Origin: Candidatus Falkowbacteria bacterium RIFOXYA2_FULL_47_19
GTDB lineage: Bacteria > Patescibacteriota > Patescibacteriia > Patescibacteriales > UBA12075
Direction of reading: 5' to 3'
DNA length: 64,000 bases
Assembly (NCBI GenBank): GCA_001780275.1
Contig: MFGB01000013.1
Span: 10,693-74,692, forward strand
Part shown: positions 1 to 64,000 of the stretch, piece by piece
How positions within the stretch are numbered: position 1 is the first letter of the stretch
How the letters are laid out: every line of letters starts with the position of its first letter
The notes under the pieces: generated by a model
The model's database searches: none
Told to the model about the DNA's origin: nothing
What the model saw: only the letters and a program-made list of their open reading frames with translations
Translations under genes and position numbers: made by a program

Positions 1-2
1 AT

Positions 3-215
3 CTGATCAGGAAAAACGGGAAGATCGTTGGGATTCTGATTACCGGCCGGGATATAACCCGGGAGAAAAAGGTGGAAGAAAATCTTATCGACCGGAATCG
101 GGAGCTGGAAAGATTCAACGAATTGACCATCGGCCGGGAGACTAAAATGATCGAACTTAAAAACCGGATCAAAGAGCTTGAAGGTCAGGTGGCGGGATTT
201 AAAGATAACCGCTAG
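3..215 (+). CDS. C-terminal fragment of a PAS-type signalling protein (5' end outside window)
   Basis: Open frame from the window edge to TAG at 213-215. The translation ...GILITGRDITREKKVEENLIDRNRELERFNELTIGRETKMIELKNRIKELE looks like the end of a PAS/S-box domain plus a coiled coil. Confidence 0.5.
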   Translation: MIRKNGKIVGILITGRDITREKKVEENLIDRNRELERFNELTIGRETKMIELKNRIKELEGQVAGFKDNR

Positions 216-305
216 CATGACGAAACGGTCAGTGATTTTTAGAAGTGAGCCGGATAAAACCGATGTATTTTATCGCACAATTGCCTAGAAAAATCTACAA
301 TCAAT

Positions 306-3134
306 ATGGAATTAAGTGTTTATTTTGTCGTTACCGTCCTCGTTATTATCGTTAATCTGTTTCCTCTTAGATTTTTAGCCGATCGGATCAAGGGACAGGG
401 GTTGTTGCGATATCTGTTCGCCGCCATTGTATTCGTGATCTTGTGGCAGGCGGGAGAGCTGATCAGGACTGGTTTTTACGTGATCGAACCGTATCTGAAA
501 TGGCTTTGGGTATTTGAGACATCCGCCGCTATTTTTGCGTTAGCCGGCTGTTATTGTTTTCTGTTTTTAAGTTTTATCGATCCCGGGAACCGGCGCCGTT
601 GTTGGTTAATTTTTGCGATATCGATAATGGCCGCCGTTCTTTTATTAATACCCGGCACCTATCAGGGGGATTATATGGGCTCACAGTACATGAATTATAT
701 GCCCGGTCCGGCTTTTTTAATGATAAATCTTTGGGAATTGGGCCTGTTTGCCGGCATAATCATGATATTGGCCGCGGCTCGCCGGAATAAGCCCTCAGAA
801 GCCGTAAAACAGCAGCGAAAGATTATTTCTTTCGGTGCTTTAGCGGCGACCATTTTAGCCTCTACGACCGAAATAATTTTTCCCCGCCTGGGTATTTTTA
901 TTTTTCCGGCCGGCGGCATCGGAGCGACGATATTCCTCGGGTCGATCCTATATAGCATGTATCATCTGCATTTTTTAGATATCCATTTCCGGCCGTTTTC
1001 TATACGGAATAAATTCATAATTTCTTTCGTGGCGGTCGCGGTCATCTCGGTCCTTTTTACGGTATTTTTCATAAACAAAATTGACCAGTTCGAACCTTCC
1101 GGCTCGCGGCTGGAACCTTTTCTTCTGGCCGGACTGATGCTTTTTCTGGTGGTTCTCATGGCCGTCATAATGGCCAATACCTTCATAAAGCCTGTCCGCA
1201 GTCTGGCTAAAGCGGCCGAGGCCTGGAGCCGCGGGGATTACGGTTATCGGGTCGATATTTCCCCCGGAGATGAATTGGGCGCTTTGGGCAAAGCGGTAAA
1301 TAACGCCGGACGCGAATTATTGGCCGCCCGGGAAAAGGAAAAAAAATATTACCTGGAACTTGAGAAAGAGGTGGCCGCCAAAACGGAAGAGCTGTCGGCG
1401 ACTTTGGCCAGCATGAAAAGGGACCAGGCTTATTTAAAGGAGCAGCGATCGGCAACCTTGAATATTCTCGACGACGTATCCGAGTCGCAGCTTAAGCTAA
1501 AAGAAGCCAATGATGCCCTTGAAAAAAGAAGCCAGGAGCTGATCGCGTTAAAAGCCCTAAGCGATGAGCTTGCCGGCGTTCTTGATATCGAAAAGGCGGT
1601 AAGTTTCATAAATAATTATTTAAGCAATACCCTTGAATACAGCGCCGCCGTCTATCTTATCGCCGACCCGGTAAAAGAGGGTGAGTTCGTATATAAGATA
1701 TTTTTGCAGGAAGAGATCGGCGACAGCTATCTGGCGGGAATCAGCGAGGACATTATCGGATTCCTGCAAAAGAGCGACAATAAAGAACTGAAAAAAGCGG
1801 TTAAGATCATACGGAATATCCAGCCCGCCATAATAGGCGAAAAACTCGATAATAATTCGGCCGTCAAAACCGAATCGACCGTCGTGCTGCCGCTTAGGGT
1901 CGGCGACGATCTTATGGGGATCATCCACCTATCCTCCGGCAAGACCGGTTTATCCGGGAAAAAGATCAGTAGTCTGGCCGACGCGATGCTGGCCACGTTC
2001 TCCCTTTCTTTGGCGAGGATCGGCGCCCTTATGCGCTCCCAGCATTCCCGGACGGTATCGCTCATCGAGAACTTAAGCGACGGCGTTATCATGTTCGACG
2101 CCGAAAAAGAAATTACCCTGGTAAACGCCGCCGCCACGAAGTTTACCGGCCTTTCCCGGAGCGGTTTCGCTTTATCCTCTTTTTATAAGCTGATCAGCGG
2201 TTTCGATATGAACGCCACGATCAACGAGGCTTTGGAGGGGGGGGAAGGGCTTTTTAAGAAGGAGGCTCAGCTGAGCGAGAGGTATGTTTTTGAGATATCC
2301 GCCATCCCGGTAAAAGACAATCAGGGAAAAGTTTTCGGAGGAGCCGTAATCCTTCACGACATAACCCACCTTAAAGAGGTCGATCGGATGAAAACGGAAT
2401 TTGTTTCGGTCGCATCGCACCAATTAAGGACGCCCTTGACCGCTATTAAGCTTTTTACGGAAATGTTGTTAAACGAGCAAGTGGGCAAACTAAAGAAAGA
2501 GCAGCGTGAATATCTCGATAATATCTATGAATCCACCGAAAGGATGGTAAGGCTGGTAAACGACCTCTTAAGCCTCTCGAGGCTCGAGTCGGGCAGTTTA
2601 AGGGTTGAACCGAAATCCACGGATCTGCACGATTTTACCACAAACATAATAAAAGAGATAGAGCCGTTAGCCCAGGTAAAGGGTGTCGGCATAATTTTCG
2701 ACGGCGCGAGCAAGAATCTCCCCCCTCTGGCGGTTGACGTGAATTTAATACGCCAGGTAATACATAATCTGATCACTAACGCCGTACGCTATTCCAAGAG
2801 CGGCGGCCGGGTCGACGTGGATATTAAAAAAGATAACGGTGAATACCTTTTGACGATCAAAGACAGCGGCATCGGCATCCCCAAAGAGGCGCAGGGCAGG
2901 ATTTTCGAAAAATTCTTCCGTGCCGATAACGCCGTTAAAAACGAAACCGAGGGGACGGGATTAGGGCTTTATGTCTCTAAAATGATAGTGGAAAATTCCG
3001 GAGGGCGTATTTGGTTTAAATCGGCACAGGGCGAGGGCACCGTTTTTTACGTGGCCTTGCCCACGAAGGGGATGGTGGAAAAGCAGGGGAGCAAGACCCT
3101 GCCCGGAGCCATCAGCGAGGTTAGTTATTCATAA
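306..3134 (+). CDS. Multi-pass membrane sensor histidine kinase (TM region-HAMP-coiled coil-GAF-like-PAS-HisKA-HATPase_c)
   Basis: 942-aa ORF with a hydrophobic N-terminal ~290 aa and a HAMP-like segment (IKPVRSLAKAAEAW...). It has an H-box SVASHQLRTPLTAI, an N-box HNLITNAVRYS and G-boxes DSGIGIP / GTGLGLYVSKMIV. Confidence 0.9.
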   Translation: MELSVYFVVTVLVIIVNLFPLRFLADRIKGQGLLRYLFAAIVFVILWQAGELIRTGFYVIEPYLKWLWVFETSAAIFALAGCYCFLFLSFIDPGNRRRCWLIFAISIMAAVLLLIPGTYQGDYMGSQYMNYMPGPAFLMINLWELGLFAGIIMILAAARRNKPSEAVKQQRKIISFGALAATILASTTEIIFPRLGIFIFPAGGIGATIFLGSILYSMYHLHFLDIHFRPFSIRNKFIISFVAVAVISVLFTVFFINKIDQFEPSGSRLEPFLLAGLMLFLVVLMAVIMANTFIKPVRSLAKAAEAWSRGDYGYRVDISPGDELGALGKAVNNAGRELLAAREKEKKYYLELEKEVAAKTEELSATLASMKRDQAYLKEQRSATLNILDDVSESQLKLKEANDALEKRSQELIALKALSDELAGVLDIEKAVSFINNYLSNTLEYSAAVYLIADPVKEGEFVYKIFLQEEIGDSYLAGISEDIIGFLQKSDNKELKKAVKIIRNIQPAIIGEKLDNNSAVKTESTVVLPLRVGDDLMGIIHLSSGKTGLSGKKISSLADAMLATFSLSLARIGALMRSQHSRTVSLIENLSDGVIMFDAEKEITLVNAAATKFTGLSRSGFALSSFYKLISGFDMNATINEALEGGEGLFKKEAQLSERYVFEISAIPVKDNQGKVFGGAVILHDITHLKEVDRMKTEFVSVASHQLRTPLTAIKLFTEMLLNEQVGKLKKEQREYLDNIYESTERMVRLVNDLLSLSRLESGSLRVEPKSTDLHDFTTNIIKEIEPLAQVKGVGIIFDGASKNLPPLAVDVNLIRQVIHNLITNAVRYSKSGGRVDVDIKKDNGEYLLTIKDSGIGIPKEAQGRIFEKFFRADNAVKNETEGTGLGLYVSKMIVENSGGRIWFKSAQGEGTVFYVALPTKGMVEKQGSKTLPGAISEVSYS

Positions 3135-3225
3135 AACAATATCAAGCCCAAGGCGTTAAGCGTCGAAGGGATCGATCGATCCGCGTTTTATTTAATATAA
3201 AATACTTTATACTTAATACAAAAAA

Positions 3226-3615
3226 ATGTCAGACGCAACCGAACAAAAAAAAATCAAGATCATTTTAGCGGAAGACGATAAATTCATTTCCCGCGCTTAT
3301 AAAGACGGATTGGAGCGCGCCGGTTTTATCGTTATTCCGGTCATGGACGGGGTTACGGCCCTGGAAAAAATAAAACAGGAAAAGCCGGACATGGTGTTGT
3401 TGGACCTGATCATGCCGGTAAAGAACGGCTTTGAGGTGTTAAAGGATATCAAGGCCGATGACGCCATAAAGAATATTCCGATCATTATTCTTTCGAATCT
3501 GGGACAGGACTCGGATATCGAAAAGGGGCGGGAATTGGGAGCCGTTGATTATCTGATAAAATCGAATTTTTCCATGAATGAGGTCATAGAAAAAATTAAA
3601 ACATATTTTAAATAG
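3226..3615 (+). CDS. Stand-alone response-regulator receiver (CheY-like, no output domain)
   Basis: 129 aa with ILAEDDKFISRAY..., phospho-acceptor context MVLLDLIMPVKNG and a conserved K in DYLIKS. Confidence 0.9.
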   Translation: MSDATEQKKIKIILAEDDKFISRAYKDGLERAGFIVIPVMDGVTALEKIKQEKPDMVLLDLIMPVKNGFEVLKDIKADDAIKNIPIIILSNLGQDSDIEKGRELGAVDYLIKSNFSMNEVIEKIKTYFK

Positions 3616-3622
3616 AAAAAAT

Positions 3623-4051
3623 ATGCCCAATAAGAAATATCGCGTTTTATTGGCCGAAGACGATAAGTTCATCTCGATGGCTTTGAGCGAAAGCCTTTCC
3701 CGGGCGGGATTCGAAGTGGTCGCGGCTTACGACGGAGAAGAGGCTTTAAGTAAAATCAAGATCGTAAAACCGGATATTATCCTCCTCGACCTGATCATGC
3801 CGAAGAAGGACGGTTTCGATGTTTTAGAAGAACTTAACCGCGAAGAGACCAGGGAGGCCATGAACGGACAGAATAACGAAAGCATACCGATCATAGTTTT
3901 TACCAACCTGGACCAGGATCAGGATATGAAAAAAGCCATTGATCTGGGAGCTCGGGAATATCTGATCAAGGCGAATATTTCCATGGAGGAAGTCATAAAG
4001 AAGATAAGGAAATATCTGGGCATTGCCGATGAAGGCGAGATGAAAAAATAG
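3623..4051 (+). CDS. Stand-alone response-regulator receiver (CheY-like)
   Basis: 142 aa with LLAEDDKFISMAL, IILLDLIMPKKDG and EYLIKA. It is a paralog of the 3226 and 8242 proteins. Confidence 0.9.
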   Translation: MPNKKYRVLLAEDDKFISMALSESLSRAGFEVVAAYDGEEALSKIKIVKPDIILLDLIMPKKDGFDVLEELNREETREAMNGQNNESIPIIVFTNLDQDQDMKKAIDLGAREYLIKANISMEEVIKKIRKYLGIADEGEMKK

Positions 4052-4183
4052 GTTTTGGATTATTATGATCCGTTAATTTACGAATTTTCTTTACCTGCCT
4101 GCCGGCAGAAACCCGCAAATCCCGGCGAAAACGCGTTCGTTTTGCGTATAATCAGTATATTCGCGGGCAGTAAGCGCATTTTC

Positions 4184-5860
4184 ATGAATATTGATAAAAA
4201 TAAATTAGAGGAGCTTTTAGTGTCACCCGGCCATATCCTTAAGGAAGATTTTGATATTGCGGCCAAGGAGGCGGCGTCTAAAAAGATCGCATTAAGCGAA
4301 TGGCTGACGGAAAAGAATCTTATAAAAGACGAGCAATTGGGGCAGCTTATCGCGAATGCTTTTAATTATGCTTTCATAAATTTAAGGAACGAAAAGATCG
4401 ATGAAAATATCCTTAACGTAATACCCGAGCCGGTAGCGCGGGCGCGGAGAGCGATCGTGTTCGCGGCGGATCAGGAAAGCATAAAGGTCGGCATGTCCGA
4501 CCCTGAAGACCTGGAAATGAAGCATCTCCTGGAAAAACGTTTCGGTAAACAGGCCAAAGTCTATTATGTTACCCCGGGCGACCTTAAAGAAGCATTATCC
4601 GCTTATCGGATAAGCTTAGAGGAAGAATTTTCCGGCCTTCTTAAAAAAGGCGAAGAGCAGGACGGGAGCCGGGTAAACGTCGCCATAGTTGACCTTCTTC
4701 TTGAGAACGGTTTCTTAAGTAAAGCTTCGGACATCCACATAGAGCCTTACCGGGATAAATTAGTGGTGCGTTTCCGGATAGACGGGATATTACACGATGT
4801 CCTGGAAATGCCGAAAGTTTTAAGTGAACCGGTTTTGTCGCGCATAAAAATAATGGCTAAAATGCGGATCGACGAGCACCGATCGGCCCAGGACGGTAAG
4901 TTCCGGTTTAAAACCCGCGAAAAGACAATCGACGTCAGGGTGTCCATAGTGCCGGTAACCCAGGGGGAAAATATCGTTATGCGCCTCCTGGTGGCCGAGA
5001 ACAGGGATATCGATCTTAATGATCTCGGCCTCTCGGCCAATGATCTTCGGAAAATAGAACGCGCGGTCAAAAATCCCCACGGCATGCTTCTGGTTACCGG
5101 CCCGACCGGCTGCGGCAAGACCACGACCGTTTACGCGATGCTTAAGATCCTTAACACTAAAGAAGTCAATATCTCGACCATCGAAGATCCCGTGGAATAC
5201 GATATCGCCGGCGTCAGCCAGATCCAGGTCAACCCCAAGACCAATCTGACGTTCGCCGAGGGTCTTCGGGCCATTGTCCGCCAGGATCCGGATATCATCA
5301 TGGTCGGAGAAGTGAGGGATTCCGAGACCGCAGAAATTGCCGTCAATTCGGCCATGACCGGCCACCTCGTGTTATCGACTCTCCACGCCAATGACGCGAT
5401 CTCGGCCTTGCCCCGCCTGATAGATATGGGGATCGAACCGTTCCTGGTGGCCGCCACCGTAAAAGTTATCATCGCCCAGCGCCTTGTCCGGAAGATCTGC
5501 GCGAAATGCCGCGTTTCTTACGAACTCTCCGCGGAGGAGAAAGATACTATCCGGAGTGAATCCGCGCTTCTGGAAATATTAAAGAACAGCGGGAATGGCG
5601 ATCTTGACAAGTTAAGATTATACAGGGGCAAGGGCTGCAAGGTTTGCGGCGAAACGGGATATAGCGGGCGTATCGGCGTGTACGAGGTTTTGGAAACAAA
5701 TGAAGGGATCAGGAAGCTCATATTGGCCAAAGAATCGAATGACGCGATAAAAAAGGAGGCCATAGCGAGCGGCATGTCCACTATGCTCTCCGATGGAGCG
5801 GGCAAGGCTTTAAACGGCATTACGACCATGACGGAGGTTTTGAGGGTGGCGAAAGAATGA
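4184..5860 (+). CDS. pilB: Type IV pilus assembly ATPase PilB/GspE family
   Basis: Walker A GPTGCGKTT, the GspE signature MVGEVRD, a C-terminal Zn tetracysteine (CAKC...CKVCGETGY) and an N-terminal GSPII_E-like domain. Start is taken at ATG 4184 (MNIDKNK...). The track ORF extends to a TTG at 4055 through poorly coding-looking sequence that contains a TATAAT at ~4146. Confidence 0.9.
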   Translation: MNIDKNKLEELLVSPGHILKEDFDIAAKEAASKKIALSEWLTEKNLIKDEQLGQLIANAFNYAFINLRNEKIDENILNVIPEPVARARRAIVFAADQESIKVGMSDPEDLEMKHLLEKRFGKQAKVYYVTPGDLKEALSAYRISLEEEFSGLLKKGEEQDGSRVNVAIVDLLLENGFLSKASDIHIEPYRDKLVVRFRIDGILHDVLEMPKVLSEPVLSRIKIMAKMRIDEHRSAQDGKFRFKTREKTIDVRVSIVPVTQGENIVMRLLVAENRDIDLNDLGLSANDLRKIERAVKNPHGMLLVTGPTGCGKTTTVYAMLKILNTKEVNISTIEDPVEYDIAGVSQIQVNPKTNLTFAEGLRAIVRQDPDIIMVGEVRDSETAEIAVNSAMTGHLVLSTLHANDAISALPRLIDMGIEPFLVAATVKVIIAQRLVRKICAKCRVSYELSAEEKDTIRSESALLEILKNSGNGDLDKLRLYRGKGCKVCGETGYSGRIGVYEVLETNEGIRKLILAKESNDAIKKEAIASGMSTMLSDGAGKALNGITTMTEVLRVAKE

Positions 5861-5868
5861 TTTATAAT

Positions 5869-5966
5869 ATTACAAATACACAAATCAGAACACAAATTCA
5901 CAAATACTCTATCTCGCGCTGATCGTGTATTTGTGTTATTTGTGATTAAATTTGTGAATTTGTAAT
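5869..5966. repeat. Low-complexity hairpin element, 'CACAAAT' family, copy 1
   Basis: Left arm attacaaatacacaaatcagaacacaaattcacaaatac is imperfectly complementary to right arm gtatttgtgttatttgtgattaaatttgtgaatttgtaat. It fills the pilB-pilC gap. Confidence 0.85.
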
Positions 5967-5972
5967 AAAAAT

Positions 5973-7007
5973 ATGAATTTAAAAGACAAAGCGATTTTTT
6001 TCCGGAATTTGGCGATCATGCTAAAATCCGGTTTAACCATCACTGAGGCGCTCGATATTCTTACCGATGAGGCCAGCGGCCGGCTTAAAAAAACGCTTAA
6101 CACGATATTGGCTTCGGTCGCGTCCGGCAATTCTTTAGCCTCGTCCTACGAGCGTTTTCCCCGGCTGTTTTCGCCCTTTTTGACCAACGTCGTGCGCGCC
6201 GGCGAATCATCGGGAAATTTAGAGAATAACCTGGAAAATATCGCCGAACGGCTAACGCGCGAGCAGGAGCTATCGGCCAAGATCAGGGGGGCGATGCTTT
6301 ATCCCGTGATCGTTCTGACCTTAAGTTTTGTATTGGGCTTGGGTCTAGCTTTTTTTATTCTGCCCAAGATCACGCCGATCTTCAAGGGTCTTAAGGTGGA
6401 CCTGCCCGCTTCGACGCGGTTCCTTATCTGGTTTTCCGGCATCGTGGAAAAACACGGCTTCGTGCTTTTGGCGGCCATGGCGGCCGTGATCGTATTTTCG
6501 GTATGGCTCTGCAGCCGCAAATTCTTCAAACCGATACTGCATTTTTTCTTTCTCCATATTCCGGTGGTGGACAGGATCAGCCGCCACAAGAATATGTCCC
6601 AGTTCAGCCATACGCTAGGCACGCTCCTAAAGAGCGGTCTTCCGGTAACGGAGGCTTTGGCCATTACCGGGGATACGATGGAGAATTATTATTATAAGAA
6701 GAGCGTTGCGGGGATACGCCGGGAGATAAGCCGGGGAACATCGATATCCGAAAGTCTGGCGAAATTCCCCGAATATTATCCGAAAATGGCGATAAGCATG
6801 ATCCGGGTGGGGGAGAAATCGGGCCGGTTGGAAGACGAGCTTTTTAACCTGGCCAAAATATACGGCGAAGAGGTGGAAAACGCCGGCAAGAACCTGGCGA
6901 ACGCCGTGGAGCCGGTTTTACTTATAATTATCGGCGCTGTCGTAGGAGGATTGGCCCTATCCATAATTACGCCGATCTATAAGATTACCGGGAATGTTTA
7001 CCGGTAA
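5973..7007 (+). CDS. pilC: Type IV pilus platform protein PilC/GspF family
   Basis: 344 aa with two GspF-type repeats (LAIMLKSGLTITEAL / LGTLLKSGLPVTEAL), three TM segments and the typical C-terminal tail ...LSIITPIYKITGNV. Confidence 0.9.
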   Translation: MNLKDKAIFFRNLAIMLKSGLTITEALDILTDEASGRLKKTLNTILASVASGNSLASSYERFPRLFSPFLTNVVRAGESSGNLENNLENIAERLTREQELSAKIRGAMLYPVIVLTLSFVLGLGLAFFILPKITPIFKGLKVDLPASTRFLIWFSGIVEKHGFVLLAAMAAVIVFSVWLCSRKFFKPILHFFFLHIPVVDRISRHKNMSQFSHTLGTLLKSGLPVTEALAITGDTMENYYYKKSVAGIRREISRGTSISESLAKFPEYYPKMAISMIRVGEKSGRLEDELFNLAKIYGEEVENAGKNLANAVEPVLLIIIGAVVGGLALSIITPIYKITGNVYR

Positions 7008-7008
7008 T

Positions 7009-7111
7009 ATTACATATACACAAATCAGAACACGAATTCACAAATACAAGATATACTTTAATATTAGCCGAATATTTGTGTTATTTGTGATTAAATTTGT
7101 GAATTTGTAAT
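7009..7111. repeat. Low-complexity hairpin element, 'CACAAAT' family, copy 2
   Basis: The arms are near-identical to 5869-5966 (the right arm tatttgtgttatttgtgattaaatttgtgaatttgtaat is identical). The loop differs. It fills the gap from pilC to the next gene. Confidence 0.85.
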
Positions 7112-7120
7112 CATAATGAA

Positions 7121-7570
7121 ATGAAGGGCTTTACTCTAATTGAATTATTCATAGTGATAGGCATTTTCGTCGTCCTGGCATCCGTGGCCATGCCTGTTTA
7201 TGGCGGCTGGCTTTCGGCCGCCCAGCTGGATGCGGCGATAGCGGAGACCAGGTCCGGTTTGCGGCAGGCGCGGACGCTTGGCATAGCCGGAAAAAACGAC
7301 TCCGCGCATGGAATTTATTTTTCGATCGATCCCGCCGGAGCCGATGCTTTCGTCCTTTACCAGGGAAGCACTTACGCCGCCCGGGAAACGGGGTATGATC
7401 TCGAAACGGCGTTACCCGGCTCCCTGGAGATCGGTTTTGACGGCGGCGCCGAGATTAATTTTTCTAAAGGCTCCGGAGAGCCGGACGCGGCCGGCACGAT
7501 CACGATCACGCACGGCGGAAGCGGGGAAACGGCCCAGATCGTGGTCAACGGTTTAGGAATAATAGAATAA
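7121..7570 (+). CDS. Prepilin-type minor pilin (GspH/FimT-like)
   Basis: Class III signal MKG|FTLIELFIVIGIFVVLASVA with Glu at +5. 149 aa. Confidence 0.8.
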   Translation: MKGFTLIELFIVIGIFVVLASVAMPVYGGWLSAAQLDAAIAETRSGLRQARTLGIAGKNDSAHGIYFSIDPAGADAFVLYQGSTYAARETGYDLETALPGSLEIGFDGGAEINFSKGSGEPDAAGTITITHGGSGETAQIVVNGLGIIE

Positions 7571-7675
7571 GATACAAGGATCCAAGATACAATAACCAAA
7601 CAAATTTCAAATTACATATTTAAAGCGCTAATCTGGTTTGAACATTGATATTTGTAACTTGTATCTTGTTTCCTG
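7571..7675. repeat. Low-complexity hairpin element, 'GATACAAG' family, copy 1
   Basis: gatacaaggatccaagatacaataaccaaacaaatttcaaatt... pairs with ...atatttgtaacttgtatcttgtttcc. The left arm is ~80% identical to 34121-34165. Confidence 0.75.
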
Positions 7676-7690
7676 GAAATTGCATACGGA

Positions 7691-8182
7691 ATGAATAAAA
7701 TACCAGAAAAAAATTCAGCGCAAGATGGCCAATCGGTAATGGAGATAGTGATCGCTTTGGCTATTTTCGTGATGTTTTCGGCCAGTACCGCGGCCTTGAT
7801 CCTGGGAGGATTTTCCCTGCTCGAGCGCGGAGAGGAGTTTACGATCGCGGCGGCCTTGGCCCGGGAGGGAGTCGAAGCGACCCGGTCTGTTCGTGATCGG
7901 GATTGGGAGGAATTCGCCTATAGCCGCAGCGCCGTGGCAGTTTCCGGCGGACAATGGGCGCTTTCCGGCGAGGGAACGACGGAGACGATCGGAGATTTTG
8001 TCCGCGTGATCGATTTTTATCCGGTTTATCGGGACGGGAGCGGAAATATCGCGGCCGCGGACGATCCGGGAGCGTCTTTGGACGCTTCCAGCGTTAAAGT
8101 TACCGTCGGTATCTTCTGGGAAACCGGACAGGGGATAAACGAGTCCGTGGAGAGAACCACCTATCTGACGGATTGGCGTTAA
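7691..8182 (+). CDS. Pilin-like protein with an atypical prepilin signal
   Basis: N-terminus ...AQDG|QSVMEIVIALAIFVMF has Gly then Glu at +5 and a hydrophobic helix. 163 aa. The function is otherwise unknown. Confidence 0.6.
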   Translation: MNKIPEKNSAQDGQSVMEIVIALAIFVMFSASTAALILGGFSLLERGEEFTIAAALAREGVEATRSVRDRDWEEFAYSRSAVAVSGGQWALSGEGTTETIGDFVRVIDFYPVYRDGSGNIAAADDPGASLDASSVKVTVGIFWETGQGINESVERTTYLTDWR

Positions 8183-8241
8183 GATCCGGGGAAGATCGCG
8201 CAATTCATCAATTTATAATTCATAATTTATAGAAAAATCAT

Positions 8242-8640
8242 ATGCCAGAAAAAAACGCGACTAAGGATAAGGGCAAAAAACAAACCATCCTTCTGGTTGA
8301 AGACGATCAATTTATTTCCCGGGCTTATCGGGACGGGCTATCCAAGGCCGGTTTCGAGATCATACCGGCCTTTAACGGGAATGAAGCGGAAAAAAAATTA
8401 AAAACCCTGCGGCCGGCGATCATCCTTCTCGATATTATCATGCCCGATAAGGATGGTTTCGAATTTTTGACCGAGATCAAGGCTGATCCGAAGATAAAGG
8501 ATATTCCGGTTTTGATGCTGTCGAATTTAAGCCACGAGAAGATATTCGCCAAAGCGACCAAGCTGGGCGCTTGCGGCTATCTTGTTAAATCCGACCAGGG
8601 AATAGAAGGCGTTGTATCGGAAATCAGGAAATATATATAA
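8242..8640 (+). CDS. Stand-alone response-regulator receiver embedded among the pilin genes
   Basis: 132 aa with LLVEDDQFISRAYRDGL, IILLDIIMPDKDG and GYLVKS. Confidence 0.9.
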   Translation: MPEKNATKDKGKKQTILLVEDDQFISRAYRDGLSKAGFEIIPAFNGNEAEKKLKTLRPAIILLDIIMPDKDGFEFLTEIKADPKIKDIPVLMLSNLSHEKIFAKATKLGACGYLVKSDQGIEGVVSEIRKYI

Positions 8641-8708
8641 GTCGATTTTTCTGGTGTTTGTATATTACTGCAGGTATTTTAGCGTTTACGGAAAAATTGC
8701 GGTAATGA

Positions 8709-8851
8709 TTGGATATTAGATATTGGATATTGTGATACAGTTTTAGATATGTATTCTATCCGAAAAGATAATATTTAATATTCATCAGATTTTAATATCA
8801 TTTAAACATCTTGTCCCCGTAGCGTAATACCCAATATCCAATTTCTAATAT
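8709..8851. repeat. Low-complexity hairpin element, 'GGATATT' family, copy 1
   Basis: The left arm ttggatattagatattggatattgtgatacag is identical to 38923-38954. The right arm is ...aatacccaatatccaatttctaatat. Confidence 0.8.
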
Positions 8852-8869
8852 AAAAAATTTAAGTTTTAT

Positions 8870-9388
8870 ATGCCGCACACAGGAAGAGACGTAGACGTTA
8901 AAAAAAGTAATTTCGGTTTTACGTTGATTGAAACCGCAATTTATGCCGCTTTGGCCGGCATCGCGCTAACCGGCTTCGTGACTTTCGCGCTGGTCGTCGC
9001 CGGCCTTAAGTCGAAAAGCTACGCCATTGGAGAGATCAATGCCGGCGCCCGCCAGGTTCTCGATCTTATGGCGCGCCGGATAAACGCGGCCGATAGCATC
9101 GAAAGTCCCATAGCCGGCGCCTCCGGCGGCACCCTGGTATTAAGAATGGCCGATGGCGCTTCTTTATCCGTGTATGTTTCCGGAGAAAGGCTGGTCTTCG
9201 ACCTTTTCGGCGAGACCACCAATATTACCGCGGACGGAATATCCGTAAGCGATCTTAATTTTACCAATCTGGGGAGCGGGCAAGGCGGCAGCGTTAAAAT
9301 AAATTTTAACCTGGCCAATGAGAACGCGGATAGCCGGGAATTCGGTTATAGCCGCGGTTACGAAACAACGGTCAGTTTGAGAAAGTGA
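8870..9388 (+). CDS. Prepilin-type minor pilin
   Basis: ...KKSNFG|FTLIETAIYAALAGIALTGF is a class III signal with Glu+5. 172 aa. Confidence 0.75.
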   Translation: MPHTGRDVDVKKSNFGFTLIETAIYAALAGIALTGFVTFALVVAGLKSKSYAIGEINAGARQVLDLMARRINAADSIESPIAGASGGTLVLRMADGASLSVYVSGERLVFDLFGETTNITADGISVSDLNFTNLGSGQGGSVKINFNLANENADSREFGYSRGYETTVSLRK

Positions 9389-9426
9389 TTCTATTATCTA
9401 ATATTAAGTTTTATACCCGATCATTT

Positions 9427-9831
9427 ATGCAACAAACAAACGGAACTGACGTTAAGAACAATAAGTCCGGCTTCGCCACCTTGGTCGCCGTGATCATAAT
9501 CGGCGCGGTATCGTTGGTTATGGCCAAGAACGCGACAATTTTGGATTTAGGGGAGATCAATGCGGCCTTTGCCTATGACCGGGGCGAAGAGGCGCTAGCG
9601 ATAGCCGAGGGATGCGTCGAGGAGACCATCCGGCGTTTTACGCTTGATCCGGATTATAGCGCGAATGGTTTTAATTTATCCTTAGGCTCCGGCAATTGCG
9701 TGATAGATACGGTAGCGAACGGGATCGTTCGCGAGATAACGGTGGTCGGCCGTACGGATAATTTTTATCGGACAGTTAACGCGGCCATAAGTCTGACCGA
9801 TGAAGGGATGGTTTTAGAGAGCTGGGATTAG
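9427..9831 (+). CDS. PilX-like pilus-associated protein (pilin-like N-terminal helix without Glu+5)
   Basis: MQQTNGTDVKNNKSG|FATLVAVIIIGAVSLVMA. The track ORF starts at GTG 9385, overlapping the upstream stop, so the start is uncertain. Confidence 0.5.
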   Translation: MQQTNGTDVKNNKSGFATLVAVIIIGAVSLVMAKNATILDLGEINAAFAYDRGEEALAIAEGCVEETIRRFTLDPDYSANGFNLSLGSGNCVIDTVANGIVREITVVGRTDNFYRTVNAAISLTDEGMVLESWD

Positions 9832-9910
9832 TTTTTTAGCTGTTAGTTTATAGCTTATAGGTTGTTAGCAAGATCCCTGGATGCCATAAAAACCTAAAAG
9901 CTTTCAAGGT

Positions 9911-11437
9911 ATGCTGAATATAAACAAAAGATCTTTCGGGCTAGATATTTCCGATTATTCGATCGAGGCGGTCGTTCTGGAGGAGACCGCCTCCGGAATC
10001 GGCGTATCCGCTTCGGGAGGGATAACGCTTGATCCGGGAACGGTTGAACGGGGCCGGATAAAAGATGGGGAAAAATTAAAAACGGCGCTGGCCGCGGTTT
10101 TAGCAAGCGTCGGTTTAAATCCGTCGGAACCGCGGGAATGGGTTTTCGGTTTGCCGGAATCATTGGTTTTTACGCACGTTTTCGCGATCGAAAATTTCAA
10201 TGAACACGAGGTCGATAAGGTTATAGCCCAGGAGATCGAAAACACCGTCCCGTTCCGAAAGAGCGATCTTACCTATTCTTATAAAACGTTCGCGGATACG
10301 TCGGCCGGAAACAAAACCATGGCTTTTATAGCCGCCGCCCCGAAAGCAGAAGTTTCGGAATGGCGGGCTTTTTTCGAGACAGCGGGCGTCCGCGTTAAAA
10401 TTTTCGATATCGAATCGTTGGCGGTTTTCCGGGGGATGTTCGATAAACACCCCGATCTGCCGGTCTGCCTGGTCGATATCGGAGCGGTTACGTCGTTGGT
10501 TTCGATCTTTACCCCTCTGGGTCTTACCTATTCATATATTATTAACGCGGCCGGTAAGAATATAAGCTACCAGCTAGCGAGCGGACTGGATATCGGTTTT
10601 ACGGAAGCGGAAAAGTTAAAGATCGAATACGGCCTGTCTGCAGGAGGCGATCATCCGGCTGCGGCCGGCATTATCGGTAATATTTTGGATAAAATATTCA
10701 AAGAGATAAAAAACAACATAGATTATTTTAATAATGAGTACGGTTTTCCGCCGGTCAAAGAAATAATCGTTACCGGCGGCACAAGCAGACTTTCTGGATT
10801 TTCGGAATATATAAAAACCCTGGATTTAGGGGTTGATATCCGCGTCGGCCAGCCGCTGTATGAAAGCGCCGGCATCGAATATATCGAGGCAATCGGCCTG
10901 GCCGCGCGCGCCCTGAAGGGTTATTGGGATAAAACCGATCCCTCGATCCCGGTGCCGCCGCCAGCCGTAAAGACCGAAAGACCTGAAAATATAAAGATCT
11001 GGCTTCAGCGGACGCGGGAATTCATTAAAACGGCTCGCCCTCTGATCACCAATCGTCGGCATATCGCCGTTGCCCTGGGTTTGCTGTCGGCATTGGCCGG
11101 TTTTTACGTTTTTTTCGATTATTTTCTGGGCAGCGTGAACCGCGCGGCCGCGCCGTTACCGCCGGTTTCGGAATCCCGGATCGAAGCCGCTATCGCTCCC
11201 GAGCCGGCGGCGGAGAACGTCGCAAGCTCCTCCCGGGAAATAAAGATAATCATTAAGAATATAAGTTCTCCCCTTAATGTCCGCCAGGGACCGGGGACAA
11301 GTTTCAAGGTTGTCGGCAAGGCTAACCCCCGAGAAGAATTTATCGTTATCGAGGAAGCTGATAGTTGGATAAAAATTAGTTTATCCGGCGGCGAAGAGGG
11401 ATGGGTGTTCGGGGAATATGCGGATAAGGTTGAATAG
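9911..11437 (+). CDS. pilM: PilM-like actin-fold pilus assembly protein fused to a TM segment and a C-terminal SH3b domain
   Basis: N-terminus SFGLDISDYSIEAVVLE... and ...IIVTGGTSRLSGF are PilM/FtsA-like. A TM segment HIAVALGLLSALAGFYVFFDYF follows. The C-terminus NVRQGPGTSFKVVGKANPREEFIVIEEADSWIKISLSGGEEGWVFGEY resembles bacterial SH3_3. Confidence 0.8.
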   Translation: MLNINKRSFGLDISDYSIEAVVLEETASGIGVSASGGITLDPGTVERGRIKDGEKLKTALAAVLASVGLNPSEPREWVFGLPESLVFTHVFAIENFNEHEVDKVIAQEIENTVPFRKSDLTYSYKTFADTSAGNKTMAFIAAAPKAEVSEWRAFFETAGVRVKIFDIESLAVFRGMFDKHPDLPVCLVDIGAVTSLVSIFTPLGLTYSYIINAAGKNISYQLASGLDIGFTEAEKLKIEYGLSAGGDHPAAAGIIGNILDKIFKEIKNNIDYFNNEYGFPPVKEIIVTGGTSRLSGFSEYIKTLDLGVDIRVGQPLYESAGIEYIEAIGLAARALKGYWDKTDPSIPVPPPAVKTERPENIKIWLQRTREFIKTARPLITNRRHIAVALGLLSALAGFYVFFDYFLGSVNRAAAPLPPVSESRIEAAIAPEPAAENVASSSREIKIIIKNISSPLNVRQGPGTSFKVVGKANPREEFIVIEEADSWIKISLSGGEEGWVFGEYADKVE

Positions 11438-11520
11438 TATTTAGTATCCAGTATTTTGTATTTAGCGAAGTGGGACCCGATTAATTGCCAGATACAAGAT
11501 ACTGGATACTAAATACAAAA
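11438..11520. repeat. Intercistronic hairpin (TATTTAGTATCCAGTA words)
   Basis: tatttagtatccagtattttgtatttag ... agatacaagatactggatactaaatacaaaa form imperfect inverted arms immediately after the pilM stop. Confidence 0.75.
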
Positions 11521-11531
11521 TGTGTTATAAT
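11503..11531 (+). promoter_or_regulatory. Candidate extended -10 promoter for the major pilin
   Basis: tgtgtTATAAT has TG at 11523-11524 and TATAAT at 11526-11531. The -35 is weak. It lies 19-28 nt upstream of the pilin start codons. Confidence 0.5.
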
Positions 11532-11549
11532 ATAAATATAATATAAAAT

Positions 11550-12056
11550 ATGTTTTCTATGAACAAAAATAAAGGCTTTACTTTAATCGAACTTTTGATC
11601 GTTATCGCCATTATCGCCGCTTTGTCCGCACTGGCTTTCGTGGCCTTAAATCCGGTAGCGCGGTTCCAGGATTCGAGAAACGCGCAGAGGTGGGCCGATG
11701 TCAATATGATCATGTCGGCCATTAAGCTCCACCAAGTGGATAACGGCGGAACCTACCTGGATTCCATCGTGGCCTTGACCAATGATCTTTATTACCAGAT
11801 CGGAGCCGGCGACGCCTGCAACGACACCTGTTCGAACCCGACGGTAGTGCTCCAGACCGCCTGTGTAGATCTCGAGGGTCTTATTGACGCGGCTTATATG
11901 CCGGAGTGGCCGATTGATCCGAATTTGAGCGGCGCTTCGTCCGACGAGACCGGTTATTACCTTGTCAAGGACTCCTACGGCCGCCTAATCGTCGGCGCCT
12001 GCGCCGAAGAGCTGGGTTCGGCCGATGCTGTCCAGTCGATCGAGATTACGCGTTAG
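11550..12056 (+). CDS. Major type IV pilin candidate (paralog 1)
   Basis: MFSMNKNKG|FTLIELLIVIAIIAALSALAF is a canonical class III signal (the alternative start is ATG 11559). The C-terminal half has four conserved Cys. The gene is followed by a strong terminator. Confidence 0.85.
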   Translation: MFSMNKNKGFTLIELLIVIAIIAALSALAFVALNPVARFQDSRNAQRWADVNMIMSAIKLHQVDNGGTYLDSIVALTNDLYYQIGAGDACNDTCSNPTVVLQTACVDLEGLIDAAYMPEWPIDPNLSGASSDETGYYLVKDSYGRLIVGACAEELGSADAVQSIEITR

Positions 12057-12084
12057 GCTTTAGGCTTTAGGCTTTAGCTTTTAG
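12057..12084. repeat. Tandem heptamer (AGGCTTT)x~4
   Basis: gctttaggctttaggctttagcttttag lies directly after the pilin stop codon and uses the TTAGG/CTTTAG word family. Confidence 0.8.
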
Positions 12085-12097
12085 ATAAATAAAATAT

Positions 12098-12131
12098 AAA
12101 ACGGCTTTAAAGCCGTTTTTAATTTTTTTTT
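12098..12131 (+). terminator. Rho-independent terminator
   Basis: aaaacggcttt/aaagccgtttt palindromic stem followed by T5 and T9 runs. Confidence 0.85.
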
Positions 12132-12187
12132 AATTAAAATAAAATATATTGTATCCGGGATTATAAAGAGGCGCAAAGGAGGGAAAG

Positions 12188-12613
12188 ATGCCGAACAAAG
12201 AGGATTTGATCAGGCTGGCGGAGGAAAGTTTCCCGGCGCATTACAGGTCGATGCGCCGGCGCAACCCTGATATGAAACTTCCCAGGAAAAAGAGAAAAAA
12301 GAATTTTCCCAAGGTATTAGAGATGGAAGTCAGAACGGTCAGTAAGGAATGGGAAGAGGGCGGAGAAAAGATAAGGGGCTCATATAAGGAAATAGTCTTT
12401 AAGATCAGGATCGAACGCGGCATCTACGAGGTAAAAGGATTCTGTTACGATGACGATGTTGACGCGGACTGCTTCTTCTATTCCGAAGCGCCAGAAGGCG
12501 CAAGAAAGTTCGCCAAGCTCTTTGCCGCCCATCTTATTTACAATGTGATGAGCGAGCAGAATTTAAGCATTGACGATTGGGAATTTCTTCCCCGAAGCGC
12601 CGATTCCGATTAA
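12188..12613 (+). CDS. Hypothetical protein
   Basis: 141-aa ORF with a strong SD (aaaggaggg) 6 nt upstream. No recognisable motif. Confidence 0.6.
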   Translation: MPNKEDLIRLAEESFPAHYRSMRRRNPDMKLPRKKRKKNFPKVLEMEVRTVSKEWEEGGEKIRGSYKEIVFKIRIERGIYEVKGFCYDDDVDADCFFYSEAPEGARKFAKLFAAHLIYNVMSEQNLSIDDWEFLPRSADSD

Positions 12614-12704
12614 GGAACCAACCCGCTCTTTCCAATAAGGGGCTTGAATAAGCTCCTTTTGCTTTTTAACGATTGACTTTTTCGTTTCCGGTTGCTAGTA
12701 TTAA

Positions 12705-13661
12705 ATGAAGATTCCGCACATTTTAATAACCATAAACGGGAGAAACGACATGAACGGATTGGAAGAGATATTGGGTATAAATCGCAATATGCTGGGCCAT
12801 ATCATGAAGACAACCGTTTTTAAAGCCATGAACGCCATCGGGCAGGAACGTTTCGTGTTTACGAGCGAGGACAAGGCGAGCGAAACCGGCAAGGCGCACG
12901 ATATTGTTACGAGCGCCGACCGCAAAGCCCAGGATATTTATCTTAATGTGTTCCGGGAACTCCTGCCGGATTTCGGCATTATCGCCGAAGAAGAAAAATA
13001 CCGCCGACCGCACAGCACGAAGCGCAAGGTCTATTTTACGATCGATCCTCTGGACGGCACGGACGGCTTTTCCCGCAGGCAGTCTTTCGGCGTATCGACC
13101 ATGATCGCCCTGGCGGTCGAAAAAGAGATCGTGGCCGCTTTCGTGGGCGATATCAACACGGACGAGATATTTTTCCTCTGGCCGGGATCGGACGAGGTTG
13201 AGCTACTTGATAACGGTTCGGCTCGGATGGAAAAGAGAAAACTCGCGATCGATCCCGGGCGCCCGCTTAAGGGGCAATACGTGCTATTGCGCAAGCCGCC
13301 CAACAGGTATTCCGAGGTTTCCCGGAAGATCATCGCCCTGGATACGGCCGATCCTCTTTTTAAAAGCCTTAATGTCATCGGCGGGAGCATCGGGTTGTCG
13401 TTTTCGCAGCTCTGGAAAGGGGTTTTCGGCGCCTTGCTTCTGGGGACAAGTTATGAAACCCCCTGGGATTCGGCGCCGGTGATCGGCATATCGAAGAAAA
13501 TGGGTTTTAAGTTCTTCGCGCTCGATCCGGCCGACCCGAAAAATATCCGGGAAATAAACCCCAAGCCGATCGAGAAGATCTATAAGCGTGACTTCGAGGT
13601 ATTGGTCATTCACGAAAGCCGAAAAGAGGAATTCCTGGCTTGGACCCGGGAGAATTTATAA
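12705..13661 (+). CDS. Inositol monophosphatase/FBPase-family phosphatase
   Basis: Family motifs IIAEEE, IDPLDGTDGF and WDSAPV are present. The start may be the internal ATG at 12750. Confidence 0.75.
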   Translation: MKIPHILITINGRNDMNGLEEILGINRNMLGHIMKTTVFKAMNAIGQERFVFTSEDKASETGKAHDIVTSADRKAQDIYLNVFRELLPDFGIIAEEEKYRRPHSTKRKVYFTIDPLDGTDGFSRRQSFGVSTMIALAVEKEIVAAFVGDINTDEIFFLWPGSDEVELLDNGSARMEKRKLAIDPGRPLKGQYVLLRKPPNRYSEVSRKIIALDTADPLFKSLNVIGGSIGLSFSQLWKGVFGALLLGTSYETPWDSAPVIGISKKMGFKFFALDPADPKNIREINPKPIEKIYKRDFEVLVIHESRKEEFLAWTRENL

Positions 13662-13683
13662 AAATAATATCCAAAACGGATCG

Positions 13684-13711
13684 GTAGAGACGCGATTAAT
13701 CGCGTCTCTAC
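13684..13711. repeat. Perfect 28-nt palindrome
   Basis: gtagagacgcgattaatcgcgtctctac. Confidence 0.9.
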
Positions 13712-13732
13712 AATGTATATTCCAATAATCCA

Positions 13733-13761
13733 AAACGGAGAAAAAATTTCTCCGTTTTTTT
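13733..13761 (+). terminator. Rho-independent terminator
   Basis: aaacggagaaa/tttctccgttt 11-bp stem with a 3-nt loop and a T7 run. Confidence 0.85.
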
Positions 13762-13792
13762 GTTGCTCCCACCCACAACATTCTTCACCCCA

Positions 13793-13935
13793 CCCCGCCC
13801 TTCGTGAAGGGCGGGGCGCCCCTCTCCAATTCTGGAGAGGGGACGCTTGGACTTACGCGTTACCCCCTCTCCAGAATTGGAGAGGGGGAGGGGGGTGAGG
13901 GAATTGGAGAGGGGGAAGGGATTGGGACAGGGAAA
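13793..13935. repeat. Cluster of three GC-rich hairpins plus G-rich degenerate repeats (REP-like)
   Basis: Hairpins are ccccgccc-ttcgtgaa-gggcgggg (13793-13816), cccctctcca-attc-tggagagggg (13819-13842) and ccccctctcca-gaat-tggagaggggg (13863-13888). These are followed by gaggggggtgagggaattggagagggggaaggg. Confidence 0.85.
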
Positions 13936-13969
13936 GATTTGGATAGGGTGAGGACATAAGACGGAGATA

Positions 13970-14002
13970 AATAAAAAAATATCCCCGATGGGGAGATATT
14001 TA
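13970..14002 (-). terminator. Rho-independent terminator of the Fic gene
   Basis: On the - strand: aaatatctcccc-atc-ggggatattt stem followed by a T run. Confidence 0.7.
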
Positions 14003-14037
14003 CATCACCTTTTCAATTTTTTCCTTTGGAGCGGGAT

Positions 14038-15102
14038 TTACCCGAAATAATTCTTTACGGCAAATTCAAATTGCTTTAAAAATAATTCTTTGAAATATGA
14101 AACATTATTCTGCTCGTAAAACAGAAGAATCGCCTTTTTATATTCCACTTCATCCATACTGCGATAAGAAAGCGGACAGGAGCCGAAAGATTGCAAAATA
14201 GCGTTGCCGCTTAAACGGCTGGTGCGTTTGTTGCCGTCCACAAACGGCTGAATGTAAGCGATTAGCAGCATTAAAGTGACCGCTTTCTCGAAAATATTTT
14301 CTTTTTCATTGGTTTTTTTGACTGCTTTTTCCAGGGCTTCTCTGATTTGAAATTCGTTGTCCAGCGGTTTGTAGTTCGTTCCGGTAATGCCAACCAAAGT
14401 TTTTCTCAGGTTTTTTGTCACATTCAAGCCATCCACCAGCAAAGAATGGACATTTTCTATCTTAAGAACAGATATAGACTGAAAATCCGTTTTGTTATTA
14501 CTGATATAATCCAAAGCCTTTTTGTGATTCAAAATCATAACGGCTTCTTCTTTGGTGCGGCCCGGCGCTTCCTGCCGGTTTTTAATTAGCTGTTCCGTTT
14601 CCAAAAGACTATAAGTATTGCCTTCGATTTTAGAAGACTTCCAGCTGAAATCAATGTTGAGCCTCTCAATTTCCTTTCTCAAAGCATCGGTCGAAATATC
14701 TTTTATCTTCCCTCTGTAAATTCCATCCAATTCAATCAATCTGTTTTTTTCATCATCGGTAAATATATTCTTCAACTGGGAGAAAATATCAAAATTAAAC
14801 TCTTTTTTGATTTTTCTTTGGTCGACCTCCGCGGAAAAATACTTTTCCACGTCAATTTTTTTTATAATCGGATACTCAGAAGAGAGTTTATATACAACCG
14901 CTCGTCCAGCGCCCTGACGTTCAATGAAGCCGAGTCCGAGTAATTTCTCCAAGTCCCTGGAAATGGTGATTTTGGTAATTTGCCCCAGGTCTTTTTGGAT
15001 ATGCTTAAAAATTTGCCCGATTGAGGCGGATTTCCCGATTTCAATAAAAGCCAAGATAGCATTTTGGCGCTCGCTTAGTTTATTCTTTAATTTTTTTGTC
15101 AT
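14038..15102 (-). CDS. Fic/DOC-family protein with an N-terminal winged-HTH and a degenerate active-site motif
   Basis: N-terminus LSERQNAILAFIE...ISRDLEKLLGLGFIERQG is HTH-like, and the inhibitory-helix motif SSKIEGN is present. The Fic motif reads QPFVDGNKRTSR instead of HPFxxGNGRxxR. The gene is visibly more AT-rich than its neighbours. Confidence 0.85.
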   Translation of the reverse strand: MTKKLKNKLSERQNAILAFIEIGKSASIGQIFKHIQKDLGQITKITISRDLEKLLGLGFIERQGAGRAVVYKLSSEYPIIKKIDVEKYFSAEVDQRKIKKEFNFDIFSQLKNIFTDDEKNRLIELDGIYRGKIKDISTDALRKEIERLNIDFSWKSSKIEGNTYSLLETEQLIKNRQEAPGRTKEEAVMILNHKKALDYISNNKTDFQSISVLKIENVHSLLVDGLNVTKNLRKTLVGITGTNYKPLDNEFQIREALEKAVKKTNEKENIFEKAVTLMLLIAYIQPFVDGNKRTSRLSGNAILQSFGSCPLSYRSMDEVEYKKAILLFYEQNNVSYFKELFLKQFEFAVKNYFG

Positions 15103-15108
15103 AAATTT

Positions 15109-15219
15109 TCATATCATTTATACACTTTAATCATATCATTTATGATACGAAAAATCAAGTAAATTATTATTTTTTTATGTATAATTACTAATATAAGTCA
15201 TTATTTTCATATCATTATT
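15109..15219. repeat. Three direct copies of TCATATCATT(T/A)AT upstream of the Fic start
   Basis: Copies lie at 15109-15121, 15131-15143 (identical, 22-bp spacing) and 15207-15219 (1 mismatch). Confidence 0.8.
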
Positions 15220-15320
15220 TATTTTCACAACTCAATTGCTTGCCTAATTGGTCGGGCAAGAGGCCGTTAACGAAATGCCAGTGCAATTAGAAAATTAAAA
15301 TAAATAGATAAATTATCCCC

Positions 15321-15350
15321 TTGAATTTACCCCCTCAAAAATGTTATAAT
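15321..15350 (+). promoter_or_regulatory. Candidate sigma70-type promoter
   Basis: TTGAAT (15321-15326), 18-nt spacer, then tgtTATAAT (15345-15350). Confidence 0.55.
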
Positions 15351-15461
15351 AAACATAATAAACCCAGTTTATCCACACCTATTTTACGTGTGGTATTTTA
15401 CGTATTGCGATAGATAATCTTTAGCTAATATAAAATAAATTTGTAGTTTTGTAGTCGGTTA

Positions 15462-15492
15462 TTCGACAATCGAAAATCGGCAATCGAAAATC
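15462..15492. repeat. Solo arm of the 'CAATCG' inverted-repeat family
   Basis: ttcgacaatcgaaaatcggcaatcgaaaatcc resembles the right arm of the 35846-36316 cassette. No partner arm is nearby. Confidence 0.7.
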
Positions 15493-15502
15493 CAGCATCC
15501 CC

Positions 15503-15601
15503 ATGCAAAAAAAAGTAAATTATTTTTATAGTTTATTCGTTAAAATATTTTTATTTTACGGTCGTTTCGGGTCCATCCGACGGCCGTTTTATTTTTGCTA
15601 A
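15503..15601 (+). pseudogene. Truncated, decayed duplicate of the giant gene's 5' end
   Basis: The 32-codon ORF MQKKVNYFYSLFVKIFLFYGRFGSIRRPFYFC* aligns with MQKLRGYFSNLFVKLGLL...GRFIFV of the giant gene. DNA 15485-15601 is roughly 75% identical by eye (with one gap) to 16296-16440, including the shared ggccgttttatttttg. Confidence 0.6.
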
Positions 15602-15619
15602 ATAATTTTCAAAACCCCT

Positions 15620-16120
15620 ATGAAAAACAACAAAGGCTTTACCCTTATCGAACTCCTGATCGTCATCGCCATTATTGCGGCTCTCTCGGCTTTAGCATTT
15701 GTCGCTTTAAATCCCCTGGCGCGGTTTCAGGATTCGCGTAATACCAAAAGATGGACCGATGTTAATATGCTGGTGAGCGCGCTGAAATTAGATCAGGTTG
15801 ATAACGGCGGTCTTTATTTAGGAGATATTGAAGATTTGACGGTGGGTAATTATCACATGATCGGCAAGGGCAATGATTGTAGTGTTATTACTTGTTTCAA
15901 CCCAACAGTAGAATTACAGACGGTCTGTATCGATTTGTCGGAATTAGTAGATGAGGGCTATCTGCCGGATGTACCGATTGATCCCAATGCGGACGGCGCC
16001 GATGAAGAATATACTTACTATTATTTATCAAAAACAAGTTCTTCTACGATCACGGTCGGCGCCTGCAGCGAGGAATCAGGCAGTAACGAGGCGGTGCCGG
16101 AGATTATGGTAACGAGATAA
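15620..16120 (+). CDS. Major type IV pilin candidate (paralog 2)
   Basis: MKNNKG|FTLIELLIVIAIIAALSALAF. The N-terminal ~60 aa and the C-terminal Cys framework are conserved with the 11550 pilin, the central region is diverged, and there are many synonymous differences. Confidence 0.85.
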   Translation: MKNNKGFTLIELLIVIAIIAALSALAFVALNPLARFQDSRNTKRWTDVNMLVSALKLDQVDNGGLYLGDIEDLTVGNYHMIGKGNDCSVITCFNPTVELQTVCIDLSELVDEGYLPDVPIDPNADGADEEYTYYYLSKTSSSTITVGACSEESGSNEAVPEIMVTR

Positions 16121-16122
16121 TT

Positions 16123-16240
16123 TAAAATGTAAATGTCAAAATGTAAAATGACGATGCAAAATTAAAAATGAGCTAAACTTTTAAAGTATTCGTGATTTTA
16201 CATTTTAAACTGTCATTTTTAATTTTGACATTTACACTTT
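16123..16240. repeat. Intercistronic hairpin (GTAAAAT/ATGTCAAAAT words) between the pilin and the giant gene
   Basis: aaaatgtaaatgtcaaaatgtaaaatgacgatgcaaaattaaaaatga is imperfectly complementary to tgattttacattttaaactgtcatttttaattttgacatttacac. Confidence 0.8.
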
Positions 16241-16326
16241 GAATTAAAAGATAAATTGCCGTTCAGATTTCAATTAATTTGGACGGCCAACTGCAAAATT
16301 CAGCATTCCCCATGATGCATTTCCCC

Positions 16327-19300
16327 ATGCAAAAATTGAGAGGATATTTTTCTAATTTATTCGTTAAATTAGGCTTGTTAATATTATTTTTATTAGCGGT
16401 CTTCGGTTATACCCAGGGCCGTTTTATTTTTGTGCAAGCGGTCGCGGACGAGTTAAATATTTATCCGGGAAATTACGCGGCCGAAGGTGGGGAAAACGAA
16501 TTCACCTGGCAGAATACTGATAACACTTTCACTCAAGACCTTGGTTCTAATGCGCAGTTCGGGGAGTTTAATATTGATAATTCGGCTTTTATATCTCTGA
16601 GGACATTTGAGGAAATTGCGCCCGCCTCCGCTGAAGCTACGGCGGGTAAAAATAACGACGGCGGCGAAGAATCGGCTGAAACCGATGGCGAAGATGGCGC
16701 TGATACGTCGGAAACGGATGAAGGAAGCGGTGATGAGACGGTAGGGGAATCGGCGCCGGACGAAACCCCGGATGATGAGGTGGGCGATAGCGATAATACT
16801 GACGCGACAAGCGAAGAAGAAAGCGGGACGGTGGAAGTTATTGATTTGAGTGAAATACCGGCGGACACATTAATTACGAATTACGAGGGCGGGGAAACGA
16901 GCAATAATAATGGCGGGGGCAATGAAACGCCGCCAGCTGAATCCGCGTCCGAGTCCGCCTCTGAACCTGCGCCCGAAGTGCCTGCGGCTGAAAGCACACC
17001 CACCGGTGATTCCGGCGGCGAAACGAGCAGAATCTGGAACCGGATTAAATCTTTGGCGGTTTACCTGGATTTTTTCCGGTCTAAATTGGTCTGGGCGCAG
17101 GAAAGCCTGGAAAATTTTATTGAAGGCAGTGAAGAAGAGGCCGGATCGGTGCCGCTGGCCACCGACAATAATTTTATAGCCGAGCTTGATTTTATTAAAC
17201 AAAGCTTAATTTTCTCCGATTTTTTCGTGCCAGCCGAATATCACGATAATGATATTAAAGACCTTAAACTGCGCGTGTCCTTAGCGGCCCGGAGCGATTT
17301 TATTGACGATTATATTCGCTTGGAATACCGGACGGAAAACGGCTGGCGGCTTTTGGGAGAAATTAACGCGCTTTCTGACGTGTCTAATTCACTTAACAGC
17401 GATTATTTTGCCTTTTCTCTGCCCGCGACAGTCGGCTGGGACGAGATCAAGGATCTTTCCGTCCGGGTAAGCTATATTAATACTAATCCGCCGGAGGCCA
17501 GGGCCGGAAAAACTTTAGAAATTTATTTAGATGCGCTTTGGATAGAAATCGGGCAGGAAAACGCAATCAGTGACGAAGAATTAGAATTAAACCCGGACGA
17601 AGAAGACGCGAGCACCACGGAAGAAGAATTGCCGGAGATCTTACCGGCGGACCTTAGAGATGATTTTGAACTTATTACTTTAACCCCGAAAAATGATTTT
17701 AAAAATAACGAAAAGCCGCAATTTAAATTCCGGTTTAAAAAGAAGCGGAATTTGCTTGAAGGTTTAGGAGCCGGATTCTTAGACGTTTTCCGAGATGAGT
17801 ACAAGGATATAAGCATCAGGGCTGAAGCCGTTAACGGTCGGGGCCAGACAGAGTCGGAGATTGAATTAACCGTTAATTATCTCTCGGACGGGGAATTCGC
17901 GGTAAATATAATTAAGCAGTCGCGCCAGTTTAAACCTGGAAAATTTAATATTAAAATATCCATCGCGAGCGACTCGCTTACGGTCGGACGGACGGTTGAT
18001 TTTTCTCAAGATTTTACCTGGGGCGTATTAGCCTTAAATACTAATAAATCTATTTATGAATCGGGCGAAAACGCTTATCTTCAGATAGCAGTTTTGGATG
18101 ATTTGGGCGATACTTTGTGCGCCGTGGATTTTATTGAATTAGAAATAAAAGCGCCGGACGGCGGGATCGCTTATTTAAGGGATACCAATGATTTAATTAT
18201 ATCTAATCCGGAATGCGGACCCAATAACGTGATCACTTCTCCGGATTTTTACGCCTATTACGGGGTGGGTCCGCTTGGCGCTTACGAGATGACTTTGCGC
18301 GTCCAGACGGAGAATGGCGAACGTGAAATTACGGACGTCTTCGAAGTGCGCGCGCCTGACGAAGCTATATTCAGCGTCGAACGGATCGGGCCGACCCGGA
18401 TTTACCCAAAAGCGGATTATGATATGGGGTTCCGGATCATACCGCAAGCCGATTTTCGAGGAAATTTCGTCGAAGTCGTGCCAGCAAATTTTAAGATAAC
18501 GGAGCAGAAGCGTAATGGCGCGCTTATTCCGATCTTAGTCCGGGACAAAACGAACGCGCAAACGGGTGAGATGGAGCAGGAAATAATCTGGAAGGTTGAT
18601 TGGCGCGCCGGACGGGAATATGTGTTGTCTTATACTTTTGACGCGCCTAATATTTCACCGGAATTTTTTCTTTTGGGTCCGGCAAGGCTTTATGGAAAGA
18701 TTGCGATTTGGGATGAAACCGGAGTGCGCGAAGAATTAACCGATTTTACTGAAATAAGACAGTGGCAGATAGCCTCGGATGCCTTATCTATTATTTACAC
18801 TAAGCAAACAGCGGGAGTGGAAATTGACGGCACCGACTATGATATTATAAATTCTATTACCGGTTTTTCTGAAAGCGAATATGTTTTGTTCGGAGGCGTG
18901 GGCAATATTACCGCGGATGGTGGTACTACTAGGATAGAAACCTCTTTGGCGACCGCTGATGGAAGTGGACTGTTAACAGAAACCGATGAGGAAAACGAAG
19001 GCCCAAATGCTGATGATAGGTGGGCTTATTTTGCCATGACTAAACGGATTATGTCTTCTTCGGATACGATTTATTTGCACGGTTATGACTATACTGGTTC
19101 AGGAGAAGCAGATGAATCATTTTTAATGGGTATGGATATGTCAACTATGGGCACCGAAAGCATCGATTATTTCTGGGATAATGATGCTGTGGTTGACGGT
19201 ACAATCTTAACGACGATTGCCGGAGAAAATAATCGCGCCAGTATTACTTTTACCCCCGATGGAGTCAGCCAATATTTGATTATAGCCAGCGCCAGAATTG

Positions 19301-22300
19301 ATGCGCAGGTAGAAAGCGAAATCGGGGAAATGGCTATTTGGAACGGTTCGGCATCAATAGTTAATCATATCAGAGATAATGAAGATACGGCTGATGAACC
19401 GTTGTTATTTGCGGCCACAACTACGATTCCGGCCGCTGTTTCCACTACTTATTCGGTTAGGGTGCGAGGGGAAACGAATAATTCAATTGATTATCTAAGT
19501 TCGTCTATTTTAGTTATTCGTCTTAATTATTACGAAAATTTTAGCTGTGACGCTAAAGCCAATGCCGGTAATGTCGGTACTTCGCCTACGATCATGGCTT
19601 CAACCGACCTGCAATTAAGTGAAGCTGGAGATGTGACAGTTCTTTATTTCGGCGGATTTAGTTCTCCCGCTCAAGATAGTGAGGTGTCTTTTCGGGCTCG
19701 TCAGGACGCGTCTATCAGGTTTCAACTCACGGAAGGTGACACGGGCAATGAACCTGGACGTAACGCTGTTTGGGATACTGGTGATGTGCATAATTTATTA
19801 TGGTTAGATAATATTAGCGGCGTAAATACGAACTCACATGCCTACGATTTGGCAATGGAGGCTAGTGCCGTCGGACCGACAGCTCCATGGGCTATGGTTT
19901 GCGCCTGGAGTGAGGCTGAGTATGTGCCCCCCCCCGACGTTAACGTCAGCGCTACCGGCACGCAAGTTTCAACCATCGATATAAACAGTCAGGACAATTA
20001 TGTCGGTGGCAAATTCGTTTTAACGAATTCCAGCTCAACAGCCATAACCGTCAATAGCATAAATATTGTCGAATTAGGCACAGTCAACGCCAGCACCAGC
20101 CTAGAAAATATCCGGCTTTATTATGATTTGGATACCACTCTGCCCTATGATTGCACAAGTACTAGTTATGATTTGAGCGATCTGCAATTCGGCGCCACCT
20201 CTACTGCCTTTAGCGATACTAACGGCACCTCTACGTTTAGCGGGAGTGTAAATATCAGCGCCACTTCATCTATGTGTGTTTATGTTGTTTTGGACGTAAA
20301 TTCTAATGCCGATAAGGATGAAACTTTGGAAGTAGAGATAAATAATCCATCGACCGACGTTGGATTAAGTGCCGGCGCCAGGGTCGGCCCCGTTACCTCA
20401 GTCGAGCTTTCGGGTACGACCGTGCTTTATGCGCCGGACGTTATGGCGACGGCTTATGAACAGAGAAAGAGCGATAATTTCACGGATATAGCCAACCAGG
20501 GATGGACGAATGAGAACCAGGTGAATCTCTACGCTCTGGCGCAGGCCATGGGCGGGGCTACGACCACTTATTATGATTTTTACTTCGAGCTATTGGACGA
20601 AAGCGGGACTTATACTACCGCCACAAGCGCTCCGGGGAGTCCCTGCTTAGAGAACGTAATTTACGACAATTGCGCGAATAAAGTCTGGCTGGCTTCATCG
20701 ACCCTGCCCGGCTGGTATAACGGCAGCTGGCTTTACCGCAAAAAGATCACGATCAACGCGGCGCAGGTCGTAGCCAACGAAACCGGTTTTCCGGTAATGG
20801 CGACTACGACCGATAGCGATTTCGCTCATACATCCTTCGGCGGGAAAATGGCCTCTTCGAGCGCCGCTGATATCGTCATTACCGATTCCGACGGTTTAAC
20901 CGTCCTTAATTACGAGCGGGAGTATTACGCTCCGGCGACCGGACAGATCGCTCTTTGGATCAAGACGGATATTTCTTCAACTACCAATAAAGAATTGTAT
21001 ATTTATTACGGCAACGCCGGCATAAGCGCCGATCAGTCCACCACCACCGGCGTCTGGGACGATAATTACATGGGCGTCTGGCACATGAATAACAATCCGG
21101 CCGGCACCGCTCCGCAGCTCAGAGATTCGACAAAGAACGCCCATCATGCCACGGCCAACGGCGCCTGGAATATCGGCGATCTCGTCTCCACGCCGATGGG
21201 CCAGGGTATAGATTCCCCGGGGGTCAATAATCAGGAGTTCCAGATCGCTAATTCCGGAAATTGGCTTAACGGATTGACGAATATGAGCGTCGAGATCTGG
21301 CTCGATTCGAACGTCATTAACGCGGATATGGGTATTATTACCTGCGACGAGGCTTCGGAGGATTCGTCCTACGTTATGATGCGCTATGACACCAGTGGTT
21401 GGGCCGGCGGCGGCGATGATGTCATTAAGGTAATCAACCAGTACGAAAGCGCGAGCTATGTGCAGAGCGCTAATCGCCAATATTTAGGCTATTCCTGGAC
21501 AGCTTCTCATGATATTGATTTTTACGTCAATGGATCCATAGATACCCCGACGAGCGACGGCGGCTCGAGTTTTACGAGTATTTCCGGCTGTAACACTTTC
21601 CTGATCGGCGACGGCGGCAACGTGCCGAGCGGAAACTGGAACGGCATTATTGACGAATTCCGGATCTCCTCGACGACCCGTTCGGCCGCCCGGTTCCGGA
21701 CGCAAAACAATAACTACGGCAACGTCAATAATTTCCTGACCTTCGGGAACGAAGAATCATCCAGTCAAATCATTACCGAAGGCGTCGTAAATTTAACGGC
21801 TATCCCGGACCGCGGCTCCTCGACCGATCCGACTAAGGGTTATAAATGGCAGGTACTCGCTTGTGATGATAAGGGCAGTTGTTCCAACTGGGACGCTTTT
21901 AATTCTACTTTGCCCAATTTCAAGGTCGATACAGCCGCGCCGGACGCGCCCGGAAGCCTTACGCTCGCGACTTCGACCGCGACTTCGATCACGGTCGAGT
22001 TCCACAACGAGACGACAGAACCGAATTTCGCTTATTATAAGATTTTCTATAAAGCCGGTTTTTCCGGGGTCGATACGGACGATACGGAGCATGACGATCC
22101 GGACTTGGATCATATCGATTATAATAATACCTCGACCACGACTATTACCGGCCTTATCCCGGAGACGCAGTATGTCATAAATATCTGGGCTTACGATCTC
22201 GCCGGCAATAAGACCGGCGCGACCGAGATAACGGTTACGACCCCGTCCGCGCCGCACGCCCGGGCAAGAAGCGTCCTCTTCCATGCCGGAGATTACAGCG

Positions 22301-25300
22301 GTGACGGTTCGACCGGGCAGGACACGAACACAGACCAGGTTTTCGATACTTTCAATTTTGAATTAGCCGAAACGGGAGCAGAAATCAAGAACGCTTATAT
22401 CCTTTTCGAGACCCATTTCGAGGCTTATAATACGACGGCCGGCGACTATAGCGGCTATAATCTTTCTTTCGATGCCTGCTCTGAGCCCTGTACGGCCGAC
22501 GCCGGTTCCGGCTCCGGACGGATCCTGGTCGACAGCAATTCTGTCCTCTCTTACGACGAAACCGCGGGCAAACAGGCGCGGCTCTTAGCGGACGTTACGG
22601 AAGAGGTGCAGTTATCCGCTTATACCGGTTCCGGCGCGGATATGGAAGCGCAGATAGGATACCGCCTCGAAACCGACGTAACCGGCCCTTCGATCGCTTA
22701 CGCCCGGGCCGTCTTGGTTGTAACTTATAGCTACGACGACGATAATTCAACGAATCTGACCAATACCGTGATTTATCCTTTAGAATCGACCGCCTCGGGC
22801 GACCAAGGTTCAAAGCTGGCGGTGCAGGCGGATGATTGTACAAAATCGCCCTTACCCAGTTCGAATTGCGCGCTTTTTGATTATAATATGGTGATTCCGG
22901 AAGTGTCCGCTAAGCTCTCGCAATGGTTCGAGCTTTACGGCGTGAATGACGGGCACGGAGCCTCGGACGTGGCCATTAACGCTAATATCGAGGGATCGAA
23001 CGTGGACAGCGATACTTATTATCATGAATCCGTCTTGGCCGGCACCCAGGGTAATTTTCCGCGCGTTATTATCGATAACGTAACCGGTTACAGCGAAAAT
23101 ATTGCCCAGGTTTTCGAATACGCCCTGACGAGCCCCGGTGGCGGTCAGTATTACGCTTTAGGCGGCGAGGTCATCGAAACCTATACGGCGCCCAGATCGG
23201 CCGGGACCAAAACCCGGACCGTTTCTTTCCCGATCGGCCTCGTTTTCGACAACCGGGGGAGCATGTCCGCTTCTGCCCAGGTCTATTTCCCGGAAAACGG
23301 ATCCGGTTCCGGCGTTGTCGATATTAAGAAAGCCTGGTTCCGCCTGATCGGCGACAACTACAATACCGGCGCTTACGGCCTGGCCGTATCTTCGAAGGTG
23401 GGGAATAATTCCGTCACAGCCACCTCGACCTACGCTTTGAACGCGGGCGCTACGGTCATCAGGCCGTCTTATAATATCGTCCATGTCATTCCGTCGGCCG
23501 ATTATTCCGAATTGGAGGCCGCCAACGCCACGGCTCCGAAAGAAGTAACCGTGAATGCGACTACGACGGCCGTGAGTTCGCCGGATATGGGCGCGGTTTC
23601 GGCCGAGCTCATGATCACTTATACGTACACGGGCGAGACGAGCGGATATCTGACCTCCTTAAATCTCTTCGGCGGCCAGTCGGACCAGCACGGCGCGAGC
23701 CAGGCGGATACGGAAACGGCGGCCGATGCGGTCTTTCCCGAGCTCCGGGGAGAAGAAACCCTCCGGGCCGCCGCTCTCCTCGGGAGCTTTTCCCTAAGCG
23801 CGAGCGACGGCACTATGCCCGGAACCTGGTTCTATATGGACGCCAATATCGCGACCGGCACACCGGCATGCTCCACTTCGACCGGCTATATGGCCCGCGA
23901 CGACGCCGTTAACGGCTACGCTGAATTCTACCAGGACGTTTTTTCGGCCATGAGCACTGATGATGACGAGAGCTATTCGGTCTGCTATGCCAATGATAAC
24001 GCCGCGGACACGAACGCGGGCGCCAGGATGAACGCGGTCTGGCTTTATACTTACCAGTGGGATGCGCCGCCGCCCGCTTTCACGCAAAGCGACTGGCGAT
24101 GGTACAATAATGCTGATTCGATCGCGCCCGGAACGGCCAGAGCGGCGGAAAAAACGTCTATTACCGGCGTCAATATCGGCGAAGCCATCCGTTTAAGAGT
24201 CAATATCGGCATTACCTCCGAAGACCTGGCCGCTATGACGAGCGCCTTTAAACTCCAGTACGGCAAAGCTTCGGATTGTGCGTCTTTAGGGGAATCGGAC
24301 TGGACCGATTTAGGCGGAGTGGCCGGAAGCGAGGCCTGGCGCGGTTATAATAACCCGGATCCGGGCGATGGCACTACTTTAAGCGCGGCAGTTCTGTCTT
24401 CTTCGGACGTAGCCGAGTCTTACGAGGAAAGCAACAATTCCGCCTCCAATCCCCGCGCAATCGATATCGGCGAATACGGTGAATGGGACTGGGTGGTTTA
24501 TAATAACGCGGCTTCTTCTTCCGCGGATTACTGCTTCCGGATGGTCGAATCGGACGGTACTGTCCTAAACGATTACCTCTCTGACAGTTACCCTAAATTG
24601 ACTACGGCTCCGGCCAATACCGCGGCCGCGAGTGCTTCTAACCTGGCGCAATACAGGAATAACGGCACGACCGCGATCGCCAATAATTCCTGGGTAAACG
24701 AGAATACCGTAAAGTTAAGGGCGGCCGCGACTGATCCGAATATAAGCGAACGGATCGCGCTATATTACGAGATCGCCTCTTCCTCGTCTGGTTCTTTTAC
24801 GACGGCCACGACTTCGCCCGCGAGCTGGTGCTATGCCGGCACCGCCTGGGGATCCTGCCCGTCCCGTATCTGGGCCGCGACCTCTTCTTTAGGCGATTAC
24901 CGGACGAGCCCCTTTACCGCGACCGCCACGATCCCGGGCCTGCCGGAAAGCTCGGAAGGTTATAAATGGCAGGTTCTTGCCTGCGACGATGACGGGGCTT
25001 GCGCCGATACCTGGACGAAATATAATCTGACGATACCTAACTTCAAGATCGATACGGTGGCGCCCACTCCACCCGGAAACCTCACTTTCGCTTCCTCTAC
25101 CGCGACCATGATCTCCTTGACTTTCGGGGCCAGTACGACCGAAGCCAATTTCGATCGCTACCGGATCTATTATCGGGCGGGCGTCGCCGGAGTAACCGAA
25201 TCGGACAGCCAGCACACCGATAATGCCGCGCTATTATTTAAGAATTACGGCGGCTACGGCACGACTACCGTTTTTAATCTTTCTGCCGGCACGAACTATG

Positions 25301-28300
25301 TTTTTAATATCTGGGCTTACGATCTTGCCGGCAACAAGGCGACGGCCACGATCGAGGCGACCGGCGCCACAGACCCGTCTTTTACGCCCCCGTTAGGTTA
25401 TTTTACGATCGGAGGAAGCGCGGAGAGGACGAACGGGTCGGGTGTAGTCGATATTACGATCCAGGTTGACGATCCGGATAACGATGATACGGTCCGGGCC
25501 AAGATCATGTACAAGTCCGGAGCGGTCTGTTCTTCCGGCATGTTTTCGGAAGGCTACTCCGATCCGACTTTGGACGCGACCGACGCCAATATTTCCGCCA
25601 CTTACGGCGACCCGGATATCGATAACGCTTACCCCTACCAGGTCGGCACTACCTCAAGCTTTATACTCACTTCCGGCGCGGGCGATAATTTTGTTTTATT
25701 CGACTGGCTCTCAATGACGGATTTAGCCGGCGTCGAGGGCGATTACTGCTTGGGACTTGTCGTTAACGACGGCATGTATGATCAGCTGGCAACTAATACG
25801 ATCGCGGTCGAGATCGACAATAAATTGCCGGCCGTACCGGGATACTTGAGGCTTGAAAGCAAGCATTACGACAGCATAGAACTAAGATTCGGCACGACCA
25901 GCGCGGACACGCATTTTACCGAGTATAAGGTATTTTACAAAGAAGGAACGGCGGGCGTAACGGAAGCCGATACGGTCTTCGATAAGACCGACGACCCTGA
26001 TCTTGATGACGTAAATTTCGGGGGCACCTCGACGACAACGATCACGGGACTAAATCCCAATACGACTTATGTTTTTAATATCCTGGCTTACGATTCTTAC
26101 GGCAATAAGGCGACCGCCACGACCGAACTTACCGTCAAGACCAACGCCCGGCCGACGAATATTTCAGCCGACGGGCAATATCTTGATGACGGCGTAACGC
26201 CGATCGTGAACGGATCATGGATCGACGAAAATAACGTTATTTTTCGGGCTTCGGCGCATGACCAGGACGCGGCCGACCTCGTAACTTTTTACTATCAGCT
26301 CATTACCGCGACCGGTACTTATCTCTCCTCTTTAACCCCGCCGGGAAACACCTGCGTTTACGGGACGACTTTCCTTGCCTGCGATTCGAAGGTTTGGGCC
26401 GTGTCCACCTCCACTTCCGACCTTCCGGCCGACTGGTACGATTCGAACTGGCTATACCGCAAAAAGATAACGATCAACGCTTCGCAAGTTCCCGCTAACG
26501 CTTCCGACTTTCCGATCCTGGCGACGACTACGGACGCCAATCTCGCGGGCAAGGCGCGGTCCGACGGCTACGACATAATATTCACGGCCGCGGACGGCAC
26601 GACGCCTCTCGATTACGAGCGGGAATATTATAACGGCGCCACGGGCCAGTTAGCGGTCTGGATCGAGACAGATCTGTCTTCGACGACCGATACGGAGCTT
26701 TATATGTATTATGGCAATTCCGGCGCGAATATTGACCCGGCCACGACCACCGGCGTCTGGGACTCCTCTTACCGCGGGGTCTGGCATTTGGAAGAAAACG
26801 TGGTCGATGAAGGGAGTTCCGCGGACGCGCACGAGGATTCCTGCTCTTACGCCAATAACGCCGACCAGTACGGCAATAACGAATATTCTTCCTGGATCTA
26901 CCGCGGCCAGGATTTCGACGGTTTAAACGACTATATTTCGGTTCCGGACCACAGTTCCCTGGATCTGTCCGACGCCCTGTCGGTGGAATTCTGGATAGAG
27001 GGCGCAGCGAGCGAGCAGACCGCGACTAAGACTGTTTATTCCGCGGCCGGAAACGATACTTTTACGGTTCCGCCGGGGGTAACCGCGGTTACTTTAAAAA
27101 GCTGGGGCGCTGGCGGCGGCGGAGGAGGAGGCTCCGCGACCGGCGGCGTGCCGAATACCAGGAATGGGGGCGGACCGGGCGGCGGCGGCGCTTTTGTTCA
27201 GGGAACATTATCGGTTGAACCCGGACAGATTCTCGATATTACAGTGGGAGGCGGCGGTACGGCCGGCACCTTAGTGACTACATCCGGACAGGGCGGCGGC
27301 GGCGGCGGCCGAAGCAGCGTTTATCGGAGCGGTACCCCCCTTGTCATAGCGGCGGCTGGCGGCGGCGGCGGCGGCGGCACGAACGATGAGGCGGCTCAGG
27401 GCGAGACCGGCGGCGCCGGCGGCGCTATCCAGGGCGAGGATGGCGGTGATACCAACGGCTCAGTGGGTGGCGGCGGCGGCACCCAGAGCGCCGGCGGTAC
27501 GGCCGGCACCGGCACTAACACCGGTACGGCCGGCGGATCGCTTACAGGCGGCGCGGGCGCGGATGGCCGCAATAATCAGGGTGCCGATGGATCCGGACCG
27601 GCCGGCGGCTTCGGCGGTGGCGCTGCCGGCGGCCAGGGCGATGCCGCCGGTACTTATCCGGCTGGCGGCGGCGGCGGCGCGGGTTATTACGGCGGCGGCG
27701 GCGGCGGCGAAGCCGCCGGTTCATTAAACGGCGGCGCGGGCGGCGGCGGCGGCTCCTCTTTCGTGTCCGCTTCCGTAACGGCTACGACCACGACCGGCGG
27801 CAGCGGCTATACTCCGGCCAATACGGGCGATTCCGATTATGAAAGCAACACCGGCGCGGGCGGAGACGGCGGAGCGGCCGGAGGATCCGGCGCTAACGGC
27901 GGCAGCGGTTTGGTAGTGGTCAGCTATACTCCGGCGGTTACGATTGTGGGCAAGGGTAATGACGCCTACCAGATCAGCCTTGATGGAGATATGAATATTT
28001 TTGCGCAGATAAACAGCCAGCCCGTATCGACCCAAATCGTTCCAGGCTGGCATCATATCGTTATGACTTACGACCGGAGCGCCGGCGGTACAGATGAACT
28101 CAAATTGTATGTGGACGGAGTTTTAAGGGATACAGCCGATTTTTCCAGTGTGGTCAATACCAATAATAGCGTCGTTAAGATCGGAGAACTGTTTGATGGG
28201 CTCGTAGATGAGCTCAGAATATCGGGCATCGCGCGCTCTTCCGGTTGGATACAAACAGCTTACAATAACCAGCGCGGCGTCGCTAATTTCCTCTCCTTCG

Positions 28301-31300
28301 GTACCGAAGGCACGGTCCAGTCCTTTTATGAATCTACGCTCGTTATAACGGTTCCGGACAATCCGGATTATTCTTCGGGCTATAAATGGCAGGTTATGGC
28401 CTGCGACGACGATCTGGACTGTTCCGCCTGGGAACAATTCAATGTAACCACTCCGAATTTCAAGATCGATACGACCGATCCGTCTTCTCCGGGGCAATTA
28501 ATCGAAGCCTCGAAGACTTCCAATAGTGTAACGTTAAATTTCGGCGCGGCTACGGACGAAGATAATTTTACCGAATACCGGATATTTTATTCCACTTCTT
28601 CGCCGGTTACGGAAGCGGATTACGAGCATAACGACACGGATCTCGATTTTAAAAACTATAACGGCACCTCCGGCGTAACGATCTCGAGCTTAAATCCGAG
28701 CACTACCTATTATTTCAATATTTGGGCTTACGATATCGTCGGCCATAAAGCCAGTTCGACCGTTACGACGGTAATCTTGGAAGCGGCCGTCTCGACCCCG
28801 GGCGCGATCTTTTACACGAAAAACGACCAGGCGATCTATTACCAGGTCTGGGACGGCGCCGGCTGGGGTGTTGAGCAGTCGAGCGGCAACCTGACCGCGG
28901 CCGGCGACAATATCAGGCATATCCGGACTATACGATCCGATGACGGCGGTAAGGTCGGAATTTTGTTTAAAACCTGGGACGGGACCAATCAGGAATGGTG
29001 GGGAGCGGTTTATCGGTTCGGCGCCGACGATTTCGTGAATTATGAGATTTTAGGAACGGCCGAGGCTGACGCTACTAATAACCAGATTATAACCGGCTGT
29101 TTAACTTCGCTCTCCGGCGGAGAATTCGTCGTGGTTCGGAACGATAATACTTCAGCCGGAGCGCGCGCTTTTTCCTGGAATCCGGCGGGCGGCTGGACAG
29201 ACGAAGGCGTTATTCCGGGCACGACCGGTTCGGGCAAGATGGACGTCATGAACGGATGCGAGTTTGTCCGGCGGCCCGGCACCGATAACTACCTTCTTAT
29301 GACCTTCGATAACCTGGCGGATGTAGGCAGTATGTATTATTATGGCGGCGCAACTTTCGATAATTCGAGCGGCGCCTGGACCGCCTGGGTCGAACACTCG
29401 GATGTCGAGGAGGATACGGCAAATTACGTCGGGCAAGCTTACTTTGATCCGTCTGATAATACCCGGGGCGCGCTCTATTATTCGGATAGCAATTCCGTTT
29501 TTTACGCTCTGGCAAAATATTTCAGCGTAACCGATACTACGATAAATTACGGCGGCGCAGTTTTAAGTCCCACGACGGGAACGGAGGACTGGAACGACGA
29601 TTTCGTGCACGGCGAATTCGCGGTCAATCCCGGTTCGACAGGCATAGCTTATTTTATCGGCCGCGACATTACAGAAGAGCTGAACGTTTATAAAGTCGAC
29701 TCTTCCAATCCGACGATCGCCTGGGCGACCAGCACGAACGGCGATAATATATCCGGCGGCAATCTTTTCGATGACGGCAACTATTCCCAAAAACCGTTCG
29801 CGATAAATTTTTACAAGAACGACAAAGGCGTCGCGGCCGGAGTTTATAATACGAGCCCGACGGCGCCCTTCTATAGCGTCATTAACGCGAGTACCAACGT
29901 TTTGAGCTCCGTATCCTCGATCGAAGGCGCTACAAACGACCTTTGGACCCGGATTCGGTTTTACGACGACCCGAACGAGGATGAGTTCCTGGCTGTCATC
30001 CAGAACAACAACGTCGATTATGCCGCCGTTTTCTGGGACAGCGGCAATGAGCGATTCTATAATTCCGGTTCCCAGGCCTGGGGCGTGCGCGCGGCCGGAA
30101 CCGGCGCCGCCAGCTCCAATTTCGAATGCACTTCTTATGCCTACACAAAATATAATTCCGGACCGAACCAACCGACCGGTCTTTATCAGGCGACTTCGAC
30201 CTTCCCGGCCGCCAACCAGTCCTGGATGGCGACATCAACGATTAAATTCACGGCCTCGGCCGCCGATTACGACACGAGCGAAATCATTACCTTGTATTTG
30301 CAGCTCGTTCCGACTAACGATACTTTCACAACCTCTACCGACGAATCGACCTTCAACGCCTGCGCGATCGGCACATCCTGGACCGCCTGCAATTCCAAGA
30401 TCTGGACGATGGAGACGAGCGGCGCGGGCGATTACAGCTACACGCCTTATACCGCCACGGCCACGATAAGTTCGATCGCCTCCTCCACGACCGGCTATAA
30501 ATGGCAGGTGATCGCCTGTGATGACGAGAGCGAATGTTCGATCTGGAAAGCCTATAACGCGACCACGCCGAATTTTTACGTCGATACCGAGGCTCCGTCC
30601 GCGCCCGGAGCCTTAAATCCGACGGCCAGGACAAGCTCTTCCGTAACCCTTAATTTCGGCGCGCAAACGGACGAACCGGCCGTAAGTTTCTCCCGCTACC
30701 GGATATTTTACGCGACCTCGACGCCGGTTTTCGAGATTTACGAATGGACCGACACTGACCTTAATTTCCGCAATTACAACGGCACGACCAATACGGTCGT
30801 AACCGGCCTGGCTTCGAATACGCTTTATTATTTCAATATCTGGGCTTACGACAAAGCCGGAAACTCGGCCAGCTCGACCATAGTTGCAACCACGACCAGT
30901 ATGAACGCCAATCTCGTCCAGACCTCATTTATCCTCGAAAACGACGATGGGTCAACGGTAAACAATAATACGGCCGAAGTCGCTGCTTCAACTACCCTGA
31001 CCGGCCTTAATATCGGCGAACGCCTGAACGCGCGCATCCAGGTCGAGAATAACGGCGGCGATATTTCTTCCGGCAAAACCTATAAGCTCCAGTTCGAAAA
31101 TTATTCCGGCAATCCCGGCGTCTGGAACGACGTGGGCGCGGCCACATCCGTGAGTTTCGCTTTCGGTCTGTCCGGCGCCAACGGCGATGCGGTCGTGCCG
31201 GATAAAGCCTCGCCGAACGGCCTGACGCCGAAATACGGCACCTGGCACGAGAATACGAACACGACCGCCGCCTTTACCTTAAGTAACGGCGAATATACGG

Positions 31301-34017
31301 AATTCGTCTTCGCGGTTCATGTCGGCTACGCGGCCACGAGCACGACTTACCGCCTGCGGCTTTATAACGCGACCGATAATAAGCCGCTCGACAGCTATAA
31401 TAATTATCCGATGTTTTCGACCGTAACCACGGAAACCAAACGTTATTCTAAGGGCTTCTACGCGAGTCTGCCCGCAACGGCCGCTGATCTCACTTATTTC
31501 CTTGATCCGGAAGGCTACGCCGACGTCCTAACGGACGATTCTAATTATGATCCGGCCACTTCCACGGCCCAGTATCCGATCTTCCTATTCGCGACTAAAC
31601 ATACGAATAACACGAATGCGGCCTCAAGTACCTGGAACGGCCAGTCGTCCGTGGCGCCGTCAGGGAGTAACGTCGTGCTACAGGTTTTCCGGGTAAGTAC
31701 CGCCGCCTGGGTAACCGTGGATACTGAAACAGCAGCTGGCGCCAATACTGACTTCACTCTGACCGGAGCGGTAAATTCCTCCGTGTCCGATTATTATGCG
31801 GCCGGCGACTGGATCTATTGGCGCGTGTATCAGGTCTCGGGAAGCGAATCGCTCCGGACCGATCGTTACGTTGCCAATTTCGCTCCGCCCGCCGCTGATA
31901 CGGCCCAGATCCATTACCGTTGGCGCCAGGATGACGGCTCCGAGACGACCGCCACCTGGCTCGAAGCCGAAGATACCGGCAGCGCGACTTTAGGGCCGCA
32001 GCTCGGCCGGGGCAGTTCCACCCGTATCCGTATCGCGGTTACCAATACCGGCGGGGGCACTGCTACCGATTATTATTACAGATTAGAATATGCTTCTTCG
32101 ACCGACGGCTGCGCTACCGACCCGGCCTACTGGGCCGCGGTGCCGATCGCGGCCGGGAGCGACCATTTCGAAATGGCTCCGAGCGGCAATTTTTCTAATA
32201 ATTTTCCTACCACTGCGCAAACTGCCAATACTGAAGGTTATACTTTTATAGCCGGAGAAATGATTAAAGATCCGCTTGCCCTTACTGGAGAGATAGATTT
32301 ATCCGAAAACCAATATACCGAACTCGAATACATGATCCAGGTAACCAATAACGCGCCGGACGCGGCTACGTATTGCTTTCGGGTAACGAATAACGGCGCC
32401 GTACTTAATTCTTATGATATCTATCCGATAGTGACTTTATCCGGCAATACCAATAACGCCCCTCATTTCACGACCGATCCGGCCGACGGCGGTTCAAGCG
32501 CGGCCGACCCGACCGATTACGGCGATAATGTCGATTTTACCGCGGTTGCGGCCGATGACGACGGCGACAGCTATTACTTAGCGGTCTGCCGGACCGCGGC
32601 CGTTTCCCCGGGCCTTGACGGAGCGCCGAGCTGCCCCGGCGGAGCCTGGTGCGTCTCCGGCCAGACGGCGAGCAACGGGAACGCCTCCTGCAGCTATACG
32701 ACCGCCACTACGACCGAAACGAACGCCTGGTACGCTTATGCCTGCGATAAAGTCCCGGGCTTCGGTATTGCCCGATGTTCGGCCGTATCCCAGGGCTCGG
32801 GAGATCCGGATGAAGATTCGCCCTTCATAATAAATAATCCGCCGGTATTCACCTCGGTCGTTACGACCGTAAATAACCAGGATCCGGGCGGGACTTTTTG
32901 GATAACCGCTTACGCGACCGATACGGACACGGCCGGCTCCGCCGATACTTTAAGGCTCCGCGTCTGCACGACCAATAACGGCGCTTTCGGCGGCTGTATC
33001 GACGGCGCTTACTGCTCGGAACTGGCTTCGAGTTCGCCGAATACTTCCTGCTCGTTCGCAACCTCTACTCCTGCGCCCGCCGGCAACTGGAATTATTACG
33101 CTTTCGTTTATGACAGCCACGGTCTGGCCGCCGCCGCCAATTCCCGTTCGGGTACCTACACGGTCAATAATACCGCTCCGACTATCGGCACTTTTTATCT
33201 TAACGACGGAGACGATATCCAGCTGAATTTAAAGGATGACGCCGATACCGTTATTTCGACCATCGGCGGGAGCATCCAGGATTTGAATGGCTGTACCGAC
33301 CTGGATAGCGTGATCGGAACCATCTATATGTCCGAAGAGGAAAATACCTGCGATGACGACCCGAATAATTGCTATCAGATTCCCTATAATACCGGCATGA
33401 CGACCACCTGCACGATCGCCTGCGACCCGACCGATCTGACCCGGGCTTCTACCACCTGCACGGCTGAATTTAAATATTTCGCGGTTCCGACCGATGATGT
33501 TTACGAGTCTAATCCCTGGAAGGATTATAATTGGCTTTCTTATATTCTATTGAACGATGGCGTCAATCTGGCGGCCTCCACCTCCCAGGGAGTGGAGCTC
33601 GGCACGAATTTAGCCTTAGACGTGGTCGAAAGTACGATCGATTTTGGTACTTGGGGCGCCGGTCAGAATACCGGCATGAATAATTCCACCACTACCGTGG
33701 AGAACGCCGGTAATTCTCCGATTGACGTTGAGGTTTACGGCACGACCATGTTCTCGAATCCGCCGGCCGGCTACGATATCGCCGTGAACCAGATAAAATT
33801 CAATAATGTAAACTTCAATTATGTGTTTGAAACAAACACCCTGGATACCGTCGCTAACCCTAAACCCATAGAGCTATTCGCCCCCCGGGCCACGACCACC
33901 GCCGGTTCTATGGACGACGTTTATTGGGGCATCGGCATTCCGTTTTTGGCCGTGCCGGCGAATTATATAGGCGAGAATACTTTTACCGTGTGGATTGACG
34001 AGGATGATTGGAATTAG
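16327..34017 (+). CDS. Giant modular cell-surface protein (~5,900 aa)
   Basis: An uninterrupted ORF runs 16279-34017 (TTG 16279, ATGs at 16312/16315/16327); the start is taken at MQKLRGYF... followed by a signal-anchor helix. Domains seen are an acidic low-complexity region, 2 x DUF2341-like (WLYRKKITINA...YIYYGN) plus LamG-like units, 5 x FN3, 4 x GYKWQV[LMI]ACDD Cys-pair modules, 3 x RWRQDDG-type beta domains, a glycine-rich domain and a C-terminal Ig-like triple module. Confidence 0.9.
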   Translation: MQKLRGYFSNLFVKLGLLILFLLAVFGYTQGRFIFVQAVADELNIYPGNYAAEGGENEFTWQNTDNTFTQDLGSNAQFGEFNIDNSAFISLRTFEEIAPASAEATAGKNNDGGEESAETDGEDGADTSETDEGSGDETVGESAPDETPDDEVGDSDNTDATSEEESGTVEVIDLSEIPADTLITNYEGGETSNNNGGGNETPPAESASESASEPAPEVPAAESTPTGDSGGETSRIWNRIKSLAVYLDFFRSKLVWAQESLENFIEGSEEEAGSVPLATDNNFIAELDFIKQSLIFSDFFVPAEYHDNDIKDLKLRVSLAARSDFIDDYIRLEYRTENGWRLLGEINALSDVSNSLNSDYFAFSLPATVGWDEIKDLSVRVSYINTNPPEARAGKTLEIYLDALWIEIGQENAISDEELELNPDEEDASTTEEELPEILPADLRDDFELITLTPKNDFKNNEKPQFKFRFKKKRNLLEGLGAGFLDVFRDEYKDISIRAEAVNGRGQTESEIELTVNYLSDGEFAVNIIKQSRQFKPGKFNIKISIASDSLTVGRTVDFSQDFTWGVLALNTNKSIYESGENAYLQIAVLDDLGDTLCAVDFIELEIKAPDGGIAYLRDTNDLIISNPECGPNNVITSPDFYAYYGVGPLGAYEMTLRVQTENGEREITDVFEVRAPDEAIFSVERIGPTRIYPKADYDMGFRIIPQADFRGNFVEVVPANFKITEQKRNGALIPILVRDKTNAQTGEMEQEIIWKVDWRAGREYVLSYTFDAPNISPEFFLLGPARLYGKIAIWDETGVREELTDFTEIRQWQIASDALSIIYTKQTAGVEIDGTDYDIINSITGFSESEYVLFGGVGNITADGGTTRIETSLATADGSGLLTETDEENEGPNADDRWAYFAMTKRIMSSSDTIYLHGYDYTGSGEADESFLMGMDMSTMGTESIDYFWDNDAVVDGTILTTIAGENNRASITFTPDGVSQYLIIASARIDAQVESEIGEMAIWNGSASIVNHIRDNEDTADEPLLFAATTTIPAAVSTTYSVRVRGETNNSIDYLSSSILVIRLNYYENFSCDAKANAGNVGTSPTIMASTDLQLSEAGDVTVLYFGGFSSPAQDSEVSFRARQDASIRFQLTEGDTGNEPGRNAVWDTGDVHNLLWLDNISGVNTNSHAYDLAMEASAVGPTAPWAMVCAWSEAEYVPPPDVNVSATGTQVSTIDINSQDNYVGGKFVLTNSSSTAITVNSINIVELGTVNASTSLENIRLYYDLDTTLPYDCTSTSYDLSDLQFGATSTAFSDTNGTSTFSGSVNISATSSMCVYVVLDVNSNADKDETLEVEINNPSTDVGLSAGARVGPVTSVELSGTTVLYAPDVMATAYEQRKSDNFTDIANQGWTNENQVNLYALAQAMGGATTTYYDFYFELLDESGTYTTATSAPGSPCLENVIYDNCANKVWLASSTLPGWYNGSWLYRKKITINAAQVVANETGFPVMATTTDSDFAHTSFGGKMASSSAADIVITDSDGLTVLNYEREYYAPATGQIALWIKTDISSTTNKELYIYYGNAGISADQSTTTGVWDDNYMGVWHMNNNPAGTAPQLRDSTKNAHHATANGAWNIGDLVSTPMGQGIDSPGVNNQEFQIANSGNWLNGLTNMSVEIWLDSNVINADMGIITCDEASEDSSYVMMRYDTSGWAGGGDDVIKVINQYESASYVQSANRQYLGYSWTASHDIDFYVNGSIDTPTSDGGSSFTSISGCNTFLIGDGGNVPSGNWNGIIDEFRISSTTRSAARFRTQNNNYGNVNNFLTFGNEESSSQIITEGVVNLTAIPDRGSSTDPTKGYKWQVLACDDKGSCSNWDAFNSTLPNFKVDTAAPDAPGSLTLATSTATSITVEFHNETTEPNFAYYKIFYKAGFSGVDTDDTEHDDPDLDHIDYNNTSTTTITGLIPETQYVINIWAYDLAGNKTGATEITVTTPSAPHARARSVLFHAGDYSGDGSTGQDTNTDQVFDTFNFELAETGAEIKNAYILFETHFEAYNTTAGDYSGYNLSFDACSEPCTADAGSGSGRILVDSNSVLSYDETAGKQARLLADVTEEVQLSAYTGSGADMEAQIGYRLETDVTGPSIAYARAVLVVTYSYDDDNSTNLTNTVIYPLESTASGDQGSKLAVQADDCTKSPLPSSNCALFDYNMVIPEVSAKLSQWFELYGVNDGHGASDVAINANIEGSNVDSDTYYHESVLAGTQGNFPRVIIDNVTGYSENIAQVFEYALTSPGGGQYYALGGEVIETYTAPRSAGTKTRTVSFPIGLVFDNRGSMSASAQVYFPENGSGSGVVDIKKAWFRLIGDNYNTGAYGLAVSSKVGNNSVTATSTYALNAGATVIRPSYNIVHVIPSADYSELEAANATAPKEVTVNATTTAVSSPDMGAVSAELMITYTYTGETSGYLTSLNLFGGQSDQHGASQADTETAADAVFPELRGEETLRAAALLGSFSLSASDGTMPGTWFYMDANIATGTPACSTSTGYMARDDAVNGYAEFYQDVFSAMSTDDDESYSVCYANDNAADTNAGARMNAVWLYTYQWDAPPPAFTQSDWRWYNNADSIAPGTARAAEKTSITGVNIGEAIRLRVNIGITSEDLAAMTSAFKLQYGKASDCASLGESDWTDLGGVAGSEAWRGYNNPDPGDGTTLSAAVLSSSDVAESYEESNNSASNPRAIDIGEYGEWDWVVYNNAASSSADYCFRMVESDGTVLNDYLSDSYPKLTTAPANTAAASASNLAQYRNNGTTAIANNSWVNENTVKLRAAATDPNISERIALYYEIASSSSGSFTTATTSPASWCYAGTAWGSCPSRIWAATSSLGDYRTSPFTATATIPGLPESSEGYKWQVLACDDDGACADTWTKYNLTIPNFKIDTVAPTPPGNLTFASSTATMISLTFGASTTEANFDRYRIYYRAGVAGVTESDSQHTDNAALLFKNYGGYGTTTVFNLSAGTNYVFNIWAYDLAGNKATATIEATGATDPSFTPPLGYFTIGGSAERTNGSGVVDITIQVDDPDNDDTVRAKIMYKSGAVCSSGMFSEGYSDPTLDATDANISATYGDPDIDNAYPYQVGTTSSFILTSGAGDNFVLFDWLSMTDLAGVEGDYCLGLVVNDGMYDQLATNTIAVEIDNKLPAVPGYLRLESKHYDSIELRFGTTSADTHFTEYKVFYKEGTAGVTEADTVFDKTDDPDLDDVNFGGTSTTTITGLNPNTTYVFNILAYDSYGNKATATTELTVKTNARPTNISADGQYLDDGVTPIVNGSWIDENNVIFRASAHDQDAADLVTFYYQLITATGTYLSSLTPPGNTCVYGTTFLACDSKVWAVSTSTSDLPADWYDSNWLYRKKITINASQVPANASDFPILATTTDANLAGKARSDGYDIIFTAADGTTPLDYEREYYNGATGQLAVWIETDLSSTTDTELYMYYGNSGANIDPATTTGVWDSSYRGVWHLEENVVDEGSSADAHEDSCSYANNADQYGNNEYSSWIYRGQDFDGLNDYISVPDHSSLDLSDALSVEFWIEGAASEQTATKTVYSAAGNDTFTVPPGVTAVTLKSWGAGGGGGGGSATGGVPNTRNGGGPGGGGAFVQGTLSVEPGQILDITVGGGGTAGTLVTTSGQGGGGGGRSSVYRSGTPLVIAAAGGGGGGGTNDEAAQGETGGAGGAIQGEDGGDTNGSVGGGGGTQSAGGTAGTGTNTGTAGGSLTGGAGADGRNNQGADGSGPAGGFGGGAAGGQGDAAGTYPAGGGGGAGYYGGGGGGEAAGSLNGGAGGGGGSSFVSASVTATTTTGGSGYTPANTGDSDYESNTGAGGDGGAAGGSGANGGSGLVVVSYTPAVTIVGKGNDAYQISLDGDMNIFAQINSQPVSTQIVPGWHHIVMTYDRSAGGTDELKLYVDGVLRDTADFSSVVNTNNSVVKIGELFDGLVDELRISGIARSSGWIQTAYNNQRGVANFLSFGTEGTVQSFYESTLVITVPDNPDYSSGYKWQVMACDDDLDCSAWEQFNVTTPNFKIDTTDPSSPGQLIEASKTSNSVTLNFGAATDEDNFTEYRIFYSTSSPVTEADYEHNDTDLDFKNYNGTSGVTISSLNPSTTYYFNIWAYDIVGHKASSTVTTVILEAAVSTPGAIFYTKNDQAIYYQVWDGAGWGVEQSSGNLTAAGDNIRHIRTIRSDDGGKVGILFKTWDGTNQEWWGAVYRFGADDFVNYEILGTAEADATNNQIITGCLTSLSGGEFVVVRNDNTSAGARAFSWNPAGGWTDEGVIPGTTGSGKMDVMNGCEFVRRPGTDNYLLMTFDNLADVGSMYYYGGATFDNSSGAWTAWVEHSDVEEDTANYVGQAYFDPSDNTRGALYYSDSNSVFYALAKYFSVTDTTINYGGAVLSPTTGTEDWNDDFVHGEFAVNPGSTGIAYFIGRDITEELNVYKVDSSNPTIAWATSTNGDNISGGNLFDDGNYSQKPFAINFYKNDKGVAAGVYNTSPTAPFYSVINASTNVLSSVSSIEGATNDLWTRIRFYDDPNEDEFLAVIQNNNVDYAAVFWDSGNERFYNSGSQAWGVRAAGTGAASSNFECTSYAYTKYNSGPNQPTGLYQATSTFPAANQSWMATSTIKFTASAADYDTSEIITLYLQLVPTNDTFTTSTDESTFNACAIGTSWTACNSKIWTMETSGAGDYSYTPYTATATISSIASSTTGYKWQVIACDDESECSIWKAYNATTPNFYVDTEAPSAPGALNPTARTSSSVTLNFGAQTDEPAVSFSRYRIFYATSTPVFEIYEWTDTDLNFRNYNGTTNTVVTGLASNTLYYFNIWAYDKAGNSASSTIVATTTSMNANLVQTSFILENDDGSTVNNNTAEVAASTTLTGLNIGERLNARIQVENNGGDISSGKTYKLQFENYSGNPGVWNDVGAATSVSFAFGLSGANGDAVVPDKASPNGLTPKYGTWHENTNTTAAFTLSNGEYTEFVFAVHVGYAATSTTYRLRLYNATDNKPLDSYNNYPMFSTVTTETKRYSKGFYASLPATAADLTYFLDPEGYADVLTDDSNYDPATSTAQYPIFLFATKHTNNTNAASSTWNGQSSVAPSGSNVVLQVFRVSTAAWVTVDTETAAGANTDFTLTGAVNSSVSDYYAAGDWIYWRVYQVSGSESLRTDRYVANFAPPAADTAQIHYRWRQDDGSETTATWLEAEDTGSATLGPQLGRGSSTRIRIAVTNTGGGTATDYYYRLEYASSTDGCATDPAYWAAVPIAAGSDHFEMAPSGNFSNNFPTTAQTANTEGYTFIAGEMIKDPLALTGEIDLSENQYTELEYMIQVTNNAPDAATYCFRVTNNGAVLNSYDIYPIVTLSGNTNNAPHFTTDPADGGSSAADPTDYGDNVDFTAVAADDDGDSYYLAVCRTAAVSPGLDGAPSCPGGAWCVSGQTASNGNASCSYTTATTTETNAWYAYACDKVPGFGIARCSAVSQGSGDPDEDSPFIINNPPVFTSVVTTVNNQDPGGTFWITAYATDTDTAGSADTLRLRVCTTNNGAFGGCIDGAYCSELASSSPNTSCSFATSTPAPAGNWNYYAFVYDSHGLAAAANSRSGTYTVNNTAPTIGTFYLNDGDDIQLNLKDDADTVISTIGGSIQDLNGCTDLDSVIGTIYMSEEENTCDDDPNNCYQIPYNTGMTTTCTIACDPTDLTRASTTCTAEFKYFAVPTDDVYESNPWKDYNWLSYILLNDGVNLAASTSQGVELGTNLALDVVESTIDFGTWGAGQNTGMNNSTTTVENAGNSPIDVEVYGTTMFSNPPAGYDIAVNQIKFNNVNFNYVFETNTLDTVANPKPIELFAPRATTTAGSMDDVYWGIGIPFLAVPANYIGENTFTVWIDEDDWN
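19927..19935 (+). repeat. C9 homopolymer inside the giant ORF
   Basis: gtg ccc ccc ccc gac encodes VPPPD and is codon-aligned. Losing one C gives a TAA 17 codons downstream. Gaining one C gives cga cgt TAA immediately. Confidence 0.95.
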
Positions 34018-34074
34018 CTTTGGCGTTAGGGCGTTAGGCTTTAGGCAATAGGGGTTAAGGCTTTAGGATTTTGG
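34017..34074. repeat. Direct low-complexity TTAGG/TTAGGG word repeat
   Basis: gctttggcgttagggcgttaggctttaggcaataggggttaaggctttaggattttgg lies directly after the giant gene's stop. Confidence 0.8.
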
Positions 34075-34103
34075 TTAATTTGATTTGGCGGAAATGGGGA
34101 GTT

Positions 34104-34114
34104 TGTGGTATAAT
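34104..34114 (+). promoter_or_regulatory. Candidate extended -10 promoter (TGTGGTATAAT)
   Basis: tgtggTATAATaat, the same string as at 39208-39221. Confidence 0.5.
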
Positions 34115-34118
34115 AATT

Positions 34119-34248
34119 CAAGACACAAGGACACAAGATACAAGCTCCAAACAAATCTCAAACTTCAATAATCAAACAATTAAATTTGTTTAGTATTTGC
34201 AAAATTGTGATTTGGAATTTGTTTGTATCCTTGTATCTTGTATCCTTG
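34119..34248. repeat. Low-complexity hairpin element, 'GATACAAG' family, copy 2 (5' leader of the 34262 gene)
   Basis: caagacacaaggacacaagatacaagctccaaacaaatctcaaa ... tttggaatttgtttgtatccttgtatcttgtatccttg. It ends 13 nt before the ATG. Confidence 0.8.
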
Positions 34249-34261
34249 ATTATTTCATAAA

Positions 34262-35845
34262 ATGTTGAAGTTAAATAAATTTTTTTACCTTAATATTCTC
34301 CTATTCTTCCTGGTCATGGCCGGCGTCTTCGGGGTCGGTTTTTTCGTGATGCATAAGACCAATGCTTTGTTCGCCGCGGAAGAAGAGACGGATTCTACGC
34401 CGCCGGCCATATATAATATTAATGTCGATAAAATAAGCGCCACTTCATCGGAAATAACCTGGGAAACCGATGAAGCGGCCGATTCTCTCGTGAATTACGG
34501 CCTGGATAAATCTTACGGCGTGGTCCGCGATCCCCGGGCCGATAAAACTGAACACGCTATTCTTCTCGATAACCTGGAGGCCGGGAAAACTTATTATTTT
34601 CGGGTAACCTCTTCCGACGCGGACGGAAACCAGAGCATATCGAACGATTTTAGTTTCCTTACCCCTAAAACAGAGAAAGAATTGATCTCCGAGGTTCCTT
34701 CCGAGAATATAATCGAAGCAGGAGAAGGGGGGTTGAAAGACTTGATTACGGAAGAGGGAGTAGGGGGATTATCACAGCGGGGAGAGGAGGTTCTATTGAA
34801 GCTTATTGAAAACATTACCAGCGAGGAAGTTTTGGAGGAAGTTAAGGAAAAAGTCGAAGAAAAAGCCGAAGACGTGCTTCTTCCGCCGACCATTATCCTG
34901 GATTACGCGGACGTGGAGGTGGGTACCGATTACGCGATTATTACCTGGGAGACCGACAAAGAGTCCAATACGATGGTAGCCCTCGCCGAAGACGATGATT
35001 ATGACTCGGTATCCGAGAATCCGTATACATGGAAAGAAGGGGAGCCGGATGAGTTCGTACTTAAGCATCGAGTCGAAGTTACCGGTTTGACGCCGGCTAC
35101 CACTTATCATTTTCAGGTTTCTTCGGAATCATCCCTGGGCCTTAAGGGCATTTCCGGCGATAAAACCTTTAAAACCAAGTCGATCCTGCCGGAAATTTAC
35201 AATATCCAGATAATTAAGATCGAAGAGGAGTCGGCGACGATCAGGTGGGTAACGAACGTTCCCTGTTCATCGATCATAGAATATACCAACCTTAATTCCG
35301 GCGACACAAAATTAGAGGGTAATTCAAGTTTTTTGACGATTCATTCCATGAAGCTGACCAACCTGGTTTTCGATACTTATTATTCCGCCGTTATCAGGGT
35401 GGAAAGCGAAGAAGGGGAAAAGGCTGAAAGCGAACCCCTGACTTTCATCACGACCAAAGACGAATACCCGCCGATAATTTCAAAGGTAAAGACAGAGTCC
35501 ACCCTTTATCCCGGGTCGGACAATAAAGTGCAGACGATCGCCAGCTGGGAAACCGATGAGCCTTCCAAATGCCAGTTGTTTTACCACCAGGGACTCGTTA
35601 CGATAGACGAGCCGAGTAGTTTACCCCTGGAAAACGATCTCGCGGCCAGGCACGTCCAGGTGGTAACTAATTTTATACCCTCGACGGTATATAAATTTTG
35701 GATAATCTGCGCGGATGAAGCGGAAAATAAGGCCAAATCCGAGGATTTTACAATGTTAACCCCGTCCCAGGAAGAAAGCATCATCGATATCATCCTGAAG
35801 AATTTCGAAAGCTCCTTCGGATGGGTTAAGAAATTGAAGATCTAG
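34262..35845 (+). CDS. Membrane-anchored protein with four FN3-like repeats
   Basis: N-terminal TM segment, then four repeats of the type PP.I.N+.+..I....A.I.W.T+E...S.V.Y...........H.V.+..L...T.Y+F.V.S (for example TYYFRVTSSDADGN and TYHFQVSSESSLG). Confidence 0.8.
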   Translation: MLKLNKFFYLNILLFFLVMAGVFGVGFFVMHKTNALFAAEEETDSTPPAIYNINVDKISATSSEITWETDEAADSLVNYGLDKSYGVVRDPRADKTEHAILLDNLEAGKTYYFRVTSSDADGNQSISNDFSFLTPKTEKELISEVPSENIIEAGEGGLKDLITEEGVGGLSQRGEEVLLKLIENITSEEVLEEVKEKVEEKAEDVLLPPTIILDYADVEVGTDYAIITWETDKESNTMVALAEDDDYDSVSENPYTWKEGEPDEFVLKHRVEVTGLTPATTYHFQVSSESSLGLKGISGDKTFKTKSILPEIYNIQIIKIEEESATIRWVTNVPCSSIIEYTNLNSGDTKLEGNSSFLTIHSMKLTNLVFDTYYSAVIRVESEEGEKAESEPLTFITTKDEYPPIISKVKTESTLYPGSDNKVQTIASWETDEPSKCQLFYHQGLVTIDEPSSLPLENDLAARHVQVVTNFIPSTVYKFWIICADEAENKAKSEDFTMLTPSQEESIIDIILKNFESSFGWVKKLKI

Positions 35846-36316
35846 GGATTGCCGATTGACGATTTTCGATTGGCGATTGACGACATAAACAGAGGTTTTA
35901 TTTATGAATCAGGAAATACTAAAAAAAAGATTCAAGGATTTCGCCTTACGGATCATGAAATTAGTACGAGCATTACCGAAAACGATTGAAGGCAAAGCTG
36001 TTGGTAACCAGATATTCCGTTCCGGAACGTCCTCTGCGGCCAATTATCGCGCCGCTTGCCGCGCCAGATCAAAAAAAGATTTTATCGCTAAATTAGGCAT
36101 AGTTGAAGAAGAGTTAGATGAAACTATGTTTTGGCTGGAAATGATTATGGAAAGTAATATGATGAAGCGCCAGCTTTTAACCCCGCTTTTTGACGAAGCT
36201 AATGAATTGCTGTCCATTACTATTAAGTCAAAAGTTACGGCCAGAAAGAATAATCAAAAATAAATACGAAATAAGATTGCATCAATCGGCAATCGAAAAT
36301 CGTCAATCGGCAATCC
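35846..36316 (+). mobile_element. IVS-like cassette: ~38-bp inverted repeats enclosing a four-helix-bundle gene
   Basis: IR-L is ggattgccgattgacgattttcgattggcgattgacgac (35846-35884). IR-R is gcatcaatcggcaatcgaaaatcgtcaatcggcaatcc (36279-36316). The cassette starts 1 nt after the upstream stop and ends 1 nt before the downstream ATG. Confidence 0.6.
35904..36263 (+). CDS. Four-helix-bundle protein (family formerly called '23S rRNA intervening sequence protein')
   Basis: 119 aa with FKDFALRIMKLVRALPKT..., ...GNQIFRSGTSSAANYRAACRARSKKDFIAKLGIVEEELDETMFWLE, the typical signature of this family. Confidence 0.85.
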   Translation: MNQEILKKRFKDFALRIMKLVRALPKTIEGKAVGNQIFRSGTSSAANYRAACRARSKKDFIAKLGIVEEELDETMFWLEMIMESNMMKRQLLTPLFDEANELLSITIKSKVTARKNNQK

Positions 36317-37639
36317 ATGGAACCTATTATAAAATTAAAAGACCTGGAAATTACCTATAATTTAGGGAAGGTCAACGAATATAAAGCCACCAAAGGGATG
36401 AATATGGAAATTTATCCGGGGGAATTCGTGGCTTTTTTCGGTCCGTCCGGCTGCGGCAAATCGACCGTTTTTTACAGTATTTTAGGAATTCTTGAGCCTT
36501 CCGACGGCCAGCTTTTAGTTAAAGGCCAGAATCCGTATTCATATTCACCGGAAGAGATGGTCCGGTTCCAGACCAAGACGATCGGTATAATATACCAGGC
36601 CTTTTATCTTATTAATTCGATCTCGGTCATCGATAACGTCGTTTTGCCGCAGATCTTCCACGGGGTTAATCCGCGCCGGCGGGAGGCCTGGGCCAGGCAG
36701 CTTTTAAAGCGTTTCGGCATGGAGGGTCAGGGAGAAAAATACCCCGATAACCTGTCCGGCGGCCAATCACAGAGAGTTTCCGTCGCCCGATCGATGGTTA
36801 ATAATCCCGATATTCTTTTGGCGGATGAGCCTACCGGCAACCTGGACAGCGTTTCCACGAAACAGGTAATGACCTCTTTGGATGAGATCAATTCCGTGGA
36901 TAAGAAAACGGTAATTATGATCACCCACAACGCCGCCCAATTAGCTTACTGTCACCGAGTGTTTTATATGAAGGACGGGCTCCTGGAACGGGTCGTGCCT
37001 AATCCTGATAAGAAGCAGATCGCTAAAATTGACAAGCAGAAGATATTGGTAACGGAAATGGACCAGTTGTCAAAGATATTCCCTTATAATTCGCCGACCG
37101 AACTTAAGGTAAAAAGCCTGGTCAACTACATGACCCAGGACCTTAATTTTCACCAGTTGCAAAGATTGGAAGAGCTCGTTAAATACGTGGTAGAAAGGAA
37201 AATGGACAAGAAGGAATTCCACCGTATCTTAAAACGGAATTATCCTGACGGAGGCATCGGTGTTTCGGAGGCGTTAGCCGAAACGATGGCCGACAAAGTC
37301 GATAAAGTGATCCGGCAGTCGGAGGATGCGCGCCGTTTTCGGCGCCGATTCCTGTCCAATAATTTTTTCGCCGAGGAACCGGAATTGATCTCGAGACTTA
37401 CCAGATATATAGCAGAAGAGAACGAAGGGGAATTGGCGTTCGTGCAGAAAAAAAGGCTTAAGGAGCTTGTTTATAACCGGATCTCCGGTTTGATCTCCCG
37501 GGAAGAATTCAAACTTACCTTGCGCCGCTCCCTGGACGAGGGAGGGGTGGGAATAAGCAAAAACGCTTCCCGCAAACTGACGAATCATTTCGAGAAAATA
37601 CTTATCCAGGGAAGCGAAGACCCGGGACACGGACATTAA
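36317..37639 (+). CDS. ABC transporter ATP-binding protein (MacB/LolD-like) with a ~210-aa C-terminal extension containing a tandem duplication
   Basis: Walker A GPSGCGKST, signature LSGGQSQRVSVARS and Walker B LLADEPTGNLD. The extension repeats are ...QLQRLEELVKYVVERKMDKKEFHRILKRNYPDGGIGVSEALAETMADKVDKVIRQSED and ...QKKRLKELVYNRISGLISREEFKLTLRRSLDEGGVGISKNASRKLTNHFEKILIQGSED. Confidence 0.9.
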   Translation: MEPIIKLKDLEITYNLGKVNEYKATKGMNMEIYPGEFVAFFGPSGCGKSTVFYSILGILEPSDGQLLVKGQNPYSYSPEEMVRFQTKTIGIIYQAFYLINSISVIDNVVLPQIFHGVNPRRREAWARQLLKRFGMEGQGEKYPDNLSGGQSQRVSVARSMVNNPDILLADEPTGNLDSVSTKQVMTSLDEINSVDKKTVIMITHNAAQLAYCHRVFYMKDGLLERVVPNPDKKQIAKIDKQKILVTEMDQLSKIFPYNSPTELKVKSLVNYMTQDLNFHQLQRLEELVKYVVERKMDKKEFHRILKRNYPDGGIGVSEALAETMADKVDKVIRQSEDARRFRRRFLSNNFFAEEPELISRLTRYIAEENEGELAFVQKKRLKELVYNRISGLISREEFKLTLRRSLDEGGVGISKNASRKLTNHFEKILIQGSEDPGHGH

Positions 37640-37643
37640 TTCA

Positions 37644-37706
37644 GGGCGTTAGGGTTATAGGCGTTAGGACGTTAGCTAACGCCTAAAGCCTAAAGCCTAA
37701 AAGCTA
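37644..37706. repeat. Intercistronic hairpin, 'TTAGG/CCTAA' family
   Basis: gggcgttagggttataggcgttaggacgttagc | gctaacgcctaaagcctaaagcctaaaagc. It fills the gap from the ATPase stop (37639) to the permease ATG (37712). Confidence 0.85.
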
Positions 37707-37711
37707 ATCAT

Positions 37712-38908
37712 ATGATGCGAATTCAAGATACTCTTAAATTAGCGACCCGCATGTTTCGGACAAGGCCCGCCCGGACCTGGCTTACGATCGCCGGTATCGG
37801 CGTCGGCATCGCGGCGGTTGTTATTCTGGTAGGTTTGGGTTACGGTCTTCAGGGGCTACTCCTCGAAAAGATCGTTTTCGGGGAAGCGATGCTTAGTTTG
37901 AACGTGATAACGCCGCCTTCCCGCATTATAGTGATCAATAAAGACGAATTGGATAAATTTCAGCAACTCGAAAACGTTGAAGACGTATCCGCTTTGGCCA
38001 GTTTTACATCGCTTATTACCCAGGGCAATCTGACCAGTTCGATAATCTTAAACGGGGTCGAGACCGATTATTTCCGTTATGCCGGTGTTATTACTCAGGA
38101 GGGCGAATTATTCGACGAAGGGGAAAAGGATTACGCGGTGCTGTCGTCAGCGGTACTGAAATTATTCGAAATGGAAGCGGCCGACGTGATCGGCAAAACC
38201 ATAAGTTTTAAAGTTTTCGTGCCATCGCTGGAGAACAGCGATATTCAGGAAATACCGATAAATAAAGAGTTCAAGGTCAAGGGCGTAATAGAAGACGAGG
38301 CTTCGCTCTTCGCTTACATACCCTTATCCGAGTTTTCTTCCCGTTTCGCCATTCCTTATTATGAAAAAGCCAGGGTCAAAGTAACCGGCAGGGAATTCCT
38401 GGACTCGGTGGAAGCGAAGATTCTTGAATCGGGATTCGTGGTAACCGCATTATCTAAAACCGTAGATCAGGCGAATAAGATCTTCCGCGGCGTCCAGGTA
38501 ACCCTCGCGCTTTTCGGCGGCATCGCTTTGATCGTATCCGCTATCGGCATGTTCAATACGATGACGGTAACTTTGCTCGAACGCACCAAAGAGATAGGCA
38601 TTATGCGCACGATCGGCGGTTCGCCTTTATCGATCAAGGTCATGTTTTTAACCGAATCGGTTTTGATGGGATTTTTAGGAGGAATGGTGGGGATCGGTAT
38701 CGGCGTGGGCGGAGGACTATCCATTAATTTTTTGCTTAACTCAATCGCCACCAGGCTGGGCGGAACCTCTATGTCCCTTTTCCGTTTTCCGATGGGATTT
38801 TTGCTTTTTATCGCTGTTTTCTCCGCGATCATGGGTTATATTACGGGACTTTTTCCCTCAAAAAGAGCCGGTTCGCTTAATCCGCTGGATGCGATTAGAT
38901 ATAGTTAG
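37712..38908 (+). CDS. ABC transporter permease, MacB/FtsX family
   Basis: 398 aa: N-terminal TM segment, ~230-aa extracytoplasmic domain, then three C-terminal TM segments with the FtsX-type motif (LERTKEIGIMRTIGGS). Confidence 0.9.
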   Translation: MMRIQDTLKLATRMFRTRPARTWLTIAGIGVGIAAVVILVGLGYGLQGLLLEKIVFGEAMLSLNVITPPSRIIVINKDELDKFQQLENVEDVSALASFTSLITQGNLTSSIILNGVETDYFRYAGVITQEGELFDEGEKDYAVLSSAVLKLFEMEAADVIGKTISFKVFVPSLENSDIQEIPINKEFKVKGVIEDEASLFAYIPLSEFSSRFAIPYYEKARVKVTGREFLDSVEAKILESGFVVTALSKTVDQANKIFRGVQVTLALFGGIALIVSAIGMFNTMTVTLLERTKEIGIMRTIGGSPLSIKVMFLTESVLMGFLGGMVGIGIGVGGGLSINFLLNSIATRLGGTSMSLFRFPMGFLLFIAVFSAIMGYITGLFPSKRAGSLNPLDAIRYS

Positions 38909-38922
38909 TTGATGACAAAATA

Positions 38923-39056
38923 TTGGATATTAGATATTGGATATTGTGATACAGTAAGAAAGCGCACAGCACAGTAGAAATGTTAATTCGATATACATCA
39001 AGCATAATTGGCGGAATTTAAGATTGTAGCATAATATCTAATATCCAATATCTAAT
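38923..39056. repeat. Low-complexity hairpin element, 'GGATATT' family, copy 2
   Basis: The left arm is identical over 32 nt to 8709-8740. The right arm is gtagcataatatctaatatccaatatctaat. Confidence 0.8.
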
Positions 39057-39207
39057 TAATTTTAATTTATCCACAGCCCATATAGTAAATAAATATTTTT
39101 TAAATAAACAAATACAGTTTTTAAGGATAATATTTATAAAATTATCTAATATTAAACAATTCTATCATTTTAATATAATTTCGGCGATTTGTTTTTTTTC
39201 CGGAAAA

Positions 39208-39218
39208 TGTGGTATAAT
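39208..39218 (+). promoter_or_regulatory. Candidate extended -10 promoter (TGTGGTATAAT)
   Basis: aaaatgtggTATAATaatacc, 55 nt upstream of ATG 39274. Confidence 0.5.
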
Positions 39219-39273
39219 AATACCAGCAGATTGTTGATGTTAATCGGCAATCAATATAATTAAAAAGATCCCC

Positions 39274-41073
39274 ATGAGTAAAATAATAAAACATCATATC
39301 AAGAGATCATTGCCGTTATTTTTAATTTTTTCTCTGATCATAAGTTCGACGGTTTTTGGTCTCGTTTTTAATTTTGATTTTAGCGGTTTTTACAAATCGA
39401 CCGATAATTCAACTTTCCGGCCGGAAGCGCAGGCCGCCGGCTCGGCCACGACCACCGTTGAAGTATTAAACGCTCCGCCGGCTTATGTAGTCAACGGCGA
39501 ACCGAAAGAAGTTCCGGCCTCGACCTCTACCTCTCCGGTCAACGTCGGTGACGCGATCGGATTCGCGGCGACCGCCAGCGACCCGGAAAATAACCAGTAT
39601 CGCCTGTTGATTTGTTCCGCCGGCGGTACGGCTCAGCCTGACGCGGCCAATCCGCAATGTCCGGTCGGCGCGACGCAGTTTTGCCGCTCCAACGCAACCA
39701 ATTCCGGATCGGAAGCGACCTGCACCTATAACGTAGTCGATCCGATTCCTACGGCCGAAACCGATGAGTGGTACGCTTTCGTCTGCGATACTCATGCCAG
39801 TCAGGCTTACTGCTCGGAAACCGCCAGTCAGGGCGCGGCACCGGGTAATTACGCGTCTTCCTCTCCGTTTTACATAAACCATGCGCCGTTTTTTACCGGG
39901 TTAATAACTTCGGATAACTATAAAGATCCGGGCGGAACTTTCACGGTCCGCGCCACTACTACCGATCTTGACGCTTTAGGCGGAGCTGACGGCGCTTATC
40001 TTTATGTCTGTTCTTCCAACAGCTTCTCCACCACTACCGGTTGCGGAGCCGAGACATGGTGCACTGGCGCGGCTACCTCTTCGACTTACATCGAATGTTC
40101 GTTCGCTTCGAGTACAGCCCCCCTTAACTGGGTAACGCCGGACGGAACCTTTAATTATTGGGGATTTGTCATGGATAGCCATTATTTTGAAGCGACTTCG
40201 ACCCCTCTGACCAGCAGTTATACGGTTAATAATGTAGCGCCGACGGTCTCCAGCGTATCATTGAACGATGATGCTCTTATTACACTTTCATTAAAAGATG
40301 CCGCGGAAGTGGAGGTAACCGCCTCCGGCACTATTGCGGACTTGAACGGCTGCTGGGATATTACTTCTGCGACCGCTACGATCTATTGGTCGGGTATCGG
40401 CACGACATCGATCGGTTGCGCGGCCGATGACGATAACTGCTACCCCATAGGTACGACAGCCTGCACTTATAACGGCGGCTGCAGCGGCATGGATGATACC
40501 AGTTGGTATGTATGCACCACTACTTTAGCCTTCCACGCCATTCCCTCTACTTCGGACAATTCTAACCCTTACGGCTGGACCGTCTGGATGGCCGGACTGG
40601 CTGGTTTCGATGAGAGCGCTTTCGGTTATAATACGAACGATGCCGGTTCTGCGCCGGACGTCGATCAGTCGGAAGGTTTGGACGTACAGGAACCGGAAAT
40701 CCAATACGGTCAGATTCGGGGTGGACAGAATACGGGCTGGGATAATGCCACGACCACGGTCGAGAATTTCGGCAACGTGCCGATGGATACGAATTTAGTT
40801 TTAGATGATATGGTTAAGACGGATTTATTAGATTATATTGAGGCTATTAACCAGGAATTCGGTACCACCACCTTCGCTTACGGAGCCGGCACTTATTCTA
40901 TTGCATCGACCAGCGATCAGGATGTATTTGTGGATATAATAAAGCCTACTACTGGCAATCTGGATATTATGGACGAGATATACTGGGGAATCGGTATACC
41001 GGGCGGTACCACTTCAGGTAATTACGAAGGTAGAAACTATTTTTCCGTGGTAGTTGATCCGACTCAGTGGTAA
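39274..41073 (+). CDS. Secreted/anchored protein paralogous to the C-terminal ~520 aa of the giant protein
   Basis: N-terminal signal anchor. Residues from ~39469 align with giant-gene 32455-34014, sharing SPF[IY]IN..P.FT, DPGGTF, YTVNN.APT, DLNGC, DD.NCY, TTTVEN.GN.P.D and YWGIGIP. Confidence 0.8.
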   Translation: MSKIIKHHIKRSLPLFLIFSLIISSTVFGLVFNFDFSGFYKSTDNSTFRPEAQAAGSATTTVEVLNAPPAYVVNGEPKEVPASTSTSPVNVGDAIGFAATASDPENNQYRLLICSAGGTAQPDAANPQCPVGATQFCRSNATNSGSEATCTYNVVDPIPTAETDEWYAFVCDTHASQAYCSETASQGAAPGNYASSSPFYINHAPFFTGLITSDNYKDPGGTFTVRATTTDLDALGGADGAYLYVCSSNSFSTTTGCGAETWCTGAATSSTYIECSFASSTAPLNWVTPDGTFNYWGFVMDSHYFEATSTPLTSSYTVNNVAPTVSSVSLNDDALITLSLKDAAEVEVTASGTIADLNGCWDITSATATIYWSGIGTTSIGCAADDDNCYPIGTTACTYNGGCSGMDDTSWYVCTTTLAFHAIPSTSDNSNPYGWTVWMAGLAGFDESAFGYNTNDAGSAPDVDQSEGLDVQEPEIQYGQIRGGQNTGWDNATTTVENFGNVPMDTNLVLDDMVKTDLLDYIEAINQEFGTTTFAYGAGTYSIASTSDQDVFVDIIKPTTGNLDIMDEIYWGIGIPGGTTSGNYEGRNYFSVVVDPTQW

Positions 41074-41093
41074 AAAATAAAAATATTTATCTA

Positions 41094-41129
41094 AAAGCAT
41101 CCCAAAAGTTTAGAAGGGGTGCTTTTTTT
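41094..41129 (+). terminator. Rho-independent terminator
   Basis: agcatccc...ggggtgct stem (one G-U pair) followed by T7. Confidence 0.75.
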
Positions 41130-41366
41130 ATTCGGATGATACAAAATTAGATTTGCTGTCTTGACTTGAAATTTACTTGAAAATATTGTATACTTAAAGT
41201 ATATCTGGTAATCTATCCACAAAACAATCACAGATATTTTTTGTGTTAAAAAAGAGTAATATTAAGATAATTGTTAAATAAAGGATAAATTAATTAAATT
41301 ATTGCTTTTAAAGAAAAACTAAAATCATTAATTTTAGTGTTTTTAGTATAAAAACAAGGCAAAATT

Positions 41367-42524
41367 GTGAGAAGAGCCGGTATAGTCAGCCTTATTTTAT
41401 TCTTGTTTATGGCCTGGACAACCCCTGTCCTGGCTGGTTTTGGTATTTCCCCTCCTAATGTCCGTACCAGCAAACCGGTATTCGCCGGTTCTCATTTCGA
41501 ACAGAAGATCACTCTCCTGCGTTCCTCCGCGGAAGAGGTTTTAACCGCAAAGATCGCGGTTAACGCGCCGGAGATCGAGGATTGGATCAAGATCGACCAG
41601 GGGTTCGAATTCGACCTTCCCAAGGGCAATACCCGCGTGCCCATGATCGTTATCGTGGACATACCCAAAGACGCCGAGATCGGCGAATATAAAGGCTATA
41701 TGAACGTTAAGGTTGTACCTAAGGAAAGTACCGGCGGCGGCGGCGTAGCTATCGCTTTGGGCGCGCGGATCGAGATCGATATTACCGTGACCGATGAACC
41801 GTTTCTGGAATTTCTGGTCCGTAAGGTGGAGATCCCGGATTTCAAAACATTGGGAAAACCCTGGAGTTGGAAAATATTCGCGCGACTTTTCGATCGGCTA
41901 TTTTATCACATAAACGTGCCGATGAAGATCGAAAATACGGGCAATATCAAAGTGGCGCCGACCAAGGTTGTCTTGGACGTTTATGACCGGCTAGAGAAAG
42001 AGATGATCGAAACCTATACGGACGAGTCCATAAAAAAGGTCCCGCCCTTTTCTACCGAAACCGTTAGCGCGTCCTTTGCCACGAAGCTGCCTCCCGGCGG
42101 CTACTGGGGGCAGGTAAAGATATATAAGGACAACGAGATCATCCGCAAGGACAAGCTTTTATTCCAGATCGCTCCTTACGCGGGCGAGGGCTGGGATACC
42201 GGTCCCGGCGCCTGGGCCTGGGTAACGCTGGGAACGATCGTTTTAATATTGCTGATCATTGTTTTCGTGTTGATAAAAATTAAAATTTGGCGAAATTTAT
42301 TCAGGATATTGTTTATTTTATCCTGGCCGGCGCGATTCGTCTGGCTGAAAATAAAACAAGCCGCCGCCGCCCTGAAGCTTAAATTCTGGCAGTGGATGCA
42401 TAAAAAGTCGGCCCAGTACCAGGGTGTCGATATCCAAACACCGGCAGAAAACCCAAAAACCACCGCTGTCGCTCCCAGGTCAAAACGACGGCAGGATGTC
42501 GTTAATTTAAAAGATGACAAATAG
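41367..42524 (+). CDS. Surface protein with signal peptide, beta-rich ectodomain, C-terminal TM and a basic tail
   Basis: GTG start. Signal MRRAGIVSLILFLFMAWTTPVLA, C-terminal TM WVTLGTIVLILLIIVFVLI. No enzymatic motif recognised. Confidence 0.7.
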   Translation: MRRAGIVSLILFLFMAWTTPVLAGFGISPPNVRTSKPVFAGSHFEQKITLLRSSAEEVLTAKIAVNAPEIEDWIKIDQGFEFDLPKGNTRVPMIVIVDIPKDAEIGEYKGYMNVKVVPKESTGGGGVAIALGARIEIDITVTDEPFLEFLVRKVEIPDFKTLGKPWSWKIFARLFDRLFYHINVPMKIENTGNIKVAPTKVVLDVYDRLEKEMIETYTDESIKKVPPFSTETVSASFATKLPPGGYWGQVKIYKDNEIIRKDKLLFQIAPYAGEGWDTGPGAWAWVTLGTIVLILLIIVFVLIKIKIWRNLFRILFILSWPARFVWLKIKQAAAALKLKFWQWMHKKSAQYQGVDIQTPAENPKTTAVAPRSKRRQDVVNLKDDK

Positions 42525-42590
42525 CTTTTAGGTTTTAGCTTATAGCTTTTAGGCTCAACTAACAGCTATAAGCTAACAGCTATAAGCTCA
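42524..42590. repeat. Intercistronic hairpin (AGCTTATAGCT/AGCTATAAGCT words)
   Basis: gcttttaggttttagcttatagcttttaggc ... aacagctataagctaacagctataagc. Confidence 0.75.
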
Positions 42591-42597
42591 AATCTAA

Positions 42598-43866
42598 ATG
42601 TCCCCATGCTTGTTCAAATCAGTTATTTTTATATTTTTTGCCATGGCGATTTTCTCGCCGGGTTTTTTGTTGCCTGAAAAAGTGTCCGCTGCCGGTTCTT
42701 TGCCCACCTATATTGAAGTGCAGCTGTCTTGCGGCGATGGTTACGCCGAGATCATGAGCGGGGAAGCCTGCGATCCGGGCACGCCGCCCGATATTCCGGA
42801 AGACCTGGGAACGACTACCTGCGCCAGTTTTAACGACGTTTTCGGAAATCCGTTCGTAAGCGGAAATCTTGATTGCCTGTCGGATTGTACCGCTTTCGAT
42901 TCCGACATGTGCTATTCTTGCGGCAACGGAGCGAAGGAGGTGGCGGAAGAATGCGATGGCTCTGATTTCGCGGGAAAAACCTGCATTACCCTGGGATATC
43001 AGAGCGGAGCTCTGGTTTGCAGTCTTGATTGCCGGGTAAGCACCGCCGGCTGCGTGCCAATGGAAACGCAGCCCGGAACCCCCGGCGGCGGCAGCCACGG
43101 CGGCGGTTCCGGCAGTGCTTCGGGTTTTCTCCCCGGTTCTAATACGGAGTCGGTCACTAAGGTCATAGCGCAGGGCAAATCATATCCGCATGCCGACGTG
43201 CACATACTGGTCGACGGAGTGGTTACCGGAATCGTAAAGACCGACGCTTTGGCTAATTTTTATTTTGAAACCGTTGACATAAAGCCCGGAGTCGCCGGTT
43301 TCGGATTCTGGTCGACCGACTTAAACGGCCTTAAGTCGACGCTTCTTACCTTGACCTTCCGCGTCATCTCCGGGGCCGTAACCACTATTTCCGGCGTTTA
43401 TATCGCTCCGACCATCGATATCGACAAACAGTCGGTAAGACAGGGCGAGCCCATAAAAATATTCGGCCAGACAGTTCCCTCGACCGAAGTGCATGTTCAT
43501 ATCAATTCGGAAAAGGAATTCATAGAAAAAATAAGCAGCGCGGAAACCGGCAGCTGGGAATTATCTTTCGATACGGCGCCCCTGGAAGAGGATCTGCATA
43601 CCGCCAAAGCCTTATTCCAGGTAGCGACGGAAGGGAATATCGTGAACAGCGGTTTTTCCCGGTCGGTCAGCTTCTATGTCGGTAAGACCGGCGGCGAAGT
43701 ACCTTGTCCGGAAGCCGATCTAAATCATGACGGCCGGGTGAATCTGACCGACTTTTCCATTCTTTTATATTGGTGGGGAACCGATAACGCTTGCGCCGAC
43801 CAAAACCAGAACGGCGTTGTCGATCTGGTGGATTTCAGTATCATGATGTATTATTGGACCGGTTAG
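42598..43866 (+). CDS. Secreted protein with Cys-rich CG(D/N)G...EECD repeats and a C-terminal type-I-like dockerin
   Basis: Signal peptide, then two Cys-rich repeats (CGDGYAEIMSGEACD / CGNGAKEVAEECDGSD). The C-terminus DLNHDGRVNLTDFSILLYWWG...DQNQNGVVDLVDFSIMMYYW contains two Ca-binding dockerin segments. Confidence 0.75.
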   Translation: MSPCLFKSVIFIFFAMAIFSPGFLLPEKVSAAGSLPTYIEVQLSCGDGYAEIMSGEACDPGTPPDIPEDLGTTTCASFNDVFGNPFVSGNLDCLSDCTAFDSDMCYSCGNGAKEVAEECDGSDFAGKTCITLGYQSGALVCSLDCRVSTAGCVPMETQPGTPGGGSHGGGSGSASGFLPGSNTESVTKVIAQGKSYPHADVHILVDGVVTGIVKTDALANFYFETVDIKPGVAGFGFWSTDLNGLKSTLLTLTFRVISGAVTTISGVYIAPTIDIDKQSVRQGEPIKIFGQTVPSTEVHVHINSEKEFIEKISSAETGSWELSFDTAPLEEDLHTAKALFQVATEGNIVNSGFSRSVSFYVGKTGGEVPCPEADLNHDGRVNLTDFSILLYWWGTDNACADQNQNGVVDLVDFSIMMYYWTG

Positions 43867-43945
43867 GCTTTAGCTTTTAGGCACTAGGCTTTAGCATTCA
43901 CGTCTAACAACCTCAATCCTAAAGCCTAACGCCTAAAGCCTAAAA
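43867..43945. repeat. Intercistronic hairpin, 'TTAGG/CCTAA' family
   Basis: gctttagcttttaggcactaggctttagc ... cctaaagcctaacgcctaaagcctaaaa. Confidence 0.8.
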
Positions 43946-43955
43946 AACTAAATTT

Positions 43956-45017
43956 ATGTTCAAAAAAATCACAATACTTTCGATCTTGTTACTTCTGCCC
44001 GTTTGCGCTAACGCCGCCGTGCTTTATTTAGATCCTGCCCAAGGCGAATACGGTCCGGGAGACAGTTTTACCGCCGACATAAAGATCGACGTGGACGGCG
44101 AATGCGTGAATACAGTCGAGGCTTTTATAGGTTTTCCGAGCGATTATCTTAATATCATCGATTTCCTGATCGGGGAATCGATCCTTAATCTGTGGGTGGA
44201 AAAGCCGGATAGAGCCGGTTTGAAAGAAGTCAATCAAAAAGGCGAATTGCATTTTTCCGGCGGGATCCCGGGCGGATACTGCGGCAAGATCCCTGGCGAT
44301 CCGGGAGAAAGCAATATTCTCGGCCGGATAGTATTCCAGGTGCCAGGCATGATCATAAGCGACATCGATCGGGATTCCCTTAGCGTCGATTTTTCCGCCG
44401 CTTCCCGCGTACTCCTTCATGACGGGCTCGGGACTGCCGATGTTCTCACGACCAGGGGGGCGGTTTATAAATTTTCCGGCGCGTCCACTGATCCCGACGA
44501 AAGCTGGAGAGAGGATATAAAAAGCGACACGATATCGCCCTTGCCTTTCGTGATCGAACTAAGGAGCGACCCGGGTATTTTTGACGGACGGTATTATATA
44601 ATATTTTCGACGACCGACAAGGAAACCGGCATGGATCACTTTGAAGTTTTAGAAATTACTCCGGAAGAACTCTCCGGCATCACGGATAAGCCCGGTCTTT
44701 ATGAGAGATTGTTCATGGAGCCGAAAACGCCGTCCGCCTGGAAAAGAGCTAAAACTCCATATTTGTTAGAGGATCAGAGCCTCCTTTCCGTGATCAGGGT
44801 AAAAGCGGTCGATAAAGCCGGCAATGAAAGAATAGAGGAATACGTTCCGCCGGAATCAATGCGGGTATCGGTATCAAGGCGAAGCCCTGGGGAGATCGTG
44901 TTCTGGGTATCGCTTGCGATCGCCGCTTTAACGGTTATATTCATCGTGATCATCCTCGTTATCAAGATCATAAAAAAGATAAAAAAATCCAAAAATTATG
45001 AGAAAAATAAGCCTTAG
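43956..45017 (+). CDS. Membrane-anchored cohesin-domain protein
   Basis: Signal peptide and an N-terminal cohesin-like domain (AVLYLDPAQGEYGPGDSFTADIKIDVDGECVNTVEAFIGFPSDYL...). C-terminal TM IVFWVSLAIAALTVIFIVIILVI plus a Lys-rich tail. Confidence 0.7.
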   Translation: MFKKITILSILLLLPVCANAAVLYLDPAQGEYGPGDSFTADIKIDVDGECVNTVEAFIGFPSDYLNIIDFLIGESILNLWVEKPDRAGLKEVNQKGELHFSGGIPGGYCGKIPGDPGESNILGRIVFQVPGMIISDIDRDSLSVDFSAASRVLLHDGLGTADVLTTRGAVYKFSGASTDPDESWREDIKSDTISPLPFVIELRSDPGIFDGRYYIIFSTTDKETGMDHFEVLEITPEELSGITDKPGLYERLFMEPKTPSAWKRAKTPYLLEDQSLLSVIRVKAVDKAGNERIEEYVPPESMRVSVSRRSPGEIVFWVSLAIAALTVIFIVIILVIKIIKKIKKSKNYEKNKP

Positions 45018-46752
45018 CCTTATTCTGATTCCGATAATTTTCTTATCGGGCCTTTTGCCTATCCAGCCGGTCAGAGCGGCCGGAGCTTCCCTGTATTTAG
45101 CGCCCGGGAGCGGCACTTACGTGATCGGCGGAAAATTCTCCGTAGCCGTAAAGGTCAATACCGGCGGAGCGGTAATCAACGCGGCCGAGGGTACGATCAG
45201 TTTTGACAAGAATCTTCTGGAGGTGGCGGGGGTTTCAAAAGGCGGATCGGTATTCAGCCTTTGGACAACGGAGCCGACTTTTTCTAATACCGCCGGCACA
45301 ATAAGTTTCGGCGGGGGCGTGCCGCGGCCGGGATATAACGGGGCGGCCGGCGGAGTTTGTACGATCACCTTTAAAGCCAAAAAGGCCGGAGCGGCCCAGG
45401 TCAGGTTTACGGCCGGGGCGGTTTTAGCCAATGACGGCAAGGGTACGAATATCCTTGCCAGCATGGGAAGCGGCTCTTATACCGTTTCTCCCCAGGTAAC
45501 TCCTCCGGAAACTTCGAAGCCGGAAACGGAAAGACCCAAACCGACGGAAACCGTTCCGGAAACCCCCAAAGAAACCGATTACAACAAGCCGGATATCACT
45601 TCTCCGACGCATGCGGACCAGAACCGATGGTATAACGTAACGACCGCCAAATTCGAATGGCCTTTACCCGATAACATAACCCAGGTCAGCGTCAGCTTGA
45701 ATAATTTACCCGTAAGCGATCCGGGTAATAAGCTCGACGGCCGCTTGGCGAATAAGGAAATTTCCGATATCGCACATGGGGTGTCGTATCTGCATGTAAA
45801 ATTCTTTGATAATAAAAAATGGGGCACGATTGCGCATTATCGGATAATGGTCGACACGAAACCTCCCAAGCCTTTTGAGGCCGTGATCAAGGAAATCGGA
45901 GTGGGCGAATGGCCGGAGATACTATTCGAAACCACCGATGAAGATTCGGGTTTGGAAAAATACGAGATTTTTATCGGCAGCCTTGAAAAGCAGGCTTTTG
46001 AAACCGCTCCGGATAAAAAATCCGTCAGATTGGAAAATCTAAGCGTCGGCGAGCACCTGGCTATGGTCAGGGCGCTCGATAAGGCAGGCAATTACCAGGT
46101 AGCCGCGATCGATTTTATGATTGCTCCGATTCCCGCGCCGATCATAACCAACTACACGGAAGAAATAAGGCCTTCGGGAGAATTCTTTATCAGCGGTACG
46201 GCCATCGAAAATACTTCCGTCGAAGTTTTTATCCAGAAAGATAACGATATAATAAAGGGAACCGCGCAATCCGATCCGAACGGCTCCTGGTTCTACGCTT
46301 ATGACAAAGGCCTGGGAAAAGGACGGCACATGGCTTGGGCGGAAGCGATCAATAAGAACGGACTCCGGAGCGAACCGAGCTCTAAAGCGAGCTTCCTCGT
46401 TTCGCCGCCCGTATTCACGACCATCGGTAATTTCGTACTGAACTATTTCGTGGTATTCGTCAGCCTTGTCTTCATGATCGTTGTCATCATCGCGCTGATA
46501 TTCCTGATCGTATTCTTCGTCAGGCGGAAGTTAAAGAAAGAAACCGTGGAAGCGGAAGTAGTTCTGCATAATAACCTTAAGGATCTGCGAAAGATGATCG
46601 AAGAAGAATTGACGGCTCTGGAAAAACACAAAGGCAAGGCCGGATTCAAGGAAGAGGAGATAAAAACCGAGAAAAAGATCGAAGACAGGATAGCGCAGAT
46701 AGAGAAAAAGATCCTGAAGGAGATGAAAGACGTGGAGGATATATTGAAATAG
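44998..46752 (+). CDS. Membrane-anchored cohesin-domain protein with a P/T/E-rich linker and a cytoplasmic coiled-coil tail
   Basis: Overlaps the upstream gene by 20 nt. Cohesin-like ASLYLAPGSGTYVIGGKFSVAVKVNTGGAVINAAEGTISFDKNLLEV...CTITFKAKKAG, linker PPETSKPETERPKPTETVPETPKE, TM FVVFVSLVFMIVVIIALIFLIVFFV. Confidence 0.75.
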   Translation: MRKISLSLILIPIIFLSGLLPIQPVRAAGASLYLAPGSGTYVIGGKFSVAVKVNTGGAVINAAEGTISFDKNLLEVAGVSKGGSVFSLWTTEPTFSNTAGTISFGGGVPRPGYNGAAGGVCTITFKAKKAGAAQVRFTAGAVLANDGKGTNILASMGSGSYTVSPQVTPPETSKPETERPKPTETVPETPKETDYNKPDITSPTHADQNRWYNVTTAKFEWPLPDNITQVSVSLNNLPVSDPGNKLDGRLANKEISDIAHGVSYLHVKFFDNKKWGTIAHYRIMVDTKPPKPFEAVIKEIGVGEWPEILFETTDEDSGLEKYEIFIGSLEKQAFETAPDKKSVRLENLSVGEHLAMVRALDKAGNYQVAAIDFMIAPIPAPIITNYTEEIRPSGEFFISGTAIENTSVEVFIQKDNDIIKGTAQSDPNGSWFYAYDKGLGKGRHMAWAEAINKNGLRSEPSSKASFLVSPPVFTTIGNFVLNYFVVFVSLVFMIVVIIALIFLIVFFVRRKLKKETVEAEVVLHNNLKDLRKMIEEELTALEKHKGKAGFKEEEIKTEKKIEDRIAQIEKKILKEMKDVEDILK

Positions 46753-46775
46753 GATACGGAAAAAATAAAAAATCG

Positions 46776-46801
46776 TAGGGGCGGATGATCATCCGCCCCT
46801 A
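46776..46801. repeat. GC-rich perfect palindrome / hairpin
   Basis: taggggcggatgatcatccgccccta, 24 nt after the cohesin gene's stop. No clear T run follows. Confidence 0.85.
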
Positions 46802-46877
46802 TGTTTGTATGTTGCAAAAATAGGTAAAATAGGTTAAAATAAAAGCATTAAAATAATAAATCATTAAATAATTAAAT

Positions 46878-48095
46878 ATGGCAAAAATCATTACTGATAA
46901 AGATAAAATCGAAGAAGTATTGTCGCGGGGAGTGGAGAAAATTTATCCGGACGCCACGGAATTCAGAAAATTGTTATTGTCCGGTAAACGCATTCGGTTG
47001 TATTGCGGCTATGATCCGACCGCCCCATCGCTCCATATCGGCAACGCCATCACGATCAATAAGCTCGCCCAATTCCAGGCCTTGGGCCATGAAGTTGTTT
47101 TTTTAGTCGGTTCGTTTACGGCTATGATCGGCGATCCGACCGATAAGCTGTCGGTACGCAAGAAGATGACCCGGGAAGAAGTTAAAAATAACGCCAGGTC
47201 TTATAAAAAACAGGCTTCGGCTTATCTGGCATTTAACGGCGGCAACGCGGCCGAGATAAAGAAAAACAGCGATTGGCACGATAAATTGTCTTTTAAGGAC
47301 CTGATAGAATTATCTTCACATTTTACGGTTCAGCAGCTGATCCAGCGCGATATGTTTCAGAAGCGGATGAAAGAAGAAAAGCCGATTTATTTTCATGAAT
47401 TTTTATATCCCCTGGCTCAGGCATACGACAGCGTAAAAATGGACGTCGATCTGGAGATCGGCGGCAACGACCAGATGTTCAATATGATGTGCGGCCGAGA
47501 CCTGATGAAAGCCTTGAATATGAAAGATAAATTCGTGATGACGCTTAAGATTCTTGCGGATGAAAAAGGCAATAAGATGGGCAAGAGCGAAGGCAACGCC
47601 GTATTTTTGGACACTGATCCGAAAAATATGTACGGCATAATCATGAGCTGGCCCGACGGTTTTATCGCTCCCGCCTTTGAGCTGGCGACGAAACTGCCGA
47701 TAAGTGAAGTGATAGAAATAAAAAAACAGCTTGAATCCGGCGTTAATCCGCGTGATCTCAAAATGAAACTGGCGCGCGAGATCACCGGCATCGTTCATGG
47801 CGTTAAGGCTGCCGCTCTGGCCGAGGAATATTTTGTGAAAACGATACAGAAAAAAGAAGCGCCGGAGGAAATCCCGGAAGTGAAATTGGAAATTGGAAAT
47901 TGGAAATTGGCGGATTTGTTATGCGAGGTTAAATTGGTTGCTAGCAAGGGAGAGGCGAGGAGATTGATTGAGCAGAACGGAATCAAGGCGGATGGAGCGG
48001 CTATTAGCGATATTAACGCGGAGATAAAAATCACTAAAAGGGGAATATTATTACAGAGGGGCAAGCGGCAGTTTATTAAAGTTGTTTTGAAATAA
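46878..48095 (+). CDS. tyrS: Tyrosyl-tRNA synthetase
   Basis: YCGYDPTAPSLHIGN (HIGH), KMGKSEGN (KMSKS), and a C-terminal S4-like domain (GEARRLIEQNGIKADG). Confidence 0.9.
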   Translation: MAKIITDKDKIEEVLSRGVEKIYPDATEFRKLLLSGKRIRLYCGYDPTAPSLHIGNAITINKLAQFQALGHEVVFLVGSFTAMIGDPTDKLSVRKKMTREEVKNNARSYKKQASAYLAFNGGNAAEIKKNSDWHDKLSFKDLIELSSHFTVQQLIQRDMFQKRMKEEKPIYFHEFLYPLAQAYDSVKMDVDLEIGGNDQMFNMMCGRDLMKALNMKDKFVMTLKILADEKGNKMGKSEGNAVFLDTDPKNMYGIIMSWPDGFIAPAFELATKLPISEVIEIKKQLESGVNPRDLKMKLAREITGIVHGVKAAALAEEYFVKTIQKKEAPEEIPEVKLEIGNWKLADLLCEVKLVASKGEARRLIEQNGIKADGAAISDINAEIKITKRGILLQRGKRQFIKVVLK

Positions 48096-48103
48096 AAAAA
48101 TAC

Positions 48104-49843
48104 ATGTACTCGCTGGAAAAAATAAAAATTGAAATCGCCGGGGAGATAAATCGGATGATCGGGAAAGACCTGGTTCAGGCATCCGACCTGGTTTATCCGC
48201 CCGATGCCGGCATGGGGGACTTGAGCCTGCCTTGCTTTAATCCGGCCAGGGAGCTTAAAAAAAGTCCGGTCGAAACCGCCAAGAAACTAGGGTCGGAATT
48301 TCCGAAAATAGATTCCGTGGCCACCGTAAGCGTCGCCGGTCCGTATCTTAATTTCAAACTCGATAAAATCTATTTTTCCAAAATAATCGTAACGGAGATA
48401 AATAAGCTAAAGGACAAGTACGGCAATAACGACACCGGAAAAGGCAGACGGGTGATGATCGAATATTCCAACGCCAATACCCACAAGGAATATCATATCG
48501 GACATTTGCGCAACCTTTGCTTTGGTGATGCGGTTCAGCGGATACTGGCCGCGAACGGCTATAAAAGCCTGCCGGTTTCTTATATTAACGATTTCGGAAT
48601 CCACGCGGCCAAAACGATCTGGTGGACATTCCACCCGGATAATAAATACGCCAAAGCGGTTTTGGCTGACCTTGAGCCGGAAAAACGGGGAGCATTTTTA
48701 GGCGAGATGTATGCGGCTTCCTGTCAGAGGGAAAAAGAAGATAAACTGGCCAAGCAGATGATCGAGCTGGTCATGAAAAAGATCGAGAGCCGCCAGGGAG
48801 AAGAATATGAGTTGTGGAAAAAAACCAGAGAGTGGACGATAGAGCAGTTCGACCGCATATACAAGGAATTAGGGATAAAATTCGTTCATATTTTTTATGA
48901 AAGTGAATATATCGACCAGGGACGAGCGGAAGTAAATGCCATGATAAAAAGCGGGCTTCTTAGCGTCAGTCAGGGAGCGGTAATCGCCGATCTTGAAAAA
49001 TACAAGCTGGGAGTACTTATGTTTCTCCGGTCGGACGGCACGGCTTTATATCCGGTGGCGGACCTGGCCTTAGCCAGAACAAAGGTCAATAATTATGATC
49101 TAGACAGGTCTGTTTACGTTACTGATACGCGGCAAAGTCTTCACTTTAAGCAGCTGTTCAAAGTGCTTGAACTTTCCGGGCTTAAAGCCGAGATGATCAA
49201 CCTGGGATACGAGTTCGTGAAATTACCCGGCGGCATGATGTCGTCGCGTTCCGGCAACGTCATTACCTACGAAGATCTGCGCGGGGAGCTCATGAAAAAA
49301 GCCATTCGCGAAACCGGGCAAAGACACGATGACTGGAGTGCCGTTAAGATAGAAACCGTCGCGGCGGCAATCACCATGGGCGCTTTGAAATTCGAGATGA
49401 TCAAGGTGGGCGCGGACCAAGTAATTACATACGACATCGATAAAGCCTTGAAATTCGAAGGTTTTACCGCGGCTTATCTGCAATACGCTTACGCGCGGAT
49501 CAGAAGTATCATCCGGAAAGCGAATGATGATTCCGCGGAACCGTCGGTTAATACCGGCAACGATAAAGCCGATACGGAAAACGACAAGGAGCATGAATTG
49601 ATCATGACGCTTTCTAAATATACGGAAGCGGTAAAAATGGCGGGAGAAGAATATGACCCGTCGGAGATCGCCAAATATCTTTTCGGGCTGGCGCAGATAT
49701 TCAATGATTATTATCACGCCGTGCCAGTGCTTAAAACCGACAAGGCCACGAGAAAAGCGAGGTTGAAACTCTGCGAGGCCGTAAGTTCGGTCATAAAAAA
49801 CGGTTTAGGTTTATTGGGGATCGGAGTGGTTGAGGAAATGTGA
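48104..49843 (+). CDS. argS: Arginyl-tRNA synthetase
   Basis: SNANTHKEYHIGHLRN (HIGH), MSSRSGNV, and a DALR anticodon-binding C-terminus ending ...VVEEM. Confidence 0.9.
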   Translation: MYSLEKIKIEIAGEINRMIGKDLVQASDLVYPPDAGMGDLSLPCFNPARELKKSPVETAKKLGSEFPKIDSVATVSVAGPYLNFKLDKIYFSKIIVTEINKLKDKYGNNDTGKGRRVMIEYSNANTHKEYHIGHLRNLCFGDAVQRILAANGYKSLPVSYINDFGIHAAKTIWWTFHPDNKYAKAVLADLEPEKRGAFLGEMYAASCQREKEDKLAKQMIELVMKKIESRQGEEYELWKKTREWTIEQFDRIYKELGIKFVHIFYESEYIDQGRAEVNAMIKSGLLSVSQGAVIADLEKYKLGVLMFLRSDGTALYPVADLALARTKVNNYDLDRSVYVTDTRQSLHFKQLFKVLELSGLKAEMINLGYEFVKLPGGMMSSRSGNVITYEDLRGELMKKAIRETGQRHDDWSAVKIETVAAAITMGALKFEMIKVGADQVITYDIDKALKFEGFTAAYLQYAYARIRSIIRKANDDSAEPSVNTGNDKADTENDKEHELIMTLSKYTEAVKMAGEEYDPSEIAKYLFGLAQIFNDYYHAVPVLKTDKATRKARLKLCEAVSSVIKNGLGLLGIGVVEEM

Positions 49844-49883
49844 TTTTTATTGCTTAGGGCTTAAATACTAATAATATACGCGT

Positions 49884-50513
49884 ATGAAAAAAATCATTAT
49901 TTTAACATTGGCTCTTTCTTTTTGCCTGGCCGGTACGGGTTGCGCCAAGAAAAAGCAGCCGGAAGCGGCGTTGCCGGAAAATAAAAATCAGAGCGGTTTG
50001 ACCGTTATCGCGGATGACACCTTGACCGGCTGGCTCAAGCGCGGCCGAAGCGTAGAGTGTTCCCTCTCTTCCCCTGAGGGAGAGATAAAGATCAGCGCCA
50101 AGAACGACAAAATCAGGATAGATGGCATCACGTACGCCCCGATGGACGCGCCCAACGAGCCGGTTAAAAACGGAGTATCTCTTACGGATGGCGACATGAC
50201 GTATATGTGGGGCGGCGGCAAAGGCACCAAGTTCAGTTTGAAAAAAATGCAAGAACTGTCCGGAGAACTGGACGGGATCCAGGAGCAAAGATCATGGGAG
50301 GATACGGCGTCGGAATGGGAAAGCGCCGGTTTAGGTTATAACTGCCGGGAAGCCGATCTGTCTGACGGCCTGTTTACCCCGCCGGCCGATGTTGTTTTCC
50401 AGGATCTGAACGAATTTATGGAAGGACTAGCCAATATAAGCAAGGAGCTGGAGAAAGCTATGGGAAACGGCCAATTCGACATGGAAACGCCGGCTATAGA
50501 AGGGTTGGAATAA
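49884..50513 (+). CDS. Putative lipoprotein
   Basis: MKKIIILTLALSFCLAGTGC is a signal with a lipobox-like Cys. 209 aa. Confidence 0.6.
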   Translation: MKKIIILTLALSFCLAGTGCAKKKQPEAALPENKNQSGLTVIADDTLTGWLKRGRSVECSLSSPEGEIKISAKNDKIRIDGITYAPMDAPNEPVKNGVSLTDGDMTYMWGGGKGTKFSLKKMQELSGELDGIQEQRSWEDTASEWESAGLGYNCREADLSDGLFTPPADVVFQDLNEFMEGLANISKELEKAMGNGQFDMETPAIEGLE

Positions 50514-50534
50514 ATTAATCATTCGATATATGCG

Positions 50535-50564
50535 AAAAGCCGCTCATAACGAGCGGTTTTTTTA
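50535..50564 (+). terminator. Rho-independent terminator
   Basis: aaagccgctc-ataac-gagcggttt stem followed by T7. Confidence 0.85.
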
Positions 50565-50670
50565 TTGACAACTTTATTGACTTTTATCGCGGTTAATGTT
50601 AAATTAATATCTTATAAAAAATTTGTTCATTGAAAATTGTATTTAATATAACAATAAAAAGGAGCTAGCA

Positions 50671-51591
50671 ATGAAAGAGATCCTGTTTATCGGCCGGGGC
50701 GGACAAGGGTTAGTATCGGCCGCCTCTATTTTAGCCCAGGCTTATTTAGCGGCTAACCGGCACGTATTGGCTTTTCCGAAATTCGGCGTGGAAAGAAGGG
50801 GCGCTATCATTGAGGCGTTTTTCCGTTTTAACGATAAGAAGATCGGCGATCGTTTCGCCATCCAACGTCCGGATCTTATTGTTTTTTCGGACGATATGAT
50901 CCTAAGATCGGATAATCGCCGTCTGGATGGATTAAGCGAGGGCGGCGTTATTGTTATAAATTCAGCCCGGCCGCCGAAAGACTTCGCTTGGCTGCGCGAA
51001 CGCGTAAAACACCTGAAGTCATTCAGGGCCGTTACGGTTGATGCCACTAAAATCGCGCTTGATTGCGGCATCGGCAGCCGGATGAACCCGATCACCAATA
51101 CGGCCATTGTCGGCGCGCTTGCCCGGATGCTTGATTTTTCCCTGGAGATAATCGTAGAGGTCATCAATAAGTCGGTACCCAATCCGGAAGCTAACGCCAG
51201 AGCGGCGCGGCAGGCTTTCGAGGCTTTGGAAATAATACCTTTTATCAGCCGCGAGATAAGCGCCGTTAAAAAAAGTTTCGGGCCTGAAAACCCTGATCAT
51301 GAGGACTATATCGTGTCCGTCACTACGCATGATATGACCGGCAACAAGACTGGAGATTGGCGAATGGGTTTTAAACCCGCGTTTGATCAGGAATTGTGCA
51401 ACCACTGCGGTTTATGCCGTGAATTTTGTCCGGACAGCGCTATCGGCGATGAGGCCGGCGGCAAGCTCCTGATCAATTATGATTATTGCAAGGGTTGCGG
51501 GATCTGCGCCCGGATGTGCCCGAAGAAAGCAATCTCCATGCAGGCGGAGGGTAGTGAAATTACGAACCAGGAGGCTGGCGATGAAAAATAA
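50671..51591 (+). CDS. 2-oxoacid:ferredoxin oxidoreductase, fused gamma + delta (2x[4Fe-4S]) subunit
   Basis: N-terminus FIGRGGQGLVSAASILA is the gamma signature. C-terminus has CNHCGLCREFCP and CKGCGICARMCP ferredoxin motifs. SD aaaaggag is upstream. Confidence 0.85.
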   Translation: MKEILFIGRGGQGLVSAASILAQAYLAANRHVLAFPKFGVERRGAIIEAFFRFNDKKIGDRFAIQRPDLIVFSDDMILRSDNRRLDGLSEGGVIVINSARPPKDFAWLRERVKHLKSFRAVTVDATKIALDCGIGSRMNPITNTAIVGALARMLDFSLEIIVEVINKSVPNPEANARAARQAFEALEIIPFISREISAVKKSFGPENPDHEDYIVSVTTHDMTGNKTGDWRMGFKPAFDQELCNHCGLCREFCPDSAIGDEAGGKLLINYDYCKGCGICARMCPKKAISMQAEGSEITNQEAGDEK

Positions 51592-53677
51592 TAATCTACG
51601 TTTACTCTCCGGCAACCAGGCGGCGGCGGAAGCGATTAGGCTTTGCCGGCCGAAAGTGGTTTCCGCTTATCCGATCACGCCCCAGACGACCGTCGTTGAA
51701 GCATTGGCGGAAATGCATGCCCAGGGAAAATTGCCCGGTAAGTTTTTAACGGTTGATTCCGAATCTTCGGCTATGGCGAGCTGCTTCGGCGCGAGCCTGG
51801 CCGGATCCCGGACGGCGACCGCCACTTCTTCGCAGGGCCTTCTTTTTATGGCCGAAAACGTTTATTGGGCCGCGAGTTCCCGCTGTCCGATCATTATGGT
51901 CAACGTGGATCGGGCTCTTTGTCATCCCTGGGGGCTCTGGAGCGACACCTGTGCCAGTATGGCTTTAAAGGATTACGGCTGGCTTATGTTCTATTGCGAA
52001 GACGCCCAGGATATCATGGACACGACGATCATCGCCTACCGGCTGGCCGAAGAACTGCTTCTGCCGGTCATGATCTCCTATGACGGCTTCCGGTGTTCGC
52101 ACGCCTATGAAGGCGTTTATGTGCCGACGCAGTCAGAGGTGGATGCTTTCTTGCCGCCCTTTAAGCCTCGCTTTAAGATGGATCCTGCCACGCCTTATTC
52201 TTTCGGGAATTTAGCCCAGCCGGACCATTACGCCAAGTTGCGCTACCGCCAGCATCGCGCGATCTTACGCGCGCCGGCCCTGGTCCGCAAATTTTCCGGG
52301 GAATTCGGCCGGATTGTCGGGCGCAGCCGGAAGATGATCCTGGAGGAAGGCGGAGCCAGTTACGCCAATACAGTCGTGCTGGCGGCCGGCTCCAAGGCCA
52401 GCGTGATCAGAAACGTGATCGGGGAACGGACGGACGTCGGGCTCGTAAAACTTAAGATGTTCAGGCCCTGGCCGGAAGAAGAGCTGCTTGAATCCCTGGA
52501 ACTGGCCGATCGGATCATAGTGATCGACGATAATATTTCCTGCGGACAGGGAGGTCATATCTGGCGCGAACTGCGCGCTTCCCTTTTCGGCCGACGCGGT
52601 CATATCCCCCCGGATGTCCTGGGTTATGTTTACGGCTTGAACGGTCAGGATTTTACCCCGGACGCGATCGAAAGCATTATCAGGGATGCCGGCAAGAGAA
52701 AAAACGACAATAAGCCTGTTTTGTGGGGCGAAGAAAAGATCAGCGTCAGACGGCGGCGGGAAAAAACCCCGGTTCAGGTCGGATCCAACCGCACGGGCCT
52801 GCCGTCCGATATCGGCTTGGGGCCGGGGCATACCGCTTGCGCCGGTTGCGGCGCGGCCATTGCCATGAAGCAGGCGCTTAAGGGCCTGGGGGGCGATACA
52901 GCCATGGTCATCCCGGCCTGCTGCTGGACGATCCTTCAGGGAGCGGGCGGCGGGTCCAGTATGCCGCACATACCCGTCCTCCATACCGCCTTCGGTTCCG
53001 CGGCCGCTACGGCCTGTGGCCTCAAATCCGGGCTGGAGGAAGAGGGGAAGGATACGGCGGTAGCGGTCTGGGGCGGAGACGGCTCGACTTACGATATCGG
53101 CCTGGGCGGAATATCGGGCGCTGCGGAACGGAACGATAATATCGTCTATATCTGTTACAATAATCAAGCCTACATGAATACCGGCATTCAAAGAAGTTCG
53201 GCCACGCCCAAGGGCGTGGTTACGACCACCACTCCCGCGGGCGCGCTTAAGACCGGTCCGGCCAAACGGATGCCCTTTGTTATGGTGGAACACAAGGTTC
53301 CCTACGTGGCCACCGCTTCTTTGTTCTATTTTAAGGACTTGCAGCGCAAAGTGAAAAAAGCCCGGGAAACGAAAGGTTTTTCTTACATTGAGATCCTGGT
53401 GCCTTGTACGGCCGGCTGGAAGTTTCCTTCCGATATGACGGTAGAGCTGTCGCGTCTGGCGGTCCAAACCGGTTTTTATCCGCTTTTTGAGATCGAGAAC
53501 GGGGTACTAAGTATCAATAAGCCGAGTCCGGGTAAAGAACTTCTGCCGATCGAAGATTATATCAAAGGCCAGGGGCGCTATAAGGACCTTTTAAAAAGCG
53601 CTGAACTTTTGGCTGCCATCCAGGCGGAAGTGAACGCGGACTGGGAAATTTTAAAAAAGATGAACCAAAAATCATAG
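51581..53677 (+). CDS. 2-oxoacid:ferredoxin oxidoreductase, fused alpha + beta (TPP-binding) subunit
   Basis: Start at ATG 51581 (MKNNNLRLLSGNQAAAEA..., SD aggagg upstream), overlapping the upstream gene by 11 nt. The alpha part has YPITPQT. The beta part has CAGCG and GGDGSTYDIGL...NNQAYMNTG. Confidence 0.85.
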   Translation: MKNNNLRLLSGNQAAAEAIRLCRPKVVSAYPITPQTTVVEALAEMHAQGKLPGKFLTVDSESSAMASCFGASLAGSRTATATSSQGLLFMAENVYWAASSRCPIIMVNVDRALCHPWGLWSDTCASMALKDYGWLMFYCEDAQDIMDTTIIAYRLAEELLLPVMISYDGFRCSHAYEGVYVPTQSEVDAFLPPFKPRFKMDPATPYSFGNLAQPDHYAKLRYRQHRAILRAPALVRKFSGEFGRIVGRSRKMILEEGGASYANTVVLAAGSKASVIRNVIGERTDVGLVKLKMFRPWPEEELLESLELADRIIVIDDNISCGQGGHIWRELRASLFGRRGHIPPDVLGYVYGLNGQDFTPDAIESIIRDAGKRKNDNKPVLWGEEKISVRRRREKTPVQVGSNRTGLPSDIGLGPGHTACAGCGAAIAMKQALKGLGGDTAMVIPACCWTILQGAGGGSSMPHIPVLHTAFGSAAATACGLKSGLEEEGKDTAVAVWGGDGSTYDIGLGGISGAAERNDNIVYICYNNQAYMNTGIQRSSATPKGVVTTTTPAGALKTGPAKRMPFVMVEHKVPYVATASLFYFKDLQRKVKKARETKGFSYIEILVPCTAGWKFPSDMTVELSRLAVQTGFYPLFEIENGVLSINKPSPGKELLPIEDYIKGQGRYKDLLKSAELLAAIQAEVNADWEILKKMNQKS

Positions 53678-53693
53678 AAAAAAATAAAAAAAC

Positions 53694-53717
53694 AATCCCG
53701 AAACTTCGGGATTTTTT
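53694..53717 (+). terminator. Rho-independent terminator
   Basis: atcccgaa/ttcgggat stem followed by T6. Confidence 0.8.
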
Positions 53718-53840
53718 ATTGCCCTTACCCCGACCTTTCTCCCTCGCCTGGCGGCGGCGAGGGAGAGGGAGGTCTTGAAACATTTTTTTAATTTAAAAAA
53801 TATATAAAATATGGTATGATTCCAGTGTAAGATTTATTAT

Positions 53841-54923
53841 ATGTACCAGAAGATCAGAAAATTTTTTACTAGATATGAACGTTATTTTTCTCCGCTCATG
53901 CTTTTATTCGGTTTTGTTTTCGATAACCTGACCTTAAGGCGGGTAGATTTTTGGGCTGAAAATCTAGTGATCATTATTTATCTCGGTTTGGCGCTCATAA
54001 GCATTATCCTCATAAACATCCACGCTTCCGGCCGGCTTCGGCACAGATTTTTCGCCAAAACCACCATCTGGCTGTCATTGCTTTTGCAATTCGTTTTCGG
54101 CGGCCTTTGGAGCGCTTTTTTTATTTTTTATTTCCGCGGCGCTTCACTCGCTTTAAGCTGGCCCTTTCTCCTTATGCTTTTGGCGCTTCTTATCGGCAAT
54201 GAAACTTTCCGCGAACGATATTCTCGGTTAGTGTTCCAGCTAAGCATATTCTTTACGGCTTTATTCTCTTATTCTATTTTTGCCATACCATTGCTTTTTA
54301 AAAAGATCGGCCCGGATATGTTCGTACTGAGCGGATTGGCGAGTCTGGCGATATTCGCGGCGGCCGCCATCCTGGCTTTCCGCCTGATTCCGGAGCGTTT
54401 CCGGAAGAGCCGCCTCCCCCTGGTTTTTTCCATCACGAGCATTTATCTGATTTTTAATTTTTTCTATTTTTTCAATCTCATTCCCCCCCTTCCCTTGTCG
54501 CTTAACGAAATCGGAATTTACCATTCGCTCCGCTCTGCCGGCGGAAAATATACGGTAAGCTACGAGCCGGCTCCTTGGTACAGGTTTTGGGCGGACACGA
54601 GCCCGATATTCCATTGGCGGCCCGGAGCGCCTGTTTATTGCTTGAGCACAATTTTTGCGCCAGCGGATTTTTCCCTGGGGATAAAGCACCGTTGGTCGCA
54701 TTACGATGAAAACGTTAAAGTCTGGACAGTCAAAGATGAGCTTAGTTTTCCGCTTACCGGCGGTCGCGCCGGCGGTTACCGCGGCTATTCTCTCAAATAC
54801 GGTGTAGAACCGGGCCGGTGGCGGATCGACGTTTTAACCGATACGGACCGGGCCCTCGGGCGTATCAATTTTCAGATCGTGGAAACAGAGGACAAGTTAG
54901 AGTTTAAAAGCGAAATCAAATAA
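53841..54923 (+). CDS. Multi-pass membrane protein with a C-terminal DUF2914-like beta domain
   Basis: ~7 predicted TM helices. C-terminus HRWSHYDENVKVW...GGYRGYSLKYGVEPGRWRIDVLTDTDRALGRINFQIV recalls DUF2914 (from memory, unverified). Confidence 0.55.
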   Translation: MYQKIRKFFTRYERYFSPLMLLFGFVFDNLTLRRVDFWAENLVIIIYLGLALISIILINIHASGRLRHRFFAKTTIWLSLLLQFVFGGLWSAFFIFYFRGASLALSWPFLLMLLALLIGNETFRERYSRLVFQLSIFFTALFSYSIFAIPLLFKKIGPDMFVLSGLASLAIFAAAAILAFRLIPERFRKSRLPLVFSITSIYLIFNFFYFFNLIPPLPLSLNEIGIYHSLRSAGGKYTVSYEPAPWYRFWADTSPIFHWRPGAPVYCLSTIFAPADFSLGIKHRWSHYDENVKVWTVKDELSFPLTGGRAGGYRGYSLKYGVEPGRWRIDVLTDTDRALGRINFQIVETEDKLEFKSEIK

Positions 54924-55215
54924 GGACGTTTCTTCTTTCTGTTTAAAGATTTTTTAATGACATAGTATTTTTTACTATGTTTTTTGTTCGTTTTTTAGCT
55001 TGACAAATGGCTTGTTTTAGTATATAGTATAAAATCAGCACAAAATAGTTCTTTTTATATCTAATATTAAAGGTTTGCCACAGCGGAAAGAGGTTTTTTT
55101 CTGACTTTTTTCCGCTGTGGCCAAGCCGTCGGGGTTTAGCCTTGAGGCGTTTTATGAACTTTCATTGGTAAGGCGGGCGGTCAGCCCGCTATACAACATC
55201 TATAAGGAGGATGTA

Positions 55216-55830
55216 ATGAAAGAGAACAACTTGGTTATTACTCCCGGTCAGATGTCTGAATTTTGGAGGCAGGTAAATATCCGCCAGATCGGCCGGGATT
55301 ATTTCCAGGATTTTCTGGATCACAGATTGTTCAGAAGCAATCCATTTCTCCGGCGCATTTCCGATAAACCGCTTAACATCAAAGCTACAGAAGGCAAGAG
55401 AATCATCGCGGAAGCGAAGGATATATTTCCCGGTGGAACCGACAGCGATTTCAGGCGTTATGGAGCGGACGAAGCCGGGTCGGCGAAGAGTGAAACGCCA
55501 GTCGTCGTTTATGAGGTGATAAGAGACGGTAAACATCGGCAATTTTTCGGTTCAATCGGCGATATTGAAGAGCTCTGCTTCACGCAGGACCAGATTATAT
55601 GTTTCGTGGAGACGCATCGTGAGTGGCTTCTGACCGACGGAATGGGAACATTTTTTCTATTCCGGTCCAAAAAAACGAAGTTTAAAAAAGACCTCTGGGG
55701 GGAGTTTTTTGTCGCCAGCGTACTCGTAAATCACAACGGCGTCAGCGCCTTCGTGGACAGGTTTGGAAACTCGTACGATTGGGGCGCCGCGGGCCGTCAT
55801 CGGTTGGTCGTCCCGCAGCATGCCTCTTAG
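55216..55830 (+). CDS. Hypothetical protein
   Basis: Start chosen at ATG 55216, preceded by SD taaggagg. The track ORF begins at 55117. Confidence 0.5.
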   Translation: MKENNLVITPGQMSEFWRQVNIRQIGRDYFQDFLDHRLFRSNPFLRRISDKPLNIKATEGKRIIAEAKDIFPGGTDSDFRRYGADEAGSAKSETPVVVYEVIRDGKHRQFFGSIGDIEELCFTQDQIICFVETHREWLLTDGMGTFFLFRSKKTKFKKDLWGEFFVASVLVNHNGVSAFVDRFGNSYDWGAAGRHRLVVPQHAS

Positions 55831-55868
55831 CTATTTAAACCTTTAAACCTTGATCTCTCGGATTCTTT

Positions 55869-55908
55869 GACCCTTTGTGTTCCTCTGGAATTTTAAAGGG
55901 TCTTTTTA
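55869..55908 (+). terminator. Rho-independent terminator
   Basis: gacccttt...aaagggtc 8-bp stem with an 18-nt loop, followed by T5 and T8. Confidence 0.65.
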
Positions 55909-55917
55909 TTTTTTTGA

Positions 55918-55945
55918 TTGACAATTTTTAAAAATCATGTATAAT
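55918..55945 (+). promoter_or_regulatory. Sigma70-type promoter of the glyQS leader
   Basis: TTGACA (55918-55923), 16-nt spacer, TATAAT (55940-55945). Confidence 0.7.
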
Positions 55946-55951
55946 ATAATC

Positions 55952-56126
55952 ATTGACAATCAAGTAGGTCGATTCCAGGGAGATTGGCACCCTGTCCGTT
56001 TAATAACGGAAATCGGCAAAGCAAGGTGTCCCCGCCCATGGCGGGGAAAGCTAGATGGAACCGCGGGGAAACAACCTCGTTCTAGTATCGCAAAAAGATT
56101 ATTGTGATACGAGAATGGGGTTTTTT
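55952..56126 (+). promoter_or_regulatory. T-box riboswitch leader (glycine, putative GGC specifier) with a terminator/antiterminator switch
   Basis: T-box sequence cuaga-UGGAACC-gcgggg (56051-68). The antiterminator has helix A1 56051-55/56081-85, a 7-nt bulge UGGAACC, and helix A2 56064-68/56075-79. A competing 17-bp terminator spans 56075-56120 plus U6. GGC-A sits in a loop at 55986-55989. Confidence 0.75.
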
Positions 56127-56153
56127 AATATCATTTTAATAGAAATAAAAAAT

Positions 56154-57536
56154 ATGACCACAGAACAAAAACAACAAGATGACAAGATGCAGAAGATCGT
56201 GGCTTTCTGCAAAAGAAAAGGCTTTATATTCCCGGCCTGCGAAATATACGGCGGGCTGGCCAATTCGTATAGTTACGGCCCTTACGGAGCGGAACTTAAA
56301 AGCAATATTAAGAAAATGTGGTGGAAAAAGTTCGTGCAGGAACGCTCCGATATCGTCGGGATGGACGGGCCGATCCTCCTGGCCACTAAATTATGGGAAG
56401 CATCCGGACACACCGAGGGCTTTAACGACGCTATGGTTGATTGCAAGAAATGTAAGAAAAGATACCGGGCCGATCATGTGGTCAAAGAGCTGACCGGAAA
56501 AGACATGGAAGGCGATCTTGCCGGCATGACCAATACTCTGCAGGGCGGCCTAAAGTGCCCGGAGTGCGGAGGGAGCGATTGGACCGAGGTCAAAAATATG
56601 AGCCAGATGTTCAAAACGGAAATGAACGCCGTGGAAGGGCCGATATACTTAAGGCCGGAAACCGCCGGCGCCATTTTCGTTGATTTCAAGAATATTACGG
56701 ATTCAATGCGTGTCAAAGTTCCGTTCGGGATCGCGCAGATAGGCAAAGCGTTCCGTAACGAGATCGTGGCCAGGAATTTTATTTTCCGGATCAGGGAGTT
56801 CGAACAGATGGAGATCGAATATTTCATAGAACCGGAAACGAAGTGGGAGCCTTTGTTCGAGGATTGGCTTGATAAGCAAACAGAATTCGCCCTGTCTATC
56901 GGCGCTAAACCCGAAGACCTTCGCCGTTATGAACACCCCAAAGAAAAACTTTCCCACTATTCAAAAAAAACCATCGATACCGAGTATAATTTTCCGTTCG
57001 GATTCGGCGAATTGTTCGGCTTGGCGCATCGCGGCGACTTCGATCTTACCCAGCATTCGAAACTTTCCGGCGTTAAACTTGAGTATTTTGACGCCGCCAA
57101 TAATAAAAGATATACCCCGCACGTTTTGGAACCGACCGTCGGCGTCGATCGGCTTATATTGACCGCTATTTGCGCGGCTTACACGGAGGAAAAGATCGAA
57201 GACGAAACCAGGGTGGTAATGAAATTTCCTTACGGCGTCGCGCCGATAAAAATCGCGGTTTTCCCCCTTCTTAAAAACAAGCCGGAGCTCGTGAATAAAG
57301 CCAGGGAAGTTTTTGATTCACTCAAATCGCGGTACATGTGCGAGTTTGACGACAACGGCAATATCGGCAAACGCTACCGCAGGCAGGACGAGATCGGTAC
57401 ACCCTTTTGCGTAACCGTTGATTTTGACAGCTTGGAAAAAGACGACGTTACGGTCCGGGATCGCGATACCATGGAGCAGACCAGGATCCGAATCGAAGGA
57501 TTGAACGGATATTTTCAGGATAGATTAGACAGATAA
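56154..57536 (+). CDS. glyQS: Glycyl-tRNA synthetase, alpha2 (GlyQS) type
   Basis: MQKIVAFCKRKGFIFPACEIYGGLANSYSYGPYG..., class II motifs (FRNEI.ARNFIFRIREFEQMEIEYF; GVDRL), and an anticodon-binding C-terminus. The track ORF's upstream extension to 56055 overlaps the T-box leader. Confidence 0.9.
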   Translation: MTTEQKQQDDKMQKIVAFCKRKGFIFPACEIYGGLANSYSYGPYGAELKSNIKKMWWKKFVQERSDIVGMDGPILLATKLWEASGHTEGFNDAMVDCKKCKKRYRADHVVKELTGKDMEGDLAGMTNTLQGGLKCPECGGSDWTEVKNMSQMFKTEMNAVEGPIYLRPETAGAIFVDFKNITDSMRVKVPFGIAQIGKAFRNEIVARNFIFRIREFEQMEIEYFIEPETKWEPLFEDWLDKQTEFALSIGAKPEDLRRYEHPKEKLSHYSKKTIDTEYNFPFGFGELFGLAHRGDFDLTQHSKLSGVKLEYFDAANNKRYTPHVLEPTVGVDRLILTAICAAYTEEKIEDETRVVMKFPYGVAPIKIAVFPLLKNKPELVNKAREVFDSLKSRYMCEFDDNGNIGKRYRRQDEIGTPFCVTVDFDSLEKDDVTVRDRDTMEQTRIRIEGLNGYFQDRLDR

Positions 57537-57553
57537 AAGCGTAAATAAAAAAT

Positions 57554-57585
57554 AACAGCCCTGTATATTCGGGGCTGTTTTTTTG
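57554..57585. terminator. Bidirectional terminator between convergent genes
   Basis: cagccc(t)...(g)gggctg stem flanked by an A run (5') and T7 (3'). Confidence 0.8.
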
Positions 57586-57587
57586 TT

Positions 57588-58070
57588 TTACGCGTCTTCC
57601 CAGACGGTTTTAGCTTTTTGGATTTTGAAATTATTTTCAAAGATTTTTTTTATTAATTCCGGATCTTCGGTTTCGAAAACGACCATGTTTTTTTCCGTTT
57701 TTGAGGGCGCGTTGACACGCGTAAAGGAAGCGGAATGATAATGCTTATGAAGATATATGATCGACAACAGTGAGTCTAAAAGTTTTTTTCCCTCGAGTTC
57801 GATAACTCGGAACAAGTTATCGGATGAAATTTCTTTTTTAATCCGCCCGGATTCAAGAACCAGCCAAATAATTCTGCTTTTTTGGATTTTCTTGCCCTCG
57901 GATTTGAGTTGGCGCAAACCGTCTTCGTTTATGTCGAAGCGCATGAATGCCGGCAAATTTTTGAAATTTTCGCTTCTGTCCGGATAGTACACTTCGTACA
58001 ATTCCTCATGTTCCCAATAACCCAAAGTCCAATGCAAATCCTTGGATTTTCTGGCTCTGAATTTCTGCAT
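57588..58070 (-). CDS. Hypothetical protein
   Basis: 160-aa ORF, AT-rich, no recognisable motif. Confidence 0.55.
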   Translation of the reverse strand: MQKFRARKSKDLHWTLGYWEHEELYEVYYPDRSENFKNLPAFMRFDINEDGLRQLKSEGKKIQKSRIIWLVLESGRIKKEISSDNLFRVIELEGKKLLDSLLSIIYLHKHYHSASFTRVNAPSKTEKNMVVFETEDPELIKKIFENNFKIQKAKTVWEDA

Positions 58071-58176
58071 TATTCCTCCCTGTCTTTTTTTAAATAATGA
58101 TTATTAAAATTTTATCACGATTATTTTTGTTGGTCAACATTTTGCTTTAAGTCCCGGAAAGTGATAAAATACGGAT

Positions 58177-59544
58177 ATGAGAATATTTAAAGACACAAAT
58201 AAAACTGGCCTTAAAAATACCGACAAGCTCGCGACTTCAACCCGGAGAAAAGCCGTTTTAAAGTTAATATCCGCTGGCTTTGAACGGGCGGACGCGGGAG
58301 GATTAATGAAGGCGGCGGTCGGGTATAGCCGGGAATTCAATTCTCTGAAAGCGCAAAACAGCACTTACGACCTTATTAAGGGGCGGATTTTCGTGATTGG
58401 CGGCGGCAAGGCGGCCGGTCGCATGGCTATGGCCCTGGAAGAAATAATCGGTCCGGAAAATATAACGGCCGGAGGCGTGGTCGGGATCGATACCGGCTAT
58501 AAAACCGAAAAAATAAAAATTTTTAAAGGCGGGCATCCGATTCCTAACGAAGGAGGAATCTCGGCTGTCAGGAGGATAATGTCACTCAAGAAAAAATACG
58601 ATATCGGAGAAGAAGATCTGGTGATTTGCCTTTTGTCCGGCGGCGCTTCCGCGCTTCTGCCTTGCCCGGTCGACTCCATCAGGCTTAAAGACAAGCAAAA
58701 AACGACCGATCTACTCCTTCGGTCCGGAGCGGACATAGGGGAGATTAATACGGTCAGAAAACATCTGTCGCAAATCAAGGGCGGAGGATTGGGAAGATTT
58801 TTTTATCCCGCGCCGGTCGTTTCGATCGTTATTTCGGACGTAGCCGGCAACGATCCGGCCGTGATCGCTTCCGGTCCGACCGTTCCCGACCCCACGACCT
58901 TCAAGGATGCCTACGGCGTTATGCGTAAATACGGGCTTTACGATAAAATACCACGGAGAGTATCAACATATCTTCTACGGGGCCTTGAAGGACGGGCGGA
59001 TGAAACGCCCAAAGAACTCGGAAATTGTACTTATCACGTCATCGGAGATAACGCGATTATTTTAGAAGCTATGGCCCGAGCCGCCAAATCATCCGGTTTT
59101 ACCCCGAAAATAATCACGCCGGAATTTTCCGGCGATCCGGAAGCAACCGCGATCCGCTTGGCGCGGGAGATCATGAGCGGCAAATATACCGGCTACGACG
59201 TTCTCCTGGCCGGCGGCGAAACTACGCTTAAACTTCCGGATAAGCACGGCCGGGGAGGACGAAACAGGCACTTGGCCGCGGTTTTCTCAGTGGCTATGGA
59301 AGAATATCGCGGCCTTTGGGCGGCGGCTTTTGTTTCAACCGACGGAATCGATTATTTATCGAACGCGGCCGGAGCGATCGTCGATGACGGCACGCTAGGG
59401 ATCGTCAGGTCTAAAAAGACGGATATAGTTTCTTACATAAAAAAATTCGACACGGACAATCTGTTCAAGCGGATAGGAAACTCCCTCGTTGTAACCGGGC
59501 CGACCGGCACGAACGTCGGCGACATATTCGTTTGCGTATTATAA
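58177..59544 (+). CDS. Glycerate 2-kinase / hydroxypyruvate reductase family (DUF4147 + MOFRL)
   Basis: RIFVIGGGKAAGRMAMALEE, LLSGGASALL, VISDVAGND and LAGGETTLKL match the MOFRL-type glycerate kinase pattern. Confidence 0.8.
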   Translation: MRIFKDTNKTGLKNTDKLATSTRRKAVLKLISAGFERADAGGLMKAAVGYSREFNSLKAQNSTYDLIKGRIFVIGGGKAAGRMAMALEEIIGPENITAGGVVGIDTGYKTEKIKIFKGGHPIPNEGGISAVRRIMSLKKKYDIGEEDLVICLLSGGASALLPCPVDSIRLKDKQKTTDLLLRSGADIGEINTVRKHLSQIKGGGLGRFFYPAPVVSIVISDVAGNDPAVIASGPTVPDPTTFKDAYGVMRKYGLYDKIPRRVSTYLLRGLEGRADETPKELGNCTYHVIGDNAIILEAMARAAKSSGFTPKIITPEFSGDPEATAIRLAREIMSGKYTGYDVLLAGGETTLKLPDKHGRGGRNRHLAAVFSVAMEEYRGLWAAAFVSTDGIDYLSNAAGAIVDDGTLGIVRSKKTDIVSYIKKFDTDNLFKRIGNSLVVTGPTGTNVGDIFVCVL

Positions 59545-59606
59545 TCATTATAATTTAAATTGAATCGGATTAGAGAATCATAAATAGTCCGGACAGGAAA
59601 AAAGCC

Positions 59607-59634
59607 TTGCTTTATTTTTGTCCTATGGTAAAAT
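59607..59634 (+). promoter_or_regulatory. Candidate extended -10 promoter
   Basis: TTGCTT, 16-nt spacer, then tgg-TAAAAT. Confidence 0.55.
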
Positions 59635-59640
59635 GCAATT

Positions 59641-59755
59641 AATCAGCGTGTCGGCCGGGTAAGAGCCGAAGCGGCGGAAAGATCGATTAGGCGAATACAA
59701 CAAAATAAATAGAGAGTTAAGAAGTTGGCGTGAAATGGCCAACTTTTGGCTTTTT
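59641..59755 (+). ncRNA. Candidate small RNA or cis-regulatory leader (class unknown)
   Basis: ~115 nt between the promoter and an intrinsic terminator (aagttggc-N8-gccaactt + TTTT at 59720-59755). It holds an internal hairpin tcggc-cgggtaaga-gccga and no ORF. Confidence 0.4.
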
Positions 59756-59891
59756 ATAGGGAGAAAGACAAAAATTTTATTAAATTATAATTCGGTTTTA
59801 AGTCATAATTAATCCGAAATAAAATTTTTATTTCTCCTGATAATAATTAATTATTGCTTTTTCGCTTTTAAGCGCGGAAGCAAAGCATCGT

Positions 59892-60821
59892 ATGAACAAA
59901 AAAAAGAAGTTTATCATGGCAGCGGCGGTAATTTTTATTTTACTGCTCGCTTCGTCGCAAATAGTTTTAGCGCAAAATTCGGATAACGGGAATTCAAGAA
60001 GGTCCCAGCGCCAGACGGTAGAGAAGCATGAAAAACGGAGCTGGGCATCTGATTTTTGGCGGCGGAAAAAGAAGAGGAATAATATTCCCGTCCCGGCTCC
60101 GACTCCCGCTCCAAGTCCGACTCCGGCTCCGACTCCCGCTCCAAGTCCGACTCCGGCCCCGACTCCCGCTCCGACTCCGGCCCCGACTCCCGCTCCGACT
60201 CTTCCGCCCGCTCCCGCGGAGAGCGCATACCCGCTTCACTCTAATATTACCGCCACGGTTTTCTGGGTAGGCGAACCGGTCGGTAACGGCTCAAGCGAGG
60301 ATAACGCCCTGTCCGCCTGGGATGACGAGTGGCAGAAAAGCTTTGGCGGCTTTGACGACCCTTTTTGCCGGAACGGTTTTTATCCCTGCGGCTTTATGCC
60401 GAAGGAAAATCCGTTCTATGTCACGGTGCCATATAATGACTTTAACGATAATGGCAACCGGAAAGCGAACGCGCAAACAGTCGTGCCTTGGGCGGACGAA
60501 AAAACCTGGAAAGATAACGAATCGATGATGAAGAATCGTTGGGTAAGGGTGATTAAGGGCGAAAAAACCTGCTACGCTCAGGTCGAAGATTCCGGTCCCT
60601 ACCAGTACGACGATCATAATTACGTGTTCGGCAATGCCCGGCCGATAAATACCCGGGCGAATAACGCGGGAATGGACGTATCCCCGGCTCTGCGTGACTG
60701 CTTGGTCTTCCAAGGTCTCAATAACGCCGACAATAAGATTGATTGGCAGTTCGTAAACGCCGAAGATGTGCCGGCGGGCCCTTGGAAAGAAACGGTTACC
60801 GTTTCTCAGATCAATTGGTAA
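59892..60821 (+). CDS. Secreted protein with a PAPTPAPS(PT) tandem-repeat linker and a conserved-looking C-terminal domain of unknown function
   Basis: Signal [27 protein letters not shown], a Pro-rich repeat, and a C-terminal ~200 aa ([10 protein letters not shown]...[13 protein letters not shown]...). Confidence 0.65.
60093..60200 (+). repeat. In-frame tandem repeat (2 x 30 bp + 2 x 24 bp)
   Basis: ccggctccgactcccgctccaagtccgact occurs twice (60093-60152). ccggccccgactcccgctccgact occurs twice (60153-60200). Confidence 0.95.
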
Positions 60822-60842
60822 CAAAAACAAAATATATATTCA

Positions 60843-60876
60843 AAAGACGAGGTATCCGCCTCGTCTTTTGTTTTTG
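60843..60876 (+). terminator. Rho-independent terminator
   Basis: agacgagg-tatccg-cctcgtct stem followed by TTTTgTTTTT. Confidence 0.85.
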
Positions 60877-60944
60877 GCGGGATTTTATCCTTTCTTTATA
60901 TTTTTTTTATAAAAATTTCATCACTCTTTTGCTATAATAGGTAT

Positions 60945-61805
60945 ATGTCCGGAAAGCTATATAAAATCGCGCTGACTTCTGGGATTGCGGCCGTTTTGGC
61001 CGTTCTTTTCGGTTTTTGGCTTTTTGCCGCCGAAGCCGGCGTTTATCTGGAAGTGGATTTTTTGGACGTCGGCCAAGGAGATTCCACGTTAATAAAGACG
61101 CCTGCCGGACAGAATATCCTTCTTGACGGTGGACCGGATAATGCGGTCATAAAAAGGCTCTCTGAAAATCTACCGTGGTGGGACCGGACGATCGATCTTA
61201 TGATCCTGACCCATCCGCACGATGACCATGTCAACGGCTTTAACGACATCCTTAAAAGGTATGATGTTAAAAAAATAATCTATACCGGAGTAATGCACGA
61301 TTCTCCGGGTTATCTAAACTGGCTTGAATTCGCGCGTGACGATAAAGTGCCTTTATTGATCATTGACCGGCCGCAAAAAGTGCGGCTAGGAGGGGATTGT
61401 TATATAGAATTCCTATATCCCCGTGAAAGCGTTCTGGGCGAGACCGTGGACAACCTAAACAACAGCTCGATCGTATTCAGGCTGGTTTACGCTAATACCG
61501 TATTTTTATTCATGGGCGACGCGGAAACAGAAGTTGAGAAAGAGCTTTTGGATAAGGATGTCGATTTAAGCGCCGATATCCTGAAAACCGGCCATCACGG
61601 TTCGGATACATCATCGAGCGAAGAATTTCTGGCGGCCGTTAGTCCGGAGACAGCCGTGATCCAAGTCGGCGCGGATAACGATTTCGGACATCCCAGCCGC
61701 CGGATCCTTAAGCGCCTGGAGCGTATCGGGACCACGGTCTATCGGACCGATCTTCATGGTACGATACGTTTTTTAAGCGACGGCGGCAAGATAAAAAAAG
61801 ACTGA
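60945..61805 (+). CDS. ComEC/Rec2-related metallo-beta-lactamase domain protein (MBL domain only, single N-terminal TM)
   Basis: FLDVGQGDSTLIKTPAGQNILLDGG, THPHDDHVNG and KTGHHGSDTSS. Confidence 0.8.
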   Translation: MSGKLYKIALTSGIAAVLAVLFGFWLFAAEAGVYLEVDFLDVGQGDSTLIKTPAGQNILLDGGPDNAVIKRLSENLPWWDRTIDLMILTHPHDDHVNGFNDILKRYDVKKIIYTGVMHDSPGYLNWLEFARDDKVPLLIIDRPQKVRLGGDCYIEFLYPRESVLGETVDNLNNSSIVFRLVYANTVFLFMGDAETEVEKELLDKDVDLSADILKTGHHGSDTSSSEEFLAAVSPETAVIQVGADNDFGHPSRRILKRLERIGTTVYRTDLHGTIRFLSDGGKIKKD

Positions 61806-61883
61806 AATTTTGGCTTTAAAAGGCTCTCTTGCGTAAATCGATATAGTTGCGCTATAATGATTATAATAATAATCTATAATTAT

Positions 61884-62267
61884 ATGGCCAATAATAAACA
61901 GAAAAAAGTATTGATAGTGGAGGATGAGGAGATACTGCGTGCGATGTATGAAAGAAAATTCGTGCAAGATAAAGAACTGAAAGTTTTTATCGCCGCCGAC
62001 GGCGCCGAGGGATTAGAGATGGCAAGAAGGGAAAAGCCGGATGTGGTGCTTCTGGACATAATTTTGCCGAAGCTCGACGGATTTTCGGTCCTTGAAGAAA
62101 TAAGAAAAATGAAGGAAATGAAAAAAACCCCGGTTTTTATGTTCACTAATCTGGGCACGCCGGAGGATATTGAGAAAGGCAAGGCGCTCGGAGCTACCGA
62201 CTATATGGTTAAAGTAAGCCTTACCCCGGACCAGATCTACGAGAAAGTAAAAAAATATCTTAAATAA
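61884..62267 (+). CDS. Stand-alone response-regulator receiver
   Basis: Start at MANNKQKKVLIVEDEE. Also VVLLDIILPKLDG and DYMVKV. Confidence 0.9.
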   Translation: MANNKQKKVLIVEDEEILRAMYERKFVQDKELKVFIAADGAEGLEMARREKPDVVLLDIILPKLDGFSVLEEIRKMKEMKKTPVFMFTNLGTPEDIEKGKALGATDYMVKVSLTPDQIYEKVKKYLK

Positions 62268-62345
62268 TAAATATAATGCTGATCCGCGAATGTATGCGAG
62301 TAGTTTTTCGCGAGAATACGTTCGGGGTTTAATATTTTAAAACCT

Positions 62346-62936
62346 ATGAGTAATCATCCGCAAGAAGAAAAAACTTATTTAATGGTCAAGCCTGACGGAG
62401 TCAGAAGGGGTTTGACCGGTGAAATCTTAAAAAGGATCGAAAGAGCCGACCTGAAGATAATCGCTTTATCAATGTTCCAGCCGACCCACCAGCAGATCGA
62501 CGATCATTATCCGAAAGACGAGAAATGGATTAACAGACTCGGAGAAAAAACCAAGAGCACGTATGAGAAATACGGCTTTGACCTTAAGGGGGAGATGGGA
62601 ACGGAGGATACCCTGAAGATCGGCAAAGAGGTTCGTAAATGGCTGATAGACTATATGGTTTCCGCGCCTCTGGTCAAAGTAATTGTCCAGGGTAACCACG
62701 CGGTTGATCTTGTCAGGAAGATGGTCGGTAATACTATGCCGGCCGTAGCGGAAATGGGTACTATCAGGGGTGATTTCAGTGCGGACAGCGCCGCGGCCGC
62801 CAATCGGGACAAAAGGGCGGTTCATAATATAGTGCATGCTTCAGAAACGCCCCAAGAAGCCGCTCACGAAATAGAACATTGGTTCGGAGTGGATGAAATC
62901 TGTTCTTATAAGAGAGTCGAAGATTCTTTAAGATAG
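62346..62936 (+). CDS. ndk: Nucleoside diphosphate kinase (long form with an internal insertion)
   Basis: TYLMVKPDGVRRGLTGEILKRIE, active-site NIVHASE. 196 aa against the usual ~140-150. Confidence 0.85.
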   Translation: MSNHPQEEKTYLMVKPDGVRRGLTGEILKRIERADLKIIALSMFQPTHQQIDDHYPKDEKWINRLGEKTKSTYEKYGFDLKGEMGTEDTLKIGKEVRKWLIDYMVSAPLVKVIVQGNHAVDLVRKMVGNTMPAVAEMGTIRGDFSADSAAAANRDKRAVHNIVHASETPQEAAHEIEHWFGVDEICSYKRVEDSLR

Positions 62937-63020
62937 TCTTCTTTCCTGCCCTTACGGTCAAAGATTATTTTTAGCCATTAATTATTATTTGTTTAATTTT
63001 AGCCAAATTAAGTTTTTTCC

Positions 63021-63048
63021 TTGATTTTTTGCATGGAAATGGTATAAT
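63021..63048 (+). promoter_or_regulatory. Candidate extended -10 promoter
   Basis: TTGATT, 16-nt spacer, then tgg-TATAAT. TTATCCACA (63048-63056) overlaps the -10/TSS. Confidence 0.6.
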
Positions 63049-63054
63049 TATCCA

Positions 63055-63192
63055 CAGAGAGGTATATAATAAAACATCAGGATAGATTGCTTTTTTTCGC
63101 AAAAACAATTGATCGTGGTGTTTTAACTGCACACGTGAAGTTAACACCATTAGGGAAAACAAAAATCGACCCCCAAGCAGGGTCGGTTTTTT
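63055..63192 (+). ncRNA. Candidate small RNA (class unknown)
   Basis: ~135 nt between the promoter and a terminator (tcgaccc-N7-gggtcgg + T6, 63164-63192). Two internal hairpins (attgcttttt/aaaaacaat; ggtgttttaact/agttaacacc). No + strand ORF. The next gene has its own TTGACA at 63194. Confidence 0.4.
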
Positions 63193-63265
63193 ATTGACAA
63201 AACACGCGAATAGGTTATTATATTATATTAACGGGTCTTTAATATAATTAAAAGGGCGGTGCAAT

Positions 63266-64000
63266 ATGGATTTGAAGCTCAGGTTTCTCCGGATCCATTT
63301 CGTTAAGATCGGAATTATGGCTCTGAATCTGCTTTTCGGAAACAGGCTGGCTTACTGGTTCGCGGGTTGGTTCTTTAAGAATATATTGGGAAATAGTGTG
63401 CAAAGCGTTTTTCTTCTGTATCCGGCTAACCCTAAATATGCCGCCGCTTATGTTTACGACTGGTACCGCCGGCAGATGAAATGGAAACCCCGCTTAGTCG
63501 GGATCATAGTCCAATACGGAAAATTCAAACCGTATTTCGGTATATCGGCTTCTGACGAGGATATCTGGGCTGACGCGGCAGCGGGCGGGCATAATCTGGC
63601 CGTCGTACTTGGGCGGATGGATTCTATCAGACGGCTTTTGCGCGCCGAATACGCGACTTATGCCGGCATCATTCCCGGCGTTTCCCTTAAATTGGGTCTG
63701 ATAAAAAGTTCTATCGAATGCGACACGACAGTAGCCGGAGTCATCCAAGCCATCGAAAAAGTAAAAAGATCAGAAAACCTTCCGGACGACGTAAAATTGG
63801 TGATCCTGGGAGGAAAAGGTTTTATCGGCCGCCGATTGGTTGATGAATTGCGTTCCCTGGGGAATGAAACGTATTCCGTAGACCTTAAAGACGATTGGCC
63901 GGAGGCAGTAAGCCAGCCGGTCATAGTGGTAAATGTTTCCAAAGGCGGCGCTATCGCCGATTATATACCGGCTTTACGTCCCGGCACCGTCATAATCAAC
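63266..64000 (+). CDS. NAD(P)-binding Rossmann-fold protein, partial (runs off the window; absent from the ORF track because it has no stop)
   Basis: ATG 63266, 245 codons open to the window end. ...VKLVILGGKGFIGRRLVDEL is a GxGxxG-type dinucleotide-binding motif. The overall layout loosely recalls acyl-ACP reductase/shikimate-DH-like proteins. Confidence 0.55.
   Translation, partial: MDLKLRFLRIHFVKIGIMALNLLFGNRLAYWFAGWFFKNILGNSVQSVFLLYPANPKYAAAYVYDWYRRQMKWKPRLVGIIVQYGKFKPYFGISASDEDIWADAAAGGHNLAVVLGRMDSIRRLLRAEYATYAGIIPGVSLKLGLIKSSIECDTTVAGVIQAIEKVKRSENLPDDVKLVILGGKGFIGRRLVDELRSLGNETYSVDLKDDWPEAVSQPVIVVNVSKGGAIADYIPALRPGTVIIN

Follow-up and report, generated by a model that had tools for sequence, protein, structure and literature searches.

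The gaps between genes in the surface operons of a groundwater Falkowbacteria (CPR) genome are widely occupied by long hairpins built from reiterated heptamers. We favour, with somewhat better than even confidence, the reading that these are inverted-repeat elements resembling the intervening sequences (IVSs) of 23S rRNA, that their spread takes place at the DNA level and that RNase III probably cleaves their transcripts. The analysis covered about 84 kb of this one genome, namely the window (the whole 64,000-nt stretch of DNA analysed) and 20 kb of extra flanks, and a few loci of relatives. The operons that bear the elements are those for an accessory type IV pilus, a giant protein, ABC systems and cohesin-dockerin proteins; all features below are given on the + strand.

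The inverted repeats listed in an earlier note on this DNA are present at all of its coordinates, and when each interval was folded against 200 dinucleotide shuffles, 11 of the 12 listed gene-less intervals gave z scores of -3.2 to -11.7, with 0-1 shuffles per interval folding equally well. The arms are tandem arrays with a period of 7 (in some cases 8; TRF), and intergenic DNA, about 9% of the window, harbours 17 of its 25 longest inverted repeats. Against Rfam the hairpins gave no family match, only sub-threshold hits to miRNA-precursor shapes. The twelfth interval, 9833..9909, does not stand as a hairpin (z +0.15); it is nonetheless a TTAG-word array with a weak inverted partner, its words in phase with the TAG stop codon. 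Three further arrays are direct only: AATTCAT x4 at 8202..8231 (TRF period 7, 4.1 copies), in a gap that is unstructured (z +0.18); TTAGGCT x4.3 at 12053..12085 (TRF, 95% matches), which begins in the stop codon and is followed by a classic terminator at 12098-12119 (terminator scan); and a TTAGG-word array at 34018..34075 (TRF period 7, 7.7 copies), directly 3' of the giant gene's stop codon and conserved in the relative L012.

Three word families previously proposed to be multi-copy, CACAAAT, GGATATT and GATACAAG, are confirmed, each in two copies. The CACAAAT hairpin between the T2SSE and T2SSF genes (5869..5966; MFE -34.6 kcal/mol, z -7.6, 38 bp) and its paralogue 3' of the T2SSF gene (7009..7111; z -4.7) are 81% identical over 114 nt, with a 39-nt arm that is 100% identical. 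The GGATATT hairpins (8709..8851, with an 80-nt interior, z -3.2; 38920..39056, z -5.7) have an identical arm of 33-34 nt that includes GTGATACAGT (33 nt at 8709, matched at 38923), and the two GATACAAG hairpins (7571..7675, z -4.0; 34119..34248, z -7.2) can be aligned over about 100 nt. A fourth multi-copy family, GATTGnC, has copies at 35841 and 36282 and a partial third copy at 15463..15492, a solitary arm-like array of TCGACAA/TCGAAAA words (TRF) that matches the right arm of the cassette described below at 18 of 18 nt. TTAG(G)/CCTAA words, earlier counted at five sites, were found at six (9833, 12053, 34018, 37644, 42523 and 43863), among them hairpins between the ABC ATPase and MacB-like permease genes (37644..37706; z -4.5), at 42523..42590 (CTTTTAG/CTATAAG words; z -6.4) and at 43863..43945 (z -5.9), the latter two beginning in a stop codon. 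The remaining hairpins are built of TATTTAG words 3' of a PilM-like gene (11438..11520; z -11.7) and of TAAAATG words between a pseudopilin gene and a gene for 5912 aa (16118..16246; z -7.5; 64-nt arms, 77% complementary). The hairpins are statistically real, heptamer-periodic, multi-copy and not terminator-like.

The link to IVSs comes from one element that carries a gene. Its arms (35841..35880, including the upstream gene's stop codon, and 36282..36321, including the downstream gene's ATG at 36317) are 40 nt each and 93% complementary, have a folding energy of -63 kcal/mol by themselves and place the stop and start codons of the flanking genes opposite each other. The cargo gene (35904..36263) encodes an S23p/23S-rRNA-intervening-sequence four-helix-bundle protein (PF05635, E 3e-15; TIGR02436, E 6e-23); it is present on 11 contigs, the same count as for the neighbouring ABC gene, and is missing in L012, L014 and L017. 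In a set of S23p homologues from several phyla (Falkowbacteria relatives, the same genome's dnaK operon, Acidobacteria, Desulfobacterales and IMG/VR viral-collection contigs), 9 of 10 are enclosed by heptamer-word inverted repeats within operon spacers. IVSs of 23S rRNA in Coxiella, Leptospira and Salmonella (PMC4990558) likewise have terminal inverted repeats with a stem of at least 28 bp, tandem heptamers of strain-variable copy number in the stem and 5' region, and an optional PF05635 ORF in the loop, and are considered selfish elements that may once have been mobile. The window cassette at 35841-36321 shows every one of these traits. In the Coxiella IVS the terminal stem is 28 bp with GACAGAT heptamers, and the first repeat is where RNase III cleaves (PMC4990558). 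However, IVSs sit in helix 9, 25 or 45 of 23S rRNA, whereas the window elements occupy intercistronic spacers of protein-coding operons, mostly without an ORF and in several unrelated word families. S23p is found in only one of the 12-13 elements, and no family besides GATTGnC is linked to it; the resemblance of the remaining word families may not reflect relatedness.

The hairpins could also be seen as unconventional terminators or attenuators without a U-tract, since they are very stable and lie directly 3' of stop codons, but we find this scarcely credible. Their stems are 21-50 bp, AT-rich and without a T-tract, compared with the 8-13 bp stem plus T-run of terminators; in their A-rich tails 2-6 of 10 nt are T; a terminator scan picked up none of the word hairpins; and several adjoin the next start codon, leaving no space for a promoter. 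Genuine GC-stem/T-run terminators mark operon ends at 12098, 12637, 13732 and 41091. As these lie in the first half, the contrast that had been drawn with the housekeeping half holds for the word hairpins, which are found in 0 of 12 gaps there, and not for classic terminators. Word hairpins were also found in 0 of about 18 gaps in the extra flanks. Within 5.8-44 kb, where nearly every gap had been said to be filled, 13 of the 20 gaps of at least 25 nt contain a hairpin and 15 contain word arrays; filling from stop to start applies to about 8 of the 13 elements and not to those at 8709, 34119, 38920, 11438 and 16118, whose gaps also hold 30-220 nt of other sequence, promoter-like sites included. 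The proposed restriction to this region fails, as word elements are present on a contig with the dnaK-dnaJ operon of the same genome (L160/L161) and are therefore not confined to surface operons. The region is enriched in them (about 30 other gaps have none) but is not their sole location.

The presence and identity of the elements change quickly among relatives. In L010, which is about 90% identical to the window, the whole 8709 element is missing, as is the 9833 element, and at the positions of the 7571, 34119, 38920 and 43863 elements other families are found in L010 or L012: a CACAAAT-type hairpin in the L010 gap orthologous to 7571, and in L012 TTAGG-type hairpins in place of 34119 and 38920 and a gene-less GATTGCC hairpin plus a second hairpin in place of 43863. 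The fn3-ABC gap has a different element in each of four lineages, and orthologous gaps in relatives may hold other word families, nested palindromes or nothing. Identical arms lie at non-orthologous gaps both within and between genomes: the GATTGnC arm recurs at L012 10391, a CACAAAT arm at L010 11689 and the 25-nt arm of 42523 at L012 2600. Word indels are symmetric, as at 37644, which in L012 is nearly identical apart from a one-word indel per arm, and block replacements are themselves palindromic; at 42523, L012 retains the outer arms around an inner part exchanged for a GC-rich mini-hairpin. Insertions are nested, one copy with a gene. As read from these comparisons, elements have been acquired, lost and exchanged among gaps and genomes; their behaviour is that of repeat DNA with a fast turnover, not of tailor-made RNA switches. 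The suggestion that they are miniature mobile palindromes fits this evolutionary behaviour, but no transposase, target-site duplication, autonomous partner or mechanism was found for them, and because of this the label 'mobile' refers to distribution patterns only.

Selection on the sense transcript would be expected if each element were a purpose-built RNA device for processing, for blocking 3' exonucleases or for translational coupling, setting the stoichiometry of pilus and surface proteins, with family resemblance arising from duplication and not mobility. This is possible but unlikely. There was no excess of G·T over A·C mismatches (48:43 in 23 hairpins), hence no wobble bias on the sense strand, and no difference between sense and antisense MFE (Wilcoxon p 0.90); the elements are symmetric at the DNA level and the sense RNA strand is unmarked. 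Substitutions on one side of a stem disrupt and preserve pairing equally often (6 vs 6), although pairing has been maintained through two-sided changes at 42523 and at 11438, where L010 retains the arms with two adjacent double changes (CG,CG to AT,TA) around an unrelated loop. A hairpin or word array of some kind persists at the same gaps in each lineage, the stop and next start codons lie at most 13 nt from the helix base and face each other in the cassette, and the enrichment inside long operons also speaks for such a role; against it, elements are missing from orthologous gaps of the close relative, and loops and interiors are exchanged wholesale, one interior being a gene. Nor do the elements keep a constant place with respect to promoter-like sites, the 11438 element being upstream (its 3' arm overlapping the -35 of a site at 11503-11531 with a TG-extended -10) and the 34119 element downstream of a conserved site at 34085-34114 (promoter scan), which argues against one uniform RNA role.

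A point in favour of a selected function is the conservation of the two CACAAAT elements. The gap at 5861 has diverged from L010 by 0.9% (p 4e-10) and that at 7008 by 5.3% (p 7e-6), compared with 19.8% at third codon positions; the 5869..5966 hairpin itself is 99.1% identical to its L010 counterpart, where third codon positions differ by about 20%, and that at 7009..7111 is 94.7% identical. Judged by these divergences, the two elements are under strong sequence constraint, and near-perfect conservation that extends to the loops is easier to reconcile with a sequence-specific function than with selfish DNA. The idea of stability punctuation under selection can therefore be kept for these two only. 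The conserved pair flanking the T2SSF gene would also suit arrays of protein-binding DNA, operator-like sites or cruciforms for a regulator of surface-operon transcription such as the S23p pentamer or the response regulators whose genes lie in the pilus cluster. Both-strand symmetry, the -35 within the 11438 arm and the modulation of promoter use by heptamer repeats in Nostoc (bioRxiv 10.1101/2022.06.06.494920) agree with this. We nevertheless judge it very unlikely, as at least five unrelated word families would require as many binding proteins, most elements are placed between a stop and a start codon and have no promoter-like site in their vicinity, and the elements are dispensable in close relatives.

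Could the elements be a mutational by-product only, with neither function nor transposition? Heptamer repeats would then have arisen by polymerase slippage beside stop codons and become palindromic through template-switch (quasi-palindrome) errors, similar words arising by convergence. In many bacteria heptamers are the over-represented class of long SSR (Mrazek 2007, cited in PMC4679880 and PMC4692102); every TAG-word array (6 of 6) is in phase with the TAG stop of its gene, TTAGGCN and GATTGCC arrays recur in unrelated contigs with GC of 0.32-0.69, and the direct-only arrays and symmetric indels also favour this reading. Yet paralogous copies match over long stretches that are not word-like (the identical 33-34-nt GGATATT arm with GTGATACAGT; about 100 nt between 7571 and 34119), the hairpins are identical among contigs from several samples with no copy-number variation among population contigs, the CACAAAT pair is strongly constrained, and S23p genes are specifically associated with such repeats across phyla. 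We regard this explanation as decidedly unlikely.

Several known repeat systems resemble the elements in part. The convergent heptamers of Xanthomonas (GGGAATC) and Nostoc (GGGGAYT) (Rehm et al. 2015, PMC4692102) are likewise 7-nt units in typically about 4 copies, frequently in convergent pairs with stem-loop potential, located between co-oriented ORFs at most 50 bp from or overlapping a stop codon, and variable in length and sequence among close relatives; Xanthomonas has 70-75 such pairs per genome within 50 bp of stop codons (PMC4692102). Those genomes have a single dominant G-rich motif with G-quadruplex potential, whereas the window has many AT-rich families without G-tracts, longer imperfect stems, variable interiors and, once, gene cargo. 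Cyanobacterial STRR repeats (Calothrix/Anabaena; cited in PMC4692102) and the TAACTGA repeats of Beggiatoaceae (PMC4679880) are also intergenic tandem heptamers near gene ends, some words having stop codons in all frames, but they occur in other phyla and consist mainly of a few fixed heptamers in direct arrays, palindromic arrangement not being their rule. REP/BIME, Correia/NEMIS and RUP/BOX-type repeats and MITEs are, like the window elements, short non-coding palindromes in intergenic operon DNA with presence/absence polymorphism; they are co-transcribed, and some are RNase III or mRNA-stability sites. The word hairpins lack the GTAG/CGTC-tagged GC-rich stem of REPs, show no target-site duplication and have no RAYT or IS partner that we could find; their arms consist of reiterated words, with only 2-3 copies per family seen in 64 kb. 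The architecture is known from 23S IVSs and Xanthomonas convergent heptamers, and here it occurs in protein-operon spacers in several AT-rich word families.

In the IVS-like reading that we prefer, the elements would be non-coding palindromic repeats with arms of tandem 7-8 nt words, in the architecture of a 23S rRNA IVS with or without the S23p gene, that colonised originally short intercistronic spacers of surface operons in this Falkowbacteria lineage. Their origin and spread would lie at the DNA level, probably starting with slippage of a heptamer seeded at a TAG stop codon, followed by palindrome formation and by arm homogenisation via template switching or gene conversion; copying and replacement may have occurred through recombination or some transposition activity. 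Presumably co-transcribed with their operons, the 21-50-bp stems would be cut by RNase III as IVS stems are. Excision by RNase III is demonstrated for 23S rRNA IVSs (PMC4990558) and inferred for the window elements, and their common architecture offers, by analogy, an independent argument for it. Such cutting would remove the insert from the RNA and divide the polycistronic message into separately stable segments, which could explain why operons tolerate elements between a stop codon and the start codon that follows.

The intervals that the earlier note had listed as intercistronic hairpins all contain inverted repeats, and when the minimum free energy (MFE) of each gene-less interval was compared with those of 200 dinucleotide-preserving shuffles, 11 of the 12 were significant (z from -3.2 to -11.7, with at most 1 of 200 shuffles folding as well for each); only 9833-9909 was non-significant as a hairpin (z +0.15). 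The arms are arrays of short words with a period of 7 nt or, in some, 8 nt. Tandem Repeats Finder (TRF) located about 25 such arrays, almost all in intergenic DNA of the 5.8-44 kb stretch. Intergenic DNA makes up about 9% of the window and contains 17 of its 25 longest inverted repeats. These word hairpins are 60-140 nt long; the stems of the gene-less ones have 21-50 predicted base pairs, mostly A-U, and are followed by A-rich tails. The picture of nearly every gap being filled from stop to start needs small corrections: word hairpins occupy 13 of the 20 gaps between 5.8 and 44 kb, and about 8 of the 13 elements fill their gap from end to end, while the remainder share it with promoter-like or other sequence.

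The bacterium is a groundwater CPR organism, and the window's proteins are identical to those of RIFOXYB2_FULL_47_14 and RIFOXYA2_FULL_47_19; its contigs are MFGK01... (GCA_001778255.1). Nearly all genes lie on the + strand: sensor kinases, response regulators and a type-IV-pilus-like set that includes T2SSE, T2SSF, a PilM-SH3 protein and several prepilin-type proteins (0.3-13.7 kb), a single 5912-aa ORF (16.3-34.0 kb), a block with fn3/purple-acid-phosphatase-like, S23p, ABC ATPase and MacB/FtsX permease genes and dockerin/cohesin-domain proteins otherwise without assignment (34.3-46.8 kb), and housekeeping genes from 46.9 kb, among them tRNA synthetases and pyruvate:ferredoxin oxidoreductase.

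Alignments bear out the three multi-copy families described before, namely CACAAAT (elements starting at 5869 and 7009), GATACAAG (7571 and 34119, alignable over ~100 nt) and GGATATT (8709 and 38920, with an identical arm of 33-34 nt), and add a fourth, GATTGnC (35841 and 36282, with a partial copy at 15463). TTAG(G)/CCTAA words do recur, at six sites rather than five. At least five distinct AT-rich words are in use (CACAAAT, GATACAAG, GGATATT, TAAAATG, TTAGGCN and GATTGnC), none of which carries a tract of three or more Gs.

Ten of the 13 elements start within 14 nt of a stop codon, several of them inside it; 8709 and 34119 do not, nor does the right arm of the S23p cassette at 36282, which lies 19 nt past the stop of the cargo gene. 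In all six cases in which an array of TAG-containing words follows a gene ending in TAG, the stop itself serves as "word 0", with the next TAG exactly 7 nt on (9829-9831, 11435-11437, 12054-12056, 34015-34017, 42522-42524 and 43864-43866), and because the period is 7, successive TAGs fall in all three reading frames. This six-for-six phasing with the gene's own stop points to seeding of the arrays at the stop codon. The notion that the arrays are pure by-products of slippage, which is partly compatible with the model we favour below, is one to which we give little credence; arms of the same sequence also recur at separate gaps of the window and of its relatives.

Heptamers are an over-represented class of long simple-sequence repeat in many bacteria, and each Xanthomonas genome has 70-75 convergent pairs of GGGAATC arrays (~4 units), which lie between co-oriented ORFs and either overlap a stop codon or come within 50 bp of it (PMC4692102); TAACTGA and STRR heptamers are found in Beggiatoaceae and cyanobacteria (PMC4679880). 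The elements here share with the Xanthomonas and Nostoc arrays their tandem 7-nt units (~3 or more copies) with a nearby inverted array, and their position between co-oriented ORFs near or overlapping a stop; they differ in using several AT-rich words instead of one dominant G-tract motif capable of forming G-quadruplexes. A cyanobacterial origin and membership of the STRR class were rejected, the window being from Candidatus Falkowbacteria. A metagenome scan for the TTAGGCN array pattern TAGGCNTTAGGCNNTAG returned at least 120 stretches, mostly from unrelated organisms (contig GC 0.32-0.69). Among the 90 arrays analysed, 13 have an inverted CCTAA partner, and 36 start between -40 and +12 nt from a stop codon in the sense orientation vs 20 in the antisense one. 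Arrays of this type and their inverted pairs are thus widespread and tend to follow stop codons.

One element carries a gene. The cassette arms reported before form a 40-nt inverted repeat (35841-35880 and 36282-36321; 93% complementary; TRF period 7 at 35847-35883 and 36283-36315) that encloses a 360-nt gene (35904-36263); its arms fold at -63 kcal/mol. At the base of the 40-bp stem, the stop TAG of the upstream fn3/phosphatase-like gene (35843-35845) lies opposite the ATG of the ABC ATPase gene (36317-36319). The cargo belongs to PF05635/TIGR02436, the "23S rRNA intervening sequence protein" or S23p four-helix-bundle family, and a tblastn search of the window yielded no further copy or remnant, leaving 11-12 elements without S23p. 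S23p forms pentamers and is related to the Avd proteins of diversity-generating retroelements, and a PF05635 ORF in the loop is present in 23S rRNA intervening sequences (IVSs) of the Coxiella, Leptospira and Brucella type. In Coxiella burnetii the IVS has a 28-bp terminal stem and tandem GACAGAT heptamers, variable in copy number between strains, upstream of the S23p ORF; RNase III cuts within the stem, at the first repeat, and the IVS has long been suspected to be the relic of a mobile element (PMC4990558). Since the window cassette is made of the same parts, it is an IVS-type element, very probably in an mRNA. Terminal inverted repeats with a long enclosing stem (~20-30 bp or more) are present in both the cassette and the gene-less hairpins, and tandem heptamers in the stem or 5' region in the cassette and nearly all other arms; the difference is one of place, as known IVSs sit in helix 9, 25 or 45 of 23S rRNA and the elements here all sit between protein-coding genes.

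The same build recurs elsewhere. We compared ten contexts of S23p homologues (44-72% identity) from a Falkowbacteria relative, a second metagenomic lineage, the window's own genome, an Acidobacteria MAG, a Desulfobacterales MAG, a 787-kb contig and two contigs of the IMG/VR viral collection. Every homologue lies between co-oriented operon genes, for example ABC/MacB, DUF3467/dnaJ or two ABC-transporter permease genes, and in nine of the ten cases tandem-heptamer inverted repeats, usually of the GATTnnn word type, surround it (among them contigs L156 at 3001, L158 at 3001 and 4566, L160 at 3001, L163 at 3001, L164 at 1734, L166 at 601 and L168 at 601); L165 has the upstream array only. The Acidobacteria repeat is a perfect one of 32 nt, one IMG/VR contig has CGTAATT x4 facing AATTACG x4, and the L156 cassette is in the same ABC/MacB operon as that of the window but in the next gap along. 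We conclude that the word hairpins are most likely IVS-like heptamer inverted-repeat elements, a form of repeat DNA whose origin and spread take place at the DNA level.

Four relatives with syntenic loci allowed the presence or absence of elements to be compared across strains: L010 (~85-90% nucleotide identity), L012 (~77-80% nucleotide identity, MacB protein 92%), L014 (MacB 80%) and L017 (MacB 77%). Turnover was seen at 8709, 9833, 7571, 34119, 38920 and 43863, and retention at 37644, 11438 and 42523. L010 lacks the 8709 and 9833 elements and has a CACAAAT-type hairpin in the 7571 gap, while L012 has TTAGG hairpins in place of 34119 and 38920, and a gene-less GATTGCC hairpin plus another hairpin in place of 43863. 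The fn3-ABC gap holds a different element in each lineage: GATTGnC arms with the S23p gene in the window, a 310-nt nested palindrome in L012 (2595-2904; CTTTTAG-word outer stem, AT-rich inner palindrome, GC-rich core), direct TTTGAGAT words in L014 and a CAGATAA x4 hairpin in L017. Identical arms occupy non-orthologous gaps, with 25 of 25 nt shared between window 42523 and L012 2600, and with matches of the cassette arm at L012 10391 and of a CACAAAT arm at L010 11689. Orthologous gaps without an element measure ~45-60 nt, and gaps in housekeeping operons 3-40 nt; the spacers would originally have been short and since been filled by spreading repeat DNA, and we infer a mechanism of copying and replacement. 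Promoter-like sites with a TG-extended -10 (TGTGGTATAAT, TGTTATAAT) occur at 34085-34114, ~39216-39226 and 11503-11531; the first two are kept in L012 although the neighbouring hairpins have been swapped, and at 11503, directly upstream of a pilin-like gene, the -35 hexamer lies within the 3' arm of the hairpin.

The retained hairpins have changed in various ways. That at 37644 is almost identical in L012 apart from one extra word per arm; that at 11438 has an unrelated loop and two adjacent pairs with changes on both sides; and in that at 42523 a different small palindrome replaces the inner stem. Two-sided changes of this kind are expected from selection for pairing, and equally from template-switch (quasi-palindrome) mutation or nested insertion, while one-sided substitutions break pairs in six instances and keep them in six. 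Where several samples yielded contigs of one strain, the hairpin sequences are the same in all, and differences are confined to coding DNA or a chimeric contig end, so that there is no sign of rapid copy-number switching, and a phase-variable simple-sequence repeat was rejected on these grounds. Two gaps stand out in the comparison with L010, 5861-5972 with 0.9% divergence and 7008-7120 with 5.3%, whereas the flanking genes differ by 19.8% at third codon positions (binomial p 4e-10 and 7e-6, respectively). These gaps are either constrained or very recently exchanged, and the CACAAAT pair, a minority of the elements, appears to have taken on a role under constraint.

Selection on the sense transcript should make G·U mismatches commoner than A·C ones in the stems and give the sense strand a folding advantage over the antisense. 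Neither was seen: 23 hairpins of the window and its relatives have 48 G·T vs 43 A·C mismatches, and in the 11 significant window hairpins the sense minus antisense MFE averages -0.15 kcal/mol (Wilcoxon p 0.90). With both tests null, the palindromy is symmetric at the DNA level. Rfam found nothing at gathering threshold in the window and no rRNA, and at E values up to 1 gave only sub-threshold miRNA-precursor shapes. Purpose-built RNA regulators, for which the low divergence of the CACAAAT gaps might speak, are unlikely, if partly compatible with spreading repeat DNA, and arrays for DNA binding, a role in which strand symmetry would be no surprise, seem more improbable still.

Because the elements lie inside operons and have no terminator features, they are very probably co-transcribed. 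Their transcripts would then form stems of 21-50 bp, of the kind that RNase III takes as substrate, and cleavage would excise the insert and split the polycistronic RNA. Intrinsic (Rho-independent) terminators were rejected as a class, a terminator scan having picked up none of the word hairpins, and their 10-nt tails hold 2-6 Ts vs 5-8 for most true terminators of the window (4 after the 41091 stem); that they are terminators of an atypical form is very hard to credit. Classic terminators, with GC-rich stems of 8-13 bp and a T-run, are found in the housekeeping half, and also at first-half operon ends (12098, 12637, 13732 and 41091). The earlier contrast between the two halves therefore stands for the word hairpins, with none in the 12 gaps of 46.9-64 kb, but not for the terminators. 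Nor do word hairpins occur in the ~18 gaps of a further 20 kb flanking the window on either side, which makes them locally enriched. The suggestion that they are restricted to this region nevertheless fails: an array of TTAGG words lies upstream of dnaK on the dnaK-dnaJ contig of this assembly (MFGK01000045, L161, equivalent to L160), and between the DUF3467 gene and dnaJ that contig has an S23p gene within GATT-word inverted repeats, so word hairpins also lie outside surface operons. In L160, the two 120-aa genes that follow dnaJ have no family match and no clear inverted repeats.

Other classes of element were compared. Terminal inverted repeats and dispersed copies (2-3 per family in 64 kb, with cross-genome copies at non-orthologous gaps) recall MITEs; the 10-nt flanks of the 13 elements hold no consistent direct repeat as a target-site duplication, filled sites compared with empty ones do not look like clean insertions, and the window genes scanned contain no transposase domain. 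REP/BIME elements, which are RAYT-associated, are GC-rich imperfect palindromes of 20-40 nt with a GTAG/CGTC tag, whereas the word hairpins are AT-rich and untagged; the only REP-like structure of the window is a separate hairpin at 13684-13711. Integron attC sites were rejected, as none of the 13 elements matches the RYYYAAC...GTTRRRY core sites and no integrase occurs among the scanned genes, and integron shuffling is also contradicted by gene order conserved in four lineages. CRISPR or TIGR guide arrays were likewise rejected (period 7-8 nt, no spacers, no cas or Nop-domain Tas genes in Pfam scans). Nor was a link to phages borne out: IMG/VR holds no match to the GGATATT or CACAAAT arms, and its GATTGCC arrays are generic heptamer arrays that do not adjoin S23p genes.

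Intergenic heptamer arrays, convergent pairs of them and rRNA IVSs with S23p are already known. Our literature searches found no description of intercistronic spacers in a CPR genome so densely occupied by several families, of the turnover of elements between co-occurring lineages, or of S23p genes consistently within heptamer-word inverted repeats in ordinary operons across phyla. Knowledge of rRNA IVSs and their S23p genes goes back more than 30 years, with origin, mobility and protein function, as far as we are aware, still unexplained; the same build, located between ordinary genes of a CPR genome and of at least four other lineages, provides many independent insertion contexts in which filled and empty sites can be compared. 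Tentatively, and with a good deal of doubt, heptamer-word inverted repeats with or without S23p might form a single cross-phylum class of mobile IVS, inserted in 23S rRNA helices and operon spacers, tolerated through removal by RNase III, with S23p recognising GATTnnn heptamers, and serving as exchangeable punctuation that re-partitions the surface-operon mRNAs of CPR bacteria. For CPR biology the elements suggest pilus and surface-operon mRNAs segmented at exchangeable points that differ between co-occurring strains. For annotation, long and significant intergenic hairpins need not be RNA regulators; those described here lack a sense-strand signature.

Several further features of the locus were recorded. 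An unlisted GC-rich complex of nested palindromes lies between convergent genes at 13662-14037 (-182 kcal/mol for 376 nt, z ~-15); it includes the REP-like GTAG...CTAC hairpin at 13684-13711 (GTAGAGACGCGATTAATCGCGTCTCTAC; GTAGAGACG...CGTCTCTAC) and a doubled palindrome CCCCTCTCCAATTCTGGAGAGGGG, and paralogous GTAGAGACG hairpins and GGTGAGGG-rich sequence occur in the dnaK contig (L160 2385-2679). The minus-strand Fic-domain gene and its surroundings (13662-15131) have a GC content of 0.37 vs ~0.47 in neighbouring DNA and no nucleotide match in L010, where both flanks are alignable, and may have been inserted or replaced as a segment. Of the 38 genes checked, almost none has a Shine-Dalgarno-like motif upstream, clear cases being only those at 12188 and 50671; TCCCC (or ACCCCT) stands immediately 5' of the ATG of several surface-cluster genes (39269-39273, 42602-42606 and 15614-15619), as it also does in orthologues of L012, L014 and L017. 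The 5912-aa ORF is heterogeneous (window 20000-34000), with GC of up to 0.61 at 26-28 kb, where (GGC)n and coding repeats of 24-39 nt are found, vs 0.45 at its 5' end. Finally, the coding region of TyrRS contains a perfect (GAAATTG) x4.1 heptamer array (47882-47910), and the array's peptide KLEIGNWKL is kept in L012, the DNA of which is only near-repetitive there.

Follow-up and report, generated by a model that had tools for sequence, protein, structure and literature searches.

The 471-nucleotide (nt) unit at positions 35846–36316 of the window (the whole 64,000-nt stretch of Candidatus Falkowbacteria DNA analysed here) is, in our assessment, probably an acquired element of the intervening-sequence (IVS) type, carried in operon mRNA at the stop/start junction between two genes of a CPR-type bacterium. 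It consists of a gene for a four-helix-bundle (4HB) protein enclosed by arms of tandem heptamers. The 4HB family was first found inside the intervening sequences of 23S rRNA, and ORF-bearing IVSs of this kind (S23p), present in Leptospira, Coxiella burnetii, Haemophilus and Brucella, have the same architecture as the cassette. Since the early 1990s it has been asked what the IVS/S23p protein does and how rRNA intervening sequences arose. Our comparisons show that a much more widespread unit, made of a 4HB gene and a heptamer-repeat stem, has the rRNA IVS as one of its habitats and is commonly located at the junction of two co-transcribed genes. New here are the heptamer arms, the recurrence across more than ten phyla and the flush stop/start placement of free-standing 4HB cassettes; already known was a PF05635 ORF with a stem bearing heptameric repeats inside rRNA, as in the Coxiella IVS (PMC4990558). 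Heptamer-armed free-standing PF05635 cassettes are undescribed in the literature searched, which covered few subscription journals and leaves an earlier description possible.

The original prediction had the unit filling the whole gap between an FN3 gene and an ABC ATPase gene, and the codons on either side bear this out. On the forward strand, as are all features described here, the upstream host gene (34262–35845; 527 amino acids with FN3/purple-acid-phosphatase-N repeats) ends in a TAG (35843–35845) that lies at the stem base, and the downstream host gene (36317–37639; a MacB/FtsE-type ABC ATPase of 440 amino acids) begins at the ATG at 36317–36319. The 5′ arm (35846–35880) comprises the five tandem heptamers GGATTGC, CGATTGA, CGATTTT, CGATTGG and CGATTGA (TRF: period 7, 5.3 copies) and is followed by a 23-nt spacer (35881–35903) with a Shine–Dalgarno (SD)-like AGAGG at 35891–35895, 8 nt before the ATG of the 4HB gene (35904–36263; 119 amino acids, pI 9.9). 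An 18-nt spacer (36264–36281) separates the stop of this ORF from the 3′ arm (36282–36316), five AATCGNN-type heptamers (TRF: period 7, 4.7 copies) that run flush to the ATPase ATG. Each arm is thus an array of five 7-nt units, of CGATTNN type when read in the orientation of the 5′ arm. The FN3 gene was not truncated by the insertion, as its C terminus, FGWVKKLKI-stop, is conserved in orthologues; the N terminus of the ATPase, MEPIIK, is likewise conserved. The 3′ arm takes up the place where an SD sequence of the ATPase gene would lie, leaving this gene without one, and within the stem the ATPase ATG faces the TAG of the FN3 gene. An independent assembly (L098) has identical arms at the same site, so the cassette is no assembly artefact; L098 is the same strain and, with its arms identical, is uninformative about arm dynamics.

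The inverted repeats are as near-perfect as first claimed. An inverted-repeat search returned 40-nt arms at 35841–35880 and 36282–36321 with 93% complementarity, within which the core arms (35846–35880 and 36282–36316) pair at 34 of 35 positions with a single mismatch, slightly better than the 33 of 36 originally given; a 34-nt arm pattern found 0 matches over 100 shuffles. The predicted RNA fold of the unit (MFE −142.7 kcal/mol, z = −5.4) is closed by this terminal stem, with 401 nt between the arms, and the stem extends so that the stop-codon region of the FN3 gene pairs with the start-codon region of the ATPase gene. This extension and the quintuple heptamer arrays had both been missed in the original prediction. 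The cassette therefore has the long terminal inverted repeat that serves as the enclosing stem of an IVS and, as in Coxiella, a stem region with heptamers arrayed in tandem, here five units per arm. A scan for promoter-like or terminator-like signals inside the cassette found none above shuffle expectation, and the 23 nt between the 5′ arm and the 4HB start are too few for a promoter. We rejected an intrinsic terminator, which would be a short GC-rich stem with a U tract, given the 401-nt loop and the lack of a U tract after the stem. Nor is the cassette an IVS inside a 23S or 16S rRNA gene: the flanks are protein-coding, and at the gathering threshold Rfam identified no rRNA and no other RNA family across the window.

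The ORF belongs to the rRNA-IVS four-helix-bundle family, as had been recognized from the letters alone, with above-threshold matches to PF05635 (E = 3.3e-15; 56.6 bits, cutoff 33.8) and TIGR02436 (E = 6e-23; 81.2 bits, cutoff 24), as well as a match to PDB 2RLD (E = 2.9e-15). The AF2 monomer model (pLDDT 95.9), with helices at residues 3–23, 28–52, 57–83 and 89–115, adopts the four-helix-bundle fold of 2RLD and 2GSC, and its best Foldseek matches are 2RLD (TM 0.86–0.91), 2GSC (TM of around 0.8) and Avd (4DWL and 8UB7). Across 33 4HB sequences, 23 residues are invariant; the cassette ORF is intact, has the SD-like motif in front of it and evolves under purifying selection. Solved 4HB relatives have five chains (five in 2RLD). 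Avd, of diversity-generating retroelements (DGRs), shares the fold (TM of around 0.8) and is also small and basic, and the family members with solved structures form pentamers and bind nucleic acid or reverse transcriptase; Avd differs in having only about 10–15% sequence identity to the cassette protein and in its association with both a reverse transcriptase and a pair of template/variable repeats, which were found neither among 40 scanned window proteins nor by a window-wide inverted-repeat scan, respectively. Because the homologue Avd binds nucleic acid as a pentamer, the 4HB protein may bind the heptamer arms.

The unit had been proposed to be either a mobile insertion or an excisable RNA module, and a comparison of the orthologous FN3–ABC–FtsX loci of relatives supports the insertion half of this alternative. 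The FN3–ABC junction holds a 310-nt non-coding nested hairpin in L091 (the ATPase of which is 90% identical), a 78-nt hairpin in L001, a 165-nt element in L092 and L096, and only 3 nt (TAA CAA ATG) in L094, which provides the empty-type site that a comparison with loci lacking the cassette had been expected to define. In L001, a 71%-identical cassette lies one junction further downstream, between the ABC and FtsX genes. The GC3 of the cassette is 0.40, compared with 0.56–0.58 in the neighbouring genes, a foreign composition that would indicate recent import. The RNA-module half is supported as well, by the promoterless 23-nt spacer, by the co-direction of upstream genes (75 of 79 loci, below) and by the parallel with the Coxiella IVS, with excision itself a supposition; the two halves are not mutually exclusive. 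Mobility is slow or episodic, as the only other sample of the species (L098) has an identical cassette and a cassette is conserved at one junction across Pyrinomonadaceae. The window holds one full cassette and one solo arm, and tblastn with 82 homologues revealed no further 4HB genes or remnants in it, nor a remnant in the L091 gap (best E of about 0.1–0.3). A domain scan of 40 window proteins found no transposase, integrase or reverse transcriptase, and the filled site compared with the L094 empty site, in sequences that have diverged, displays no visible target-site duplication.

The same layout recurs well beyond these loci. We assembled 82 homologous loci from more than ten bacterial phyla, 77 of which could be scored for flanking inverted repeats; 68 of the 77 reached a score of at least 30, compared with 2 of 274 shifted controls. 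The best arm period was 7 in 63 loci and 8 in 12. The upstream gene is co-directional in 75 of 79 loci, with the 5′ arm starting a median of 1 nt past its stop, and the downstream gene in 53 of 71, with the 3′ arm ending a median of 3 nt before its start; several loci are flush on the 5′ side and have more than 300 nt free on the 3′ side. This recurrence in more than ten phyla suggests that gene and hairpin behave as one acquired unit. The flanking genes are unrelated across the 82 loci. An SD-like motif precedes the 4HB ORF in only 17 of 82 and is therefore uninformative across phyla. A Mantel test links protein identity to heptamer type (r = −0.35; 0 of 2,000 permutations), and two cassette lineages retain distinct heptamer units within the same MAGs. 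Four CPR relatives carry CGATTNN arms at four different junctions; these arms, and the tracking of protein clade by arm type, led us to reject insertion of the 4HB gene into a hairpin already present at the site. Heptamer arms are absent from the single phage homologue that we inspected, and the cyanobacterial 4HB genes of L099 and L100 are flanked by period-7 arrays.

We propose that the element, having no promoter of its own, would be transcribed by read-through from the FN3 gene. The arms would pair in the transcript to form a duplex of approximately 35–40 bp that loops out the approximately 400-nt 4HB mRNA and brings the UAG of the FN3 gene face to face with the AUG of the ATPase gene, an arrangement that would make the insertion close to neutral for the operon. 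On terminating at the UAG, a ribosome would open the stem base, which would free the SD-less AUG and keep translational coupling, with little untranslated, unstructured RNA exposed. As a long perfect duplex is a substrate of RNase III, the 4HB mRNA could be excised in the manner of an rRNA IVS; we assume the presence of RNase III in this genome, the domain scan having found no gene for it in the window. Arms and ORF would move as one unit, both between junctions and between genomes. Gene and hairpin are probably folded, and possibly cut, in the mRNA; we infer that the arms pair in vivo, that RNase III cuts them and that coupling is kept, and likewise whatever role the protein may have.

The closest known systems are the ORF-bearing IVSs of 23S rRNA. 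That of Coxiella has an S23p ORF with a 28-bp terminal stem, carries tandem heptamers whose number varies by strain, and is cut by RNase III (PMC4990558). Insertions in CPR 16S and 23S genes also carry 23S_rRNA_IVP ORFs (PMC11270868). The cassette resembles these rRNA IVSs in protein family, in the terminal stem around the ORF (28 bp in Coxiella compared with 35–40 bp here), in the tandem heptamers of variable copy number in the stem region (PMC4990558), in being promoterless and part of a larger RNA, and in its sporadic, horizontally transferred occurrence (PMC4990558, PMC11270868). It differs in its host, an operon mRNA, and in its stem base, which is formed by stop and start codons instead of by the halves of helix 25 or 45. 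The ORF of Coxiella is in decay and apparently unexpressed (PMC4990558), which we count against our preferred reading, whereas the cassette ORF retains its integrity, its SD-like motif and its selective constraint; RNase III cleavage here is putative. Correia elements, as well as ERIC and REP/BIME/REPIN, are similarly inverted-repeat elements in the intergenic parts of operons and are co-transcribed, and the CREE hairpins of Neisseria are bound by RNase III, which cuts them or leaves them protected, and are present or absent between strains (PMC2649163). Elements of the Correia/ERIC/REP type are non-coding, 100–150 bp long and bounded by unique-sequence TIRs with a TA duplication, unlike the cassette, which has coding cargo, tandem-heptamer arms and a placement exactly at the stop codon. 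The period-7 tandem arrays in the intergenic DNA of Beggiatoaceae, cyanobacteria and Bacteroidetes (cyanobacterial STRR and TAACTGA repeats) are also akin to the arms. Most commonly a TAACTGA array stops 1 nt short of a start codon that lacks an SD, and in some cases it overlaps the stop codon of the preceding gene (PMC4679880); these arrays have been described as direct repeats, with neither an inverted partner nor a link to a protein gene, and the literature searched yielded no connection of PF05635 to intergenic heptamer repeats.

Several observations sit uneasily with the preferred reading: the mismatches between arms are poor in G·U, the stems of many relatives are only 75–90% complementary and no transposition chemistry is apparent. 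We examined the arm mismatches of the relatives for the wobble signature of a sense-strand RNA helix and did not see it, sense G·U (72) being fewer than A·C (123) and G opposite A being the commonest mismatch (102). This spectrum suggests that part of the constraint may fall not on the sense RNA but on the DNA, the antisense strand or the 3′ arm, the last as an A-rich region for initiation. It also fits the most serious rival, which we nevertheless regard as unlikely: a DNA-level transposable element, in which the heptamer arrays would be inverted subterminal iterons bound and synapsed by a basic 4HB pentamer, a host or trans-acting enzyme would cleave the strands and the RNA stem would arise only as a side effect. 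Tn7, Mu and En/Spm have such inverted subterminal iterons at their ends. Presence or absence and relocation between adjacent junctions, the foreign GC3, arms that follow the protein clade with two lineages keeping their own units in the same MAGs, and the approximate agreement of four to five units per arm with a pentameric family (2RLD has five chains) would all be expected of such an element, as would the dispersed ORF-less hairpin families, one of which has 26/26-nt identity between species at different sites. The absence of a visible target-site duplication (in diverged sequences) and of a transposase, integrase or reverse transcriptase in the window weighs against it, as does the nature of the protein, a 119-amino-acid helical bundle without a known catalytic motif. 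Co-orientation with the upstream gene in 75 of 79 loci and a start at its stop codon are not obviously required of a DNA element.

Hairpins without an ORF bear on a second rival. In nearly every co-directional gap of the region, a heptamer hairpin lies flush with the stop and start codons, and the genes that follow these hairpins are without SD sequences. One such hairpin, built of TTAGGCN units, fills the ABC-to-FtsX junction (37640–37711), the same junction that holds the 4HB cassette in L001; it is approximately 100% identical to its L091 orthologue, compared with approximately 80% for coding DNA, and differs from it by one 7-nt unit indel per arm at mirror positions, which we count in favour of a constraint on pairing. 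These features, together with the highly conserved protein and its invariant residues, would suit a host-beneficial intercistronic regulatory device, comparable to REP/BIME, Correia and other intercistronic stem-loops, in which the stem sets how stable or how well translated operon segments are relative to one another and the 4HB protein is an RNA-binding regulator of it. We consider this improbable: the FN3–ABC junction of relatives works with unrelated inserts or a 3-nt gap, so no specific element is required there, the low GC3 points to recent import, and the flanking host genes are unrelated across the 82 loci. Least probable by far is a DGR accessory protein, or else chance or an assembly artefact: the likeness to Avd (4DWL, 8UB7) and the standing of PF05635 as the commonest DGR-linked Pfam family (PMC10053308) speak for the former, which we rejected as the 40 scanned proteins contain no reverse transcriptase domain, the window-wide inverted-repeat scan found no template/variable repeat pair and the phage homologue has no heptamer arms, and the latter is countered by the identical cassette in L098 and the lack of shuffle matches to the arm.

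The IVS-type element in operon mRNA, which remains our preferred reading, may be part of something wider. Tentatively, and with clearly less confidence, we suggest that 4HB cassettes and the ORF-less heptamer hairpins of the same genomes could form one unrecognized pan-bacterial class of elements that colonizes the 'tips' of RNAs, namely the ends of rRNA helices and the stop/start junctions of mRNAs. The 4HB pentamer might then recognize the 7-nt units, at about one unit per subunit and four to five units per arm, and might drive spread, symmetric gain and loss of units, or protection from RNase III. If this is true, the IVS protein family would acquire a function and the STRR-type heptamer repeats of cyanobacteria an explanation. 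More broadly, the cassettes provide a link to the abundant unexplained intergenic heptamer repeats of cyanobacterial, Bacteroidota and CPR genomes, and they affect the annotation of compact genomes, in which heptamer hairpins replace SD regions. The rules are simple and testable: unit type tracks clade, the 5′ arm begins where the upstream gene stops and the 3′ arm reaches to the downstream start. Among the carriers are bacteria that can be cultured and manipulated genetically, namely Bacteroides (B. thetaiotaomicron with BT_0352-type loci, B. salyersiae DSM 18765 as L055 and B. rodentium JCM 16496 as L072) and Nostoc (N. punctiforme PCC 73102, with pNPUN01 as L099), so that RNase III cutting, coupling and heptamer binding become directly testable.

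The original prediction had also noted a solo arm at 15462–15492 and suggested that ORF-less hairpins elsewhere in the window might be miniature derivatives of the cassette. The solo arm is indeed an array of about 4.3 AATCGNN units in the orientation of the 3′ arm (TRF and repeat search) and is the only array outside the cassette in the window to share its CGATTNN unit; no partner arm lies within 650 nt (15050–15700), and tblastn with the 82 homologues found no 4HB remnant near it. The proposal for the hairpins holds in part: they share with the cassette the heptamer arms and the stop-to-start architecture, but their units differ from those of the cassette, so we rejected simple derivation from it. 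A true miniature that carries the unit of its own cassette occurs in another genome, at 2266–2378 of L029.

The cassette (35846–36316, 471 nt) lies between the TAG of the FN3-repeat gene (35843–35845) and the ATG of the ABC-ATPase gene (36317–36319), and thus occupies the gap completely. A repeat search delimited inverted repeats of 40 nt with 93% complementarity around its four-helix-bundle (4HB) open reading frame (ORF) (35841–35880 and 36282–36321), the core arms of which (35846–35880 and 36282–36316) contain 1 mismatch in 35; the arm pattern had zero matches in shuffled sequence. Both arms are built from five tandem 7-nt units (in the 5′ arm, GGATTGC CGATTGA CGATTTT CGATTGG CGATTGA), and the two variable bases that end each heptamer are mirrored between the arms. 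A 23-nt spacer follows the 5′ arm, with AGAGG 8 nt upstream of the 4HB ATG, and 18 nt separate the ORF stop from the 3′ arm. When folded as RNA, the arms are predicted to form the closing stem (−142.7 kcal/mol, z=−5.4), and further outward pairs (T35841–A36321, C35842–G36320, T35843·G36319, A35844–T36318 and G35846–C36316) extend it past the cassette, setting the stop-codon region opposite the start-codon region. The GC content (38.9%) and GC3 (0.40) are below those of the flanking genes (46–47% and 0.56–0.58), which indicates a foreign origin.

The ORF (35904–36263, plus strand) encodes a basic protein of 119 amino acids (pI 9.9) that matched PF05635 (23S_rRNA_IVP; 56.6 bits, cutoff 33.8) and TIGR02436 ('four helix bundle protein'; 81.2 bits, cutoff 24) in profile searches, with BT_0352 (PDB 2RLD, E=2.9e-15) as the nearest solved relative. 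Its AlphaFold model is a four-helix bundle (pLDDT 95.9), for which the top structural matches were 2RLD, 2GSC and Avd (4DWL/8UB7), a protein of diversity-generating retroelements (DGRs). These results bear out the original prediction of a four-helix-bundle ORF within near-perfect inverted repeats, in a 471-bp unit filling the whole intergenic gap.

Comparison of the FN3–ABC–FtsX locus on six further contigs shows that the cassette is an acquisition at this site. In the orthologous locus L094, the FN3-to-ABC junction is 3 nt only (TAA CAA ATG) and the ABC-to-FtsX junction 6 nt, providing the cassette-free site that had been sought; the other junctions are differently filled, in agreement with the insertion reading put forward originally. 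L091, with an ABC ATPase of 90% amino acid identity and coding DNA of about 80% nucleotide identity to the window, carries a 310-nt non-coding nested hairpin between FN3 and ABC (2191–2500, z=−9.5), in which no 4HB remnant was found and whose outer arm is identical at 26/26 positions to a window hairpin at another junction (42522–42547); between ABC and FtsX, it shares the window's TTAGGCN hairpin. L001 has a 78-nt heptamer hairpin at the first junction and, at the second, a 4HB cassette that is 71% identical and has CGATTNN arms; its 5′ arm is also duplicated internally (2745–2852) and broken by an assembly gap. In L092/L096, the junctions are 165 nt and a 74-nt gap with no obvious heptamer hairpin. 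The FN3 C terminus and the ATPase N terminus are conserved in all of the compared orthologous loci, so the inserts occupy precisely the space separating the native stop codon from the native start codon, and no target-site duplication was visible in these junctions.

Homologues of the 4HB protein number in the thousands (at least 7,992 at E≤0.001 among 8,000 candidates scored), and 23 residues are invariant among 33 sequences. The survey covered the window, 4 loci from metagenomes and, of the 80 best genomic loci, 78 (51–63% identity), drawn from Acidobacteriota, Verrucomicrobiota, Bacteroidota, Planctomycetota, Chloroflexota, Desulfobacterota, Methylomirabilota, Lentisphaerae, Ignavibacteria and CPR groups. 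We aligned the 200 nt upstream of each gene to the reverse-complemented 200 nt downstream; on this measure, 68 of 77 scored 4HB loci reached an inverted-repeat score of at least 30, compared with 2 of 274 shifted positions within the same loci (medians 43 and 17). The best arm period was 7 in 63/77 loci and 13/274 controls, and 8 in 12/77 and 13/274, the units being variants of GATTnnn, GGAATnn and CATTTAC. Unit type follows protein clade (Mantel r=−0.35, 0/2000 permutations), a correlation confounded by host phylogeny. Two cassette lineages with different units occur within the same MAGs (L019/L044 and L043/L077), and all four CPR relatives (65–71% identity) have CGATTNN-type arms, each at a different junction. 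As heptamer arms recur around relatives at differing junctions, with unit type following protein clade, the arms and ORF are, on this comparative evidence, one unit and not a property of the local site; together they are shown to be conserved and to move as a whole.

The design recurs in cultured cyanobacteria: 4HB genes are accompanied by GTCGGAG/GTCGGAA arms in Nostoc punctiforme pNPUN01 (L099 1420–1980) and, in a Planktothrix agardhii plasmid (L100 1190–2040), by GATTTAC arrays starting inside the TGA of drmD. The Planktothrix gene sits between this DISARM gene and an MmeI-type restriction–modification gene, with a complete hairpin on either side, and Nostoc is the source of 18 of 34 plasmid records with a match. 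Two genomes have a second 4HB cassette less than 1 kb from the first (L042 3991–4433 and L064 3942–4391); the second PF05635 gene of L042 is of a divergent 'NIAEG' type with GGCAGAA arms.

The cassettes are placed behind a co-directional gene, flush with its stop. By simple ORF calling, the nearest upstream ORF (at least 100 amino acids) was co-directional with the 4HB gene in 75/79 loci, and the 5′ arm began a median of 1 nt past its stop (−15 to +20 nt in 70/75), the stop commonly overlapping the first unit (for example, T-GATTTGC, T-AATTGCC and TA-AATGCGG). Downstream, the ORF was co-directional in 53/71 loci and the 3′ arm ended a median of 3 nt before the start codon, so that an A-rich 3′ arm takes the Shine–Dalgarno position of downstream genes. 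These counts are approximate, as loci were picked by protein similarity and ORF calls are crude, and the effect is large regardless. Several loci are flush on the 5′ side with more than 300 nt between the 3′ arm and the next large ORF, and the flush 5′ boundary is therefore not merely a shortage of space.

The Coxiella burnetii 23S rRNA intervening sequence (IVS) is 428–444 nt long, has an S23p ORF and a 28-bp closing stem, and is removed by RNase III. Its tandem GACAGAT heptamers differ in number from strain to strain, and the 5′ cleavage site is at the first of them (PMC4990558). CPR 16S and 23S insertions also contain 23S_rRNA_IVP ORFs (PMC11270868). Every one of these parts except the rRNA host is present in the window cassette (an Rfam search of the window returned no rRNA); the cassette is thus not an IVS by location, and by analogy is an element that would work like one. 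We propose that the cassette is transcribed by read-through, that pairing of its arms in the mRNA extrudes the 4HB message as a loop, and that RNase III would cut the ~35–40-bp duplex as in rRNA. With stop and start codons at the stem base, a terminating ribosome would open the lower stem and free the Shine–Dalgarno-less AUG, preserving across the cassette the coupling of a 3-nt junction such as that of L094. Little naked RNA would be exposed after arm pairing, and limited Rho-dependent polarity is suggested as an added effect. For the protein, binding of the heptamer arms is the most testable idea, suggested by its strong conservation, basic charge, pentameric relatives and the matching of unit type to protein clade.

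Arm mismatches fit this proposal imperfectly. Across 82 4HB loci (the window and L001–L090), 83% of 3,198 aligned arm positions are Watson–Crick pairs, and sense-strand mismatches include fewer G·U (72) than A·C (123), the commonest being a 5′ G opposite a 3′ A (102); the 3′ arm therefore contains more A than a perfect complement would. If selection acted on a sense-strand RNA helix alone, the bias should run the other way. Possible causes are selection of an A-rich 3′ arm for initiation, a DNA-level constraint or repeat misregistration in the alignment. The bias leaves room for a model in which the arms are iteron-like subterminal repeats bound in DNA by a 4HB pentamer, which we consider unlikely overall. 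A DGR role for the gene is excluded or very unlikely, the one phage-borne homologue examined (34% identity) lacking arms. The same holds for an intrinsic terminator, as a promoter and terminator scan of the cassette gave no signal above chance (the space is also insufficient for a promoter). An artefactual repeat is very unlikely given the shuffles and L098, a separate metagenome assembly of the same species with the same cassette at the same site and identical arms.

Period 7 is the dominant tandem-repeat period of the window, and from 5.8 to 44 kb the majority of co-directional gaps are occupied by ORF-less hairpins with heptamer-periodic arms (5868–5967, 7012–7106, 7577–7674, 8708–8851, 9832–9910, 11435–11518, 16118–16246, 34119–34248, 37645–37703, 38920–39056, 42522–42590 and 43863–43950), alongside solo arrays at 12053–12081 and 34017–34071. 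The hairpins abut both the upstream stop, which often falls within the first unit, and the start codon on the downstream side, and the genes that follow have no Shine–Dalgarno sequence. The ABC-to-FtsX hairpin is ~100% identical between the window (37640–37711) and L091 (3824–3908), against about 80% for coding DNA; the sole difference, one 7-nt unit gained or lost per arm at mirror positions, is a compensated change, which argues that pairing is maintained. These hairpins fall into at least six unit families of two or more copies each and resemble the cassette in architecture but not in unit; the cassette unit recurs in the window only in the array at 15462–15492, the solo arm noted originally, which has no partner arm within 650 nt and no ORF remnant. 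The suggestion that the hairpins are miniature derivatives is plausible generally, an ORF-less hairpin at L029 2266–2378 sharing the unit of the neighbouring cassette, but is not supported for those of the window, in which the units differ. We counted 54 period-7 tracts outside the cassette in sequence flanking 4HB loci of many phyla, many folding as ORF-less hairpins, compared with 0–9 for each of periods 5, 6, 9, 10 and 11. Separately, a perfect (GAAATTG)x4.1 array (47882–47910) lies inside the tyrosyl-tRNA synthetase gene (46878–48095), an essential gene that copy-number change would frameshift, and the convergent-gene gap at 13662–14037 is predicted to fold with unusual stability (−184.7 kcal/mol over 386 nt) and includes a pair of perfect 24-nt palindromic arms (CCCCTCTCCAATTCTGGAGAGGGG) as well as G-rich 17-nt repeats.

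Inverted repeats around S23p/IVP genes in rRNA have been known since the 1990s, when a mobile origin was proposed (Ralph and McClelland 1993, as cited in PMC4990558), and the STRR and TAACTGA repeats are known examples of heptamer repeats in intergenic DNA (PMC4679880). In the literature searched, coverage of which is incomplete, we found no description of a free-standing cassette, embedded in mRNA, being the general form of the family, of cross-phylum heptamer arms of 4HB cassettes or of their stop-to-start placement. Genes for reverse transcriptase, transposase, integrase and RNase III are all absent from the window, a region of type IV pilus and surface proteins in a CPR-like genome; among its genes are those for PilB/PilC/PilM, pilins, tRNA synthetases and a MacB-type transporter. 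A single ORF (16279–34017) immediately upstream of the FN3 gene encodes a protein of 5,912 amino acids, probably a giant surface protein.

Follow-up and report, generated by a model that had tools for sequence, protein, structure and literature searches.

A probable tRNA-Gly-sensing T-box attenuator of reduced architecture upstream of a glycyl-tRNA synthetase gene in CPR bacteria

The leader of a glycyl-tRNA synthetase (GlyRS) gene within a 64,000-nt stretch of DNA from an ultra-small CPR bacterium (the window) is probably a T-box transcription attenuator that senses tRNA-Gly through a reduced architecture. This reading is built on sequence elements, mutually exclusive folds, conservation, covariation and gene context, and it bears out a first-pass annotation of the same DNA that had described a glycine T-box whose antiterminator is textbook and whose Stem I is unusually compact; every element named there is present, at coordinates that are exact or off by 1–2 nt. 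The leader appears to have lost both of the structures with which described T-boxes grip tRNA, the elbow platform and Stem II, and only two RNA–RNA contacts with the tRNA remain evident. The features are as follows.

55869–55915, + strand: terminator-like hairpin and U-run that close the upstream transcription unit (fold of 55860–55920)
55918–55945, + strand: sigma-70-type promoter, TTGACA-16-TATAAT
55968–56017, + strand: compact Stem I domain, a 50-nt three-way junction (minimum free energy and centroid structures identical, −19.1 kcal/mol, z = −2.69)
55976–55994, + strand: putative specifier hairpin, 5-bp stem CAGGG/CCCUG and 9-nt apical loop AGAUUGGCA, with a homologous hairpin in 13 related leaders
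55986–55988, + strand: putative specifier codon GGC (glycine), preceded by UU (55984–55985) and followed by A55989
55995–56010, + strand: P3 hairpin, UCCGUU-UAAU-AACGGA, a perfect 6-bp helix in the fold
56018–56028, + strand: single-stranded linker AAAGCAAGGUG, whose 3′ end is the purine string AGGUG (56024–56028), which fits RRRxG
56029–56047, + strand: Stem III, U-CCCCGCC CAU GGCGGGG-A, 8 bp (antiterminator-form fold and RF00230 alignment)
56050–56086, + strand: antiterminator, helix A1, T-box bulge and helix A2 (15-sequence alignment and leave-one-out covariance model)
56073–56126, + strand: intrinsic terminator, 20 bp with one 1×1 mismatch, and U6 (−25.5 kcal/mol)
56154–57536, + strand: glycine–tRNA ligase of the dimeric glyS/glyQS type, 460 aa (NCBIfam NF003211, Pfam)

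The leader forms a self-contained unit with the gene that follows it. Upstream, the hairpin at 55869–55902 (−16.9 kcal/mol, z = −3.87) is followed by UUUUUAUUUUUUU; because the previous transcription unit ends at this terminator, the leader has its own promoter. That promoter, earlier called near-consensus, is in fact perfect at 12 of 12 consensus positions, with TTGACA at 55918–55923, a 16-nt spacer and TATAAT at 55940–55945, and transcription is predicted to start near 55952, around 7 nt past TATAAT. Downstream, the terminator and its U-tract lie 28 nt ahead of the start codon of a GlyRS gene whose product matches NCBIfam NF003211 at 610.7 bits and carries the Pfam domains tRNA-synt_2b and HGTP_anticodon. 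The start codon is at 56154; gene callers, by choosing an AUG within the T-box bulge, set it 33 codons too far upstream.

The 3′ half of the leader carries all of the features of the T-box discriminator as given in PMC7583486: the RRRxG–Stem III–AA frame, the UGGA-ACC bulge and the G·U pair at the base of A2. Helix A1 pairs 56051–56055 with 56081–56085, exactly as previously marked, and G56050·U56086 lengthens it to 6 bp. The 7-nt bulge UGGAACC likewise stands where it had been seen, at 56056–56062. The five pairs earlier assigned to A2 (56064–56068 with 56075–56079) are also exact; the conserved wobble G56063·U56080, which closes the helix beside the bulge, comes on top, giving 6 bp between 56063–56068 and 56075–56080. 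Stem III, AGGUG and the AA directly 3′ of Stem III (56048–56049) had not been listed before and complete a 3′ half that was otherwise correctly recognized. The UGGA of the bulge predicts U73 in the cognate tRNA, which is the usual discriminator base of bacterial tRNA-Gly. There are no tRNA genes within the 64-kb window; the sole tRNA-Gly seen, L107, lies on an unrelated contig and has U73 and the loop UUGCCAA.

The intrinsic terminator consists of a 5′ arm (56073–56093), a loop (56094–56101), a 3′ arm (56102–56122) and a U-run (56121–56126). Its 5′ arm takes up the 3′ strands of A2 and A1 (shared segment, 56075–56086), so antiterminator and terminator are mutually exclusive. The competition with a U6-bearing terminator had thus been rightly proposed, with the helix length of 17 bp a slight undercount of the 20 bp found. 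The same arrangement recurs across a set of 14 leaders, comprising the window's own and 13 relatives upstream of CPR glyS genes, for which we used a motif scan with a relaxed core that takes in the variant UGGAAAC beside TGGNACC, together with a covariance-model check. Comparable terminators (−21 to −32 kcal/mol) occur in all 12 other scorable relatives, and in all 13 scorable leaders, the window included, they overlap the antiterminator; L004, which has an insertion of around 170 nt inside the A2 loop, had its terminator read from the sequence.

The GlyRS proteins of the set, from Parcubacteria, Moranbacteria, Falkowbacteria and other CPR, range in identity from 85% down to around 50%. All 14 leaders have the RRRxG–Stem III–AA frame, with an RRRNG-type sequence (the motif is defined in PMC7583486) 0–1 nt 5′ of Stem III; automatic delimitation overran Stem III in about half of the cases, and our reading of this helix draws on the cleanly delimited ones, inspection and RF00230 alignments. 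Within the 15-sequence antiterminator alignment, 95% of cells are paired, versus 41–48% in slid controls. Seven of the 12 pairs are altered on both sides, giving 34 double-changed cells, a level reached by none of 500 shuffles, and the G·U wobble that closes A2 is invariant (15/15). The covariation among related leaders that had been suggested as a check is therefore present, in the antiterminator and, as described below, in the stems of the specifier hairpin.

A leave-one-out covariance model constructed from the relatives only finds a single match in the 64 kb, at 56047–56088 (52.5 bits, E = 6 × 10^−12). The Rfam T-box model, RF00230, gives a divided answer. It returns no match in the whole window at the gathering score, and none in a 351-nt query at E ≤ 10; on the leader alone it gives a significant match of 27.6 bits (E = 7.7 × 10^−5) that lies below the gathering score of 93 bits. 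That match covers Stem III and the antiterminator with high posterior probability and leaves Stem I unmatched, and the relatives score 22–44 bits. The first-pass annotation had counted a missing Rfam match against the T-box. This is a poor test, because a canonical Firmicute glyQS (Class II) control, at 76.2 bits, also falls under the gathering score.

The 5′ half of the leader is where it departs from known T-boxes. The whole leader folds with z = −4.46, and none of 200 shuffles is equally stable. Its first 50 structured nucleotides form a three-way junction of P1 (55968–55974 with 56011–56017), the specifier hairpin and P3, which adjoins the specifier hairpin with a linker of zero nucleotides. 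The small three-way junction and, in the loop of its short hairpin, the candidate specifier GGC-A (55986–55989) are present as first described, and the codon is one for glycine, as suits a GlyRS gene downstream. L166 and L164, whose sequences differ, each arrive at this three-helix layout when folded on their own, with a hairpin at the P3 position; the layout is thus known from three distinct sequences, with a P1 of just 3 bp in L166, and nothing is added to it by L170, whose leader is identical to that of L164, or by L171, which is truncated. The string UAACGGAAAU is common to P3 of the window and to L004. In the window we find no S-turn motif in P3, no K-turn (GA·AG tandem) beside P1 or the specifier hairpin, where the three-way junction stands instead, and neither an AG bulge nor a distal-loop motif in the leader. 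An AGUA at 55963 was considered as an S-turn and rejected.

Several lines of evidence from the relatives support a specifier role for the hairpin and the compactness of Stem I. The hairpin is common to all 13, and its stems co-vary: hairpin strands form on average 5.8 bp with their own partner versus 3.7 bp with the strands of other members, a difference reached by none of 20,000 permutations. We used this own- versus other-strand permutation because varying loop lengths misregistered the 5′ strands in the MAFFT alignment. The loop always reads U-GG(C/A)-N immediately 5′ of the 3′ strand, with a conserved U or UU before the codon. Its triplet is GGC in nine leaders and GGA in the other five, with no other triplet seen, and is the sole glycine codon common to all of them. 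GGC and GGA switch between close leaders (L081 versus L165; L001 versus L168 and L169), which would be the synonymous variation expected of a specifier. In three relatives (L001, L168 and L169), a K-turn lies directly below the hairpin, and on L001 the RF00230 model aligns the hairpin with high posterior probability as the canonical K-turn and proximal Stem I helix, deleting 76 model positions in favour of an 8-nt loop and leaving the codon in the canonical register. Further, only 48–85 nt separate the −10 box from Stem III in every member, too few to hold a long Stem I, given around 100 nt for Stem I alone in the Firmicute control. The linkers of the minimal relatives are 14–24 nt long, and the antiterminator form of L169 spans only around 110 nt.

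Set against the described T-box classes, the CPR leaders appear to combine a short Stem I of Class III type with a single-stranded linker of Class II type and transcriptional control. Class II comprises the glycine-specific glyQ/glyQS leaders of organisms such as Bacillus subtilis, Oceanobacillus iheyensis and Geobacillus kaustophilus (PMC10482949). Like these, the window leader has a glycine specifier GGC and a regulated GlyRS gene; it does without Stem II or IIA/B, a single strand (56018–56028) joining Stem I to Stem III; it has the purine string and Stem III–AA frame, the UGGA-ACC bulge and the G·U pair at the A2 base; and its transcription terminator overlaps the antiterminator. The K-turn at the Stem I base is likewise shared by the three relatives named above. 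Unlike Class II, Stem I in the CPR leaders ends at the specifier, and the codon sits in an apical loop of 6–9 nt and not in an internal loop. The specifier-loop S-turn, the AG bulge and the distal loop are all missing; with no AG bulge or distal loop, the interdigitated T-loop platform that receives the tRNA elbow cannot form. The window itself additionally differs in having the three-way junction in place of the K-turn, and its A1 is AGA/UCU where the canonical helix is GGG/CCC.

Class III consists of the 'ultrashort' Stem I ileS leaders, described in PMC10482949 and PMC7583486 with citation of Sherwood et al. (2015). Its members come from Nocardia farcinica, Mycobacterium tuberculosis and M. 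smegmatis. They resemble the window leader in a short Stem I that lacks the distal platform and shows the specifier in a hairpin's apical loop, although that loop has 5–6 nt (PMC10482949) compared with 9 nt in the window. The remaining differences are substantial. Class III requires Stem II with its S-turn and the IIA/B pseudoknot, whereas the window has no S-turn-bearing helix and the minimal relatives show just a brief unpaired segment there; it is isoleucine-specific and actinobacterial, whereas the window leader is glycine-specific and from CPR; and it acts on translation by sequestering the Shine–Dalgarno sequence, whereas the window leader ends in an intrinsic terminator.

By analogy with the established T-box mechanism (PMC7583486), we infer how the tRNA would be bound, its charging sensed and the outcome set. 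The nascent RNA would fold first into the 50-nt three-way junction, whose central hairpin would show GGC in its apical loop for pairing with the anticodon of tRNA-Gly(GCC). Stem III, with AGGUG and AA as purine flanks, would then make up the discriminator together with A1 and A2. The 3′ end UCCA of an uncharged tRNA would pair with UGGA in the bulge and lock the antiterminator, allowing read-through and production of GlyRS. With a charged tRNA, the glycyl group would clash at the G·U-closed base of A2, and the 3′ strands of A2 and A1 would refold into the 20-bp terminator, stopping transcription at the U6 tract. The all-G/C helix of codon and anticodon may offset the loss of the two gripping structures, as may the conserved U or UU that precedes the codon. 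The latter could extend pairing to A37–A38 of tRNA-Gly or provide a U-turn geometry like that of an anticodon loop; pairing of 5′-UUGGC-3′ with 5′-GCCAA-3′ is estimated at −5.2 versus −2.6 kcal/mol. We entertain, as a serious though tentative possibility, that these CPR leaders represent a fifth and smallest natural T-box architecture, a two-contact transcriptional switch with neither elbow platform nor Stem II, in which a specifier hairpin resembling an anticodon loop makes up for the loss by UU-extended pairing to A37–A38.

Such a switch runs against current expectation, because a truncated Stem I hardly binds tRNA unless Stem II is present, and T-boxes acting on transcription as a rule depend on the distal platform (PMC7583486), and it might need an unseen helper. 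A functional T-box in which an unrecognized helper takes over from the lost platform and Stem II is the alternative to two contacts alone, one that we think unlikely. Candidates would be docking of P3 or the three-way junction on the tRNA, a K-turn-binding or other RNA-binding protein, or some peculiarity of tRNA-Gly in CPR. In the window, L166, L164, L081 and L004, additional hairpins do stand right next to the specifier hairpin, and a plain hairpin can partly replace the IIA/B pseudoknot (PMC10482949); any such RNA helper is not family-wide, however, and no candidate protein was identified. The same poor binding by a truncated Stem I, the low RF00230 scores and the patchiness of the element (it is absent upstream of glyS in L161, L163 and L167, close relatives with 80–85% GlyRS identity, and is therefore dispensable) would also fit a decayed relic of a canonical glyQS T-box, its upper Stem I deleted, that persists as a tRNA-blind, constitutive leaky terminator. 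We consider this very improbable: 14 leaders keep the glycine codon in the loop, the G·U wobble, the purine string, UGGA and the overlapping terminator, and their helices show compensatory changes, which argues for purifying selection on both tRNA-contacting sites and not for decay.

There is similarly little chance that the 5′ hairpin is something other than a specifier, be it a remnant of the Stem I apical loop or Stem II with P3 as IIA/B, with tRNA identity read elsewhere, for example at a second GGC-A (56015–56018), or not at all. The loop core UUGG does resemble the elbow-binding apical-loop consensus gUUGGUGaaA seen in the Firmicute control; a T-loop, however, requires UGGNA to have its A in fifth place, as is the case in only seven of the 14 leaders, and on this count and on the L001 alignment we rejected a distal-loop or T-loop remnant. 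The RF00230 model sets the window's hairpin on Stem II and P3 on IIA/B, but with a low posterior probability of 0.3–0.7, and the hairpin lacks the GAA/AGUA S-turn, so that this assignment was rejected as well. The second GGC-A stands in GAAAUC-GGC-A (56008–56018), similar to what a canonical specifier loop has on its 3′ side, yet this GGC-A is paired in P1 and is absent there in most relatives, including L166 and L004, the closest leaders; a comparable GGC-A is seen in L169 alone, at the C-stem's 3′ end. We therefore rejected it as the specifier. The hairpin of L001, by contrast, sits directly on a K-turn in the canonical register, and the loop triplet alone is common to all members, varying only between synonymous glycine codons. 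Finally, the glycine specificity, single-stranded linker and transcription terminator might suggest an ordinary Class II (glyQS-type) T-box with an overlooked long Stem I. This is barely credible: the predicted start and Stem III are only around 77 nt apart, and 50 of these nucleotides make up the three-way junction; the AG bulge and distal-loop motif are missing; the terminator of the previous gene stands upstream of the promoter; and RF00230 gives 76 bits on the true Class II control versus 27.6 here, with Stem I unmatched.

In the view of the field, transcriptional T-boxes need a long Stem I platform for fast tRNA capture, and a truncated Stem I works only together with Stem II (PMC7583486, PMC10482949). 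The leader described here would be the most stripped-down natural T-box layout in the literature searched, and a natural family that is conserved yet has neither module would be directly relevant to what a minimal tRNA-sensing riboswitch is. A construct of around 110 nt would serve structural and kinetic work or synthetic tRNA sensors. The family also marks two annotation gaps: the Rfam gathering score misses all of these leaders, such that standard annotation would not report the one in the window, and the GlyRS start called at the AUG in the T-box bulge is wrong by those 33 codons.

To our knowledge, the regulatory RNAs of CPR/Patescibacteria are almost unknown. The earlier remark that T-boxes are poorly documented in this lineage holds: the GlyRS relatives are all from CPR, and the literature that we searched on T-boxes together with CPR, Patescibacteria or Parcubacteria yielded nothing linking them. 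The leader family would document that a CPR/Patescibacteria gene, and an essential one, is under riboswitch-type control.

The leader at window positions 55918–56126 sits between a terminator-like hairpin that ends the upstream unit and the glycine–tRNA ligase (GlyRS) gene, glyS, with a folding z of −4.46 relative to shuffled sequence. On refolding, every element placed by the first-pass annotation proves correct, at or within 1–2 nt; Stem III and a G56063·U56080 wobble, both absent from that annotation, are also present. The antiterminator form was computed with the terminator omitted.

55869–55902, + strand: terminator-like hairpin, then a U-run, ending the upstream unit (fold)
55918–55945, + strand: perfect sigma-70 promoter, TTGACA-16-TATAAT
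55968–56017, + strand: three-way junction (fold without terminator)
Between three-way junction and Stem III, + strand: 11-nt linker (fold without terminator)
56029–56047, + strand: Stem III, 8 bp, then AA (fold without terminator)
56050–55 with 56081–86, + strand: helix A1, 6 bp (fold without terminator)
56056–62, + strand: bulge UGGAACC (fold without terminator)
56063–68 with 56075–80, + strand: helix A2, 6 bp (fold without terminator)
56073–56122, + strand: terminator, 20 bp, −25.5 kcal/mol, then U6 (full-sequence fold)
56154–57536, + strand: glycine–tRNA ligase gene, 460 aa (NCBIfam NF003211, 610.7 bits)

In the full-sequence fold, the 5′ arm of the terminator is built from the 3′ sides of helices A2 and A1, making the terminator an alternative to the antiterminator.

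The longest GlyRS ORF (56055–57536) starts at an ATG (56055–56057) that combines the final base of A1 with UG from the bulge, and passes in frame through the terminator. GlyRS homologues are 455–460 aa long and the true start is 56154; gene callers begin this gene 33 codons too early, as the 493-aa database version (P0001, 99% identical) indicates. Downstream, past a short minus-strand ORF, lies a glycerate-kinase-like gene (DUF4147 and MOFRL, 58177–59544), which also follows glyS on the contig of another database GlyRS, P0023, so that the neighbourhood is conserved. Elsewhere in the window, the arginyl-tRNA synthetase gene (48104–49843) begins 8 nt past the preceding ORF, without a leader, and a single 5,912-aa ORF (16279–34017), resembling a giant protein, crosses a GC-rich stretch (GC 0.53–0.58 at 20–32 kb versus ~0.47 elsewhere).

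The nearest GlyRS proteins belong to Parcubacteria, Moranbacteria, Falkowbacteria, Magasanikibacteria and other Patescibacteria/CPR. We gathered 171 loci around GlyRS relatives and called members by a relaxed motif scan and a covariance model, which agree. Leaders of the window type occur at 13 loci (L001, L004, L020, L028, L081, L082, L083, L162, L164, L165, L166, L168 and L169), the leader of L170 is identical to that of L164, and three loci carry canonical-looking leaders (L030, L143 and L144).

T-boxes are defined by helices A1 and A2 with a 7-nt bulge UGGN-ACC, by a G·U wobble as the terminal A2 pair and by a purine string, 5′-RRRxG-Stem III-AA-3′ (PMC7583486). The window leader carries all three, as UGGAACC, G56063·U56080 and AGGUG-Stem III-AA. 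Across 12 CPR and 3 canonical leaders (n = 15), 95% of antiterminator cells are paired, versus 41–48% with partners slid by 1–3 columns. Both sides change in 7 of the 12 pairs, with A1 reading AGA/UCU in the window versus GGG/CCC in canonical leaders; none of 500 shuffles reaches the observed covariation score, and the G·U closing A2 is invariant (15/15). A covariance model trained on 11 CPR antiterminators, excluding the window and the canonical leaders, gives a single significant match in the 64-kb window (56047–56088, 52.5 bits, E = 6e-12), where the glyS leader is the sole T-box core. The discriminator features, the covariation and this match bear out the original reading of a glycine T-box with a textbook antiterminator; judged by these sequence features, the leader is a T-box.

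The bulge reads UGGAAAC, not the near-universal UGGNACC, in four relatives: L082 (1381), L162 (1333), L168 (1264) and L169 (1412). The ACC trinucleotide is reported to stabilise the discriminator fold, and no change that would compensate for its loss was identified in these four. In L004 (~2700–2880), an AT-rich insertion of ~170 nt with internal repeats occupies the apical loop of A2; beyond it, the terminator and the 3′ sides of both antiterminator helices are intact. The insertion is reminiscent of ‘stem Sa’ in staphylococcal glyS T-boxes; alternatively, it could represent a small mobile element.

The Rfam scan proposed in the first-pass annotation divides by threshold. RF00230 gives no match in the whole window at the gathering score, nor in the 351 nt around the leader at E ≤ 10; below the gathering score, the 150-nt leader alone is matched at 27.6 bits (E = 7.7e-5), flagged as 5′-truncated, with high posterior probability over Stem III and the antiterminator. 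Leaders of CPR relatives score 22–44 bits. Our positive control, the Firmicute glyQS leader of Allobacillus (L030), reaches 76.2 bits, itself below the gathering score of 93 bits in the Rfam copy used, so the missing match reflects the dependence of the model on a long Stem I and is no evidence against a T-box. The CPR family escapes curated Rfam thresholds.

In place of the long Stem I, all 14 leaders (the window and its 13 relatives) have a short hairpin, beginning between a few and ~25 nt from the predicted transcription start, whose apical loop ends U-G-G-(C/A)-N immediately 5′ of the 3′ strand.

Specifier hairpins of the window and seven relatives
Window: 5′ stem CAGGG, loop AGAUUGGCA, 3′ stem CCCUG
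L166: 5′ stem AGGG, loop AGAUUGGCA, 3′ stem CCCU
L081: 5′ stem GAAAGG, loop AGAUUGGCG, 3′ stem CCUUUC
L083: 5′ stem GUAGG, loop GUUUGGCU, 3′ stem CCUAC
L162: 5′ stem CACGG, loop GUUUGGCU, 3′ stem CCGUG
L001: 5′ stem GGGG, loop GUUUGGCU, 3′ stem CCCC
L169: 5′ stem GAGG, loop GAUUGGAU, 3′ stem CCUC
L164: 5′ stem GAAGG, loop GUGGCA, 3′ stem CCUUU

When each 5′ strand is paired with its own or other members' 3′ strands under a single optimising rule, which avoids register bias, own strands give helices of 5.8 bp on average and foreign strands 3.7 bp; none of 20,000 permutations reaches the own-strand mean. The loop triplet is GGC in nine leaders and GGA in five, both glycine codons, and no other glycine codon common to all 14 was found. 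Close relatives differ (GGC in L081 versus GGA in L165; GGC in L001 versus GGA in L168 and L169), synonymous variation that is expected of a specifier, and the triplets fit the reported third-position preference for C, then A (TBDB paper, PMC7778990). The proposal of GGC-A as specifier in a short-hairpin loop is upheld by this family-wide hairpin and its co-varying stems; the comparison with related leaders suggested alongside it finds covariation here as in the antiterminator. A second GGC-A (56015–56018) is a poor alternative specifier, being paired within P1, a helix of the three-way junction, and not conserved.

Three relatives (L001, L168 and L169) have a K-turn directly beneath the hairpin, in L001 CAGC-GUU-GA-U-GGGG ... 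CCCC-U-GA-GCUG. RF00230 aligns the latter, with high posterior probability, to its own K-turn and proximal Stem I helix; the 8-nt loop GUUUGGCU stands in for 76 positions of the model, which comprise the specifier loop, the upper stem, the AG bulge and the distal loop, and the last four loop bases (GGC and U) occupy the codon-plus-purine position. From this alignment, the hairpin is a basal Stem I that terminates at the specifier loop. Two observations contradict the view that it is what remains of a distal loop: the same alignment, and the absence of a T-loop A conserved among the leaders. A further rival reading, the hairpin as Stem II with P3 as IIA/B, comes from the RF00230 alignment of the window at low posterior probability and is opposed by the absence of an S-turn.

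As the base of Stem I, the hairpin has varied surroundings. A three-way junction built from P1, a second hairpin (P3) and the specifier hairpin takes the place of the K-turn in the window, L166 and L164, and folds independently in each with unrelated helix sequences; support for P1 is modest (z = −2.69 in the window; 3 bp in L166). Minimal members join the hairpin or K-turn to Stem III by a 14–24-nt A/U-rich single strand ending AAGGUG, leaving no room for an S-turn-bearing Stem II or a IIA/B pseudoknot. The −10 box lies 48–85 nt from Stem III in every member, and Stem I alone takes ~100 nt in the Firmicute control; together with the 76 missing model positions, this spacing agrees with the compact Stem I without distal platform first described.

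A terminator of −21 to −32 kcal/mol with a U-tract behind it, its 5′ arm formed by the antiterminator 3′ half, is present in each of the 13 leaders that could be scored, namely the window and 12 relatives; L004 likewise has a terminator, past the A2-loop insertion. The architecture and its competing folds are conserved, and the CPR leaders are predicted to be transcriptional attenuators. By analogy with the established T-box mechanism (PMC7583486), uncharged tRNA-Gly would base-pair at two sites, anticodon to loop codon and 3′ UCCA to bulge UGGA, and these two contacts would stabilise the antiterminator, allowing glyS transcription; charged tRNA would be unable to complete the second contact, and the terminator would form. 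The leader would thereby bind tRNA and switch as a T-box.

It has been argued that glycine T-boxes can do without Stem II owing to their all-G/C GGC:GCC helix (PMC7583486, PMC11404447), an argument that applies equally to the CPR leaders. Immediately 5′ of the codon, every leader (14/14) has U, and in 11/14 the two preceding bases are UU, versus AA in the Firmicute control. The resulting 5′-UUGGC-3′ is complementary to positions 34–38 (5′-GCCAA-3′) of the only tRNA-Gly(GCC) seen, in L107, with a nearest-neighbour energy of ~−5.2 kcal/mol versus −2.6 for the codon alone. Hypothetically, UU may extend pairing into the anticodon loop, or the U may act like anticodon-loop U33 and pre-stack the codon. 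In L107, a distant relative, tRNA-Val(UAC) and this tRNA-Gly (discriminator U, anticodon loop UUGCCAA) lie at 1231–1381, ~120 nt upstream of glyS, the cognate tRNA gene adjoining the synthetase gene. An unrecognised helper, be it P3, some protein or a property of the tRNA, is possible, and minimal members without any extra hairpin rule it out as a family-wide RNA element. That the leader is a decayed relic is unlikely, since both tRNA-contacting sites are kept and helix covariation persists among leaders whose GlyRS identity ranges from 85% to ~50%.

The compact leader occurs in about 12 of 26 scorable relatives at ≥63% GlyRS identity, only in L020 and L028 among ~140 more distant loci, and is absent upstream of glyS in L161, L163 and L167 (80–85% identity); it is common in the clade, yet patchy and dispensable. 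In L161 and L167, argS lies directly upstream of glyS; between them in L161 (1206–1292, minus strand), the tRNA-Arg(GCG) called by ARAGORN is, at 87 nt, unusually long; it could contain an intron or insertion, or the call may be false. The stretch directly upstream of the L169 T-box (1–1294) carries genes for an RVT_1 reverse transcriptase and a bAvd accessory protein, marks of a diversity-generating retroelement. A Falkowbacteria contig, L003, carries a DUF3800-II RNA (RF02961; 329–398, minus strand; 68.9 bits, above gathering score) near glyS.

T-boxes are sorted into four classes (PMC10482949). The CPR family has the Stem I type of Class III (N. farcinica ileS: short, with a 5–6-nt apical specifier loop) without the Stem II which that class requires. 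It shares glycine specificity, linker type and a transcription terminator with Class II (glyQS: Class I-like, glycine-specific, with a single-stranded linker replacing Stem II); Class IV has an intermediate-length Stem I with a side-bulge specifier. Transcriptional T-boxes generally need a long Stem I, and ultrashort ones are found in translational actinobacterial leaders (PMC7583486). Because both auxiliary tRNA-binding modules are missing, the family fits none of the four classes, while having the general hallmarks of a T-box. The literature searched, incompletely, so that an earlier description is possible, holds no report of T-boxes in CPR, in keeping with their presumed scarcity of documentation there, or of such a combination of features. 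The discriminator and the conserved compact leaders of relatives confirm the original observation and support its interpretation: on the sequence evidence, this leader is a new architectural variant of the T-box, conserved in one CPR clade.
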